A stretch of 64,000 nucleotides of DNA from Okamejei kenojei. Its lineage: Eukaryota. Positions within the stretch are counted from its first letter, which is position 1; the number at the start of each line of letters is the position of its first letter. Below are positions 1-64,000 of this stretch, in pieces. The notes under the pieces are model-generated. The model ran no database searches. It worked only from the letters and a program-made list of their open reading frames with translations, and was not told the DNA's origin. The translations under genes and the position numbers were made by a program. The stretch is from assembly GCA_035221665.1 (NCBI GenBank), contig CM069135.1, positions 33,232,001-33,296,000 of the forward strand, read 5' to 3'.

Positions 1-229
1 TGGGATTAGTGGCTTCAGAGACAGGAATAGACTGAAAGGTCATTTATGGCACCAAAGTGTTGACACTTTTCATTACTTACTCTGTCTACCTGAAAGCTGA
101 AATTATGATTTTTATCCAATCTGGATTTCCTGACCCAATTTGAAATCAGATTTTGCCTATTGCGAGCCAAAGTGAAATAGCTTGCATAATGGCCTTGATA
201 CTTCATACAAATACATGTACAGTCTAAAT

Positions 230-480
230 TTAGAACATAGAATAGTAGAGTACAAGAACAGGCCCTTCAGCCGACAATGTCTGTACCAAACATGATGACA
301 AGGTCAACTCCTATTGCCTGCACATGATCCATATCCCACCATTCTCTGCATATCCATATGCCTATCCAAGTGTCTCTTGAATGTACTATCCCAACCACCA
401 CACCAAGCAGCAAAATTGCAAGCACTCACTAGCCAGAAAAAAAAATGTGCCTTGTATATCTCCTTTGAATTTCTGACCTC
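230..480 (-). mobile_element. CR1/HER1-like LINE 3' end fragment
   Basis: agaacaggcccttcagcc...gcacatgatccatatcc is the reverse complement of the CR1 3' tail seen in longer copies in this window. Boundaries approximate. Confidence 0.6.
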
Positions 481-659
481 CTGCTAAGTTACTGCAGTTT
501 TCCACATCTTTACATATTGTTTTGTAGAACAAATGTGAATGAACCTGACTGCACTGCCATGATCTGCAATTGGTACTGTAAGATAATCATGGACCCTTGG
601 TACACAACATACAGGTTACATACAGCTCAGAGGATGGGTTTCTACAGCATTTATGCACT

Positions 660-1035
660 CACTCCCTTATCTTCAGAAATACACTGCCTTGGGAAAGCAG
701 TCAACATAATGACGGACCATTCACACCCCGGTCATTCCCTGTTTTTCCGATTGGACAGAAGATACAAAAGCTTGAAAGTACAGACCGCCAATTTAAAGAA
801 CAGCTTCTTCCCTGCTGCAATCAGACAACTGAACAACCCCCTCATAAACTAAGGGTGTAGTCCTGATCTCCCAACTTATCGCATTGTGGCCCTTGCACCA
901 TTATGATATAATGCTCCAAAACTATATTCTGCACTCTGTTTTTTTCTCCACTTTGCGCTGCCCGTTATACTGGCCTGCAGCTTCATCGTACTTATGTGCA
1001 GTATGATTTGATAGTGCACGTGACAATCATAAACC
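660..1035 (+). mobile_element. Rex1/Babar-like LINE 3' fragment
   Basis: ORF 517..852 ends ...HSHPGHSLF..RRYKSLKVQTANLKNSFFPAAIRQLN, a typical Rex/Babar ORF C-terminus. Followed by a 3' tail cacgtgacaat..aaaccaatacc. Confidence 0.7.
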
Positions 1036-2280
1036 AATACCAATTCCACAAACCTATGAGATCTGCTTTTTTCTCTTCAAGTTACCTGCCTGAACTGACC
1101 ACTCTGCTCGTCCTGGTCATTCTGCTACTGTGTCCTGTGTTTGTGGTTGGCCCATGCTTCCCAAGGTCCTCATGCTCTTATTGTTAACTTTCCAATTCAA
1201 TTATCAAAAACAAACCTTCTCCTCAGAAGTCACAGCAAAGCCAATGTGCTTTAAAAAAGACCAGGATGAATTGAGATTATTGGAAAGGTGGTAAGGAGCA
1301 CAGGCCTCGTGGTGAAGGACCAGCAAGAAGGCAGCAACTGGACACAGGAGGCAGAGAGTGGAGCAGCAATACATACAGAATGTGTGTTTCTAAAGATGTC
1401 TGAGTTTATTAGTCTCTGCTTGTACACAATTAAAATAATCTATGCATAACCACATACCAATATCTGGAGCTCTCGGCTAGACCATAAATCTGATCTTCCC
1501 CACAACAAAAGTTATGCACCACTGCCAAAGACTCTTCTTACAACTGAAGCCATCAATATCAATGGAAATTGAATCAAGATAGCCGAGTACCACTAGTCTG
1601 TATTGAAAAGTGAGTTTAATAAAATAAAATTGTGTTTCATTAGTTGTTCTTTTCCTTTCTTTTGTTGGAACTACATATTTGAAAGCTGCTGATGACAATT
1701 ACATTATTTAATTTATGACAAGTTAAAATCATCTCGATTTTTAGCATTCATTAATATAGCTATAAAGTTTAAAACTGTAAGAGAAAACTGTAAGCAGTAA
1801 TCTAAAAGGCATTGATGATTGAACGATCTGAGAATATCCCAAATATGATTCACACAAGGAGCAAAACTCTCATTGCTGTGTGCAAATGTGTTTCTGAAAC
1901 TGTACTTCATTCCAATTTTAGAGAAATCAGAAACACCTTTATTTACGCAAGCCTGCGTTGTTTTAAAATATGGATTGGAATAAATGTTCTAGACCCTTTT
2001 ACAATACATCTCTGAATATTTATCAGCATGTATCTCTGACACAAATAAGGTAGACACTGAGTGTGAATTAGTTCAGCTTTGGAGAAGGGCAAAAATGGTT
2101 CTGTGCATTTCATACAAGATAATTTTCTGAAAAAGTTAGAGAAATCTCATGGCAATAAAAATGAATACAAATAATTCACTTTGGACTGATGCAGAGCTTT
2201 GTTACACTAACATAGTACTATGAAGAAAAGTATAAATTTGCTGAAAGTAGTTATCAGAAGTTAACATACTTCTTCCCTAC

Positions 2281-2388
2281 CTTAATACACGATCTGAACC
2301 CTGGTTAGATTTTGTTGCCTCACTGCTATGATGCTTTTCTTGAGCTTTGGCCAACTTCTCTGCAGCAGCAATGGGACATCCAGAGAGA
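2281..2388 (-). CDS. MYT1L: MYT1L exon completing zinc finger 3
   Basis: Acceptor ctgttcccacag| and donor ATTAAG|gtaggg. Translates (S)[35 protein letters not shown](R). 108 nt, phase 2 to phase 2. Confidence 0.96.
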
Positions 2389-3751
2389 CTGTGGGAACAG
2401 AGAAACAATTAATCAATAGGAAGGGCAGCTCAAAGTCAAATGTACAGCAGTTAAAACACATGGCTAATTGCATCCGAGCAGTTGCAAATTTCAGAGAAGT
2501 AATTAAACAATACAGTTTTGTCAACATATCAAGACCTTAGAGCAGAAAATAAAAGTATTACATTTCTTTAAAAAAATCATGCAGACTCATTTCTGATTAC
2601 TGCATGCGACAATGCAATTTTTTGCTGAGCTATTGTAAGATAATTCATTGTTTTTTTTCAATGTACGATAAAGACTTTGTTCATCATGATGTTCTTAGGT
2701 TTTGTGAAACATCAGCCTGATAACATTACTTTGAATATCATCCATTACTTGAAGTAAAGCTTTTTAGAAAATTTCAGGCTATGTTAGGAACCATTTGATT
2801 TAGAAAGAAAGAAAGTGAGGTGAAAGATAAAGTGAATGGAAGGAACTGATAGTCAAGTTAGGAGAGATGCTTATCGTGCACTAACTAAACAGATGCATGA
2901 AAAGGAAATTCTAGATGGAAAATGCATTCCCACTATAAAGTTCTATGTTACGATTAGCTATTAATTGTGCTGCAGAATACAATGTTTCCAACTGCAGCGT
3001 TTGTGTGGAGCGGCAAGGTGGGTTGGAGGTTGAAGGAGCTGTGGGGGTATCAGGGCTTAAATTGGAAAAGGAGCACACATGCCTTATTTTGGATGTGGTT
3101 AATTTGGAGTCAGTCAAGGATATTTGAGAATGAAGAATACTTCAGCATTCTGAAGTATTATTTGATTATTTCTGGAATCCAACAATGTCCATGATCAACT
3201 GACTAACAAGTATTGAAGCAACTGCTGTTAATTCTAGAGCAGCACATATTGTACGTGATCCGTGGAAAAAGTTATCGGGTTGGTCTTCCTCATTCCAATC
3301 CAGTACTTTTAAAACAGTCTAGGTGAGTGATCATACGATTCAGTCAAAATTACAGGCTTGTTTGCAAATGCTCCAATAAAATACCTCTCCGGTGAACAGA
3401 TTTTTGCTCCATTGCTTCTTCCTCCCACATAAATGCACTGAGAGGGTAATCTGCCTGTACTCCATTCTGTGAACTGGTACAGAGCCTACTCTACCCATTT
3501 TCAGTACTGATCTCAAAGGTGGAAGAGGACCTATGGATCTATGGAATAATATTTAAGTTGGCAAAAGATTAGTTTGGGTTTCCAGCAAACACTTAGAAGT
3601 CAGTGTTTCTATTCTTTTATGAGTTGATGACAGGTCCAGCTAATGATGTGATGGGCAGGAAATGACAGATACCCATTTTATTAATCTACGGACCTAACTT
3701 TTCCATGACTTTTGTTCTGTTGTTACTAAAGTAAAGTAAAATCCTTGCTTA

Positions 3752-3883
<132 letters not shown>

Positions 3884-5959
3884 TCATAGAAGAAAAACAC
3901 AGGCAAGAGAGGAAATAAGTTTAGACTCCTAACCCAATTTGTTTAAATTTGCCTTTATCAGACAGAAGATCACATTTCGGTTTCCAATAGATATTTTATT
4001 TACTATAAAATAACAGCATCAGGCTGAAACAAGCCAAAAGATAGAAGAGATCCTTTTCATTATGAAAGATGCTATTCCTAATTGTTAGCTCTTTATGAAA
4101 CGATTTTCTCAAAGGTGCCACAACATATCTACAATAAAACAAAATGTATTATTTTGAAGTGCAAATTGTTACTTGAAATTAGTTGAAATACAATTGGTGA
4201 CTGTGACTCTAATATAAATATAAAGTGGAATCATAATGAAACAAATCTGATCAATATCATACGACACGATAGAACATTATTTATCCCAGGAGGGAAATTT
4301 ATTCCCCAGGTACCTATTAATGAATACCTTGAGGACATTTCATGTCAAATATCTCTATATGACAGCATCCTTCATTGTCCGAGCATTATCATGCTACTTG
4401 GGTAAACCCAAGTTTTCAAGAAGGAACATCAAAAGCAAAACCATTACATGTACTTTAAAGATGTTGATCTCACCACTTTATCTTTCATTATATTTAAGAC
4501 GTGCCTCAACTGGGCACCTAGATCTATTTCAGGGAAAGTAAAGCACTTCATAATTAAACAAAAATTCATTGAGCATAAGAAAAATTGACAACTGATAAAC
4601 AGATAAATACTAATAGTTCACAGGCTGCACAGAACATGGTAGACGGTTTGTAATTGAACACAGGTAGGAAGTAATTTTATCATGGGCCCTCCTGACCCTT
4701 CGCCCCAAGTGCAACAGAATTCCCTTAACAAAGGGAGCACAAGGGATTTTTTTTTAATTTCATGCACTGATCTTTTGCAAATATTACAAAATTGTGGGAA
4801 ATTCATGAGGAAAGTGTACCTCTTTGTTCTTTTTTTGCTTTTCTGTGATGAGGATTGCAGCTGATACAGTCCAGTGAGCACAGGTCACTCACTTTGCCAT
4901 TCTTTACAAATAAATCTTGATACCAACCTTTGGCACACCTTTTGTGGCCATCTACCGTCAATGAATTGGCACACACCTGGCACCTTCCTGGTTTGTACGG
5001 CTCAGCTTGATGATCGGTAAATATAAAGATGACCCCCGCATAGTGGCTGGTTGGGTTACCAAAATTCGCCCTTACAGAATTCACAAATCACAACCCCAAA
5101 AACTTGAGACAAGGAGTTTATGTGAAGTGAACTAATGTAAATAATTCAACACAAAATAATTGTAACTTGCATTTCTTGAGGCATGTACAAATGATGTGGC
5201 TTTATGTTATAGACAATTGCGACACAGCACATTAACAAGAGGGTCGCCTTTACTATCACAAAAACATAATTTGTTTTTCTCATAATTTGTGCCTTCTACC
5301 AGAATTTCAATTTCATTACAGTTACTTCACCCATGAAGAAGTTAGATGCACGAGGTAATTCCGAATATCTATGTTAAATACAGAAAAGTGAATCACTCAC
5401 AACCGGTCTGTGTCATGTGCATACAAACTTTTGTCTGTTACCCACATTATCACACATTCATAATGTTCAAAATCCATAATTCAAGGCAGAGTTATGATGT
5501 GCTACTGCACGGTGTGTTTAAAACATTCTTGCAAGTTCTCAAACTCTTAAGTTAAAATGTACTAACAATTAAATACACGTGTAAATATTAATTGGTGTTT
5601 GAATACACATTTTCTAAAACCTGGGATTGCATGAAGACCCAGGATTAGAGATTGAATGTGCCAAGCTAAATAGACTACTCATAGTATATTTCTGTAGAGC
5701 ACTATTTTTGTGATCACTCTTACTCATATCCAGAAGTTGTTTGTTACCTTGCATGTTCATAAGGCATAACCCGCTAACCTAATAGCCCTCACCTAGAATA
5801 TATGTCTACAGTCTGTGTCTGTACATCCCTGGTCTGCATGTGGAGGGCAAAATCCAAAATTTCAGTCGGGCAGTTTGATCCCAGTTCCTATGGAAATACA
5901 CTCTAAATGTCCTTGGCAGCTGGCCAAGCCCTGCCTCAGCTTTGTGGGCAATAATTGTG

Positions 5960-6250
5960 CAATAAAGATGCATACGTCAGGCTGTTGTTGTTAGACTACA
6001 GCTTGGCATTCATCACCATCATCCCCTTCAAACTGGTTACTAAGCTCAGGGAACTGGGTCTCTGCACATCCCTTTGCAATTGGATCCTCGATTTCCTCAT
6101 TACATTTAAAATACATTTAGACAGGTACATGGATAGGAAAGGTTGAGGGGAATATGAGCCAAATGGGAGCAACTTAGGTTGATGCCTTGGTTGGCATGGA
6201 CAAGTTGGGCTGAAAGGCCTCTTTTCATGCAGTATAACTCCACAACTATG
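5960..6250 (+). mobile_element. Rex/Babar RT fragment fused to a CR1 3' tail
   Basis: [42 protein letters not shown] (RT, D-x-S-x-AF motif) is directly followed by CR1-type [14 protein letters not shown] and the gggctgaaaggcct tail. Confidence 0.65.
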
Positions 6251-7014
6251 ACATAAATAGCTGAAAAATATCAAAGCAAAGAAAAATAATTTAAAGTAGT
6301 AACTTGCCTTCTCCTTTGCCTCTCAATCCTAAGACATTGCATAGGACACAAAAGATGAATCCCAGGTGCAATGTTGAGGAATCCCAGCAAGATTGGGCTC
6401 CATGTGGAGTCTACCGGCAGAGTAAACTGACACACATGGCCTTTTGAATCTGCCCACAGATATTTGGGACTTGCTGCCGTTGATATAGCTGATTGCTGGT
6501 GCTTCCGTTCAGAACTGTGAGCAGTAGTCAGCGAGCTTCAGCCCATTATCCTTGAGATTAACCAAAGAAACACTAATAGAATGGAGAATGGATAATTAAT
6601 TATTCAAGATCCCTTTCCCCTGCCAGTTGTTTGACCTCATTGTCCCTCAAAAAGAAGTTCGCTGTTTTGATATACCAGAGTCCCTGACTTCTGAAGTTAT
6701 AATGCCATTTAATAAAATAAAAATAGCACTCCATTCCTGTTAAATATGTGGGAAAGATAGCAAAATAAGAATTAATTTGCCTCCAGGGATAAGAGGTACT
6801 GGAAACTATTTTGGGAAACAATTAAATGGATAGAAAGAATTCCATTGGCATGTTAATCAAAGCTGGGTAGATCCACAGTCAGGTAAAAAATGCAGATCCT
6901 TTTTCTTGATGCCAGTGTCAGCAGTATAACTTGTGCTATGAATCAAATATTAAGATGCGTTTGCTTAAATAAGTCACCGACAATGGAAGGTGGAAGGTGA
7001 GGCTATAGTGGTTA

Positions 7015-7158
7015 CTTTAGTTTAGAGATATAGCGCAGAAACAGGCCCTTCGGCCCACCGGGTCCGCGCCAACCAGCGATCCCCGCACATTAACACTAGA
7101 GACAAGTTTTACATTCACCAAGCCAATTAACCTACAAACCTGTACGTCTTTGGAGTGA
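7015..7158 (-). mobile_element. HE1/V-SINE-like SINE, 3' part
   Basis: tttagtttagagata..gaaacaggcccttcggccc...aagccaattaacctacaaacctgtacgtctttggagtg is shared with full copies in the window. Confidence 0.8.
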
Positions 7159-9486
7159 GGCAACTCAAAAGATTAACCAAATGTGTATGTAAATGAAGAT
7201 GATGACAATAATTTAATATCCAGTTATTGCACAAGACTTCAATACTGGACTAACTCACCTGCAACATTAATACACTGCAACACTAAACAGCCAGCCAGTT
7301 CTTGAATTCCACCCATTGCAGTGCCTAATGAATGGCAAGGGCTCAAGTATTTATTCTTGACATCATGACAAAGAATTCGCTGACGCTCAATAGTGCTCAA
7401 CTATTAGCCAAACCAAAAGCAATGATTTTGTGACTCCAGGGCACAATGAATATTGTGGATATTAACCCCAAATTGAACATTTGTTCTGATAATTTATATG
7501 AAAATATCAAAACTGTCCCAAAATGAAAGTAATTTAAATTATTTCCGAAATAATTATAAATCTCTTATTGGCTTTGTCTTAAATCCACATGATCCAAACT
7601 AATCCTGTGTCATCACTACGTGCATTAAATACACAAAATCAAGTTATTTGCCCTTTACAGTAAATAAGTTATGAGATACCCGCTCCGTAGCAAATGACTT
7701 TGAGCTTGTAAAAGAATATATAAACCCTGGACATCTTAGGAAAAGACTCTATGCACTCTTGCATTGAGCTACAGAATTTGGGAAAGCGTCTGTTGATGAT
7801 AACACAGAACAAAGATTCAGACAAATTCTTAGATGAGATGAGTTTTAAGACTCATGGATACAGGAAAAATTGAACGATGTGACAGCATTTGGTGGTTTCA
7901 ATGGATACGCATTGTAATTGATCACTGACAACATGCGGTGCACAAAGTGAGCAAACGGAAAATGAAGATGATTAAAGAGGCAACAGGGAACATGCCAATG
8001 ATGGACAAACGCATCATAAGATGCATAGCAATGACATTAAAACAGAGCAATTCAAAGTCTTAACAAGGCACTACCTCCTAGTGCTTCCCAGAGATACCCT
8101 AGGAAATTTGCTAAACTCATGAAGACAGGTGATTTCATATGTAAAGAAGAATGTTATTTAAATTATTATCAGTCTTAGAGATGCACCTTTCAACATGCTC
8201 TCACAAGGGTTAACAACTTCTATTAAATCTGCAAAGGTGGTCCAGTGAACATATTGATGAACTATATTTTTAGGCTTCAAGTCTACTGAATAATTGAACT
8301 TTCCCTAACCCTGAATATCACCTAACATCTGTTAAATGTTTATTTCAGTGACTGGCCGAGGTAGCATTAATGTTTGGACCGGATACTTCCTTTCATGCTG
8401 AAGCCAAATCATTTGTGGGACAGGTAGATGGACAACACGACCTAACATCTCTAATTGCAATGAAGTACTTGAGAATAATAAATAAAGGGAAAAATGGGAA
8501 TAGATGTAAATCAATGGAATAAATCTGGTTAAAATGATTAGCGATAGGGTAAAATTTAATCAGCACTAACTCCATATTGAATGACTACAACCTTTTCTCT
8601 GTAACTATGATCTACTATGGACTTTATTTTTGTTGCAATATGAAAAGTTCAGTTTTGTGCTATTATAGTCTGGCTACTCAGTATTACTGATTATTAATTT
8701 ATTGTACTATTGCCTATTGTGTATTTTATTTGTTCATTAATTGCTTCAGTAGAAAGCATAGTTTCATTTTTCTCAGTTTCTGACACGATTGCAAGTAATT
8801 TCTTAATTCTATCATCTATTTCCATTTATAAAAAAATACAAATAAACAACTTTTTCCAATATATCTTCAATGTTCTTATTATGAAGCAGGAGCACTTGTA
8901 TTCTTGCTCAATCTTGCTCCAATTTAAAATAACCATGTGACCTGGGTTGCGTCAACTGCCCACAAACACTGCTCTCTGCACTCCAGCTGTGGACGGCCTA
9001 TCTTGTTGATCCACAGCATCCTGGAGTGGAGAAATTATGCTCTGCTCAGCGTCAAGGCTTCATATTAAAGTGATGTGGCCGGACCAGACATCATCCAACA
9101 AAGTCCTGTCCTTGCTTCTACCAACAGTCAAGACTGTTACAATTAATCAATGTTTCTCGTGAAAGAATTAAAAGCTTTTATTTTTAATACTAATAAAATC
9201 AACCAAAAGACAAGATATTTGATTCATAATAAAATATTTTATTCACAATAAACCTCACAAATAGTTAAAAAATAAACTTTCCTTTCTTTCTCTTGGCTAT
9301 TTTCAATCATAACTGCAAGCAATGAGCTAGCAAATACTGTGCCAGTTTAAACCTGGCACAGGATTTGAGTTACTCCAGCATTTTGAGTCGAGCTACAGGA
9401 TCTGAAAGCTGATTCCTATGTAAATTCCGTGACATGCCCAGAAGCGGAGTGTATTGAAACACAGCGCCTGTGCCACTGAAGAGTAA

Positions 9487-9644
9487 AGGGCCTGTCCCAC
9501 TTGGGCGTCAATTGCGCATCATTTACACGCCATCATTTACACGTCACGACGCACGACACGCGCGGCGCCCAGGATTTTGGGATGTTCAAAATCTTTGCGT
9601 GCCATCTGCGTGCCGTGCAAATGACGCCAAGTGGGACAGGCCCT
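9487..9644. mobile_element. PIF/Harbinger-type MITE (158 bp)
   Basis: TIRs AGGGCCTGTCCCACTTGG(G)CGTCA and TGACGCCAAGTGGGACAGGCCCT, flanked by TAA (9484-9486) and TAA (9645-9647). CpG-rich interior. Confidence 0.85.
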
Positions 9645-10144
9645 TAAAGCATTCCAGACTCCTGAATCAGACTATGCTTGAGCAGAAGTTCCAGACTTGC
9701 CAGAAACTCTGTTCAAAATAAACATCAAAATCTGGGCTTATACTTTTCAGTGAGCTGTTATTTTTCTGTCTTTTCTGATTTGGAATAGTCAAGGCTTTCC
9801 CCTTTTGCATCTTAAAATTTGACAAAGAACAGATAGGACTGCCATGCCTCATATCTTCACCAGTTCGCTCTTGCAACTACTTTTTAATTGAAGTGTTCAT
9901 TAAGTTGACACCAGCCACTCTAATTTATTTCTATGTCCAATTTTGTTCAACCAGGGGTTGCAAAGTGGGTCTGGATGTGCTGGGGTACAGTTATGCACTC
10001 AAAACAACTATTAACTTAACCCTGAATCAAATATGTGGTTGCCCATTTCCACAGCTGAAGTTGAAAACTATTTGAAGTTGATAAAAAAACAAAACATGGT
10101 GAGACAGAGGGCAAGTGTCACTGTGTTGATCATCATAGATCATG

Positions 10145-10285
10145 GGGTGGAAGATTGCAACCTTCACGTGGTCCGCCCTGTTTCGACTAATGCAATCAAC
10201 TCGACGTGCACAAATGGAAGATCAAATAGAACAAGTTGTTCAACAACTTTAGGCTGTGCACGCCACCCGAAAGAAGAAGAAGAAG
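10145..10285 (+). mobile_element. 5'-truncated retroposon 3' end with (GAA)n tail, RTE-like
   Basis: 13-bp direct repeat ATCATAGATCATG at 10132-10144 and 10286-10298. The insert ends ggctgtgcacgcc...gaagaagaagaag. Confidence 0.75.
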
Positions 10286-10524
10286 ATCATAGATCATGTG
10301 GCACCTGGGATCAACACAGTTTCACGGTCGACCAGCATATGAATTACTATTTGATGATTAGTGCTCCAATGGAAAAATAGGAAAAGAGAAAACTATTTGA
10401 GTCATAGTCACGCAGTGTGGAAACAGGTCCTTCGGCACAACTTGCCCACACTGACATCAAGCCCCATCTACACAAGTCACACCTGCATGCTTTTGGCCCA
10501 TATCCCTCTAAACCTACCCTGTCC

Positions 10525-11195
10525 AGAAAGCTGAAAGAGAGATAGGGGCAGGACAAAGCCTGGCAAGTGATAGATGGATACAGGGAGTTTTTTTGATTGG
10601 CCAGGGATGAAAATACAGTGTTAGATAAGGATATAAGTGGTCCACATTGTGAGGCCATTGGAAGGAACATAAGAGGAAGGAGATAAATTGGAAGGGGATG
10701 GGGAGGAAGGAGATGGGGTGGAAGGGGAAAGTACCCTCCCCAGGTACCTTTCCCCAAAATCGCAGGAGATGCAACACATGTCCCTACACCTCTTCCATCA
10801 CATCTATCCAGGGACCCCAGCAGACATTCCACATGAGAGAGAGGGTTCACGTGCACCTCTTCTATCCTAATCTGACCTTTGAAACCTTTGTAGCATTTGG
10901 TGTTCCCGATGTGGTATTCTTTACATCAACCAGACCAAGCGTAGATTATGCAGCCGTTTCACCAAACACGCACTCAATCTGCCAAGGCCTGCTGGATCCC
11001 TCAGTTGCTTACCCTGTTCATTTCCCTTCCCAATCCCATACTGATCTTTCTGTCCTGGGCCTCCTCCCATGCACAATTGGGAGGAACATCCCCTCATATT
11101 CTGCGTGGTTAGCTTTCAATCTAATGGTTTGAACATTGCAATCTCACATTTTAGGTAACTCACCTCCAAACAACACATTCCCTTCCCCCCACCCA

Positions 11196-11226
<31 letters not shown>

Positions 11227-11330
11227 ACACACCACCTCCTTTTTTCCCCTCCCTATGCTTCTGTTTGATCCCATTTATCCCCTCCCCTTCACAATGCAAC
11301 CCCTCAACCCCATTCTCCTGCCTTCGCTCC
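10525..11330 (+). mobile_element. Penelope-like element remnant (GIY-YIG endonuclease region) with an inverted 3'-derived segment at 10525-10730
   Basis: PGTFPQNRRRCNTCPYTSSITSIQGPQQTF, then after a frameshift CSRCGILYINQTKRRLCSRFTKH, which is a decayed CxxC-YIG-ETKR endonuclease motif. 10525-10610 resembles the hammerhead-adjacent repeat at 44870-44915. Confidence 0.75.
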
Positions 11331-11344
11331 ATAACCCCCGACAC

Positions 11345-11575
11345 TTGTACTAATCAAAGATTAGTCAATCTCTGCCTTAAAAATACCCACTGACTTGGCC
11401 TCCACAGCTGTCCGTGGCAATGAATTCCGCAGATTTACCACCCACTACTAAAGAAATTCCTTCTCATCTCCTTTCTAAAGGTACATCCTTTTATTCTGAG
11501 GCTATAGCCTCCGGTCCTAGACTCACCCACCAGTGGAAACATCCTCTCCACGTTCATTCTATCCAGGCCTTTTAC
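11345..11575 (-). mobile_element. CR1 LINE fragment
   Basis: tctgccttaaaaatacccactgacttggcctccacagc is the reverse complement of CR1 sequence at 40480-40520. Confidence 0.75.
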
Positions 11576-12539
11576 TATTCATTAAGTCTAGCCATGTACT
11601 TCACTGTGGACAAAACTATGTCAATCCGCAGATCTGTTATGGATAAAAGGCAGTGGAGAGAGAGTGAACATAAGCTTCAGTGGTGGGCACAAGCCTGGTC
11701 CAGCATCAAACATACTGTGAAGAAATTCTCAACTTCTCATAGCAAAAATATCATTAAGAAATCTTTTCTCACTATTTTTGGATTGGCCAGTTACTCCATG
11801 AACTTCCTGAAAATTTCCAATTGCAGTTGGGATCCACACCACTTGACAAAACACTGATTAGGAGGTAGCAAATACGCAACAGTCTGTTTTACAAGTTGTC
11901 TAATTCTGCTCTCCACTGACTTCAATGGAAAGGAAAATTGGACAAGGCATACCAGAGATTAGTGATTCGCCATTGCCTTTTTACACCCCCAAAATTGAAA
12001 ACATCATCCTTCAAAGCAGATTGCCTTATGTATATTGTGTTAATAATGCAACATGCGCACATTATACATTTACTGATGTATCCTTCCATAAATAATTTTT
12101 GTTTAAAAGGTTTTAGCACTGCAACAAGCTTGATATTCATCTGTGTCATTTCCTCCAGTTGTTTACATATCTATTGATTACAAGAGAGAGGTTGTATAAA
12201 GTGAAACTGAAATTGCCAGCAGTGCAGAATTGTTCAGAACTTGGCTGACACTGTGACAGCTTGGCTGACACTATGACAGATTTTGTTACCCATGTAAGTC
12301 AATTGGGATGAATATAAAATAGTATGTCGATTAACTGACATGAATCATCATTTGCATTCCACTTCTCTCTCTCTCCTCCCCCCCCTCCTCCCCCCCTCCT
12401 CCCATGGTACACCTTGGTGATGTGTCGGTACTGCACAGAAACTGATAGAAAAAATGACATTGCGTCGAGAGATATGGCAAGCTGCATATTTTAGGTAATT
12501 ACAAGTACGTTTACCTTTGCACTTTGAACTTGCTGTTCA

Positions 12540-12725
<186 letters not shown>

Positions 12726-13982
12726 TTACAGAGCTTGACAAAAATGTGTATCCCATCATATGGAGAGTGCAACTTATTTGATTAGCATGTTAATGAATGA
12801 GAAGGTCACCGATGTTGATCTCTTGTTGCCATCCTGATCACAACGAGAGGTGAGGACCACTTTGCCAATTTCCCCTTTAGATATTTGCCAATCGTTGGCC
12901 TGGGATATAACTTTAAATCATGGTTGAGTAGGGCATATGACAAGCTGCAATTTCACTAACTTCTGCCCAAGTGAATACAGTTGGCCTTGTTACAATGCAG
13001 CCAATGAACCCAGAGCTTCCATTTGGTGGTCATGGCTATCTGATCAATGAAGGTGTGCAGGGAATTGGGTGCAGAGGGAAGTACTCCCTTGAAGATGGTA
13101 GATGGGGGATTGGCAATCCTGTTTTTGTGCCAGAAAAGTATGCAGCAATACACTTAATGACCATTGTTTAAGCTACCTCATGCCAGAGAGCAATGATATA
13201 GGTTTAAAATGAATCCATATAACTTCTGAAATGAATCCTGATAACTTCTGAAATCACCTTTTATCAGTCATATCAGATGGAACTGGAATCAGACTACACA
13301 ATTTCTGTAAGGAGATTAAGTCAAAATTCTATTTAAGTGTTTGGATAAAAATATGAATTAATAAAAAACATTTGCAGAACCATGGCTTAAATGCCTTGAA
13401 TGTAGAAGGTTGGACGCTCGAATCGGAGGTTATAAAGTAAAGCAAGGAAACAACTTTTATTTATATAGACCTCCAAAGAAATATAGCACCCCACAGTTCT
13501 TCACTGGATAACTGTTGAACAAAATTTGGCCATAATACATATGAACTTGTGAGGGTAGATCATAAGTACATTTTAATGGCTACCTGAGAGGGTGAAATGG
13601 ATACTCAAGAGGAGAATTTACTTGCTTTACTTACATCTATCTACACTATAGAGGATAGAAATGCTTTATAGATAACAAAGTGAAAATAAGACACAATAAA
13701 TATGAAGAACTTAATGTCAATCAAGAAACATTTCTAGATAGCGTAATGTATCTAAATGTCAATTGTTGGCTGTCTGGAGTTTTGAATGGCCTCAGTGTAT
13801 TGAAAAATATCAAATGTAACATTGGTATTCAAGAAACCCGAGCACCCAGGAGAAGCCCATGGAATCACAGAAGACATGCAGACTTTACACAGATAACATC
13901 CAAGGTTATGATCGAACCCTAGATCTCAGAGTGATCGAGTCGTGCTTATACAAAAATCACAGGACATTAACAAGCAATCGTT

Positions 13983-14043
13983 AATTGTAGGTGAATAACC
14001 TTGTTGTACAAGGGCAATTGTAGGTGAATAACCTTGTTGTACA
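13983..14043. repeat. 28-bp perfect direct duplication with 5-bp spacer
   Basis: aattgtaggtgaataaccttgttgtaca occurs at 13983-14010 and 14016-14043. Confidence 0.9.
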
Positions 14044-15689
14044 TAATGTAACATAGGGTTATTCCTATGCAGAGGGTTTGTCTCTTTTTCTCAAGAAGGA
14101 TATGCCTATCTTGAATGTAGTGTAACAAATTATTGCGAAAAGAGGGCTGTCTGTGAAGTAAGCTTGAATAGAATGTATTTAGGATTGAGGTTATGAGGAA
14201 CTTTCACATGAAAGCTGATGAATCCTAGGAATTTTTGAAACAGAGGAAAATTGACATTTAATTGTTGAATCAAATAAAGGATCAATAGATTTTGGACATA
14301 CTAAAAAAGTATGGAGTTTGAGTGAAATTAAGTTGAGGGAGATCAGTAATGATTTTGTGAACTGTGGGCTTCTTATTCCACTTCACATGTTCTGATGGTG
14401 AAAGATTGAAATTGAAGCTGTGCACATGGCCAAAATTGCAGGACAGAAGAAGATTACAGGATTGATTGAGGCAACATAGAAAATAATAGGATAGAGTGAA
14501 GAACAACATTGAGTGATTTGAATCCATAAAGAAAATTCAAGGTCGATTGAACTTTTGAAAGCACAGGAAATATGAGTTAATGGGCTCGATAAGAATAAAT
14601 TCATGGTCAAAAGGTTTGGATTGCTTGTTAATGCAAGACATGGGAAGAGAGCCAGATAAAGAAACCAAATATGGAGCATGTCTCCAATCCAACAGCAAAT
14701 GCCAACACTATTCAGCAGGTTGACAGACCATGAACAAAAACGGAACAGAGCTAACGTTTCACATCATTCATTTTTCATCAGAGTTCGTCAATTCTAGAGG
14801 CAACTTCTAGAGGAAGTAGATGAACTTGGTGAGACATCAATAGTGTGAGTCCAGGATACAGGGACATTACCTTAAGACTACAGGCCAGCAATTAAAGACT
14901 GAAAAGAGTGGTGAAAATCATGGACTCTTTTCTAAAAGTCTCCAATCACTGAATCAATTCTCACTACGTGCACTGAGATCAAAATTCTCATAAGGTAAAG
15001 GTCACAAAGTATATGAAGATATAACAGTAAAATGAATCCCAGATACCTTCAGCAACAATCTAGATAAAAGTTGGGAAGTTGAAGTAATGGGGTGTCCTAT
15101 TCTTGCTTTCACATTGCAATGTTCTAGGTCCAGCTTCGAAGGGACCTTGAGCAGTCTCTTCCAAAAAGATAAAACTGTTGTTGACTTCTAAGAGTTTGAT
15201 TGACCTTTGATGGTCAACCTCTCACCCTCCCACGATCTAGTCTGTTAATGTATTTAGAGGATTTTACCTATGAAGTAAGCTTGAATAGAATGTATTGAGG
15301 TTATGAGCAACTTTCACATGAAAGGTGATGAATCCTAGGAATTTTCAAAACAGAGGAAACATAGACAAACCCCAGTTTGTTGATAGCATATGAATGCAAT
15401 ATGAACTTGAACTCTGAGCAGAGATCTTGTTGATATCATCAATCTAAACAATTTGCCAGGGTCACAATGAAACCATGAACTTATAATGCCTTATCTTCTC
15501 CATCAGGATATCACAAGTAATCAATTCTGAATTGCAGTTTTTTATATAAAACAGAGTAGCCATGGAGGACCTGGAGTCCTACTTACAAGTTAATTAAGGA
15601 TAGAGCCAAATGAGATAATTCTCAAGAAATATAGTGCCTATCATGACCTCAGGAACTATCAGTGTGTTTTGCACCCAGTAGATTACTTA

Positions 15690-16270
15690 TAAGGCATAAT
15701 TACCATTATAATATCGGAAATGTGGCAGCCAATTTGGACACAGCAAGCAGCCACAAACAGCAGTGCGACAATGACTGGTGATATTAGTTTCAGAAATACA
15801 GTGCGGAAACAGGCCCGTCAACCCACAAAGTCTGCGCTGACCAGCAATCCCCGTACACTCTCACTATCCAACCCATTAGGGACAATTTCCAATCTTTGAC
15901 CAAAGCCAATCAACTTACAGACCTGTCCATCTTTGGAGTGTGGAAGGGAACCGGAGCACCCGGGGAAAACCCACGCTGTCATGGGGAATGTACAAACTCC
16001 ATAGAGACAGCGACCATTGTCAGGATCGAAACCGGGTCTCTGGCGCTAAGGCAGCCACGCTACCGTTATGCCACCATGCCGCACAAAGGCAACAGAACCT
16101 TCATATTCACCTTTCAACTGAACATTTAATATGAAAGAAGGCACCTGTGATAGTACATTCACGTTCAACATTACATTGGAGTGTCAGCCTAATATTTATT
16201 TCCAAGTCTCTGGAGCCCAAGACCTTTTGACACAGCGGCATGTATGTGACAAACTGAACCAAGCCAACTG
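15690..16270 (-). mobile_element. Ancient SacSINE1/Deu-SINE-like element, interrupted by a younger SINE
   Basis: Minus strand ctccagagacttgg...taggctgacactcca...ggtgccttctttca resembles the recalled SacSINE1 head/Deu domain. The tail gtggcagccaatttggacacagcaag lies at 15720-15750. Confidence 0.55.
15786..16085 (-). mobile_element. HE1/V-SINE-like SINE
   Basis: tRNA-like head (minus strand gcggcatggtggcataacggtagc...ggtttcgatcc), V-domain and CR1-shared tail. Confidence 0.85.
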
Positions 16271-18351
16271 AATGTTCCTTCACTTTTTCTTGAATAGTCG
16301 ACGAATGCACTGGGTTTTCAGCTGGGACAGTGAATAATCATTCCGTGTACATCTTCAAGAGAGAGCAGAGTCTGTTACCCCATGGGGATAACATCAAATT
16401 TTCTATGCAGTGGTTATATTCAACACACAGGTAATATAATCTCCCAGACTAGTTTGAGGAGAGGGATTTTCTGATGATTGGTAGTTTATTGTAGTTTATG
16501 AGATTTACACCACTCAGATCTCCGATTGAACGGGGACTAGTTTTATTACAACTTAATTGCTGTAACTTGCACGTCTCCAAATGGTGCTATGCAGTCGAAA
16601 ATCAATTGGACAAAAATTTTGCACACATTTCTGCAATATTTTAACACATTTGATTCCAGATTTTTCAAAAGTACTTTATTTTGTGCCAGCATCATTTCCA
16701 AAATAAAACTTTCCCAGATAATGTCAACAATGATCGAACACCCAATATTCATCTCCAATATGATTTTCAAACTAACTGCTCTGATGAAAGATTGTTGTTA
16801 TTTGCGTATATCATTCAGGAGCAGGTACACAGATTAAAATATATTGCAGGCTTTCCCAAAGAGCAGGCTCACGTGTAGTATTACTCCTTGGAGACCTCTC
16901 TGGCAATGTCCCGCCAAGAACTCTTGGCTGCAGCCATGAAGGGTTCTTTTGGTTCTCTGTCACAAATCAAAGATGCTTCTTGCAGGCACTGTTCTTCACC
17001 AGCCTGCCCAGGTCCCTCTGATCACACGAGGCACTCTCCCACCTCCCCACCACCAGCTTCCACCTTCGTAGCATCATTTCTTTAGCCAGTACTCAGAGAA
17101 GGTCTCTTGTTTAGCAATAGGCCGCTTTAAGAACCAATTGCCAGGCTCATTACTGCTGGGCTGAATGCTGGTGGCTGCAAGATCTTGCAGTAGACCGGCA
17201 GAGTTATACCACACTGAAGCTGGCAACAGTTTCTGCATTAGACAGAGAACCTCTATAATGCTGTTCTTGCAGCCCATGCTATTTGTAGGATTCCCAAAAA
17301 ACTGTGGTTGGGTGGTGCACAGTGCTGTTATAACTCCAAAAACAAGGCAATTTCAATATACAGAAGTCTGGAGAACAGTTGGAAAAATCAGTTAGTCTTT
17401 TCCAAATCAGATTGTAGTGTCTGATAATTTGTCTTTACTATTGTTATTCAAGGAAATGCAGCTCGTCTTTGCATACACCATACTTTAACAAATAGTTATG
17501 AATTGTTTGACCAAATCAGATCATTTTCATCTTATTGGTTGGGCTAAAACCTATCACCTTTAACGTATGCCATGTAATTTTAGACTCCCCTGGGAAAACA
17601 CTGGGCAATGCACCTTATCTATGCCTCTCAAGATTTTATAAGCGATTTCAATGTTTGAGAATTTTGTGCAAGTGTTCTGTGATCCTTTGCTCACTCACTG
17701 TCCACATTAAACCATTTGATTATTCATGACTCTCTTTATTCTTTTCTCCATGCAAAATAATTTAGAGGCAAAATATAACACTGCCCACCCAATGGACACC
17801 AGCTGAGAGAACAGTAGAAATCACCGCCAATTCTTACCTGTCGTTATGTCACTGGGATCTGACAGTCTCAGACTTCTGCCTGTTTCTCTGCCTAGTTTAG
17901 TTTGAGGCTGATATTTTAACAATGATGCCCACCTGTGAAGCAATCATTTGCAGTAGGTCAAACAAGGTGGAGGTGGTGTGATAAGAGATCCAAAAGGGTA
18001 CGTTTTTTTTTTTTCCTTAAGATTTTTCAGTTGAAACCTGGAAGAGCAGTAGCAGCTGAACTCAATTCTTGGTAAAACCCCAATCACTGATCTTTTCTCT
18101 GGAGTAAGAGCTATGTTTCTGACTTATAATGCTGCATACCTTCTGAGAACTGAGGTGAAGCATGGGGCTTAATTTATTTGTATTTCAATGAACTGAATGT
18201 TCTTCCTTCTTCTTTGACCCAAGGCTGAAGACTGGAATCTGAAATATAAATTATTGTTCTTTGGTTATGAAGAATAGTGCGGCCTGGTGGCGCAGCGGTA
18301 GAATGGCTGCCTTACAGTGCCAGAGACCCGCGTTCGATCCTGGCAATGGGT

Positions 18352-19056
18352 CATAATCATAGAGTGATACAGTGTGGAAACAGGCCCTTTGACCCAACTT
18401 GTCCACACAGCCCAACATGTCCCAACTACACTAGTCCCACCTGCCTGCGCTTGGTCCATATCCCTCCAAACCTGTCCTATCTATGTACCTGTCTAACTGT
18501 TTCTTAAATGTTGGGATAGTCCCAGGGCTGGATTAAGACCCATAGAGGCCCTAAGCACTTAAAAGATTTTGGTGCCCCCATATATATGTAATTCAAAATA
18601 TAAACAATAATAAACCATAAAATATTTTGTTATTTTTCAAAATGAAACAAAACTAACAGTAAGATGGAAAATAATGTTTATTTTTGTATACTTCCACTTT
18701 ATTTATATTTGAAAAGTTTTCTCCTACTTTTTTTAAATTGCAAGTCTTTGATCAGATCCTCAAAATTAATCTTACGTAACACATCTGCTTCTATACTTAG
18801 TATAGATAAGGCATCCACCATGAACACTTCAAAATTATATTTCCGATCATATAAAGCACCAAATATTATTTTAGCAAGTTTAAAGTGATTTATTTTGTGA
18901 TGTAAACCATTTACCATTTCTGTGTTGCCCCCCTTCCCTTGATGCCCTAAGCATGTGCTTATTTTGCTTGATTGATCCAGCCCTGGATAATCCTAGCCTC
19001 AACTACTTCCTCTGGCAGCTTGTTCCATGCACCCACCACACTTTGTGTGAAAAAAT
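18352..19056 (-). mobile_element. CR1 3' fragment inserted in the SINE and itself split by a hAT element
   Basis: Tail catagagtgatacagtgtggaaacaggccc. The distal part translates FFTQSVVGAWNKLPEEVVEA. Confidence 0.8.
18523..18985 (-). mobile_element. Non-autonomous hAT transposon retaining the transposase C-terminus
   Basis: TIRs CAGGGCTGGAT and ATCCAGCCCTG, 8-bp TSD GATAGTCC/GATAATCC. Minus-strand peptide DALSILSIEADVLRKINFEDLIKD..KKSRRK resembles the hAT C-terminal dimerisation region. Confidence 0.85.
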
Positions 19057-19571
19057 GTGTACAAGGTGCTGTCTGTACGGAGTTTGTACATTCTCCCCGT
19101 GGCCTGCGTGGGTTTTCTCCGGTTGCTCCAGTTTCCTCCCACACTCCAAAGATGTACAGGTTTGTAGGCTAATTGGCTTGGTAAAAATTGTAAATTGTCC
19201 CAATTGTGTGTAGGATAGTGTTGGTGTGCGGGGATCGCTGATCGGCGCAGACTCGGTCGGCTGAAGGGCCTGTTTCCGTGCTTTATCTCTAAATTAATCT
19301 CTTTCAAGGTCCACACCAATACTGTATGTTTCCCAGCATGTGAAGATCACTCCTCCCATCCCTGGTCTTGCCAGTTTAACAGCCAGCTCCATGTCAAGGC
19401 CTCCTAATATCACACCAGCCCAGGAATCTGCAAATGCTCAGGGCCATGGTCGTTAAAACCTATTCCTAATTCTACCCTTGACAAATAATGTGAGCACAAT
19501 ATTTCCTTTAAATGTACTCTGCTCGCAGGAAAATGTGTTATATTACAATATAACATCTAAGTAAAGAGAGT

Positions 19572-20473
19572 GTGTGAACTGTGAGGAGGATGCTATGAGA
19601 ATGCAGGGTGACTTGGACAGGTTGGGGGAGGGGGCAGATGCATGGCAGATTAAGTTTAATGCAGATAAATGTGAGGTTATGCACTTTGGTAGCAAAAACA
19701 GGAAGGCAGATTACTATCTAAATGGTGTCAAGTTGGCAAAAGGGGAAGTACAACGGGACCTGGGGGTCCTTGTACATCAGTCTATGAAAGTAAGCATGCA
19801 GCTACAGCAGGGAGTGAAGAAAGCGAATGGCATGTTGGCCTTTATAACAAGAGGAATTGAATATAGGAGCAAAGAGGTCCTTCTGCAGTTGTACAGAGCC
19901 CTAGTGAGACCACACCTGGAGTATTGTGTGCAGTTTTGATCCTCTAATTTGAGGAAGGACATTCTTGCTATTGAGGGAGTGCAGATTAGGTTTACAAGGT
20001 TAATTCCCGGGGTGGCGGGACTGTCATATGCTGAGAGAATGGAGCAGCTGGGCTTGTGCACTCTGGAGTTTAGAAGGATGAGAGGATATCTCATTGAAAC
20101 ATATAAGATTGTTAAGGGTTTGCTAGAGGCAGGAAACATGTTCCCAATGTTGGGGGTGTCCAGAACCAGGGACCACAGTTTAAGAATAAGGTGTAGGCCA
20201 TTTAGAATGGAGATGAGGACACACTTTTTCCTCACAGAGAGTGGTGAGTTTGTGGAATTCTCTGCCGCAGAGGGCTGTGGAGGCAGGTTCTCTGGATGCT
20301 TTCAGGAGAGAGCTAGATAGGGTTCTTAAAAATAGCAGAGTCAAGGGATATGGGGAGAAGGCAGGAACGGGGTGCTGATTGGGGATGATCAGCCATGATC
20401 ACATTGAATGGCAGTGCTGGCTCGAAGGGCCGAATGGCCTACTCCTGCACATTGTTTATTGTCTATTGTCTAT
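19572..20473 (+). mobile_element. 5'-truncated CR1 LINE (RT C-terminus, 3' UTR, (ATTGTCT)n tail)
   Basis: WQIKFNADKCEVMHFG...LYRALVRPHLEYCVQF* followed by RKDILAIEGVQIRFTRLIPG. Confidence 0.93.
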
Positions 20474-21359
20474 AGTTAAAACTGTTCAAATATTAATAGG
20501 AATAGCATCAATGAATCCATAAAATCTGTCAATCCAGCATTGCCAAAATCCCAAGCAGGATATTACTCCATTTCAAAAATGCCATGTTGTATGCTTTGTA
20601 CTCCCAGATAAAAACAAATATATTCCTCTCTGCATTGAAAGCAACCTGTAAGGGTTAGAAAAAAACATGGATGTTCAATTAAGTAGACTGAATTACCATA
20701 TTTATGCACCACTTTTTAAATACTATCACACATTGCTCCAATAGCTGACCATTCACCTATCTGTTTCTGTTCTGTGGCACATTACAGAGTGGAATGACAT
20801 ACAGATTCATTATATGGTACATTTACCTAATTTTGTACCCGACCCATTTTCTGCTGATATTCTTGAAACTTGCCTGACCATCTGCTATTTATTTTTCATA
20901 CCAAGGAATTAGTGCTAATGTGATCACTCAATTTTAATTTCTCGTCTTCCCAGTTTTATGCACATCTTGACTTACCAGGTGTGATAGAAAATTAAGAGAA
21001 TTGAAGATTTCTTCCTATTGTTTACATTGCTGTCAACTACTTTACATTCTCCCTTAATTCTGTGTTGTGGGGGACTGCTAATTGTTCTCACTTATACTTT
21101 CTGACAACGAAATAAGTGGAAATTGAGTGTGCTCTTTAAAGGGCCAGTGATCCGCTCTGCATGATTACTGTGGATGAAAGGAAAAAATATATCTAACAGT
21201 TATTATGTAGGAGCTCCTCATTACCTTTCACTCTTGGAAGAGAAGGATAAGCAATGGAAGGATGCTGGGCTGAGCGCATGCCACCTACCCAATGGAACGT
21301 TCAAAGCAAGCACAAGAAATTCCAGCTTATCTTTGGCTGAGCAACAATGAACAAAAGAG

Positions 21360-21690
21360 GCACAGAGTCAGTCGACACAAAAACAGATTCTTTGATCCAC
21401 TGACTCCGCACCAAACATTTGGCATCCATTTACACTAATCCTCCACTAATCCTATTTTATTCACTCTGCAGTCAAATCAAGTCCACACAGGTACTACCTA
21501 CCGCTCAACTACACACTAGGGCCTGCCAACCCTTTGGGATGATACTTTATGGGATGTGGTAGGAAACCAGAGTACCTGGAGGAAACCCATGGAGTCACAG
21601 GGAGAACATGCAAACCATATGGCACCGGAGGTAAAGATTGAACCCGAACCACTGGAGCTGTGTGGGAGCAGCACTATGGGCTGCACCCAC
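21360..21690 (-). mobile_element. Diverged V-SINE-like SINE
   Basis: gggatgtggtaggaaaccagagtacctggaggaaacccatggagtcacagggagaacatgcaaa is the reverse of the V-domain. Confidence 0.75.
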
Positions 21691-22699
21691 TGTGCTTATA
21701 AAGACACATTTAATTTCAATGTGCAGACTCATTCTAGGCTGCCAACCAGGAACATATGCAATTTTAGCAAAACAGCTGCTCACAGATGTACTTAAGCAAA
21801 TTACAGGCGGCTTAATATTACCAGCAATATAGCGCAGAGTAGACAGTTTCCCATTGTCTGGGAACTCACCGATTTGACCCATATTCCCATTCATAAAGAT
21901 TGATCCCTGGTCAGTGCCAAAAACGAAAAACTGCACAAATGAGTGACAATTATTATTGTCACAGAGGATGAATTTCTCAGCATTTTAGTTAATAATGTGT
22001 GAAAGGCAGTCTCTGGTCAGATTCTCAGTGCCTATCAGCTGGACCTTCTTGATGTCTGAGCATCCTCCAAAGATTGCAATGGCACGGAGGTTTACAGAGC
22101 CGCCAGGGTAATCACTGAATACATCACTGGAATGGTGAATATTTGCTTTTGATGATAATATTGATGTGCAAATAGATGGCAATACAGCCAGGAAGAGATC
22201 CAACATGTGAAAATCAAAAATATCACAAATGCTGGAAATTTGAATTTAAAAAAAATTGCTGGAATCATTCAAAAGGTTAGGCAGTGTGTAGAGTTCATGT
22301 TACAGGTCCAGGACTGTGTCTCTTTCTACAGCTGTTGCCTGCCTGCTGAGTGTTTCCAGCAAGTTATGTTTTACCCAAGGCTTGTGGGGGTGTGCTTCAG
22401 ATCACCTGCAAGATTCAAGGACACCAAGGAAACCGAGATGGTAAAGAAGGGCAGAAGCAACTGCAGTGAAGGCTACAGCCCAAGGACATGTTGTGCTCAG
22501 TGCAGCCTAACAGAACTAATGGAAGCCTGATAATAGCTGTAAATAAATGAAACAAAAGATGCCACTTTTTCAACTTTTAGATGGGTAGGGTTTTTTTTTA
22601 AATTCTTCATTTGTCAATTAAGTCTCTAATCAAGTTCCCTTAATCTGAGCAAGAGGGCGAAGCCCCAATTTTTTGTCACTATTTTTTAACATCACAACA

Positions 22700-23245
22700 C
22701 TTGCGAATCTCTACAGTTGCACTATCGGGCTGCATCATAGCTCGGTTAGGGAACCGCTCTGCCCAAGACCGCAAAATTGCAGAGAGTCTATCACACAGAT
22801 TAAACTCCTCACCATCGACTCCATCTACACTTTACGCTACCTTGGGAAAACAACCAACATACTCCGTACCCTTTTCATCCCGCTCCCCATTTCCATTGCG
22901 CAGGAAATATAGAAGCTTGAAAGCAGGTGCTGTATCACCAGACACAGGAACAGCTTCTTCCCCTAAGTTATTAGACTTCTGAATGGTCCTCCCACAAGCA
23001 AGGGTGTGGTCCAAATCTTCCAACCTACCTCATTCCAGAGTTTGGACCTTTTCTCTGGAACTGCAATGCTACATTGCTGAAAAACTATAGTCTGCCCAGT
23101 GATATTATTTTCTTTTCTATACTTGTTGTACTTGTGTATGGCTTGATTGTATCATGCCTCGTATCCAATTTAATTGGATATACCTTGTATGTAAACAAGA
23201 GCTTTTCACTGTATCTCAGTACACATGACAATAATAAACCAATAC
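22700..23245 (+). mobile_element. Rex1/Babar-like LINE 3' fragment
   Basis: LSGCIIARLGNRSAQDRK...RKYRSLKA...SFFP, with tail gcttttcactgtatctcagtacacatgacaataataaacc. Confidence 0.75.
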
Positions 23246-23885
23246 CAACAGTGGGGCACCTTGGGGGATCTACTGAATTGCAGTCCACTTGTCCAAATTA
23301 TTTAAATGGCAATGAAAATAAACCTGAGGATTTATGGCAGTGTCACCTTTCTTTGCTGAACAGGTAAAAGTTCCTGCTGTTGAATTTCTGGCAGAGTAGT
23401 ATTCCAGTAACGGTGTGCTGGGACACAATGCCACCATACTTCCTCTTTGGGGTCTTGCATCACATGTAAAGTCCTAAACCTGTCCTTGTATTTCACCAGA
23501 GTCATCACTGCATCAGCACTATGCTGCCAACTTGCTGCCACGTTCCACGAAGAAGCTCTGGAACCCGAGTTGTCTTCATCTGCTCAAAGCGAAGTCTGTA
23601 GGCTGGCCTGCTGTAAATTGGGCCTCACATTTTTTTTTCCATTAGACAGCCTATCTTAGTATTCCTTTAGCACATGTCCAAGTATTGTAACAAGCTGCCA
23701 TGGAACTGGCCTATTGTTATAGTACGACATGACCATGTCAGATGGCCATTATTTTAGTCATCTTCTCCATATGGCCATTTTTCTGCAGTAAATTTGACTT
23801 AATAATACTAGTTTAGATGAGAGCAACCCTTGTGACGTTTGTCATCATAATTATTTTAATGTATCAACAGCACACTATCAAAACT

Positions 23886-24085
23886 AGTCACAAAATGCTG
23901 GAGTACCTCAGCGGGAAAGGCAGCATTTCTGATGAGCAGGAATGCGTGACGTTTTGGGTCGAGACCCTTCTTCAGTCTGAAACGTCACCCGTTCCTTCTC
24001 TCCAGAGATGCTGCCTGTCCCGTTGAGTTACTCCAGCATTTTGTGTCTATCTTTGGTTTAAACCAGCATCTGTAGTTTCTTCCTT
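23886..24085. repeat. Fold-back Penelope-derived repeat with a hammerhead-like core
   Basis: Inverted arms cacaaaatgctggagtacctcagcggga and tcccgttgagttactccagcattttgtg. The minus strand of 23948-23975 reads CTGAAGAAGGGTCTCGACCCAAAACGTC. Confidence 0.8.
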
Positions 24086-24529
24086 CACGCACTATCCATA
24101 CTAGTACCTTGCCTTTTCTCAGAAACCCTTCTCAACATCGGAAGATGAAGCTCAGCAACCTTCATGGCTTTTTCCTGGAAGTTTCCACTGTAACCATGGA
24201 GTGGCCATAATCCAGAAAGGACAGGAATAATGCAATGTATTTGTGCATTGTACTGCATATTTGGTTTGGGGCAACTCTCCACACAATCCATGTGCAGTAC
24301 ACTGTTTGACATTGCTATCAACGCCTGCATATATCATTGATGGTCTTGTTCATCTGTTAAAATTAGTAACCAGGATCTACAGCTACCTGTAATTTACCTT
24401 CAACATCCAGTCTGTTCCTCTCTGTGTGTTACCACTAGCTACTCTATATGTCATCCAATGCACTCCTCTCTGGGTCACCATCTCATTCCCCTCAGGGAGC
24501 ATATAGCAAGTTAAAGAGTGAGTGATCGT

Positions 24530-24728
24530 AACACAAAGTGCTGAAATAACCCAGCGGACCAGGCACCATCCATGGAAGGAATTGGCAGACAACGTTTCGG
24601 GTCGGCACCTTTCTTCAGACTGAGTAAGTTATCTACCCATTCCCTCCACAGCTGCCTAACCCACTAAATTACTTCAGCACTTTGTGTTTTGCTGAACATT
24701 CCAGCATCTGCAGTCCCTTGTGTCTCCA
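24530..24728. repeat. Fold-back Penelope-derived repeat with a hammerhead-like core
   Basis: Arms acacaaagtgctgaa and ttcagcactttgtgt. Minus strand CTGAAGAAAGGTGCCGACCCGAAACGTT at 24591-24618. Confidence 0.75.
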
Positions 24729-25889
24729 AAGAGAGCTTGGTGATACGTTTTGCAGAAACAGAGTGACAAGTCCCTGTTTTTGCTTCTTCTGGCACAGCTA
24801 AAGGATGAAAAGAGGAAGAGCATTAGAATAAGGAGAGAAGACTAAATATTGCATTTCATTTTAACAGAGGAGTAATACAAGTATTTTGGAATATACCTTT
24901 TGTGAAAACAAATATCACAGAGAGCAGGAAGGCGAGAAGGAAGAGATGCAAAATGTCATCATAAACCTGTATATAGCACTTCCCTTTCTCCAACAACTGC
25001 CACTGCCTCACTCCCCCGAACATGGAGCAGTATTTCATCATAAGGACTGAAGGAAAATAGTTTTAAGGTTCATCATTTGATGTTGTTCTCTGACTGGCAT
25101 TATGACTGTCTTATCTTTAAGAAAAAATACACAAGTTAAGAATTACCCTGGGATAAATCCAAATGTTAGCATGCAGCCCGTTGTAGTTGTAATGGCAAGT
25201 GTTTGCACAAACTAGTTAGATTTCATGTGAAGCTTTTGGTATGGTAATTGTATGTACCCCAGTGTGTGGAAAAAAAAACTTCCTGGAGAAGGCTGGAAAT
25301 GTAAACTACATTAACCAAGCTATTTCAAAGACAAAAATGGAATGCATTTCAAGCGCTTGGAACACAATATGAGGTGAGGTTATCATGAATGATTATCATC
25401 TCAGAATGTGAGAATTGATCTTCCTACCTTGCTTCATCAGGTAAGCCTGCTAAAGTTTTTTTCCTGCATTTATTGCAATGCATGGGTTTGGCATTGACTC
25501 TCACTCTCTTCCTATGTCATCTGAGTCAAGCGCCAATAATGTCTGCATTACTGATCAAAGTCATGGCTTTCCTTTGCATGACTTCTCTTGGCAGCACATC
25601 CTGATTGCTTGGTGAACATCAAGGCATTTTAGCCTTCTGCAGATCTGTTGGGCATTACTTTGGCAGTAACCTGGCTCTTGTGCTCCCTACTTAAATTTTT
25701 GAATCACTTACCAGGTAAGCAGCTGCAGGCCTCAACCAAATCAATCCTTGTTCTCCCTCATCCAACAAGTGATAATGCTTTGGATGCATAAGGCTACTTT
25801 AATTGAGCCAATCTGAAACATTTCTGAAATAGTTTTCTTCACTTCAGTAAGTATGAGTCACACAACACACAACTTCATTCCCTTTATGA

Positions 25890-26043
25890 GTACACAAAAA
25901 GCTGGAGAAACTCAGCGGGTGCAGCAGCATCTAAGGAGCGAAGGAGATAGGCGACGTTTCGGGTCGAGACCCGAAACGTCGCCTATCTCCTTCGCTCCTT
26001 AGATGCTGCTGCACCCGTTGAGTTTCTCCAGCTTTTTGTGTAC
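25890..26043. repeat. 154-bp near-perfect palindrome of the Penelope-derived family
   Basis: 76-bp arms, 2-nt centre (GGGTC-GA-GACCC) and a single mismatch (25915 G / 26018 T). Confidence 0.95.
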
Positions 26044-26084
26044 CCTCGATTCTCCAGCATCTGCAGTTCCTTCTTTAACACTTA

Positions 26085-26203
26085 ATTCCCTTTATCATGT
26101 ATCTGTACACTGTGAATGGCTCGATTGTAATCATGTATTGCCTTTCCGTAACAAAAGCTTTTCACTGTACCTTGGTACACGTGACAATAAACTAAACTAA
26201 ACT
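26085..26203 (+). mobile_element. Rex/Babar-like 3' tail
   Basis: aaagcttttcactgtaccttggtacacgtgacaataaactaaactaaact. Confidence 0.65.
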
Positions 26204-27667
26204 TCAACTTTTAATGTTTTACCTTTGCAGAAAATCGAGGTTTAATGACTATAAATATTTTCTTTTAACCCTTAATGGAATCCAGATAATAATACATTTT
26301 GCTGAAGATATCTTTACCTTATGGATATTTTATACTTACAATTCTTGCATTAAGCAACCTTCATTAATTTTCCTTTAGGCAACGGATTACATGCAACATG
26401 TTTACAATACAGTACTGCCTTACAATACTTGTTATACATTTTTTTGCACAGAGTTTTGCTTGTTTTGATAAAATACATATTGGGTCCATTGGAGTCATTG
26501 TGTTGGGATGAAGAGACAATCATTAAGAATGACAGGCTCAAGGGGACAAATGGCTTTCACCTCCTTTTGAATTTTTCTAGAAGAGATTTGAAACAATACA
26601 AAAAATTAAACCCCTTCACATCTCACTCCTTTGGCTGTATCCTAACATCGTTAACAGTTTTTAATTGGTTACTTTGCTTATCACATCATAGCACATCAGT
26701 TTTTAATTAATCATTGCTTGACTTTGGTCATGCTATCTTGTCCAGAAGAAATCCATTGGCTGTGAAGTACTTGGAGACAATCTGAAGTATGAAAGGCACT
26801 ATATCCATGCAAAATATTTTCAATATCACCGTCCCAGCCCCAGACAAGACAAATTGTACTGAAGAAACAGTTATCCTTGTAGACGATTTTCAGCCAACGA
26901 GAGGGCAATCTGTCCAATGTTAAATATCTCCATAAATGCAGGCACATGAAAGAAAATAGAAGTGACAAAAACACACATCGAGAAGTTGAACGGAATTAGG
27001 AATTAGTAAAAGTAAAAATGAGGGGAAAGAAGGTAGAATGGAGACCACTGGTAAGCAGAAATAATTTCAATCTCTACTGTTATAGTGGTCAAACATTAAA
27101 TTTTACATCATGTATAAATTAAAACTGTAATATCCAAATCATTTTAAAGGCTAATTTGCTTTGAAAAAAGGACTACAAATGGGTAAATTAAAATTGCACA
27201 AATTTGCCATCCGTCTAAAATTTAAAGCAACAAAACCATATACAAACACATCATTTACATTTAAATTCTATAAACCAATAAATTCACTGATTCTTATTCT
27301 CCGTGGCTCTATGCAATAAGTGCTTATGAAATCACGACCGACTAATATTATGAAAGTTGATTGGACGTTCCTCAGCCGTGTGCACCAAAGAAAAATGATG
27401 GTATATTTGTGGCATCTTAAGCAGTAAAGTAAATCACATCAGGAGCGATGTTAATTGGAAGATAATATTGAATTATAGATCTTAGTGTGCGCAAAAATTA
27501 TAAAACATTATTAAATTGAAATTACCATAGTAAGTCAAGAGCAATATGATAGCTTGAAAAGGTGCATATTTTGTTAATGTTGAAACCAAAGGCTAAATTT
27601 CCACTTATGCCCTTTTGCTTACCTCTTGCTACTTTGACAGAAGTACTGAGGCAGAAACAGTATACAT

Positions 27668-27800
27668 GTCAGAAGAAAGATCATGACCCAAAACGTCACC
27701 CATTCCTTCTCTCCAGAGATGCTGCCTGACCCGCTGAATTACTCCAGTATTTTGGGTCTATTTTCAGTTTAAAGCAGCATCTGCAGTTCCTTCCTACACA
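27668..27800 (+). repeat. Penelope-derived repeat, single arm with decayed core
   Basis: cagaagaaagatcatgacccaaaacgtcacccattccttctctccagagatgctgcctgacccgctg. Confidence 0.75.
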
Positions 27801-27809
27801 TGTCAGTTA

Positions 27810-28500
27810 GGTCGCCTTCCAGTGAGCCTCGTGGCAGAAGTCGCCTCCTAGCGAGCAGTGGCTCACCGCTGCGGCAACGAGAAGGAGGTTGCCACTGAGC
27901 TCAGGCTCTGCTCACCCCGTGCACTGGAGACGAGGAAGACGGACTGAGGGCTGTTAAGAGGATTGGTGGCGGGAAGCGGGGCAGGGCCCCGACGGTGGAC
28001 AGGGCCATTGGAGCGTGGGGCTCGGCCCGGCATGTCAACCACAGGCCCGGCACGCTCGGAGAGAGTAGGCCGCTGAGCCCGAACCCTGCTCGCCCCGTGG
28101 ATCGTGAATCGGAGAGGGAGTGGAAGGAGACGGCGACAGACGAAAAGGAACTGCGGGGTCTTACCTTACGCGCTCTCGAGGTCGACTGCTTGAGGCGCCC
28201 TCCCTGGGGAACGAAGGCTGAATAGAGCCAGGCGTGGAGAGGGACGACGGTTCACAGGACGACCGGAATGGAGGAGGAGACGGCTGCAATGGGCCTTTGT
28301 GGCAGCTGCAGCTGGGACTGTAAAATGGCACCAAATGGCACCACTTGCATACGGACTCAGTGGGCTGTTCTGTACATTCTGTACTGACTGGGGCGATTGT
28401 ACTTATGTATGGGGATAGTCTTGCTGAGCAGTATGCAAAAAATTTATTTCACTGTACAAGGTACATGTGACAATAAAGAAACCATTGAACCATTGACCAT
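27810..28500 (+). mobile_element. GC/CpG-rich retroposon with a Rex/Babar-type 3' tail
   Basis: An abrupt GC-rich block ending tttcactgtacaaggtacatgtgacaataaag followed by (aaccattg)n. Confidence 0.55.
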
Positions 28501-28896
28501 GTTGGGGGGAATCCTTCCACTCTTCAGCCAAAAGTATGGGAGAAGTAAAGGAGAACTCCTATGAAACTTTATCTTGCTTATTGCTGTTTTGTTTTCATCT
28601 TTTTGATGTTTATACCCATAGTATATAAAATCCGAACAGCATTTTGCAAAAGGATTAAATCAAATGGAGTAGAATGCCACTTAAAAAGAAACAAGTATGG
28701 ATCCATCTCCAACCACATTTTAACCTTGCACAATGAATCATATCTCTTAACTTGTAACATTAACATAATTAATGTGTAGTCTTTTGAACTGGTCATTCTG
28801 ATACTGTTCAATTTATATCAGGCAAACTTTGTTTTAAAGACATAGCAGCTGAACTAATACCCCTCAACAGATTCAAGAAACACACAGAAGATGTAC

Positions 28897-29874
28897 CTTT
28901 AGGGTAGTATGGCTTTTTTACATGACCATCAGAGGATCTAGACTTCTTCTCATCTCCGACATGATGCCTTGGAATTTGCTCTGAAGCGTCTCTCTTTGCA
29001 GCTTCCATGGCCATTTTTTCTCTCATTGCCTTAGCCCTCTCTGTTTCCAGTGCAATGGCCTTTTCTAACAGAGTCAAATTCCCCTTGGTCATATCAAACA
29101 CCTCCTCAGACCTGTCGGATTTGATTGAGCCAGTGTCATCATCTCTGTCGTGTGACTCTTCTTCCTTAACGCCAGAAGAGAAACCCCTGGAGCGGGGACT
29201 GAGCTGCTCCTCAAGCTTCATCAGGTTGACCATATCTGAATAGTTCCGATCTGACATCCGTCTCGTGACGTCGTCGTCAGCTCTGTTCTGTTGACAGTCA
29301 CTAAAATGATGCTGCTGGTTTCTTTCCTCATGCTGACTCTCACTTAGCTTCCTGGCCAAGTCAAAGCATTGGTTCCGTAGGCACTCAAGACTGCTCAGGC
29401 AAACAGCCTCATCGCTTTCATCAACGGCCTTTTCCAAACCATCACCGGTGGACTTGCACAATCCAAAGTTCGCATTTCTAATTTCATTCTGTATTAAACC
29501 ATCTATACGACCCCTCACACTTGCATTGTCTGAAAGGACCACACCATGTCCTTGTGCCAGTAGTTTAAGTGAGTCCACTGTTTCCCTAACAACGTCACTG
29601 TCAACATCTAAACTCAACTGGCAGGAGTCACTTTTATTGTTTTTTCTAACCCTGCCCCCGTTAGTGTCACTATCATCCTCCAGGCCACGCGCTGTGCTGT
29701 CGCTCATTTCAGACTCTGTCATTGCCCGAAATGCTGCATCTTCAGCTATTTTGCCCAGATTTAATAATGATTTTGCAACAAGCTCATCATAATTGTCATA
29801 TTCATCATTGTTGTTATCATCTTTCTCATTGTCCTGGCTTCTCCTGATATTATCAGATTCTTCTTGAAGGTCTT
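28897..29874 (-). CDS. MYT1L: MYT1L large coding exon (978 nt)
   Basis: Acceptor ttttccattag|AAGACC and donor CCTAAAG|gtacat. Reads EDLQEESDN...[34 protein letters not shown]...[21 protein letters not shown]...[35 protein letters not shown]...HVKKPYYPK. These are MYT1L-diagnostic motifs, and the exon overlaps ORF 28808..29722. Confidence 0.97.
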
Positions 29875-31521
29875 CTAATGGAAAACAAAAAGCAAAACTT
29901 AATTATTTTGTTTTTCGATAAACTGGAGATACAATTAGTCAAAGGGTATTACTCAATTGCCATGAATTCTTCCTGTTTCCTGTTTGAAATGCAGAAACTC
30001 ATGTTCTGCAGGCCGTTTGTCACCTTGAATCTTATGCATCTGATAATTTGCTCTGCATTAACAGCAAAATTTAAGGATTCCATTGGGTCTCTTCCATTCT
30101 CCTACCATCACTTTGGCAGGAAACATGATGAACCCTTTGGGAAACAAGGTAAAAACTGAAAATGAATGTTTACATTTGTACATGCCAGGGGTGTAACAAG
30201 GAGAACCTTGACGGAGTTTCAAAGACTGAATGCCACCACACTGATTGGTGATGAGAGAATGTCACCCATTTGTTTTTCTCAGTACGTCTCCAAATTCTGC
30301 ACCAATCCCAGCAGCAGTTGTCAGAAATGGAAGTACTGATTTAAAAAAAAAATCTGAGTAATTCCTTTTCCTTTCCACAAATTTAAGAAACAGTGAGGCC
30401 AACGATTGTGGTCTCCTGCTGCTCTGACTGAGATCATCAAACTCAGCAAAGACAAGAGATATCACCTGGTATCTTCATGCACTACTCAATCTCACACCAT
30501 ATGTTGCATTTATCTACTGATTTTCAGAATGTCTTTGGTTATATTCTAAATGTATGTAATCGAGCAACACTGAGCATCGTTATTAACAAATGCATGGGTA
30601 TTTGAACTATTTTTCCAATTAATGGGAAATTAATAATAGATTCATCAATAAAGAATACAATTCAGTTTTAGTCCCATGGGATAAGATTGGAATACTGATA
30701 TAAAACTACTGTAAAGAGTAGTTTGAAGATTCAAGATTGTATCTTTATGAAGCTCTATGATAAAGTCATAGAATTCAGCATGCAAGTTAAAATGAACTGA
30801 CTCAAAAAAACAAAACCTGACTGATGGACTAATGTACCTTTAGTCAGTAAATTAAAATGATATACTGGTTTTCCAGCAAATTATCTTTAATTAGGAATGA
30901 TGTTATATTCACCTTTTTCGAAAAGCAAATAATGTCCAAAATAACCGTCCAGTTGCAGAAAATCAGAACTAATTCAAATCCATTAGTGATACAGTTTATA
31001 ATTATTGTACAATTAAAATAAAACCCTGAGCTCGCATACTGTAATTATGACTATATTCAAGTAGATATTCACAGGCTTAATACACACACTTGATGACAGC
31101 GTTTCTAACTAACAGCTTATCTTGAAATTAACAAGCAAATTAAAGAAATGATTGGCATGTCGGAAAAAGTGTAGCTTTTATGTGGCCTCATGGTCGGTTA
31201 ATGAAATTCTTCTCAGCTTCAAAAACAATTTTATGCTGAATCACAATATTGTTTGACAATATATTCAATAGTAAGAGGATTGTTTTAGCAAAGAATCTGG
31301 ACTGTATTGCTGCAGCTCCATAGCCAAGCAAAGCTCCTGAAGAATATCACTCACCACAGGAAATATGAGATCAAAAAACTAATTTGACCCCTTAATTTAT
31401 TTCCATAAAGCAAACTAAAACTGAAAACAATTGAATTTCATCTGGGGAAATCTTTGCATTGACAATAAAAGTGAGCATAAAAAATGTGATTGATTTTTAA
31501 TCTCTTTAGGGCGATTCATAC

Positions 31522-31814
31522 CTTGTTCATTACTCTGATCTTCATACTCCTCATCCTCCTCATCTTCCTCTTCTAATTCATCCTCATCTTCCTCTTCTGC
31601 TTCCACGTCCTCCTCTTCATCTTCCTCCTGATCGTCGTTCTCATCAGAGTATTCCTCATCTTTTTCATCCAGCTCCTCAGTACCATCAGTCTCATAGCAC
31701 TCATCAACAGAAGAGTTATCCGCTCTCAGCAGAAATGTCTTTTTCTTGGGAATTGGTTCAGTTGGTTGCTTGTCTTGTATTTTACGTTTCTTTGCCAATG
31801 GACATCCATAAACA
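31522..31814 (-). CDS. MYT1L: MYT1L coding exon: end of first C2HC finger plus acidic Glu/Asp-rich tract
   Basis: Acceptor ttctctgtag|TGTTTATGGATGTCCA and donor GAACAAG|gtatga. Translates (S)[54 protein letters not shown]...EDQSNEQ, matching MYT1[13 protein letters not shown]. 293 nt, phase 2 to phase 1. Confidence 0.95.
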
Positions 31815-33345
31815 CTACAGAGAAGGGAAGCAGGAATATTAGCACGACAAGAAGAGTTTTCGCGGTTTAGTAGAATAACAACCTAGACAAATAAATTACG
31901 TTAAATAAGGGAATCAATACTGCTGGCTGAGGACTTAGCAGATCCTTCAAAAACTATATTTGAGCATCCCGTACCATGACTGAGCTCATGGAAAATCGCA
32001 GTACATTGGGAATATGTCAAATTTCCTTTTTAGTTCTTTATTAATAATAGGGATTCATCTATCCTGTTGTCTCTGATAAAATTAAAATATATAGTCAGCC
32101 ATGAGAGTTGAATTGTGCACTGCACATTTGCCCCTCTCTGGCAAAATATAACCTCAATTAAATATCAGGAGATTTGAAAACCATGTTTTTTACTCAAAAC
32201 TCATCTTTTTCAAAATAGTTTTCTTCCATCTTGCAAACAATGATATTCAGACGTTCATTTTCTTTAATGTTTTATTCACCTCAGTTATTAGAGCATGAAT
32301 ACAGTTAATTTCCCATTAAATCCTTTCATTAAACGTTGGAATCAGAAATTTATAGCACAAGGTGGTCGATGTGCCACCCACACAATTTTTCATGCATACA
32401 ACCCCACCCCATCTCACACACATCCACCATCCCCAATGCATTAAATTATAAATCTTCGGGCTGAATTCCATTTACTACTTCTGTGCCCATGTAAATATTT
32501 CACTGATATCTGCATCAGTAAGTTGTTTTCTCCTCACCAGTAAGCATGCTACAAATGTTGATGTCAATGGCAAACTTCTTAATCTAGCCATTACTTTCAA
32601 GACCAAAGTATTAATGTATACAAGGTAAAGCAAGAACAGCAAAGAACCTAGTATAAAGCCCTATGCTACCCCACTGAGTTTAACCCACCAGTTAACAAAG
32701 TTTGTGTCAGCCATTCTGCCAGCAAGACCAATTTTAATTCAACTGCATAGTTTTCCTTTTATAGGGTTTTCCTTTTTCTATTAATCAGCAAACGTGACTT
32801 TGCAAATACCTCCTCAAAAACACAATTAAATGAATCACGCTCGACGCCCCTCAACAAAGTTTACCTCAAATATTTTTGAAATTGCTTTATTTTTGTTTAC
32901 AATTTTCCTTTAAATTAATTGCTGGTATTTTCAAAAAGCACATGTAACAAAATGGCAGAAGCTTAGATTTAACTCCACTCCCACGTTAATCAGCAGCAAC
33001 AACTTTCCAATAAATTTCAGGAACAACATCCCAGGAAGATTTAATGGACTGAAATGTTCACTGTAATTAGTAACTAACCAGAAAAGGAAAAGAATAAGAG
33101 ATAAATGGGCTAAATTGCATTGCTCGCTACCCACATAAAAAAGCACAAGCTTGCAATATGGAAGTCAGGAATAAGCTGGTGGTGCCTTTCAGGATGACAT
33201 TTAACACAAAGCTCAGCGATGCTGACCAGAGGGGCTGTACAGACTTCCCCCACAAGCCTCAGTGTGTGGAACCATCCACATTGAATGAAAGGACAATTGT
33301 GGGTAAGGGGATGGTTACTTTGTCTTTATTTAATTTAATATTAAT

Positions 33346-33625
33346 TTAGTTTAGAGATACAACATGGAAACAGGCTCTTTGCCCACCATTAGTCCACTAT
33401 TGATCACCCGTTTACACTAGTTCTATGTTATCCCACTTTCTCATCCACTCCCCATGCACTAGGGACAATTTACAGAGGCCAATTCACCTACAAACCCTCA
33501 TGTCTTTGGGATGTGGGAGGAAACCAAAGCACCCGGAGGAAACCCATGCAGTCACAGGGAGAACATGCAAGATTGAACCCGGGTCTCTGCCGCTGTGAGG
33601 TAGCAGTTGTATCAGCTGCATCAAT
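33346..33625 (-). mobile_element. HE1/V-SINE-like SINE
   Basis: ttagtttagagatacaacatggaaacagg...tttgggatgtgggaggaaacc...gattgaacccgggtctctg. Confidence 0.85.
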
Positions 33626-34049
33626 ATGTCTACCTGAATTAATGTTTTAATTCATTTCTCGCACTTCCAATCAACAGAGACATCCAATAACACTTTAAAA
33701 AGGCTGTGTCAGCACTGAACTGTCAAATAGCCAGTGGGTGATCTGGGGGTTTGAGCTCAGGATCTATCATCTGAGGTCTTGTTGAAACAAGGCCAATGTA
33801 TTTTGTGGGATGACTGCAGAAGCCAGGCCTTGAGGATGTTTGGTCTCACGAGACCGTATAATTCAGATTCAGATTTACATTCACATTTATTGTCACGTGC
33901 ACCAATTAAGGTACAGTGATATTTAAGTTACCATGCAGCCATACAATTAAAAGAACACAACAATGCGTGGCAATGGGAATAGTATAAATGTAAAGTTCAA
34001 GAAGTTAGCCAAATTAAGTAATATTTTAAGTGAAATACAACATATGTGT

Positions 34050-34180
34050 GGCTGAGGAAGGGTCTCGACCCAAAATGTCACCCATTCCTTCACTCCAGAG
34101 ATGTTGCCTGTAGCGCTGAATTACTCCAGCTTTTTGTGTCTATCTTTGGTTTAAACCAGTATCTGCAGTTCCTTCATACA
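34050..34180 (+). repeat. Penelope-derived repeat with a hammerhead-like core
   Basis: CTGAGGAAGGGTCTCGACCCAAAATGTCacccattcc. Confidence 0.75.
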
Positions 34181-37100
34181 TATAAGTGTGACAATCACTT
34201 GAACCCATTAAACTATGATGAAATGCCATAATTTATGTAATCAAATATTTGCAATCAAATATTCTCCTGACTACTGAAATGTTTGTTTATATGTTCACCT
34301 ACATTAATTAAATGGGCATTTAGTTCATGGGTGTGTCATCACAGTGAATGACGGTCTATTTTACAAAGTACATTATATGCCTCCCTTATGAAATATATAT
34401 GTTCTGTTGATAATCACAATGGCAATAAAATATTTCAATTAAATAAATAAATTGATCATTAAGTATAATATTCATCAACCCTGGCAGGTTGGTAGTTGGA
34501 AGATCTGTTGATAACTAAAGCTTTTAAGTGTATCTTAGTGTAATCAATGCTCTTGAACTTGTTGCTATAGATGTGTTTATTTCATTTATTTTCATATAAC
34601 TTCCTTATCAGCTGCCAGATACTTGTGTTCATGTTTTTGTTTACAATTCAATGGCATTATTAAAACTATTATTAAAACAGGCAAAATAAATTATTGTTAA
34701 GGATGATAACATATATAATTGTTTAGATATGGAGGCCTATAATTCACTGTTTTGGCACTATTATTGAAAAGGATCCAAATTGCACTAGTTTTGTGTAAGG
34801 CTAAGATTCTACACTATCTTATTTGCATTTAACTGAACTCCGTAAAACGGCAGAACTAGTGTGTCTAAATATATTTTCAATGAAATTGTGACAAAATATT
34901 CCTTGATATATTTAAGAGTGGTGATCTGGTATAGTTTTATGAAAAGGCATCATTTCAATAATAGTACCATATTAATTAGACGGTTTGGTCCTGTCACAGT
35001 GAGTCATTTGATATTAAAATATACAAAACCATATTAAGAAACTGCACACAATCATCTTCTTGTCATATTGATATACTGTTACCTGCATTTTTAGTATATT
35101 TTAAAAAAAAAAACTACAAAGTTTTAGATAGGTCTTCTTCGTGCCATTGCTCCCATGAGAAATGTGTGATTTAAGGCCATCACAATAGTTCAAAGGTATA
35201 CAAATAGAGAAAACTCACTGATTTACACAAGGTAGGGTTAATTTTATACATGGTTTTCAGCACATTTTTTTTGAAAAATATTCCAAGGGATTAAAAAAAC
35301 TCAGTTTGCATTGCATGTAACATGCACTTAGAAACTCTTTTACTTTTAAGAACATGGGCCAGAGTAGAAGACGCCTTCCCATGAGCCTGTTCTGGCAATC
35401 AATTCGATCATGGCTGATTTTTTGGATGACATGTAATGAAAAGTCCAAGTCCTCTGAACAGGAACTCCAGGCTCTATAGTTTAACCCTTTGAGTTCAGAT
35501 CGAATAGTAGCCTAGATCTTTCAAAGAAAGTTCGCTATTACTTTTCCTGTTCTGTCCAGCAGAAATGTCTGGAAAACACCAGCAAGATACTTTGGTGATA
35601 ATTCCCAGATTGCTTAAAATGTCTTCTGGAGGGCATGGGCTTATTTAGAGGAGCTAAATAAGTCCCTCCCACAAACAAAAGAGAAACATTTTGACAGTCG
35701 ACTGCATAATGTTTTAGCTGGCTTAATCGTAACAGATTAAAAACAGATAAACAAATAACCTAACCCAAAGCCTTAAAATACTTCAATACATTTGCAAAGC
35801 TAAAATACACTTAAGAGACAAGAGACAAGAAAACACACTAAAGTGCCTGAGAGCCAAAATAAATATGCCATAAATTACGTGAAAATCATTTCTCGAAAGA
35901 CCCGATGGGGTTAAAATTTGTCCTCAATAACGAGATGCGCATGCTCACTACTGAACCGACATATATGTGAATACACATTTAGTGGTCATTCCAATGGAAA
36001 CTGCCAGACACTGCAGGGAGGAGTTCTTGATGCAAAGGCCCTGCCTTCCATTCCATCGTGACATTGAAACAAGTTCGGGCTACAAAAACCTTGGGAAATA
36101 AATTAGCTGGCTAAACCTCATACTCTGATGTCGCTAAAACTGCCGAATCTCAAACCATTGCACATTACTGACATTCAGAAATGTTCAAAAATACAAAAAA
36201 ACCTCACCAACAGCTCCATTGTAATTTAAACCTTTTAGTTCTCTTCTGCTATTGTAATCTCTCTCTCTACTGCCCAATTTTGCTGATGTTTTATGACAAC
36301 ATTTTGTTCATAATGCAGTTTTCACCTTGGTCTCAGCAGGTCATGCACCTGTTAGGGAGGCAGCAGGTCCATACACCACGTCAGCAAGCTGAGCACCCGG
36401 TTTGTTGAAGAACCTGTCTTTCAGATGAGTCGTTAAACCAACTGCCTGCCATTAAACCTATCGCTTGGTTAGAGCGTTGAGGAATCAAGGTAATTAAATG
36501 GAATTAAAATTAAAGTGGCCATAATCGAACTGAATAGTTCTTTGTGTCTTCCTTCCTTATTAGAAGTCACATAATATTTAAGATCTGCATTCAGTTAATC
36601 TGGATTATTGACAGATTTGCAATTACCATCAATACCACAGAAATTGATTTCCAAGAACCATGGAGTATGAATTGATAAAGATGTACTGTGCAACTTTTCA
36701 GTACACACACACAGAATATGAAATTAATTTCAATCCTGCAGTTGATCTTGTTTTAAACATACAAATAATCAAGCACTTTTGTGATGCAAGACTTGATTAT
36801 TGTGAAAAGGAAAGCCAATTGTTATATTTAGTTTCTTTACCTATCATAGGCTCGGAGGCAATAAATATCGGAAAATGGTGCTAAAGATCAAAATATTTTG
36901 ATTTTTAAAATTATTTGTCACAGCATGCAGGTACATTTTGCAAGGAAGATTTTTATATTGTGATATATTGGCACAGAAATATCCGCCCCAAATAAAACAG
37001 TTCAGACTGTGGAAGCCATAGAAGGATACGGTCTTAATGAGAGCAAATTAAAATAATGTAGATGGGAAATAAGATCAGTACGGAGGGACGAAGGGCCAGT

Positions 37101-37218
37101 TTCTGTGCCTTACAACTCTATGATTCCATGATATTAAAATGTGATTAGTATCTCAATTCTAAAATTAAAATCATTGAAAATTACCAATTTAAAGCTCATC
37201 AACTATTCCATGGTATAA

Positions 37219-37583
37219 TGGCAAATTTCCAGTGTCCTCTTTTCCAGTTGCCGGATACGCAGTTAAATAGGAGTGATCTTATGCAGACCCAATAGAACTG
37301 ATCTGCCAGTCGTTATTTCCAATTGAGTTGGTTGTTTATTGAGATAGTTGTACAAACAAAGAGATGAACATACCGGGTTTTCCTAATTCTGCATGCAAGT
37401 TGTGGCTGGTTGTTCTGTCCCTGGTCTTGTGAGAACTGTATGCGCTCCCTCCCTGTGCCTGCCCCCTCCTGTCCCCTATGCCCTTATATATATACCACCC
37501 TGTGCATCTAATGACCCCCTCCCCCAAGGGTCCAAAATAATACCGCAAGATATATCTAAGCAAAATAATATGATATGCCAACA
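37219..37583 (-). mobile_element. Probable solo LTR (365 bp)
   Basis: TG...CA termini and ATAA on both flanks (37215-37218, 37584-37587). The minus strand has a TATATATAAG box (about 37483-37494) followed by AATAAA (37335-37340). Confidence 0.55.
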
Positions 37584-37754
37584 ATAAACATAAATGGCTC
37601 CTACACGTGGTCTGCAGAAATCAATTATGCATCCATTGCATTACAGTGTGTAAAAAGACAACTATCTGACCTCAATCAGCAAAATTCAATTCCTTGGATA
37701 CCACACCAACATTACGCAACTTTAAACTGAAAGACGAATTGTCAGCAAGATAGC

Positions 37755-38430
37755 TCTGTAGAGAGCATTGTTACCACCATGTCAGAAGTTTGCAGGTTCA
37801 CCTTTAAGATTTGGCACCAAAATCTAGGCGACTTTTCAACTCGGTAATGACAAAGTTCTGCACAGCCTATTGGCTGTGATATTAGGCCCTTCCAGGTGAA
37901 TACCACAAGGCTGAAGAACACAGCAGCACTCCTAGTGGTTCAACAATACTGATCAATTGACCAGCATTGCTAAAAATAGAAAAACAAAAAAAAACTGCTG
38001 GAGCAACTTAGCCGGTTCCAACTCCAACTCCACCTCTTCCAACCTCAATACACTCAAACCACCTCCTTCCCAGGTACTATCCCCTGTAACCGTGAGAGAT
38101 ATAACACCACTCCCTATACCTCCTCCCTCACATCCATCCAGGGACCTCAGCAGGCCTTTCCAATGAGACAAACATTTCCATACACCTCTAATCTAAATCT
38201 GCAATTACTTCAGCCCTTTGTGGGTTTTTTTTATTGTAAACTAGCATCTGTAGTTCCTTGTATCTACATTGCTAAAAATATGTTGTCTATCTATCTCACT
38301 TTATTTTTGCGAATTTGTGGTTCACAGATTGGCTGTTGTTGTTTCTTGCATTGCAACAGTGGCTGTGTTAAAAAAAAAAACTGGTTGCAGAGTGCTCTGG
38401 AAATTCTCAAGTCTGTTCATCTTTGAAAGC
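37755..38430 (+). mobile_element. Decayed SacSINE1/Deu-SINE-like element containing a Penelope fragment (about 37985-38265)
   Basis: gtcagaagtttgcaggttca...aaaatctaggc head and attggctg...ttgcaacagtggct tail. The inner part reads PGTIPCNRERYNTTPYTSSLTSIQGPQQAF, like 10740-10835. Confidence 0.5.
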
Positions 38431-38904
38431 TAAAATTGTTTTGTAATGAATGCCTCCAACATTTATATTAGACAGTTCTTATATAACTACCTATCAGCAC
38501 ACTGCCTCTGGATATTCCTGTTAATTTTATTTTCCATCCCTTCCAGCTGAGGTGGAATGCTATCCCTAAATTAAACACTACACAAAAATCAGCAATTTGA
38601 CCTTCAAATGTCCGACCTAACATAATTATTTTAGTTCCAATTAAAAATGTGTTTGGACGCACATCTGACATCTGCCTCTGAGGTTAACGTAATTGGCTTT
38701 CATTGAACATTTGTGAGGAGTTTCATCTCGCATTCTCCCTCCCCAGAGATTTTAATTTGGTTCTCCAACTAAATTTTTACATACATGTAAATGTGTTAAC
38801 CTTAAAAATCATCTTTGCAATGAATTATTTGTGCCGCTTAACCTTTTGGCTTTCTTGACTCCAAGATATTGAAACACATAATTTTGAACAATAAAAGTTA
38901 CAGA

Positions 38905-40660
38905 ATAATGAAAGGTGTAGATAGAGTGGATGTTGAAAGAATGTTTCCACTGATGGGGGAGTCAAGGACCAGAAGTCATAGCCCCAGAATTATTATTTTT
39001 TTGTAAGATATTTTTATTAGAAGTAATTACATATTAAGAATAAATATAAAATCCAATTAAAGCAAAAGAAAATATTAACGTCACATACATTCTTAATATT
39101 TTTAAAATTAACAATCAATCTTATTTGTACTTCTATAATTTTCTTTTTTATTTTATAGCAGTAGGAAATAAAAAAGGGAAAAAGAAAAGAAAAAAAAGAG
39201 AATCACTCAACTGATTGAGTGGAATATTAAACAAGATATTCTTCAATGGAGATATTATGATTTATGATCTATTGTCTATAATTCTTCATCCATTCATACA
39301 TTCAGGCTTCCGTCATGGCTTCGAACCGGACCATCTTGACCCTTTAAATATTCAATAAATGGAGACCATATTCCTCTGAACTGGTCCAGCCTGTCCATCA
39401 GGGCAAGCCTTAATCGTTCCAAGTGTAACGTCTCCGACATTTCTGTAATCCACATTTTAGTTGTGGGGGAAGTAGGACCTTTCCAAAATCTTAGTATTAA
39501 TTTTTTACCAATTATTAAACTATAACCGATAAAAATTATTTGGTGTGTTGTTAATATCTGATTTGTTTCCAGTATTCCCGATATAATTAGTTTTGAGTCT
39601 GGAATCAGCTTTGCATTAACTACAATTGAGATTATCTTAAAAATCTCTATCCAAAAATTAGTGATTTTTATACATTTTGTGAATGAATGCGTTAAATTAG
39701 CTTCTAATTGTTGACACTTATCGCATATTGCAGACACATTTGAGAAAATTCTATTTAATTTGGACTTTGAGAGATGTAATCTATGTATAACTTTAAATTG
39801 TATCAAGGAGTGTCTAGCATTTAATGAACAATGATGTATATATTGTAAACTTTCATTCCATACTTCTCTACTGATTACTTGACCTAGTTCATTTCCCCAT
39901 GCTTGTCTATATTTATCCGTATTTGGTAAATCATTTTCCAATAAAATATTATAAATATATGATATTAATTTCTCTGTATTCGGATGTTTATTTAAACATT
40001 CATCTAAAATTTCTGTCTTTCTATTCCTAAAATCCAGTGTATTTGATTTAACATAATCTCTAATTTGTAGATATCGAAAATATTCTTTAAAATGTAATCC
40101 ATAATTTTGTTGTAATTCCTGAAATGAGAGAAATAAGTTTTCCCTATAAAGATCACCGATCTTATTTATTCCATAGTTCTTCCATTTTAAGAAACCTTTG
40201 TCCATCAGTGAAGGTTTAAAAGAAATATTGTTTACTATTGGAAGAGCTAGTGGTACATTCTGTAATTGTAATGTTTTTTTTAATTGTTTCCAAATACGTA
40301 TTCCACTTTCTATTAATGGGTTTTCTTTATAAGTTTTCTTATGTATTGGAGTATTAGCAAATAAAATCAAACTAATTTCAATAGCCCCAGAATTAAAGGG
40401 TGCTCTTTTAGAAAGGAGGTGAGGAGGAACTTCTTTAGTCAGAGGGTAGTTAATCTGTGGAACTCATTGCCACAGAGGGCTGTGGAGGCCAAGTCAGTGG
40501 ATATTTTTAAGGCAGAGATAGACACATTCTTGATTAGAACGGGTGTCAAGAGCTATGGGGAGAAAGCAGGGAAATGGGATTAGGAGGCAGCGATCAGCCA
40601 TGATTGAATGGCGAAGTGGACTAGATGGGCCAAATAGCCTAATTCTACTCCTATAACTTG
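38905..40660 (+). mobile_element. CR1 3' fragment interrupted by an L1 (pieces about 38905-38992 and 40381-40660)
   Basis: MKGVDRVDVERMFPLMGESRTRSHSPRI resumes as KGCSFRKEVRRNFFSQRVVNLWNSLPQRAVEA after the insert. Confidence 0.88.
38993..40380 (-). mobile_element. 5'-truncated L1/Tx1-clade LINE with an open ORF2 C-terminus (39294..40370)
   Basis: 358-aa stop-free ORF with FRYLQIRDY, QFKVIHRLH and the C-terminal CDKC-x8-H-x4-C zinc knuckle. AATAAA plus A-rich tail. 15-bp TSD ATAGCCCCAGAATTA (38978-38992, 40381-40395). Confidence 0.92.
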
Positions 40661-41220
40661 CGCGTGAAAAATATGCTGGTTATTGACTGCGGCCATATGG
40701 GAGAGAGGACTGGAGAAATTATGCAGAGGTGTGGCAGTAGTTGTGCTGGCAATGTGGGAGGCATCATAGTGCAGATGGATTGAGACTGAGAAAGATGATT
40801 GGAATTGAGGGGAGACACGAGTCCAGTGGGGATGAACACAAGGAGAGATCAGGGAATGTTAAGTTGAGATGATAATGAGGCGTTTAAGGAAGTAATGGGG
40901 TTGGTTGCAGCACTGAAAAGACCAGGATGTTTTTAGGATGGGTGGTGGCCTATGGAAATAATCAAAGGATCCAAAAAGATGATCCAAGCGCTGAGGTTGT
41001 AAGACATGAAGGTTGATTCCGGCCTATGGAAATAATCAGGGGCTAGGGTGGTACTTGAGAGCCTAGTCAGTGGGAGGGTGAGTGGAAAATCAAGGAGATA
41101 TGAAGGGGATCCAATGTACCATGTCAGCAGTGAGCTGCCTAGGGCATTCACTAAAAATGAAAAGTTAGAAGGAACCTGGCTTGAAGATCAAGCTTTGGCA
41201 CCAGTCCAGGAATAGTCAGG

Positions 41221-41770
41221 CTTTAGTTTAGTTCAGAGATACAACATGAAAATGTGTCCCTTGGCTCACCAAGTCTATCCCGCCAAAACGTGTAGGAAGG
41301 AACTGTAGATTTGTGGATCTACAATCGAAGGTAGACACAAAATGCTGGAGTAACCCAGTGGGTCAGGCAGCATCTCTAGAGAGAAGGAATGGGTGACGTT
41401 TTGGGCCTGAAGAAGGGCACTCGACCCGAAATGTCACCCATTCTTCTCTCCACAGATGCTGCCTGACCCGCTGAGTTACGCTAGCATTTTGTGTCTAAGT
41501 CCATGCCAACCATTGATCACCCGTTCACACCCGTTCTCTGGTATCCCACTCACTTACCCATTCCCCACACACCAGCGGCAATTTGCAGTGACCATTCAAT
41601 CCACAAACCAGCACGTCTTTGGGATGTGGGGAGAAACCAGAGCACCTGGATTAAACGCACATGGTCACAGGGAGAATGTGCAAACTCCACACAGACATCA
41701 GCCGAGGACATGATTGAGCCCGAGGCTCCAGCGGTGTGAGGCAGCAGCTCTACCAACTGCGCCACTGTGT
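41221..41770 (-). mobile_element. HE1/V-SINE-like SINE interrupted by a fold-back repeat
   Basis: Tail tttagtttagttcagagatac at 41222. The body resumes at about 41497 (aagtccatgcc, echoing aagtctatccc at 41271). Confidence 0.8.
41288..41496. repeat. Fold-back Penelope-derived repeat with a hammerhead-like core
   Basis: Arms agacacaaaatgctggagtaacccagtgggtcaggcagcatct and agatgctgcctgacccgctgagttacgctagcattttgtgtct. Plus-strand CTGAAGAAGGGCACTCGACCCGAAATGTC at 41407-41435. Confidence 0.82.
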
Positions 41771-41894
41771 CACCCATAATACCAATGCAGGACTTAACCT
41801 CCCAATTAACACATGTTCCATTGTTACAGGCATGATGTTACTCAGAGTTGTACTGTACACCAGCTGTTTTCACTGCTCTTACTCAATGATATTA

Positions 41895-42380
41895 TAGACA
41901 ATAGACAATAGACAATAGACAATAGATGCAGGAGTAGGCCATTTGGCCCTTCGAGCCAGCACCGCCATTCAATGTGATCACGGCTGATCATCCCCAATCA
42001 GTACCCTGTTCCTGTCTTCTCCCCATATCCCCTGACTCCGCTATATTCAAGAGAAAGCATCCAGAGAACCTGCCTCCACCGCCCTCTGAGGCAGAGAATT
42101 CCACAGACTCACCACTCTCTGTGAGAAAAAGTGTTTCCTCTTCTCCGTTCTAAATGGCTTACTCCTTATTCTTAAACGTGGCCCATGGTTCTGGACCCCC
42201 AACATTGGGAACATGTTTCCTGCCTCAAATGTGTCCAAGCCCTTAGCAATCTTATATGTTTCAATGAGATCCCTTCTCATCCTTCTAAACTCCAGAGTGT
42301 ACAAGCCCAGCTGCTCCATTCTCTCAGCATATGACAGTCCCGCCATCCCGGGAATTAACCTTGGAAACCTACGCTGCACT
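41895..42380 (-). mobile_element. 5'-truncated CR1 LINE, same subfamily as 19572-20473
   Basis: QRRFPRLIPGMAGLSYAERMEQLGLYTLEFRRMRRDLIETYKI, with an (AGACAAT)n tail on the plus strand. Confidence 0.92.
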
Positions 42381-42842
42381 CTTCTTCTGTTTGCACATCA
42401 CAGTCATAGAAAATCTCTTGAAACTTGCTATCAGATTGATTGCTAGGATGGGGAAAACATGAAAACATAAAACAGATTAGATTAAATTTAGAAGAGTTGA
42501 GAAGAAATGTAAAAACATTTCTGTGAAGCTTGGTATGGCTGATGCGAGGATGATATTTCCCCAGATTGTAGTGTCTATAACCTGGGTTAATGCTCTTAAA
42601 ATAGGGGAATGGCCATTCAGAACAGAGATGAGAAGAAGCTTCTGCACCCAGACGGTAGTGAATACACATAAACAATATAACAAATAGATGTGGCAGTATT
42701 GAAGGCTGCTAGTGATTACTGGATGATTTTGCACCAGTCCATGACTCCTCTTGCAATAACAAATTTCACCAATGTTTCTATTTGAGTTTAAAGTGATTGC
42801 TGTATGTGTTGAAGGAGAGAGTTAAAGTAATCAAAGAACAAG

Positions 42843-43145
42843 TTGGTGGCACAGTGGTAGAGTTGCTGCCTTACAGCGTCAGGTATCTGGGTTAGATCCT
42901 GACGATGGGAGCTGTCTGTATGGAGTTTGTACGTTCTCCCCATGACCTGCATGGGTTTTTCCCGGGTGCTCCAGCTTGCTCCCACACTCCAAAGACCCAC
43001 AGGTTTGTAGGTTGATTGGCTTTGATAAAATTGTAAATTGTCCTTAGTGTGTGCAGGATAGTGTAAGTGTGCAGGGATCACTGGTCGGCACGGACTCGGT
43101 GGGCCTAAAGGCCAATTTGCGTGCTAAACCAAACGAAACTAAACA
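42843..43145 (+). mobile_element. HE1/V-SINE-like SINE, near full length
   Basis: tggcacagtggtagagttgctgcc head, V-domain gtttgtacgttctcccc...cccacactccaaagac and an (aaact)-type tail. Confidence 0.87.
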
Positions 43146-44717
43146 AAACAATAATAATGGAGGAATCCTTTGAAGGAAAAGAAGATTTACCCTTGACAAA
43201 GCAACTCACCTCAGAGGCTGGGAGGTTTCACTCACACAGATAATAAATTAAAAGTTGGATAAATAACATTTAACATTTATTTTTCCTTTACTTTGTTCCT
43301 TTTTCACCCTTTCTTTTCATCATCATTTTAGCCCCTCTTTTTTGCCCTATCTAATTTGAGACGAACTCTGTTTATTTCTCTCTCCGTGTTTCTTGCAATG
43401 ACCTGAGATTTATTTAACAATGGAAGAAGACTGTTGATACAATTTTTTACCAGGATACAGCTGTTCCATTGATCACTATGCCATCATCAAGTCACATGTT
43501 CAGCAATTTGTGGCACAACACATATTTCTAATTAAAACATGTACAAAAAATCAGCACAACTGTGGTACAAGTTTGAGGAAACTCCAAGCCATTTTATTCA
43601 TTTCTGCAACATATAAATTGTTTGTATTTAAATAACAGATGCTTGCATGTTGCTGGGTAGGAAAATGCATTTCCAAGCTAACTCAGTGAACAAACCCTCA
43701 ATGTAGTATATTTTTTCTTATGAATTGTCTCTTTCCAAGAAAAAAATAATCAAGACTGCATATGACAAATTATTTCTCTCTGGACCAATTCTTATTTATT
43801 CCTCAAGCATTTGCAGTTTTAAAATTATTTTTTAATAACATTATTTAATTAAGGTTATTTGATGGTAGTTTGCTACAATGAAATGTTATAGGCCAGTCAG
43901 CTGGTAATGCAGTGCAAAAGAATGTTCCAATATAAAGTGAACTATGTCTGTTATTTTCTACTATTCTGATGAAGATCATTGAATAATGTTTTGTATGGGA
44001 TACTGTTATCCTTACAAGCAGTCACCCATTGTGTTGCAAGGTCTTCACATCCAATTATCATCACAATCCTTCCATTCCGAATAAATAATTTTACCACACT
44101 TCAGCCCCATTTCATTGCAACAAAGGAAATCATAATCACAAATAAAAAATAGTAATCCCATCAAGAGGTTGAGACGATACAAAATCTTGTGAATTTAGGT
44201 TAGTTTTGAATCTCTTGTGACACTATCGTCAATGTGTAATTTCATCCATTTCAATGCAATTTGTGTGGGGATGCAGATCATTGAATGCAATTCTGTTATT
44301 CAATGGTCTTTCATTTGCATAAGTTAACCAAGTATTGGGAGTGGGATCCATCGTTGACTGCACTTAAAGCCTACAATTGCTTAAAAGTAACATATTTTAA
44401 TCAGTGCCACTGTATTATTGCAAATTTTCATCCATTTGTATGAATTTATTTTTAAATTGATGATTTTATAAGGAATCAGATAGAGGGGAAAGCTCTGACA
44501 TAGGTAATTTTTGTTTTGGCAGGCTGTAGCTCTCGTCATTTATTTTCATAACTACTCCAAATAATAAAATAGCAATTGCAAACTAATTTTTAGTCTAGCA
44601 AGGTACACAATAATGTATTAGTGAGCCCATACCTGGTCATATTTTTTAAGCTATTGTCACTTTAGCTGCTCCTTGTAGTAGAAAGTTCCACATTCTGATC
44701 AATATTTAGGAAAATAA

Positions 44718-45085
44718 ATAAGGAATTGCAGATGCTCATTTACAAGAAAAGGCACAAAGTACTGGAGTAACTCATTGGGTCAGGCAGCATCCCCAGAGTA
44801 CATGGATAGGTGCCATGTGGGGTCAGGACCTTCTTCAGACTGATTGTGGTGGGTTAGAGCGGGGTGGGAGCAGGGAAAGAAAGCTGGAGGAGATCAGGGC
44901 CAGGACAATACAGGTGAGGGGGGGGGGGGCTTCATCGGCAGATGGTTGGATAAAGGCCCGAGATAAAAATACAAAAGGTGTGAGACAAAAGAATGGAAGA
45001 GTTGTGAATTGTGAAACTAGAGGAAGGAATGTAGGTGGTAGTTCTACAGAGATGCTGCCTGACCCAGCACCTTTGTGTCTTTTTT
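44718..45085 (-). repeat. Penelope terminal-repeat fragment with a decayed hammerhead-like core
   Basis: aggaattgcagatgc...ggagtaactcattgggtcaggcagcatc...gggtcaggaccttcttcagactga, followed by a purine-rich tract. Confidence 0.7.
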
Positions 45086-45962
45086 TCAAGAATTTTGCCC
45101 TGATTTCTCCACTGAACCTATTAATGACCAAATATTTATGGACTCTTCCTCACGTGGAAAGATCTTTTAAAGATCTCTATTAGCCTTGAGAGATGAGCAT
45201 TGGCTTGTTCAGTTTCTCTAATAGTTGTACATCTTATTAGGGGCTTGTCTAATGTCTCCATATTTTGTAATATGTAAATTAACACCGAGAGACCCCTCCA
45301 TAAATAAGCCACTGGAACCAAACCAGAAGAATTGGATTCCAACTACTGCTGGTGCAGATTTCCCCTCCCAGGAATGATTAAACCCTCCATGTTTAAAATA
45401 ATTTTACTTAGAAACAAAAATATTCTGTAATTTTGAACAAATGGTGCAACTAATAGCCCATTATTTTAACATGGTCAAGCAAATTGGAAAGTTAAAACAT
45501 GAGGAAACTGCCTTGGTTGAATAGAATAATAAAAGCAAAGATCATCGGCTTGAAATATTAATTTTAATTCCCCTTCCACGTCTCCTTCCTGATCTGCTCA
45601 GAGCTTGTGGTGTATTTTTTCTTGTTTTTGTTTTTGTTTTTTATTTCCAGCATCCCCAGCACTTTCCTATACATCAGCATGAATACCTGATCTTAAGAAT
45701 GAATTTCTGATCTTGCAAATTGTCTCATGACCCTTGCAGTATTTTGATCTGCACTTTCTCCTGAGCTGTAACACTATATTTCGCATTGTTTCAATTGTAT
45801 TCATATTGTACGATTCACCTGGATAACATGCGATAAAAGATTTTTCACTGTATCTCAGTACATGCGAAGATAATAAAGATGATAATAAATAATAAAGAAA
45901 CATAAATACTCTTACAACTGCAGTAAGTCAGTGGTGTCAAACATAGAAATGTGAAGAATGGG

Positions 45963-46996
45963 TAGGTATGTTACAAAACTTACCTTGTGCGGCGTTGCAG
46001 TTCTGCCGCTCCCCGTGTGCGTGACTTTGGTGCCTTTCAGAGGGGGACGTGTTTAAAGTGCCGTTTTTCCACAGACTGGACAAATCGATCCATGTCAGGC
46101 GATTTCGTTGATGAAGAGAAATCGCTCTGACATTTCATTCATGAAGGTATTTTTAAATTACGCTAGATTATTTATTAACTAGAGTAATTTAAAAATCATC
46201 TTCTAAAGCCGTGAGCACCGACAACGGGAAGGATTTTACGTAGGGGAGAAAATAAAGTGCACAGTTTATCTTTACATTAAAACTTGGTTTTTAGGAAGGC
46301 TTTAATCACATTTTCATGTTGCAAAATGGGGACAAAAAAAAATGTATGAACCGGCAGTGTTTTTCATACCGACTTCACCGCAAACCGCAACGTTCCAATC
46401 CACCGCATTCCACTAAAACCCACTCGCAAGTTGATTTAAATGGCCATTAATTTACAGGAATTAAACACTAAATTCCTTCCATTTGGCTTATAAATTCATG
46501 AAAATGAGATTTAAAAATCATTTTATATTGTGAATTATTGTGTGAATGTTATTTGGACACTTAGGCAATTAAAAAAAGTTTACCTTTTCTTAAGAAATGG
46601 ATAGATGTTTAGATCTAGTAATTGAATTTTGTAATCAGCTACAATTAGGTAACTAACTAATTATATGCTTTAATTTCAGGTCATCCAAATAATATTGTTT
46701 CATATTTGTTTGAGAATGCTTCAATCTATAATAACTGAAAATTTCATTGAGTTATCTTAATTTTTAAGAAAGTGATGGGCTTTTGACTGTCCTAGATCAC
46801 AGCTTTTGTGTTAAGTCAATGGAAAGGCAATGGGGAACAAGATGCTAATTTCTGAGTATGAAAATGGCCATAACCTTTTTAATACTGAAGATATGAAAGT
46901 GAACTAGGTGTCAAATTAAACTTCTTTTTATGCTTTATCTGATGGGATAAATTGCAGACTTGATTTTTAAAATCTCAAAATTTTGTAACATTGCTA
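45963..46996. mobile_element. Non-autonomous DNA transposon of about 1.03 kb, probably hAT
   Basis: Imperfect TIRs TAGGTATGTTACAAAA and TTTTGTAACATTGCTA. GAATGGG lies on both flanks (45956-45962, 46997-47003). No ORF in the track. Confidence 0.72.
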
Positions 46997-47167
46997 GAAT
47001 GGGGCAAGTCAGTCCACTTATTAGAAATAATTTAGTTTGGCGGCTATGTGAAGGATCTTACTTTCTGAAATACTGTAGATGCTGGGACCAGGAAAGGCAT
47101 GGCCTCGCTGCCTCTTAAGAGAATCCAGAGGTTAACAGACAGAAAATCAATGTCATATCAATAAGAT

Positions 47168-47895
47168 ATGGAACAGAGGGATCTAGGAATAACTGTGCAT
47201 AGTTCCCTGAAGGTGGAATCGCATGTAGATAGGGTGGTAAAGAAAGCCTTTGGTGTGCTGGCCTTTATAAATCAGAGCATTGAATATAGGAGTAGGGAAG
47301 TAATGTTAAAATTGTACAAGGCATTGGTAAGACCAATTCTGGAGTATGGTGTACAATTTTGGTCGCCTAGTTATAGGAAGGATGTCAACAAAATACAGAG
47401 AGTACAGAGGAGATTTACTAGAATGTTGCCAGGGTTCCAGCAACTATGTTTCAGAGAAAGGTTGAACAAGTTAGGTCTTTATTCTTTGGAGCGCAAAAGG
47501 TTAAGGGGGGACTTGATTGAGGTCTTTAAAATGATGAAATGGATAGACAGAGTTGACGTGGATAAGCTTTTCCCATTGAGGGTAGGGAAGATTCAAACAA
47601 GAGGGCATGACATGAGAATTAAGGGACAGAAGTTTAGGGGTAACGTGAGGGGGAACTTCTTTACTCAGAGGGTGGTGGCTGTGTGGAATGAGCTTCCAGC
47701 AGAGGTGGTGGAGGCAGGATCGGTTTTAACATTTAAAAGTAAAGTGGATAGGTATATGGACGTGAAGGGAATGGAGGGGTATGGTCTGAGTGCAGGTAGA
47801 TGGGACTAGGGGAAAACAAATGGTCGGCACGGACTGGAAGGGCCAAGAGGGCCTGTCTCCGTGCTGTAATTGTTATATGGTTATATGGTTATATA
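47168..47895 (+). mobile_element. Young 5'-truncated CR1 LINE
   Basis: Stop-free 213-aa ORF (RDLGI...LYKALVRPILEYGVQFWSP...FFTQRVVAVWNELP) and a (TTATATGG)n tail. Confidence 0.94.
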
Positions 47896-48989
47896 GATAG
47901 AGAAACATGGACAGTTACAGTGGTATGAAAAATGTCAGTGGTTGGAGGTCTCAGATTAAAAAATGATAAGGAAACAGGGAACTTTATGTTTTATCCTAAC
48001 TAACAATGCAGTAGAGCACCTCAAAATCAGATTGCAAAGCTCAGTTACAAGGTGCTGCCCGATGCAAAGACAAGGAAAACTTATTCCCGGTTGAAATACC
48101 ATCTCATGTAGCTTTTCAGAGAACCATAAAAACCTGCAGCACAGAATCAGCCTCTTTCAGCGCACCGCATTTTCTTCAAGTTAAATATTTAGTGTACGTA
48201 AGTTTAATCTTAATCCTTCAAGTTGCACATCTAAGCCCTTCTGTTTTGTGATTCTATTGTGATCCTTTTCGGACCCCCCCACACCCCACCGTGAAACAGC
48301 CTAACCCCATGTCTCCAACATACTACCTGACTGCTATTAACCTCTCCCAAGGTCCTTATAGCAATACCTGGTGCCCAACATTCCACCTGACTCCTTCTCC
48401 AATGGATGAGATTCTGATCCCTGAACCACATGCCCAAGCAAACTGTCAGTGAAATAAAGTATTTAATGATTAATAGAGAATCACTTCATTCTACGGCACA
48501 TTACATTTTTGTTCTATGAACAACATCATTTTATTATACCCAATCAACAATTCCCTTTTCCAAAGATAATTCCAGTTTATCCAGTCTATCCTCAATACTT
48601 CCACGTCGGGAATGCCTCTAGGAACTATATCAATTTCAACTTCTATCATCCTCTTCGATAACTCATTCCATAAATGAAAAAGCTGAAATTTCCCTTCATT
48701 TTTTTCAATCCTCCTCAGCTGTATATTTGTGCTCCCGGTATTTTAACCCTTGCAACTGTGAATGATGTGTCACAATTTTAACAATTCAAATCTAGGTACT
48801 ACATTTCTAAGCAAAACCAACCAAATATCCTTCAGCGTTCCACATGGCCTAAATACTGATGCTTGTAATCAGTTTTTGTTGTTCAATTCTATATCTTCCA
48901 CATGTAATCTTACTCTGTCTGAACTTAGAGCATAACAAACCACATACTGTCAAATAGCAGCTTTTCCAAGGATGGCTCCATATCCCATA

Positions 48990-49400
48990 TCTGAGAGCCC
49001 CATATCTGCGGAAGGATGTGCTGGCTCTGGAGAGGGTCCAGAGGAGGTTTACAAGAATTATTCCAGGAATAAGAGGGTTAGCATATGATGAGTGCTTGAC
49101 AGCACTGGGGCTCTACTCATTGGAGTTTAGAAAGTTGAGGGGGGGGGACCTAATTTCCACTGGTGGGAGAGTCGAGGACCAGGGGTCATAGCCTCAGAAT
49201 TAAAGGGCACTCTTTTAGAAAGGAGGTGAGGAGTAACTTCTTCAGTCAGAGGGTAGTTAATCTGTGGAACTCATTGACACAGAGGGCTGTGGATGCCAAG
49301 TAAGTGGATAATTTTAAGGCAGAGATGGACAAATTCTTGATTAGAACGGGTGTCAAGGGTTATGGGGAGGAGGCAGAAACAGCTTAATTCTACTATAACG
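48990..49400 (+). mobile_element. CR1 fragment with internal deletions
   Basis: PYLRKDVLALERVQRRFTRIIPG, and its 3' part matches 40381-40560. Confidence 0.85.
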
Positions 49401-50081
49401 TACACTTGTGGTTCAGGTACAGTTCTGAGAGATTTATGGTGCACCGACTCTTTGGTGCTCTAATATTATAGCTTCGGCAGTAATATTCCGTAGTCCTCCA
49501 ATGTCCTCAGTACGCTCAGACCTCAGCAGACATGTATCAGGAAGGCTAGTCATCCATTGCATGGTTCCCCCTAACCTCAGAAGATATGTGAGGAGTCAGG
49601 CCTATGACATCCTTCTAATTTTGGGATACTGCCTGGCTATATTGTGGGGTTATGATGTCAGATGGCAGGAGTTAAACAGGTGATGCAGGATATTTCTGTG
49701 AAAGGGAGGTATGTTTATCAGAGACTGTGCTCACTACTTGTTTTAGAAGCCTTACATGAATCCATAGATGACAATAACATTATTAACATGCAGGTAAGAT
49801 GAAACAAATTATAAACTTAAGGCAGAATGCAAAGAAAAATACATTCACCGTTATAGATGGCAAACTATGTGGCTTATGTGCAAAGCATTGGTCAATCACT
49901 ACAAACTTGAAACATTGTCATTACACAAATCACAACAGGTTTTAAGTTAAATATCCTCATGGATCACAATTATTTGTTTCTGAGAATTTTATGTACACAA
50001 GTTATACATGCTTTCAATTAATAAATGTTAGTTCAACTTTAAAAAGTGTTTTTATGAAACAAATGTGTTACTTACATCATT

Positions 50082-50566
50082 TAGATTTACTAAAATGTTG
50101 CCAGGGTTCCAGCAACTATGTTACAGAGAAAGGTTGAACAAGTTAGGTCTTTATTCTTTGGAGCGCAGAAGGTTAAGGGGGGACTTGATTCAGGTCTTTA
50201 AAATGATGAAAGGGATGAACAGAGTTGACGTGGATAAGCTTTTCCCATTGAGGGTAGGGAAGATTCAAACAAGAGGGCATGACATGAGAATTAAGGGACA
50301 GAAGTTTAGGGGTAACGTGAGGGGGAACTTCTTTACTCAGAGGGTGGTGGCTGTGTGGAATGAGCTTCCAGCAGAAGTGGTGGAGGCAGGATCGATTTTA
50401 ACATTTAAAAGTAAAGTGGATAGGTATATGGACGTGAAGGGAATGGAGGGGTATGGTCTGAGTGCAGGTAGATGGGACTAGGGGAAAACAAATGGTCGGC
50501 ACGGACTGGAAGGGCCGAGAGGGCCTGTCTCCGTGCTGTAATTGTTATATGGTTATATGGTTATAT
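50082..50566 (+). mobile_element. Young CR1 3' fragment, near-identical to 47411-47895
   Basis: RFTKMLPGFQQLCYRERLNKLGLYSLERRRLRGDLI and the same (TTATATGG)n tail. Confidence 0.93.
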
Positions 50567-52779
50567 AATATCTGGGGCCCTTCAGTTTTAAAAATACATG
50601 CTAAATCATTGGTATTATATTTAATATTCATATAATTTCCACCAGGGAACCTCCACAAAAAAATAAAACGGGCATAATTTGCATTAAAAAGACCATAAAT
50701 GATTTCCTTTACCCGAATCGTTGCTTCCAGACATGAGTTGCACACTTCATGATGGTAGATGTCAGCAAAGATTGCACCCATTGTGTTTTGGCGCTAGCAA
50801 TCGTGGGGAGCACAGTTCACCCTTAAGGAAGATAGTTGCCACTGAGGTGAGGGAATATGCAGGAGTGAAGGTCTTAGAAAGAGGGAGGAATTCAGTACCA
50901 TACCTAGACCCATCTCAGCAGTGTACAGTTGCAGCTAGTATAATGAGGCACAGCAACAAGTATGCAGAACAACAATACCTCAGGCAGGAAGGTGCTGCCA
51001 GCTACACATCAATGTCCTGGTGGGGACCCTATGATTCTCACTTCCTTGCCAAATTGCTGCTGGGATTCTTTCCTTGATTTACTAAAACTGACGGTTGTAT
51101 GTTGCTCCAATTTCTGTCAGCAAGCCATATACACTGATGACACCATTACATGTGCAAAAAAAAAAATGCTGCAAAACTTCAATTGCATTAAGTGAATCAT
51201 ACCCAGAGGTTCCTGGTCCAATCTCACGACTGCCAGAATTTCAAGAGGATATGGTCACTATCATGTTAAAACATGCATTATTGGTTTTTATGATGATTGT
51301 GCACAGCTAAATAATAGTTTAAAATATATCCAAATTCTAGTCTATAGCCTGTAGGGACTTCCAAGGTTTTTAGAGAACTATTGCATTGCTATTAATCAAT
51401 CAAATGTCTTTGCCTGTAAATGATCTTTACAAAATTAAAATCATGATTAAAACTATTTCATCTTTTGCATAATATGTCTCTGGAGTTAAGCTATTGTCAA
51501 TGTTTTCCATGGGGCTAATTTTAGTTTCACTTATTGGGAATGTCTTCTTTGCATCAGCTAATGTAGGTGTTAAATCATTCCATGATCAGGCAATTCCATT
51601 GCTGAACTGCTCTTCAGTGAGCAGTTCCTATAAATAGACAATGGTTTTTGCTGCGTTTTAATATGCAAAAGTACATCACTGGTAGGATGCGCAATATAAG
51701 TGATGTTGTGTAGGAAATGTAATCTACTTCAAAATAAACAACAGAACTGATCATTACATTTTCTTAAATTTATGGAGTTTTCTCACCTCTGCATACAGCA
51801 GTCTATATATGTTACCCAATCTGAGTGTATATCTACCATGCGCCAGCGACACACATCCATTTTAATTGTCTAAAGCACTGCTGCGCTATCGTATTGAATA
51901 TGCAGAATACATTTTTGAAATACAACCTCATTTCATCAATGCTATGATAAATTCAAATGATAAACGGGTGCAGCAGCTTAATAAAAAACCCACAAGAACT
52001 TAATACAGCTGTACGAACTCCATCAAACTAAAACCTTCCTGGGCAATTTATGGAAGTTTGCCCAAACATAATTTGACCGGAACAATATCACAAGTGACGA
52101 GCAGTTTGTTAAAGTGATGGCTTCAGGAAGCATTATAGAGGAGAGAGAGATTGCTCAGACATAAAAATATCAGAGAGTAATTAATGAACCTTACGTGCTC
52201 GAGACTTAAAGGTACAGCCCAAAGATAAAAACTGAGAACAAGCCACAACTGTAAGAAGGCAGAGTTGTCGGAGTGTGGCAGGGCTGGAAAAGTTTGTGAA
52301 GACAGGGAGATGCAGGACATTGATAATAACATAAAGTGCTGTTGGAAGAGCAACCATTCGGTGAAAGACACACTTTAGTCTACCCAAAGCCTGTTGGTGT
52401 TCCAGTGCAACAAGATCTCCATAAATGAATGCAGCCGACAAGCATATATCTGGCTGCATGAGTTTGCTGAAGGATGCACTGATGTTTGGTGCAGCCAATG
52501 CAAAGGTTTTGTGGGAGTGGACAGTAATCTAGGTTCCTGCTGCCACCAGATACTGAGCCCTGTGTTACTGCCCCACAAACACTTGAGGGAGTATTGTTCA
52601 AAAAGACCACATGAGTTGCTTTGGTGCTTTGTACATAAGGATGTACTGACTTGATTATGACAGCCATATGATTGTTTAGACATGGTGACACAATGAATAT
52701 AAAGAAAGCCATGTGCTGTTTTGTATTTCTTAAGTACATCTTTATTAATAAAGTTTATTTTTGAAATATAAATAATACA

Positions 52780-53320
52780 TGTGGAAAATGTGAGGTCCTC
52801 TGTATTTCACCCAGAGTGGTGGATCTTGGAATCGTTTACTATAAAGTACTCTGGAGGGTCAGTCATTTAATTGATTACAAATAGAGACTTGTGGATGTCT
52901 TAGATATTTAAGTCATACAGCCATACCGTTATGCAGCAGAGTAGTAGGCCCTTTGGCCCACATTGTCAATGGTGATCAAGGTGCTTGTACAGTACAGGAA
53001 TTGGCCCTTATGCTCACAATGTCCATACTAACCATGATGCTGTTAAATTAATCTTTGCCTACACGTGATCAATATACCTCCATTCCCAACATATCTAGTC
53101 AGCCATACAGCATAGAAACAGGCCCTTTGGCCCAACTTGCATACTAACCAACGTGTCCCATCTACATTAGTCCCACCTGCTGGCATTTAGTCCATATACT
53201 TCCATGTGTCAGTCTCAAAGCTTTTAAAATGCCACTGTCCAATCTGCCTCCATCACCACCCCTGCCTACGTATTCCAGATACCCACTAATAACAGTGTAA
53301 AAAAAAATCTGCCCCGAACA
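52780..53320. mobile_element. Cluster of decayed CR1 3' tails
   Basis: Repeated aggccctttggccca...catactaacca motifs (52946, 53120) and ttcacccagagtggtgg. Confidence 0.6.
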
Positions 53321-53321
53321 C

Positions 53322-54364
53322 CTGCCTGACAGATTAGAAACACACTTCAGGAGTCAGGTGTGGTTTTGTCAATGACCAGTGTCCGCAGAAGACTTCATGA
53401 ACAGAAATACAGAGGCTGCACAGCAAGATGCAAACCACTGGTTAGCCGCAAAAATAGGATGGCCAGGTTACAGTTTGCCAAGAAGTGCTTATAAGAGCAA
53501 CCACAGTTCTGGAAAAAGGTCTCGTGGACAGATGAGACGAAGATTAACATATATCAGAGCGATAGCAAGAGCAAAGTATGGAGGTGAGAAGGAACTGCCC
53601 AAGATCCAAAGCATACCACCTCGTGTGTGAAACACGATGGTGGGGGTGTTATGGCCTGGGCATGTATGGTTGCTGAAGGTACTGGTTCACTTATCTTCAT
53701 TGATGATACAACTGCTGATGGTAGTAGCATAATGAATTCTGAAATGTATAGACACATCCTATCTGCTCATTTCAAACAAATGCCTCAGTGGCCGGCAGTT
53801 AATTCTACAGCAAGGCAATGATCTCAAACACACTGCTAAAGCAACAAAGGAGTTTTTCAAAGCTAATGAATGGTCAATTCTTGAGTGGCCAAGTCAATCA
53901 CCCGATCTGAACCCAATTGAGCATGCCTTTTATATGCTGAAGAGAAAACTGAAGGGGACTAGCCCCCAAAACAAGCATAAGCTTAAGATGGCTGCAATAC
54001 AGGCCTGGCAGAGCATCACCAGAGAAGACACCCAGCAGCTGGTGATGTCCATGAATCGCAGACTTCAAGCAGTCATTGCATGCAAAGGAAATGCAACAAA
54101 ATACTAAACATTATTACTTTCATTTACATGACGTTGCTGTGTCCCAAACATTACGGTTCCCTGAAGTGGGGGGACGATGTATAAACACTGCTGTAGTTTC
54201 TACATGGTGAAACCAAAATATATAAAAATGGCCTTTATTAAAATCTGACGATTTGTACTTTAACCTAATGTGATTTTTTTTTCTATTACATATCTCAAAT
54301 TGTGGAGTACAGAGGCAAGTAAATAAATGATGGGTCTTTGGCCCAAACATTATGGAGAGCACTG
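53322..54364 (+). mobile_element. Tc1-family transposon, 5'-truncated, with pseudogenised DD34E transposase and right IR/DR end
   Basis: VRRRLHEQKYRG..WTDETKIN..VKHDGGGVMAWAC..NDLKHTAK..LEWPSQSPDLNPIEH..LQAVIACKGNATKY* (stop about 54107), with internal stops and frameshifts. Ends ...GAGCACTG followed by TA. Direct repeats of cccaaacatta. Confidence 0.93.
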
Positions 54365-54625
54365 TACCTGCATTGAGGAGACAATTAAACACACTCGAGC
54401 AATTACAAACACCTGTGAAGCCATGTGTCCCAAACATTATGGTGCCCTGAAATGGGTGGACTATATATTAGCACAGCTGTAATTTCTATATGGTGAAACC
54501 AAAATGTATAAAAATACCCTTTAACAGAATCTGTGCACTTTTTTTGTTACAAATCTCAAGTTGTGGACTACAGAGGCAAATAAATACATGATGGGTCTTT
54601 GTCCCAAACACGGGGGAGGGCATTG
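54365..54625 (-). mobile_element. Second Tc1 terminal repeat with a different inner flank (probable left end, inverted)
   Basis: 54425-54625 is homologous to 54138-54364. The inner flank on the minus strand reads ggacacatggcttcacaggtgtttgtaattg...aatgcaggta. Confidence 0.8.
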
Positions 54626-54684
54626 TGTGAACAGAATAAAATGGTGCAGTGGTCCCAAGTTTTGTCAAGGCTAATCTATATATT

Positions 54685-54703
54685 TGGCCACAAGGTGGTG
54701 CAC
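54685..54703 (+). promoter_or_regulatory. Candidate CTCF site
   Basis: TGGCCACAAGGTGGTGCAC compared with consensus TGGCCACCAGGGGGCGCTA. Motif match only. Confidence 0.4.
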
Positions 54704-55234
54704 TGGAGCGGCATATGTTGTCATTGAATCTTGTTACTCTCCATTTCAGCACCACAGTCAGATGACCTGGATGACATTTGGAACTCGTTACTTTGAGGAA
54801 ATTCACAGGTTCTATTCTATATTTTACTAACTTGTCATCCACGATTATATTTAAAACATTTGTAATTAAGGTCTTTTGTGCCTTATTTCATGATCAGTAT
54901 GCTTTGTGTATGTATGAATGAATAACATGTTGTGGCTCCCTCTCTAACTTATAAGTAACCTGACAAGATCCTAGCGATCTTGTGATGGTCACTCACTAAT
55001 GACTTTTAGAATTTGAAATGTTCTATCTGATTCAGAGAAAAAAAAATCTCAAAAGCAAAGTTTGAATAATTTGATGAATCATCTTCGATTCACCTGTTGT
55101 TGCTGGTGAAGTTTTTAAACATTCAAAACTGGAAAAAAACGTTTATTATAAGCAGCTAAACATTTGTTCATTTGTTTCAGTTGAGTACCTTCATATCTGT
55201 AGGCTTCAAAATCTAAACGTCTGCATTTTTTCAA

Positions 55235-55410
55235 ATGCTGGTTTCTGGTTTATACCAAAATTAGGCACGAAATGCAGGAGTAATGCATTGGGTCTGGCAT
55301 CATCTATCGAGAAAATGGACAGGTGATACATCGTCACCAATGGATAGGTGACTGAGACTAGAGGAGGGTCTGAAGAATGGTCCTGACCCAAAACATCACC
55401 AATCCATCCT
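55235..55410. repeat. Decayed Penelope-derived repeat
   Basis: gggtCTGAAGAATGGTCCTGACCCAAAACATCacc at about 55365-55400, preceded by an inverted arm. Confidence 0.6.
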
Positions 55411-56318
55411 CAGTTTTTTAATTTGATTATCTGATAATAAAATTGATTTTTGTCCTTGAAATCTATTGATATCCTTCTCTGAAATGTTTCTACAACATAC
55501 AGTACAAAGCATATTCGGAGATATTATATGACTGTAAATTGCACTAAAGGTTCTGCTAAATCATGACATGGACAAAGGTAATTGCTCTGAATGCTCTAGA
55601 ATTAATATTACAGAGTGAAATCTCCAGACAATATTTCCTTTTGTTTGTTATTAAACTTGAAAAGCCCATGTTGCTAATTGATATTAAACAATGAAGCTTT
55701 CCACACAATTAAAGATGCAGATAAACTATTTAAGGCATTTTAATTTAAATATCATGTTTTCATTCAATTATGCTACCCAAAATATTGGGGTTTTTTAAGT
55801 GCAAATTGAGGAACTATATTGAAAACAGAGTCATTCAGCAAAATAATCCGTATTATTTTGAAATAATTCCAAATTTCAGCTTTGCGTTAAGAGGGGTTTT
55901 GTCAAACTGAAACAGAGTTAAGTTATACAGCACGGAAACAGGAATTTCCACCCAACTTATCCATGCCCAACAAATTCAGATTTGTCAGCATTTGGCTCAA
56001 ACCTTTCCTGTCCATGAACCTGAAATGATGAAATGATTTAAGTTGCATCTTTTTCTGCAGCTGGCTGGTAATGCTGTTTTTGATTAGCTTAATAGAGGTT
56101 GATTTGCTATGTCAATCTTTTCTCCAGCTTGCCTTTTGTTCAATGTGGTTGAACGTTTTACTGCCCTTGGCCCTCTCCACTCCCAACCCCAAGCTGGTAC
56201 CTGACAAGATTCAACTGATGTGCACAGTGGTACACAGTGGTGAATGATGGAGATTCTGGAACTTGAGCAAGTGACCTTTTCAGTCAAGAATCAAAGCAAG
56301 TATTGAGCAGACTGATTT

Positions 56319-56625
56319 CAGTTTAGTTTAGAGATACAGTGTGGATACAGACCCTTCGGCCAAACCGAGTCTATGCCGACCATCGATCACCCGTACACTA
56401 GTTCTATGTAATCCCACGGTCACACCCTACACAACAGCAGGAATGTACAAAAGCCAATTGACCTAGAAACGTGCATGTCTTTGGAGTGTGGGAATTAACC
56501 AGAGAACCTGGAGAAAACCCACACAGTCACAGGGAGAATGTACAAACTCCGTACAGACAGCACCCGTAGTCAGGATCGAACCTGGGTGGCTGGTGCTGAA
56601 TGGCAGCAACTCTACCACTGCACCG
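56319..56625 (-). mobile_element. HE1/V-SINE-like SINE
   Basis: agtttagtttagagatacag...gtacaaactccgtacagacagcacccgtagtcaggatcgaacc. Confidence 0.87.
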
Positions 56626-56999
56626 ATCTTGCTTTATTTTCCATAGACTTCCCTGGTCAATACCAAAGGAGTGTTTTGATTAATGGTCAGGCATGAATTG
56701 AAATGTTAAAAATCTGGACAATATACTCCATCTTAAATGTTAACTGATGTTTCATTGGTCAGGCCTTTTATGTATTTTAACATATATTTGGTCTTTCATT
56801 TCATCTCTCCAGTGCTCATTATTTTTATTTTTATCTTACAGAAGACAGGTTGATAATTTAAGGTGAAACATGACAGGTATATTAAGGAAGTGATTACCTC
56901 ATTTTCTGCCTATTAACTTTAGATTTGTCAATTCTGTTTGGAAGGATTCTTGGAGCCAAACATGATCTCCCATCTCCAGTGACCTCAACATATAAGCTC

Positions 57000-57135
57000 A
57001 ATCTAAAGAAGGGTCTCGACCTGAAATGTCACCCATTCCTTCTCTTCAGAGATGCTGCCCGCCCCGCTGAGTTACTCCAGCATTTTACGCCTATCTTCAG
57101 TTTAAACCAGCATCTGCAGTTCTTTCCAACACATA
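57000..57135 (+). repeat. Penelope-derived repeat with a mutated hammerhead core
   Basis: CTAAAGAAGGGTCTCGACCTGAAATGTCacccattcc. Confidence 0.75.
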
Positions 57136-59040
57136 TACCTGTAAGCTCACCACTTGTCTTCTGGCTTTCCCCCACATCACAAGGACACTGAGCATACATT
57201 AATTGGGAAGTGAATAGACCCCTCAATTCTCTCAATCTTTCTTCCAATCAACCAATATTTTTTAGAATAGGGTACTATTCAAATAAAATTGACAAGTACC
57301 ATGCTAAATAATGTAATAAAGTAGCCCCCTAACCCCCCCCCCCCCCCCCCCCCCACCTTGTCACTCACAAAAGTGCTTTACCAATTATTCACAGATTAAT
57401 TTGTTATGAACAACACGATGCAAGGTTTAAATGCCCACTTCCTTTTTATCCCTGAGTGTTTCTAAGAAATGGTAATTGCTTATGAGATGGTGAGGCCAAC
57501 ACATTTTAGACGTTGGGTTGGAAACGACTTATTCTGTTCTTTCCTCATTCACTTGTGTAACATAATATAATTTTGGAGGTGTAATTTAATCTTAAATACT
57601 AGGTAGAAGGTTGCCATGAGCAGATTGGTAGCCCATAAAACACCTCATCAAAATTTGCTTTCTGAAGGTATCAATAGCAAAGCAAATCAGATTAGCAGGC
57701 AGCTGATCCCCTACTGCAGCTCAGTGCCCAGCACTCAATGTTCAAAACTGCCCTCTGGAGTGTGACTGACAGATGCTAGAGGCAAGACTGTTGGACATAT
57801 CTCTTTGCAACTCTTCCATGGAAATCCTCACAGTGACAACACAGCTTTGAGAGAAAGTAGAAGGGGGTGGCAGTGGAGTTGGGGATAGGGACAGAAAGAG
57901 AGATTTTTGAGCACCAGTGGAACAATTGTTCAAGTATCACAGTGATATACAGAAAACAAACTGAAAGCTTTTTGAAGTGATGTTATCTTTAAATCTTTCA
58001 TCTTAAAGCACGTGTATTCCTCAGGTGACCAAATTGATTGTGTATTAAAACAAAATTTGTGCATTAAGTGTATTAATCCAGAAATCAAAGTAAAGGACCA
58101 AGAACTATCATGTAGCTGCCAACAACACTGAAAAGAATAAAGAAAACAAAGCAACCAAGTGCCATTTTTACCAAGCTCGAGTTTAAAACCAGATTATTGC
58201 AGAAGGAAAGTAAGAAGAATCCAGCTCTCCTGGCTGCAAGGGAAAAGCTTAAATTTTAAAATGGATCATGAAAAAAACCCCATAAATATTATACCAGATA
58301 TTAATGAATGCAGTAAACTGATGCTTTGACTGATCAATTACAGGAATCTCATCATCAGCACATAAGCCTGATCTTGTAATTCATCAAATTTTAGTGGTAT
58401 CTTAATACAGGTGCAGAGTTTATAACCACAAACAGTATTTGATATGATAAAAGAAAGACATCCTTGCCTTTTAAATAAATGTACACCACAAATTGATGTC
58501 TCCTTCTCCTGAACACAGGAAAATTAAATTAAAAAAATCTCCAATCACCAAAATACAGTAGATAGCCCCTTAAAACAGGCACGAGAATTACAATGCATGA
58601 GTAGTTCACACCTGATCTTATCAATTTCGAATGCCAACTTCATACAGTCTGCACACTAACATGATGGGTGCATGCACACAGTGTGTTGCCCTGTAGTTAA
58701 CAGGGGCTCCAATAATGGTAAATGCCGGTATTATGTTAAAGCCAAACTGTTCCTCCTAATGATGGATGCTGCTTTTTGAAAATAATGATACGGCTTGGCA
58801 CAGAGCAGGCACCATAACTTTCCATCACTTCAGAGTTGAGAAAATGGGAAGTTGGCGCCTTCCAGTACAGTGGGTCACGTGGATTCCAGTCAAATTCTCT
58901 GAGGATAATTGCTTCAAGCGCCAGTGCAAGGAATCAAATCTCCAAGGATCTGAAAGTTCAATGCCCTCAAAGGTTGACAAGTTGATAGTCATGTGCCACA
59001 TCCCATCATTTGCGGCCACTAGACAGCCTGCCGGAGTGGT

Positions 59041-60555
59041 TGTGGTGCCTTCAAGACCACATTGGTTTTGCATGCAGCCCGTCACCACTGGCAACTCGCC
59101 AGCAGCCTCACGAGAAGGTCCAGCCACAGAGATCAATAACAACTCCTAGGTCAGACCACTAATTGGCCTGATCTGCATGCAGGTTATGATTGGTGAGAAT
59201 GTACGTAAAAGGGGCTTCTGGAATAAACGTGACACAAGGTGTCTGGTTCAGCTAAGTGTTGTTCGTTCTTTGCTCTCAGTCGTGGGATTCAGTAGATCTA
59301 CAACTGGTGACCCCATTGCTAGACGTAACCTTCCACTTACTCCAGAAATGTATGACGATAAAAGTGACACGGTGTCAGTCGATGAAGTAAATCTCGATGC
59401 CCCAACTTTTTTGACAGCCAATGCAAGAACGTGGTTTTCAATACTAGAAGCTCGATTTCACTCCCTCAATGTCACGAGCCAATGGACAAATTCGGGTTCC
59501 CAGCAGCTTGTCTTCCAGAGCAGATCGCATGGGAAATAGAGAACGTGAAGAAATCCTGAAGAAATGACGCCAAACGACGAGCTTAAATCCACCATCTTGG
59601 AGCGAACGCAGCCCTCGAAGCAAGCCCGCATTTCGTTGCTGCTGGGGGATGATAATCTTGGTGATAGGAAGCCATCACAAATGCTGCGTAGTTTGCGCAG
59701 GACGGCGGTAGACAAAAAGCTTGACGGCGATGTCTGAACACAGACGTTTCTCCACTGCATGCCTACTCAGGTGCAGGGGCATCTGATAGGTATGTTTGAA
59801 TTGGCCAGCATAGATGAGCTCGCAAAACAGGCCGACATTGTCATGGAGACAACCTCTGCACTGCAGGTGACTGTGGTTAATGCAAGAACAGTAAAGCCGA
59901 ATAATGCACAGCGGGAACACCTGCAATGGTCTACGTGCCTGCTGACCTCCAACACTGCAAACATGTTTTGGTCCGACACGATACAGTCCGCCGACCTCTT
60001 CAGCAAGCATACAGATGGCCCTTACCAAGTCATCCAACGCCTACCCAAAAGTTTTGTGATCTACGGAACGGAAAAAAACTGACACCGTGTCCGTCGACCG
60101 GTTAAAGCCAGCATACGTCGAGAACCAACCGACTACCTCACCCACTGAACCGGCAAAGTCACAAGACCCCAACACTTCCAGTCAAAGACCTCCCACACTG
60201 CAGTACCAAACACGATCAAGCCATAAAATCAACCGCCAGACCGGTACGGGGCAGGGCAAAGCCAGGCAGGCGCCACCTTGTATGACTCGGTGGCTGAGGG
60301 GGGAGCTGTGTCGCCTTCATGCCCACGTTGGTTTTGCACACAGCCCGTCACCCAGCCTCACGAGAAGGTCCAGCCACAAGAGCGCAACAACAACTCCAAG
60401 GCCAGACCACTAATTGGCCTAATCTGCACACGGGGTTATGACTGGTGCGAATGTAGGTTAAAGGGGCTTCTCGAATAAACGGGGCACATGGTGTCTGGCT
60501 CAGCTAAGTGTCGTTAGTGCTTTGCTTTCTGTCGTGGGATTCAGTCGATCCTACA
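59041..60555 (+). mobile_element. Internally deleted Gypsy-type LTR retrotransposon (5' LTR 59041-59302, 3' LTR 60307-60555)
   Basis: Both LTRs are TG...CA. 4-bp TSD TGGT. PBS TGGTGACCCC (59305-59314, tRNA-Trp-like). PPT GAGGGGGGAG. Gag remnants PTFLTANARTWFSILEARF and LGDRKPSQMLRSL. Integrase tail GPYQVIQR...VSVDRLKPAY. Confidence 0.9.
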
Positions 60556-60559
60556 TGGT

Positions 60560-60860
60560 GGTGCTGGAGTCTACAGCGTGGAGGCTGTGGGCCTGGAGCT
60601 GAGCCTGGAGCTCGGGTGGGGTGGTGGTTCCGGCCTGCTGGTGGTCGGTGGAGAGGCGAGGGCCGGGCTCCACCTTTCCTTGATCATCGTTGCTTTTTGC
60701 ATATCTTTCATTGATTTGTTCTATGTACCTTCTATATCTCTCATATTCCTCTCTCCTGGCGCTCAGTCTGAAGAAGGGTCTTGGCCTGGAGTGTCACCTA
60801 TTCCTTTTCTCCAGGGATGTTGCCTGACGCGCTGAGATACTCCAGCATTTTGTGTCTTTC
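60560..60860 (+). repeat. Penelope terminal-repeat fragment with a decayed core
   Basis: cagtCTGAAGAAGGGTCTTGGCCTGGAGTGTCacctattcc...ctccagcattttgtgtct. Confidence 0.65.
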
Positions 60861-61639
60861 CTCAGACTCTGCTCAATGGACCACATTCATTTCATCCACT
60901 TAATTACAATTTCCATTACTCCGGAGTCATATCTTGCATGCACCTGTTCATTGCACCAATATTCTGCTGCCAGTTTTACATCCACATGTCAAGGTTTTCA
61001 CAGAGCACCTCGTGTTAATGCATTACTCACCTACTCTTCCCACTCCCTTGGAGAACAAGAAGTCGGCGCCAGTAGACTGGTGGGCGCCAGATTCAGGTCA
61101 AAGCTCATTGTACACGTTAATAAAGCAGAGCTCACTGTCCTCGCTGCAGCGATAGCCCGAGGCTGTTGCCTGCAGCATGTTTCCATCAACAGAAAACGTT
61201 GACACTCTACCTAATCTTCCATTATCATATCCCATTTATTCTTCATCAGACATTTATTTCCTGATTTATAAGTGGCAGATGGTGCAAGCCTTAACTCTGA
61301 GCTGCCAGGTAGCCAGGAACTGCAACTGGGCCAGATGGTGATGGACGAGCAGGAAGACACAGCCGATGACAAACACCATATCTCGCATTCACACTTGCTT
61401 TGCTTGGGCACAGGATCTGCAAATGGATGCCCGTTGTCAAGGATCAATAACACAATTGAAACCCAGGAGGCATTGCCACACTTAACTTCTGCTGCAGAGG
61501 TTTCAGGTGAGCACTTCCATGGGACGGGCTGCAAAAGAAGATTGGTAGCTGAATGAAGGGCTTAATACAGCCACCAACTGATCAGAGTGGGTTGTGTTGC
61601 ACCTGAACTGGATAGGGACCAATACCCTGAATGGATATT

Positions 61640-61755
61640 GAAAGAACTGCAGATGCTCGAAAAATCGAAGGTAGACAAAAAATGCTGGAGAAACTCAGTG
61701 GGTGAGGCAGCATCTATGGAGAGAAGGAATTGGCAACGTTTCAGGTTGAGATCCT
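61640..61755 (-). repeat. Penelope-derived repeat arm
   Basis: gaactgcagatgct...aaatgctggagaaactcagtgggtgaggcagcatct...aacgtttcagg. Confidence 0.7.
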
Positions 61756-64000
61756 GATGGGAGATTTGATGGACACATCAGGCACTCAATTAAAACCAAA
61801 ATGACTGTAGTGGTGGCAAAATGCGCACACTACAGAATTTAATGAAGCCACTCTCCAGTTATCGCTCATCTGACCTAGGGCAGCTGCAGCTGGTCTCACT
61901 GGCACCAGGCACAGGAGATGGAGGGAAACATATTCAGGGTTTCTGCTCCTCCACATCAGTCCACGACTCTGACTTGAAATGTGGGTCTGTAAACTGATGC
62001 TGAAGGCTGTGATATTTTGTGTCGTCTGCCTGCACTTGAATATTGCACATGACAAGTAGCCACTTGGTAAGCCCGAGCAAGTTGGAGCTGGAGGAAATGT
62101 GCCGAAAAAATAAAGCATGGCTTCAGGAAAAGGAGAGTGAAAAGCAGTGAGGTGTGAGTTAGGGTGAGATTTTAAATATCTGATTAGCGAAGACTGAAAG
62201 GAACTACCGACTTGCAGGGTTAAACCAGCAAATACAAGTATTTGGAAGGGAAAATAACATTAATAAGGTCATACATCTTATAACATAGAGAGCCTTTGTG
62301 ATACTCAGTATATGCAGAATTCTCTTTGTACCTATTTAAACTACAAACTTTTGTCCTTCTGAAATAAGTGAAAAATGCAGTAGCTTTTAAGCTCACAATT
62401 ATTTAAAATCTCTGCTCTGTAGCTGAAAGATAAATCTAATATTTAATTGAGATTTTTTTTGTCCAAGATAATGATAACAGATGCAGGATTACATTAATGT
62501 GGTTCAGAAAAATCACAGGGGAGGGAAATAGAACTTACAACTGTCCCTAGCATAGGCACTGCATTTCTAATAAATATCCCACAGTGCATTCTGCCGTACA
62601 GCAGTCATACATTAATTAGTGAAATCAGTGTCACTGCATTGTGTTACATGCATTCATGTGAATCTTCATTTTTCACTTGTGGTGACTTACTAATTAAACA
62701 TAAGCCTTGCAATTAAAAGCAGAAAATGTTGTTAAAAATCTTAATCCAAGCATGCTGCAAAAAAAAAAGCCCACAATTTTGTACATCATTTGGTGAATAC
62801 AAATTGTATTTTTTATATTTTTTTTAATCATGGTAACGTAGCTGCGGAAATGAAGCAGCTTTCATTTTGTCGATGATACTCTGAGTAGTAAGGTGCAATG
62901 TTCCAGAATCTCCTTGCCAGTACCTGGCCCTAGTCCAATGCTTTTAGTGAGTGCTATCTGTCAAGGCATGAATAATACAGCCCCTGGGCTGCCGGCTGAA
63001 TCCAAATGAGGCATACATCACGAAGAAAGCACTCGACTTTAGTTCCAGAACATGCTCCTGCTACGACAGGCAATTATTCACCCACTGCAGCAGCCATGGC
63101 AATCAAACTGGTGGGTGAAAAGGTACACAAAATAAAAAAGAAATTTGAATAAAATACAGCAAAATAGGCCAGAGATTATTGAATAATTATTTTATCAAGA
63201 GAGAGAAATTACCAATTTTATATACCCTCTGAGTTTATTATGTTTCATGGCTTTATGAGAAACTATTCATAAAAATCTGATTTTCACGGGTTGCCGAAAA
63301 TACATAGTTGATGTTGGGAAGTAATAAATTATTATTGCACAAGACAGGGAACACTTTAGAAGAGCAATAAAAAAAGAATCAGACTGGCCATTGTTGAAAA
63401 GGTTAGCAGTTAGTAGATGCTGAATATCTAACCTGCCTTTTTTTTTAAACTGCTCACTGAAAACATGATTGTGGTGTGAGCGGACATGCCATTGCTAATG
63501 CTTACAGAAATAAGAACAAAGGACTTGATAGCCATATTTTTATTGATTCAAGCACTGAACATGTAATCACCCACAACTGCAGTCCTCATTTAAAGTGGAA
63601 GTGTTTGACAAAAACTAGAAACACATAAAAATAGTTGGAATAGAAGTCCAAGTGGGACAACTAATTCCCCCAACATGTACTCCTTTTACGAAGAGCTCCT
63701 CGGGGTCACAACAGAAATTATTTGAAAAAGAGACAAAAGGAAACGAAAGAGAAAATGCTGAAACTGGTCCATCAGCATCCAGAGGGGAAATATTCAATAA
63801 GATTTTAAGCAATATCTTTCTACAGAACTCAAAATATTAGTTAAAGTTTAATATAATCCCTGTGTCATTCCACCACAATAACTGACACAACAAATTGGGA
63901 AAAGCTAAACAATCAATTTGAGAACACAGTAGAAGATACAGTCCAAACAATTATTGTTAACTAAAACAAAAAACCATGAGAAATCCATGTTTCAAAACAC

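Follow-up and report, generated by a model that had tools for sequence, protein, structure and literature searches.

The short repeats dispersed through the introns of the skate MYT1L gene are detached ends of a Penelope-like element (PLE), and the hammerhead motif that they carry is damaged or folded away in every copy of the window, i.e. the whole 64,000-nucleotide stretch of Okamejei kenojei DNA that was analysed. The repeat unit is ~135 nt in length, is found at 14 loci and makes up 3.8% of the 64-kb window; the hammerhead core is just the first ~30 nt of it. The terminal segment consists of the pseudo-LTR (pLTR) end plus an optional tail of 30–35 nt, and the window copies are best read as dead PLE ends truncated on the 5′ side. 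The whole account, in which the repeats represent the terminal segment of a skate Neptune/Nematis-type PLE, spread by the copying mechanism proposed below and then decaying neutrally, is considered quite probable.

MYT1L is on the minus strand, as given in a preliminary description of this DNA. Its large coding exon (28889–29875, −), placed by protein identity and exon mapping, is 98% identical to the Leucoraja erinacea protein, and exon mapping locates others at ~31540–31816, 12540–12680, 3755–3847 and 2280–2390 (all −). All repeat copies lie outside the mapped exons. The preliminary description listed 11 family positions and a shared core consensus. The consensus is present in the majority sequence of 20 aligned arms and all 11 positions have a copy, but the CUGANGA half is absent at 25961 and 61736. 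With up to two mismatches, the two core half-motifs match the window 8 and 12 times (shuffle means 1.7 and 1.3), counts reached in none of 100 shuffled windows. Additional arms or fragments are found near 9365, at 22226–22375, at 38.0–38.26 kb and at 45043; the arms at 22226 and 38016 are weak matches (E 0.06–0.08). A further proposed member, the lone hammerhead-like core at 14753–14781 (−), has both core halves but lacks a proper helix II. The sequence downstream of it shows no significant likeness to the family: 460 of 3000 random windows score as well, as do 96 of 3000 for the whole unit, and the chance level of the bare core is 2 in 300 shuffled windows. This core perhaps belongs to an older related family. 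With the solo copy 56997–57134 (+) as probe, family matches are found in ~10^5 contigs per DNA sequencing run, in three organisms. Pattern matches in viral and metagenome contigs (one and four loci) show no family similarity (best E 0.07) and are taken as chance.

The majority sequence has the minimal type I layout that had been claimed for it. The CUGANGA ... GAAA ... NUH core is present, with an extra base after A9, G10.1-C11.1 and a palindromic, loopless helix III (palindrome at 15.2–16.2), and the sequence fits the published PLE minimal-hammerhead consensus (Fig. S3 of PMC4209133), save for a 2-bp helix I. The 10.1-11.1 pair forms in seven of 11 cores. Helix II has 4 bp and a tetraloop, and 84% of cells are paired over the four pairs. 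Helix I, only weakly predicted in the preliminary description, has 2 bp only; a third and a fourth pair are each found in two of nine cores. It is filed as a weak-helix variant because PMC4209133 itself includes a 2-bp variant. Checks of the kind proposed in the preliminary description come out negative on the window copies: a strict minimal-hammerhead descriptor gives no match in the window (shuffle mean 0.06), an Rfam scan of the window and of the best core yields no hammerhead up to E 10, and covariation is absent among the 11 window cores, a small and decayed sample, where 0 of 8 pairs, those of helix II included, show a two-sided change. Rfam matches at 25.9 kb reflect a long hairpin only. 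In the majority sequence, the 5′ strand of helix II is predicted to pair with a downstream strand with a probability of 0.6–0.99, vs ~0.01 for helix II, and the energies are −3.9 kcal/mol for the forced hammerhead vs −7.2 kcal/mol. This predicted competing fold means that even source elements may be inactive.

Solo copies with a tail are found at 27661–27806 (+; G12 = A), where the 5′ junction lies inside the core and overlaps a 12-nt duplication, at 34047–34182 (+; G12 = A, 15.2 = U), at 56997–57134 (+; G5 = A) and at 61639–61760 (−), the last truncated inside helix II and having no CUGANGA. The copy at 60762–60858 (+; A13 and A15.1 = G) is tail-less and has a pyrimidine-rich stretch upstream, possibly UTR. 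The longest unit, at 44716–45087 (−), has ~200 nt of PLE 3′ UTR, a damaged core (C3 at 44838) and a tail, and carries a short inverted arm at 45043–45085. A short fragment internal to the unit is at 9365–9390 (+).

Apart from the composite at 38 kb, the other copies are fold-backs. These had been described as tail-to-tail, but they are actually head-to-head: arms are joined at their 5′ ends and tails point outward. The fold-back at 23877–24088 has a minus-strand core (C3 at 23975, G12 = A) and a tailed plus-strand arm; that at 24529–24722 belongs to a divergent subfamily (core −, C3 at 24618); that at 41290–41497 has a plus-strand core (C3 at 41407) and a tailed minus-strand arm; and that at 55243–55412 is old (core +, C3 at 55370; G12 and 16.2 = A). 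Two others have arms on both strands: an old, divergent, coreless fold-back at 22222–22378 (arm E-values 4e-4 and 0.06), and a young, near-perfect one at 25872–26095, which is centred on helix II, lacks CUGANGA and has a 16-nt target-site duplication with one mismatch (25872–25887, 26080–26095). Nine arms extend into the 5′ half of the core, and two of them keep all catalytic nucleotides: 24618 (−), which has a GUU site and an A-C mismatch at 10.1-11.1, and 41407 (+), where helix II is weakened and 15.2 = U.

At six of eight two-armed loci, one arm ends at model position 130–133 and the other at 92–107, so that the tail of 30–35 nt is on one arm only. A one-sided tail is known for PLEs (PMC8557442, PMC3846280, PMC11167929). 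Target duplications were counted only where they are of 16, 15 and 12 nt; duplications of 9–10 nt (at 23877, 34049 and 57000) do not exceed chance expectation, 59 and 20 of 400 controls showing the like. At seven of 13 loci examined, no target duplication was found. The combination of inverted arms, one-sided tail and target duplications is known from PLE insertions.

The preliminary description had attributed the repeats to the PLE of two endonuclease remnants. Both remnants are confirmed, at 10740–11155 and 38052–38189, and the tie is borne out by a composite insertion at 38 kb and by UTR homology. The composite (37965–38280, both strands) is the key link. It has a tail-less inverted arm (~37979–38016, −), an endonuclease fragment (38052–38189, +) and a tailed arm (38203–38266, +), with an exact 14-nt target-site duplication outside (37965–37978, 38267–38280); duplications of at least 12 nt with one mismatch are seen in one of 400 control flank pairs. 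The remnant at 10740–11155 (+) is a frameshifted GIY-YIG endonuclease with the linker, a CxxC and a YIG-like motif and the C-terminus, followed by a C-rich 3′ region; the C-rich region (11150–11310) shows no significant similarity to the other UTR pieces. Adjoining the remnant is an inverted 3′-UTR piece (10525–10730, −); over 165 nt, this piece and the stretch upstream of the 44838 (−) core share 63% identity (E 1e-8; score 77 vs a shuffle maximum of 49).

The remnants match 40 of 54 full-length proteins, most of which have RT or GIY-YIG Pfam matches; the full-length relatives have the RT in the same ORF. Remnant positions 10895–10969 align to the relatives' C-terminal GIY-YIG region, which has a CxxC between two motifs. 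A C-X(2-5)-CxxC linker pattern is present in 52 of the 54 relatives, and both window remnants have the homologous stretch, with loss of cysteines. The endonuclease is of the Neptune/Nematis type, the two clades being taken together. A full protein scan with the endonuclease remnant gives 23 matches, four of them with GIY-YIG Pfam matches below the curated cut-off; at least two of the 23, P0128 and P0129, are repetitive and unrelated. The remnant found nothing in a word-based protein search, a Pfam search of the window remnants themselves found no domain, and neither a full-length element nor a remnant of the RT was observed in the 64-kb window. In the predicted protein P0124, endonuclease C-terminus, UTR-like and core-plus-tail-like codons follow one another colinearly; the codon-profile scores are modest (27.7 and 28.8, where 25 shuffles each peak at 23.4 and 21.2), and plain protein alignment of P0124 to the window is not significant (56 vs shuffle maximum 64). 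P0133, which has the repeat and an endonuclease piece, was left out as a link because it is probably a spliced gene model.

For the copying mechanism, we infer that the PLE GIY-YIG endonuclease would nick AT-rich DNA, and that the RT would copy element RNA from one of two starts, ~95–100 or 130–135 nt downstream of the hammerhead. RT starts downstream of the hammerhead have an in vitro precedent in an anole PLE (PMC11167929). Copying would usually stop near the hammerhead and leave a ~135-nt solo. Fold-backs may arise when both nicked strands prime, or when cDNA snaps back; two 5′-truncated ends would then join at the palindromic helix II/helix III sequence.

Judged by eye, the starts of seven of the nine arms reaching the core fall no more than ~10 nt from C3, a tighter clustering than random truncation would suggest. 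This favours a refinement of the same origin, which does not exclude ordinary truncation: solos might be run-off cDNAs primed at internal RT starts of the 5′ pLTR, with run-off ending where the RNA itself begins (at a transcription start, or at a splice junction, immediately upstream of the core); alternatively, a short non-autonomous master of SINE-like type may have been copied and mobilised in trans. Both a splice acceptor and the Initiator consensus would presumably fit the bases immediately upstream of the core, which speaks for the refinement. In four of four sequencing runs, family-like sequence at the loose 5′ ends is limited to ~3–9 letters, the remainder being mixed and rich in A and T (agreement 0.34–0.38). 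In the anole PLE, the RT initiates internally at a point ~110 nt inside the ORF and downstream of the hammerhead (PMC11167929), and in Drosophila virilis the 5′ end of helix I marks the end of the intron (PMC4209133). However, RT stalling at the hairpin and microhomology joining also cluster ends, two loci retain longer element sequence as ordinary truncation predicts (the 44838 UTR and the 38-kb endonuclease piece), and a weak test found no tRNA-like head. The refinement is put forward tentatively, and with the same reserve it may be that skate genomes hold on the order of 10^5 copies of a discrete ~135-nt PLE product with its 5′ end fixed just upstream of the hammerhead. If so, few hammerhead-derived repeat families in a vertebrate would be larger, and the junctions would document PLE RT starts, stops and inverted ends on a genome scale.

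Losses in the core are largely at CpG sites, as noted in the preliminary description; G12, which is in a CpG, is changed in six of 14 arms. Genome-wide, the G-to-A share at the helix III CpG is 9–12% of depth vs 9–11% at a tail CpG (four of four runs). After insertion, copies would thus decay neutrally. Of the cells at non-CpG positions of the core, 8 of 124 deviate from the majority, vs 183 of 1231 elsewhere (Fisher p 0.009), a test inflated by subfamily differences and by the way copies were found; the core is thus regarded as kept across subfamilies. Some constraint probably preserved a minimal type I hammerhead in the source elements, one whose cleavage is probably weak and confined to dimers or to conditions of protein assistance. 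A competing view, which seems possible though clearly the less likely, is that the hammerhead is inactive even in source elements and persists as a signal for protein binding, promoter function or splicing, the palindromes favouring fold-back formation. The 2-bp helix I, the missing covariation and the competing fold speak for it, as does the anole element, where hammerhead mutants left in vitro insertion unaffected and no RNA-seq ends map to the cleavage site (PMC11167929). On the other hand, core nucleotides are kept across subfamilies that differ in a helix I strand, a 2-bp helix I has been reported for D. virilis (PMC4209133), and the anole ribozyme cleaved once protein was added (PMC11167929).

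The repeats had also been called retrozyme-like. Retrozymes are defined by tandem units that each bear a hammerhead, and the label is unsupported because the window has none; the copies show the pattern of 5′-truncated PLEs. That the family nonetheless spreads as tandem hammerhead units via circular RNAs, the window copies being dispersed monomers, is improbable. Head-to-tail joints do occur in four of four runs, with 1–21 contigs per joint and run (among the 15 of 205 joints listed), one of them with a single letter between units, and pLTRs are given as the origin of vertebrate retrozymes in a 2026 preprint, which finds them in its one chondrichthyan. Yet these are a small minority of the genome-wide joints listed, and tandem PLE insertions give head-to-tail joints too. 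In three large runs there are at least ~660–750 loose 3′ ends per listed place (figures that rest on 24 of 976 loose ends listed) vs a few dozen tandem contigs. The nearest same-strand cores in the window are 643 nt apart and are separate insertions. Both the 5′ and 3′ ends are fixed, with no circular permutations. The hammerhead is minimal, vs the canonical type of retrozymes (PMC7229834), whose ~6-bp helix I and loop contacts are not found in window copies.

Fold-backs can form long hairpins, such as a predicted 75-bp stack at 25890, and all four core-bearing solo copies are antisense to the gene. This raises the question of whether intronic copies were co-opted to regulate MYT1L, via cleavage or double-stranded RNA hairpins. 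Such a role is most improbable: four of four antisense has p = 1/16, the density in the window is that of a genome-wide repeat, and cores are damaged or buried. In context, the predicted probability of helix II is ≤0.02 for seven of eight folded copies and 0.19 for one. It is very unlikely that inserted copies cut MYT1L pre-mRNA.

Hammerheads at PLE ends are established, among others in fish, amphibians and reptiles, and therefore the skate finding is unsurprising in kind. The minimal hammerheads that metazoan PLE pLTRs carry (Cervera and de la Pena, 2014; PMC4209133) agree with the skate motif in CUGANGA, a single extra base, the G10.1-C11.1 pair, GAAA, a palindrome of two bases and NUH, and are mostly dispersed single copies with some opposite-strand pairs; they number in the thousands per genome in fish, coelacanth and Xenopus. 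The skate differs in its 2-bp helix I (consensus 3 or more; D. virilis 2), in its 4-bp helix II with a tetraloop and in a copy number apparently far above the 4,000–9,000 reported there, and the list of 56 motifs from 40 species includes no chondrichthyan. A literature search found no description of the skate family or of a chondrichthyan minimal hammerhead, although Repbase/Dfam may well hold the family. Neptune/Nematis EN+ PLEs (Arkhipova et al., 2013, PMC3846280; Craig et al., 2021, PMC8557442) share the C-terminal GIY-YIG with CxxC, a cysteine linker between RT and EN (here seen in relatives), head-to-head inverted pLTRs with palindromic junctions, a one-sided 30–40 nt tail and variable target duplications; the skate element, in contrast, is represented here by fragments only and has unusually many extremely short copies. 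Anolis Poseidon PAc (Frangieh et al., 2024; PMC11167929) belongs to another clade, but also has two 3′ ends a tail-length apart downstream of the hammerhead, and AT-rich targets; a ribozyme not working unaided, as in PAc, would fit the skate case. The PAc ORF starts in stem II; no such start was identified in the skate unit, and the N-termini of 54 relatives show no convincing match. Non-LTR retrozymes (Cervera and de la Pena, 2020, PMC7229834; Li, Clavereau and Pollet, 2026, preprint) are likewise short, non-coding, type I and PLE-related, but form tandem arrays of ~150–450 bp units and circular RNA, whereas the skate has dispersed solos and inverted pairs with fixed ends.

It should be pointed out that such repeats leak into public gene models, which calls for caution. 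As material, the skate family offers a huge, age-graded set of short PLE insertions. With two 3′ ends, a clustering of 5′ ends and junctions that are palindromic, this set could serve to test the role of the PLE hammerhead and the formation of inverted pLTRs.

The repeat family reported earlier in the MYT1L introns of Okamejei kenojei is real, as the window contains 8 and 12 matches to its two half-motifs, where 1.7 and 1.3 are expected. A profile made from 10 copies and run over the window places arms (single copies) at 14 loci: 5 solos, 8 two-armed loci or fold-backs, and 1 fragment. With spacers counted in, these loci cover 3.8% of the window (2430 bases). The unit measures ~135 nt and has a ~30-nt core, a body of ~70 nt and a tail of 30–35 nt; 13 long arms show a mean pairwise identity of 0.74 (range 0.57–0.88). 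Sequencing runs were searched at 80% likeness with the solo copy at 56997–57134(+) as probe, and matching contigs number 105,436, 103,152 and 88,888 in three DNA-type runs from three organisms, and 11,847 in a fourth. Contig counts are not copy numbers, but together with the density in the window, where a locus occurs every 4.6 kb, they suggest a copy number of the order of 10^5. At least four subfamilies differ directly 3′ of the cleavage site (25988, 24590, 44800). One type, that of a damaged minus-strand core with C3 at 44838, forms a strong loose-end consensus in all four runs. A search of literature outside Repbase and Dfam found no description of the family; the supplements of a preprint (10.64898/2026.07.22.740005) may list it. 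The available part of that preprint includes one chondrichthyan, with retrozymes, the species listed in the accessible part of PMC4209133 include none, and 10.1101/443036 reports expanded Penelope-like elements in whale shark introns.

The host gene is on the minus strand. An open frame at 28811–29902(-) matches the MYT1L of two skates, with 98% identity for Leucoraja erinacea and 97% for Rhinoraja longicauda, and coding exons map to ~31816–31540, 29875–28889, 12680–12540, 3847–3755 and 2390–2280, all (-). The exon for residues 1–50 was not found in the window, and 32–64 kb is therefore taken to be a single intron. All four solo copies with a core (27670, 34052, 57003, 60768) are antisense to MYT1L (p = 1/16, too few for significance), and the three sense-strand cores are all within fold-backs.

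The majority sequence of 20 arms has the core layout of the preliminary description, CTGAAGA-A-GGGTC(TC)GACCC-GAAAC-GTC. With the Fig. S3 consensus of PMC4209133 it shares the extra base after A9, G10.1-C11.1, the two-base palindrome and the NUH. For helix II, 4 bp capped by a tetraloop would be a more fitting reading than 5 bp with a 2-nt loop. Non-CpG core positions vary less than those in the rest of the unit (8/124 vs 183/1231, p = 0.009), a contrast inflated by subfamily differences.

A strict hammerhead descriptor matched no copy in the window, and an Rfam search, which had been proposed as a check, found no hammerhead match. CUGANGA is present in nine of the 11 cores originally listed and lacking in two. 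All catalytic bases are kept in two of the nine remaining core-reaching arms, both in fold-backs that bury them, and six of 14 arms have an altered G12. Helix I consists of 2 bp in the family. Lack of covariation in helix II had been named as a refuting outcome; in the 11 window cores none of the pairs has a two-sided change. Downstream of the cleavage site comes a second version of the 3′ strand of helix II, with which the 5′ strand of that helix is predicted to pair instead (modelled probability 0.6–0.99). Genome-wide in the runs, the G-to-A share at the helix III CpG (9–12%) is about equal to that at a tail CpG (9–11%). The CTGATGA variant at 14753, originally placed in the family, has a bare core, which is rare by chance; no significant family tail was found there. 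At 55355–55420(+), where the core is damaged, a long helix-I-like stem is predicted between the upstream spacer and the post-cleavage strand.

The repeats had been tied to a Penelope-like element (PLE) with endonuclease remnants at 10.7 and 38 kb, and three lines of evidence support this. The 38-kb locus combines an inverted arm, an endonuclease fragment and a tailed arm, all enclosed by a single exact 14-nt duplication. An inverted piece adjoining the 10.7-kb remnant shows 63% identity over 165 nt to sequence upstream of the 44838 core. The unnamed predicted protein P0124 has an endonuclease end, UTR-like sequence and core-like codons in colinear order, a modest likeness that is not significant by plain protein alignment. 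P0124 and another public prediction, P0133, read through repeat and endonuclease pieces and are probably spurious gene models.

With the remnant at 10740–11155 as query, 23 proteins matched, four of them with matches to the GIY-YIG endonuclease domain, below the curated cut-off; at least two of the 23 are unrelated. One of the 23, used as query, gave 54 proteins of 734–1126 residues, most with reverse transcriptase (RT) matches and some with GIY-YIG matches. Forty of these relatives match the window, solely at the 10.7- and 38-kb remnants, and 52 have a cysteine linker pattern, a mark of Neptune and Nematis (PMC8557442).

Other repeats are plentiful. The PLE remnant is interrupted at 11306 by one of many LINE 3′ fragments (11306–11585, 19565–20449, 40381–40581, 41927–42397, 47165–47809, 49188–49376, 50032–50481), which by eye we take to be CR1/L2-like; 47411–47710 and 50083–50382 have 97% identity. 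A perfect 7-nt tandem repeat of 4.7 copies (41894–41926) adjoins a LINE end. The 3′ part of a LINE of L1/Tx1-like type is represented by an open stretch of 389 codons at 39294–40463(-), which matches zf-RVT weakly (E 0.001). SINE-like repeats make up a second abundant family, comprising repeat families D6, D7, D10, D13, D16, D17 and D20; it is found at 7009–7172, 15789–16047, 19065–19297, 33338–33570, 41509–41755, 42852–43125 and 56315–56620 and presumably resembles the elasmobranch HE1 SINE. A Tc1/mariner-type transposase fragment lies at 53588–54107(+) (PF13358, E 1.2e-8). At ~59150–60500, two stretches similar in translation (~59150, ~60400) surround gag/pol-like pieces with a weak DUF7041 match (E 0.06); the whole may be an LTR retrotransposon in decay.

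The fold-backs were initially termed tail-to-tail, but the 5′ ends of the arms abut and the tails face outward. At six of the eight two-armed loci one arm ends at model position 130–133 and the other at 92–107, and loose ends from the sequencing runs concentrate near positions 57086 and 57134, the former partly from divergence of the probe copy there. The pattern is that of inverted PLE pseudo-LTRs (pLTRs), for which PMC3846280 and PMC8557442 describe a one-sided tail and a palindromic junction, head-to-head being the common arrangement. PMC11167929 attributes the tail to two internal RT start sites, and has both strands extended and ribozyme cleavage protein-dependent; by analogy, this chemistry may apply to the skate family. 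The 25.9-kb unit is young (arms alike at 80/84 positions, 16-nt duplication) and its midpoint coincides exactly with helix II; snap-back priming or annealing at this helix would fit that.

The term retrozyme-like does not apply by definition, as retrozymes are tandem hammerhead-bearing units (PMC7229834) and tandem units are absent from the window. In the runs, head-to-tail joints have 1–21 contigs each among the joints listed vs at least 660–750 loose 3′ ends per listed place.

By eye, seven of nine core-reaching arms begin no more than ~10 nt from C3, and in each of the four runs the loose 5′ ends retain few family letters. The solo copies do not start at the cleavage site, and therefore self-cleavage does not define their starts. 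The clustering raises the question of whether a discrete short template lies behind the solo copies, which we regard as rather unlikely; run-off at the 5′ end of a short RNA or a SINE-like master may produce such clustering, as may RT stalling with microhomology joining. Immediately 5′ of the core, the bases may fit both the Initiator and the splice-acceptor consensus. In D. virilis (PMC4209133), C3 is at 496, just after the end of the intron at 491, and a splice or start site near the core thus has precedent. The repeats of the window are most probably decayed pLTR ends of a skate PLE of the Neptune/Nematis type, which carries a minimal hammerhead with weak helices.
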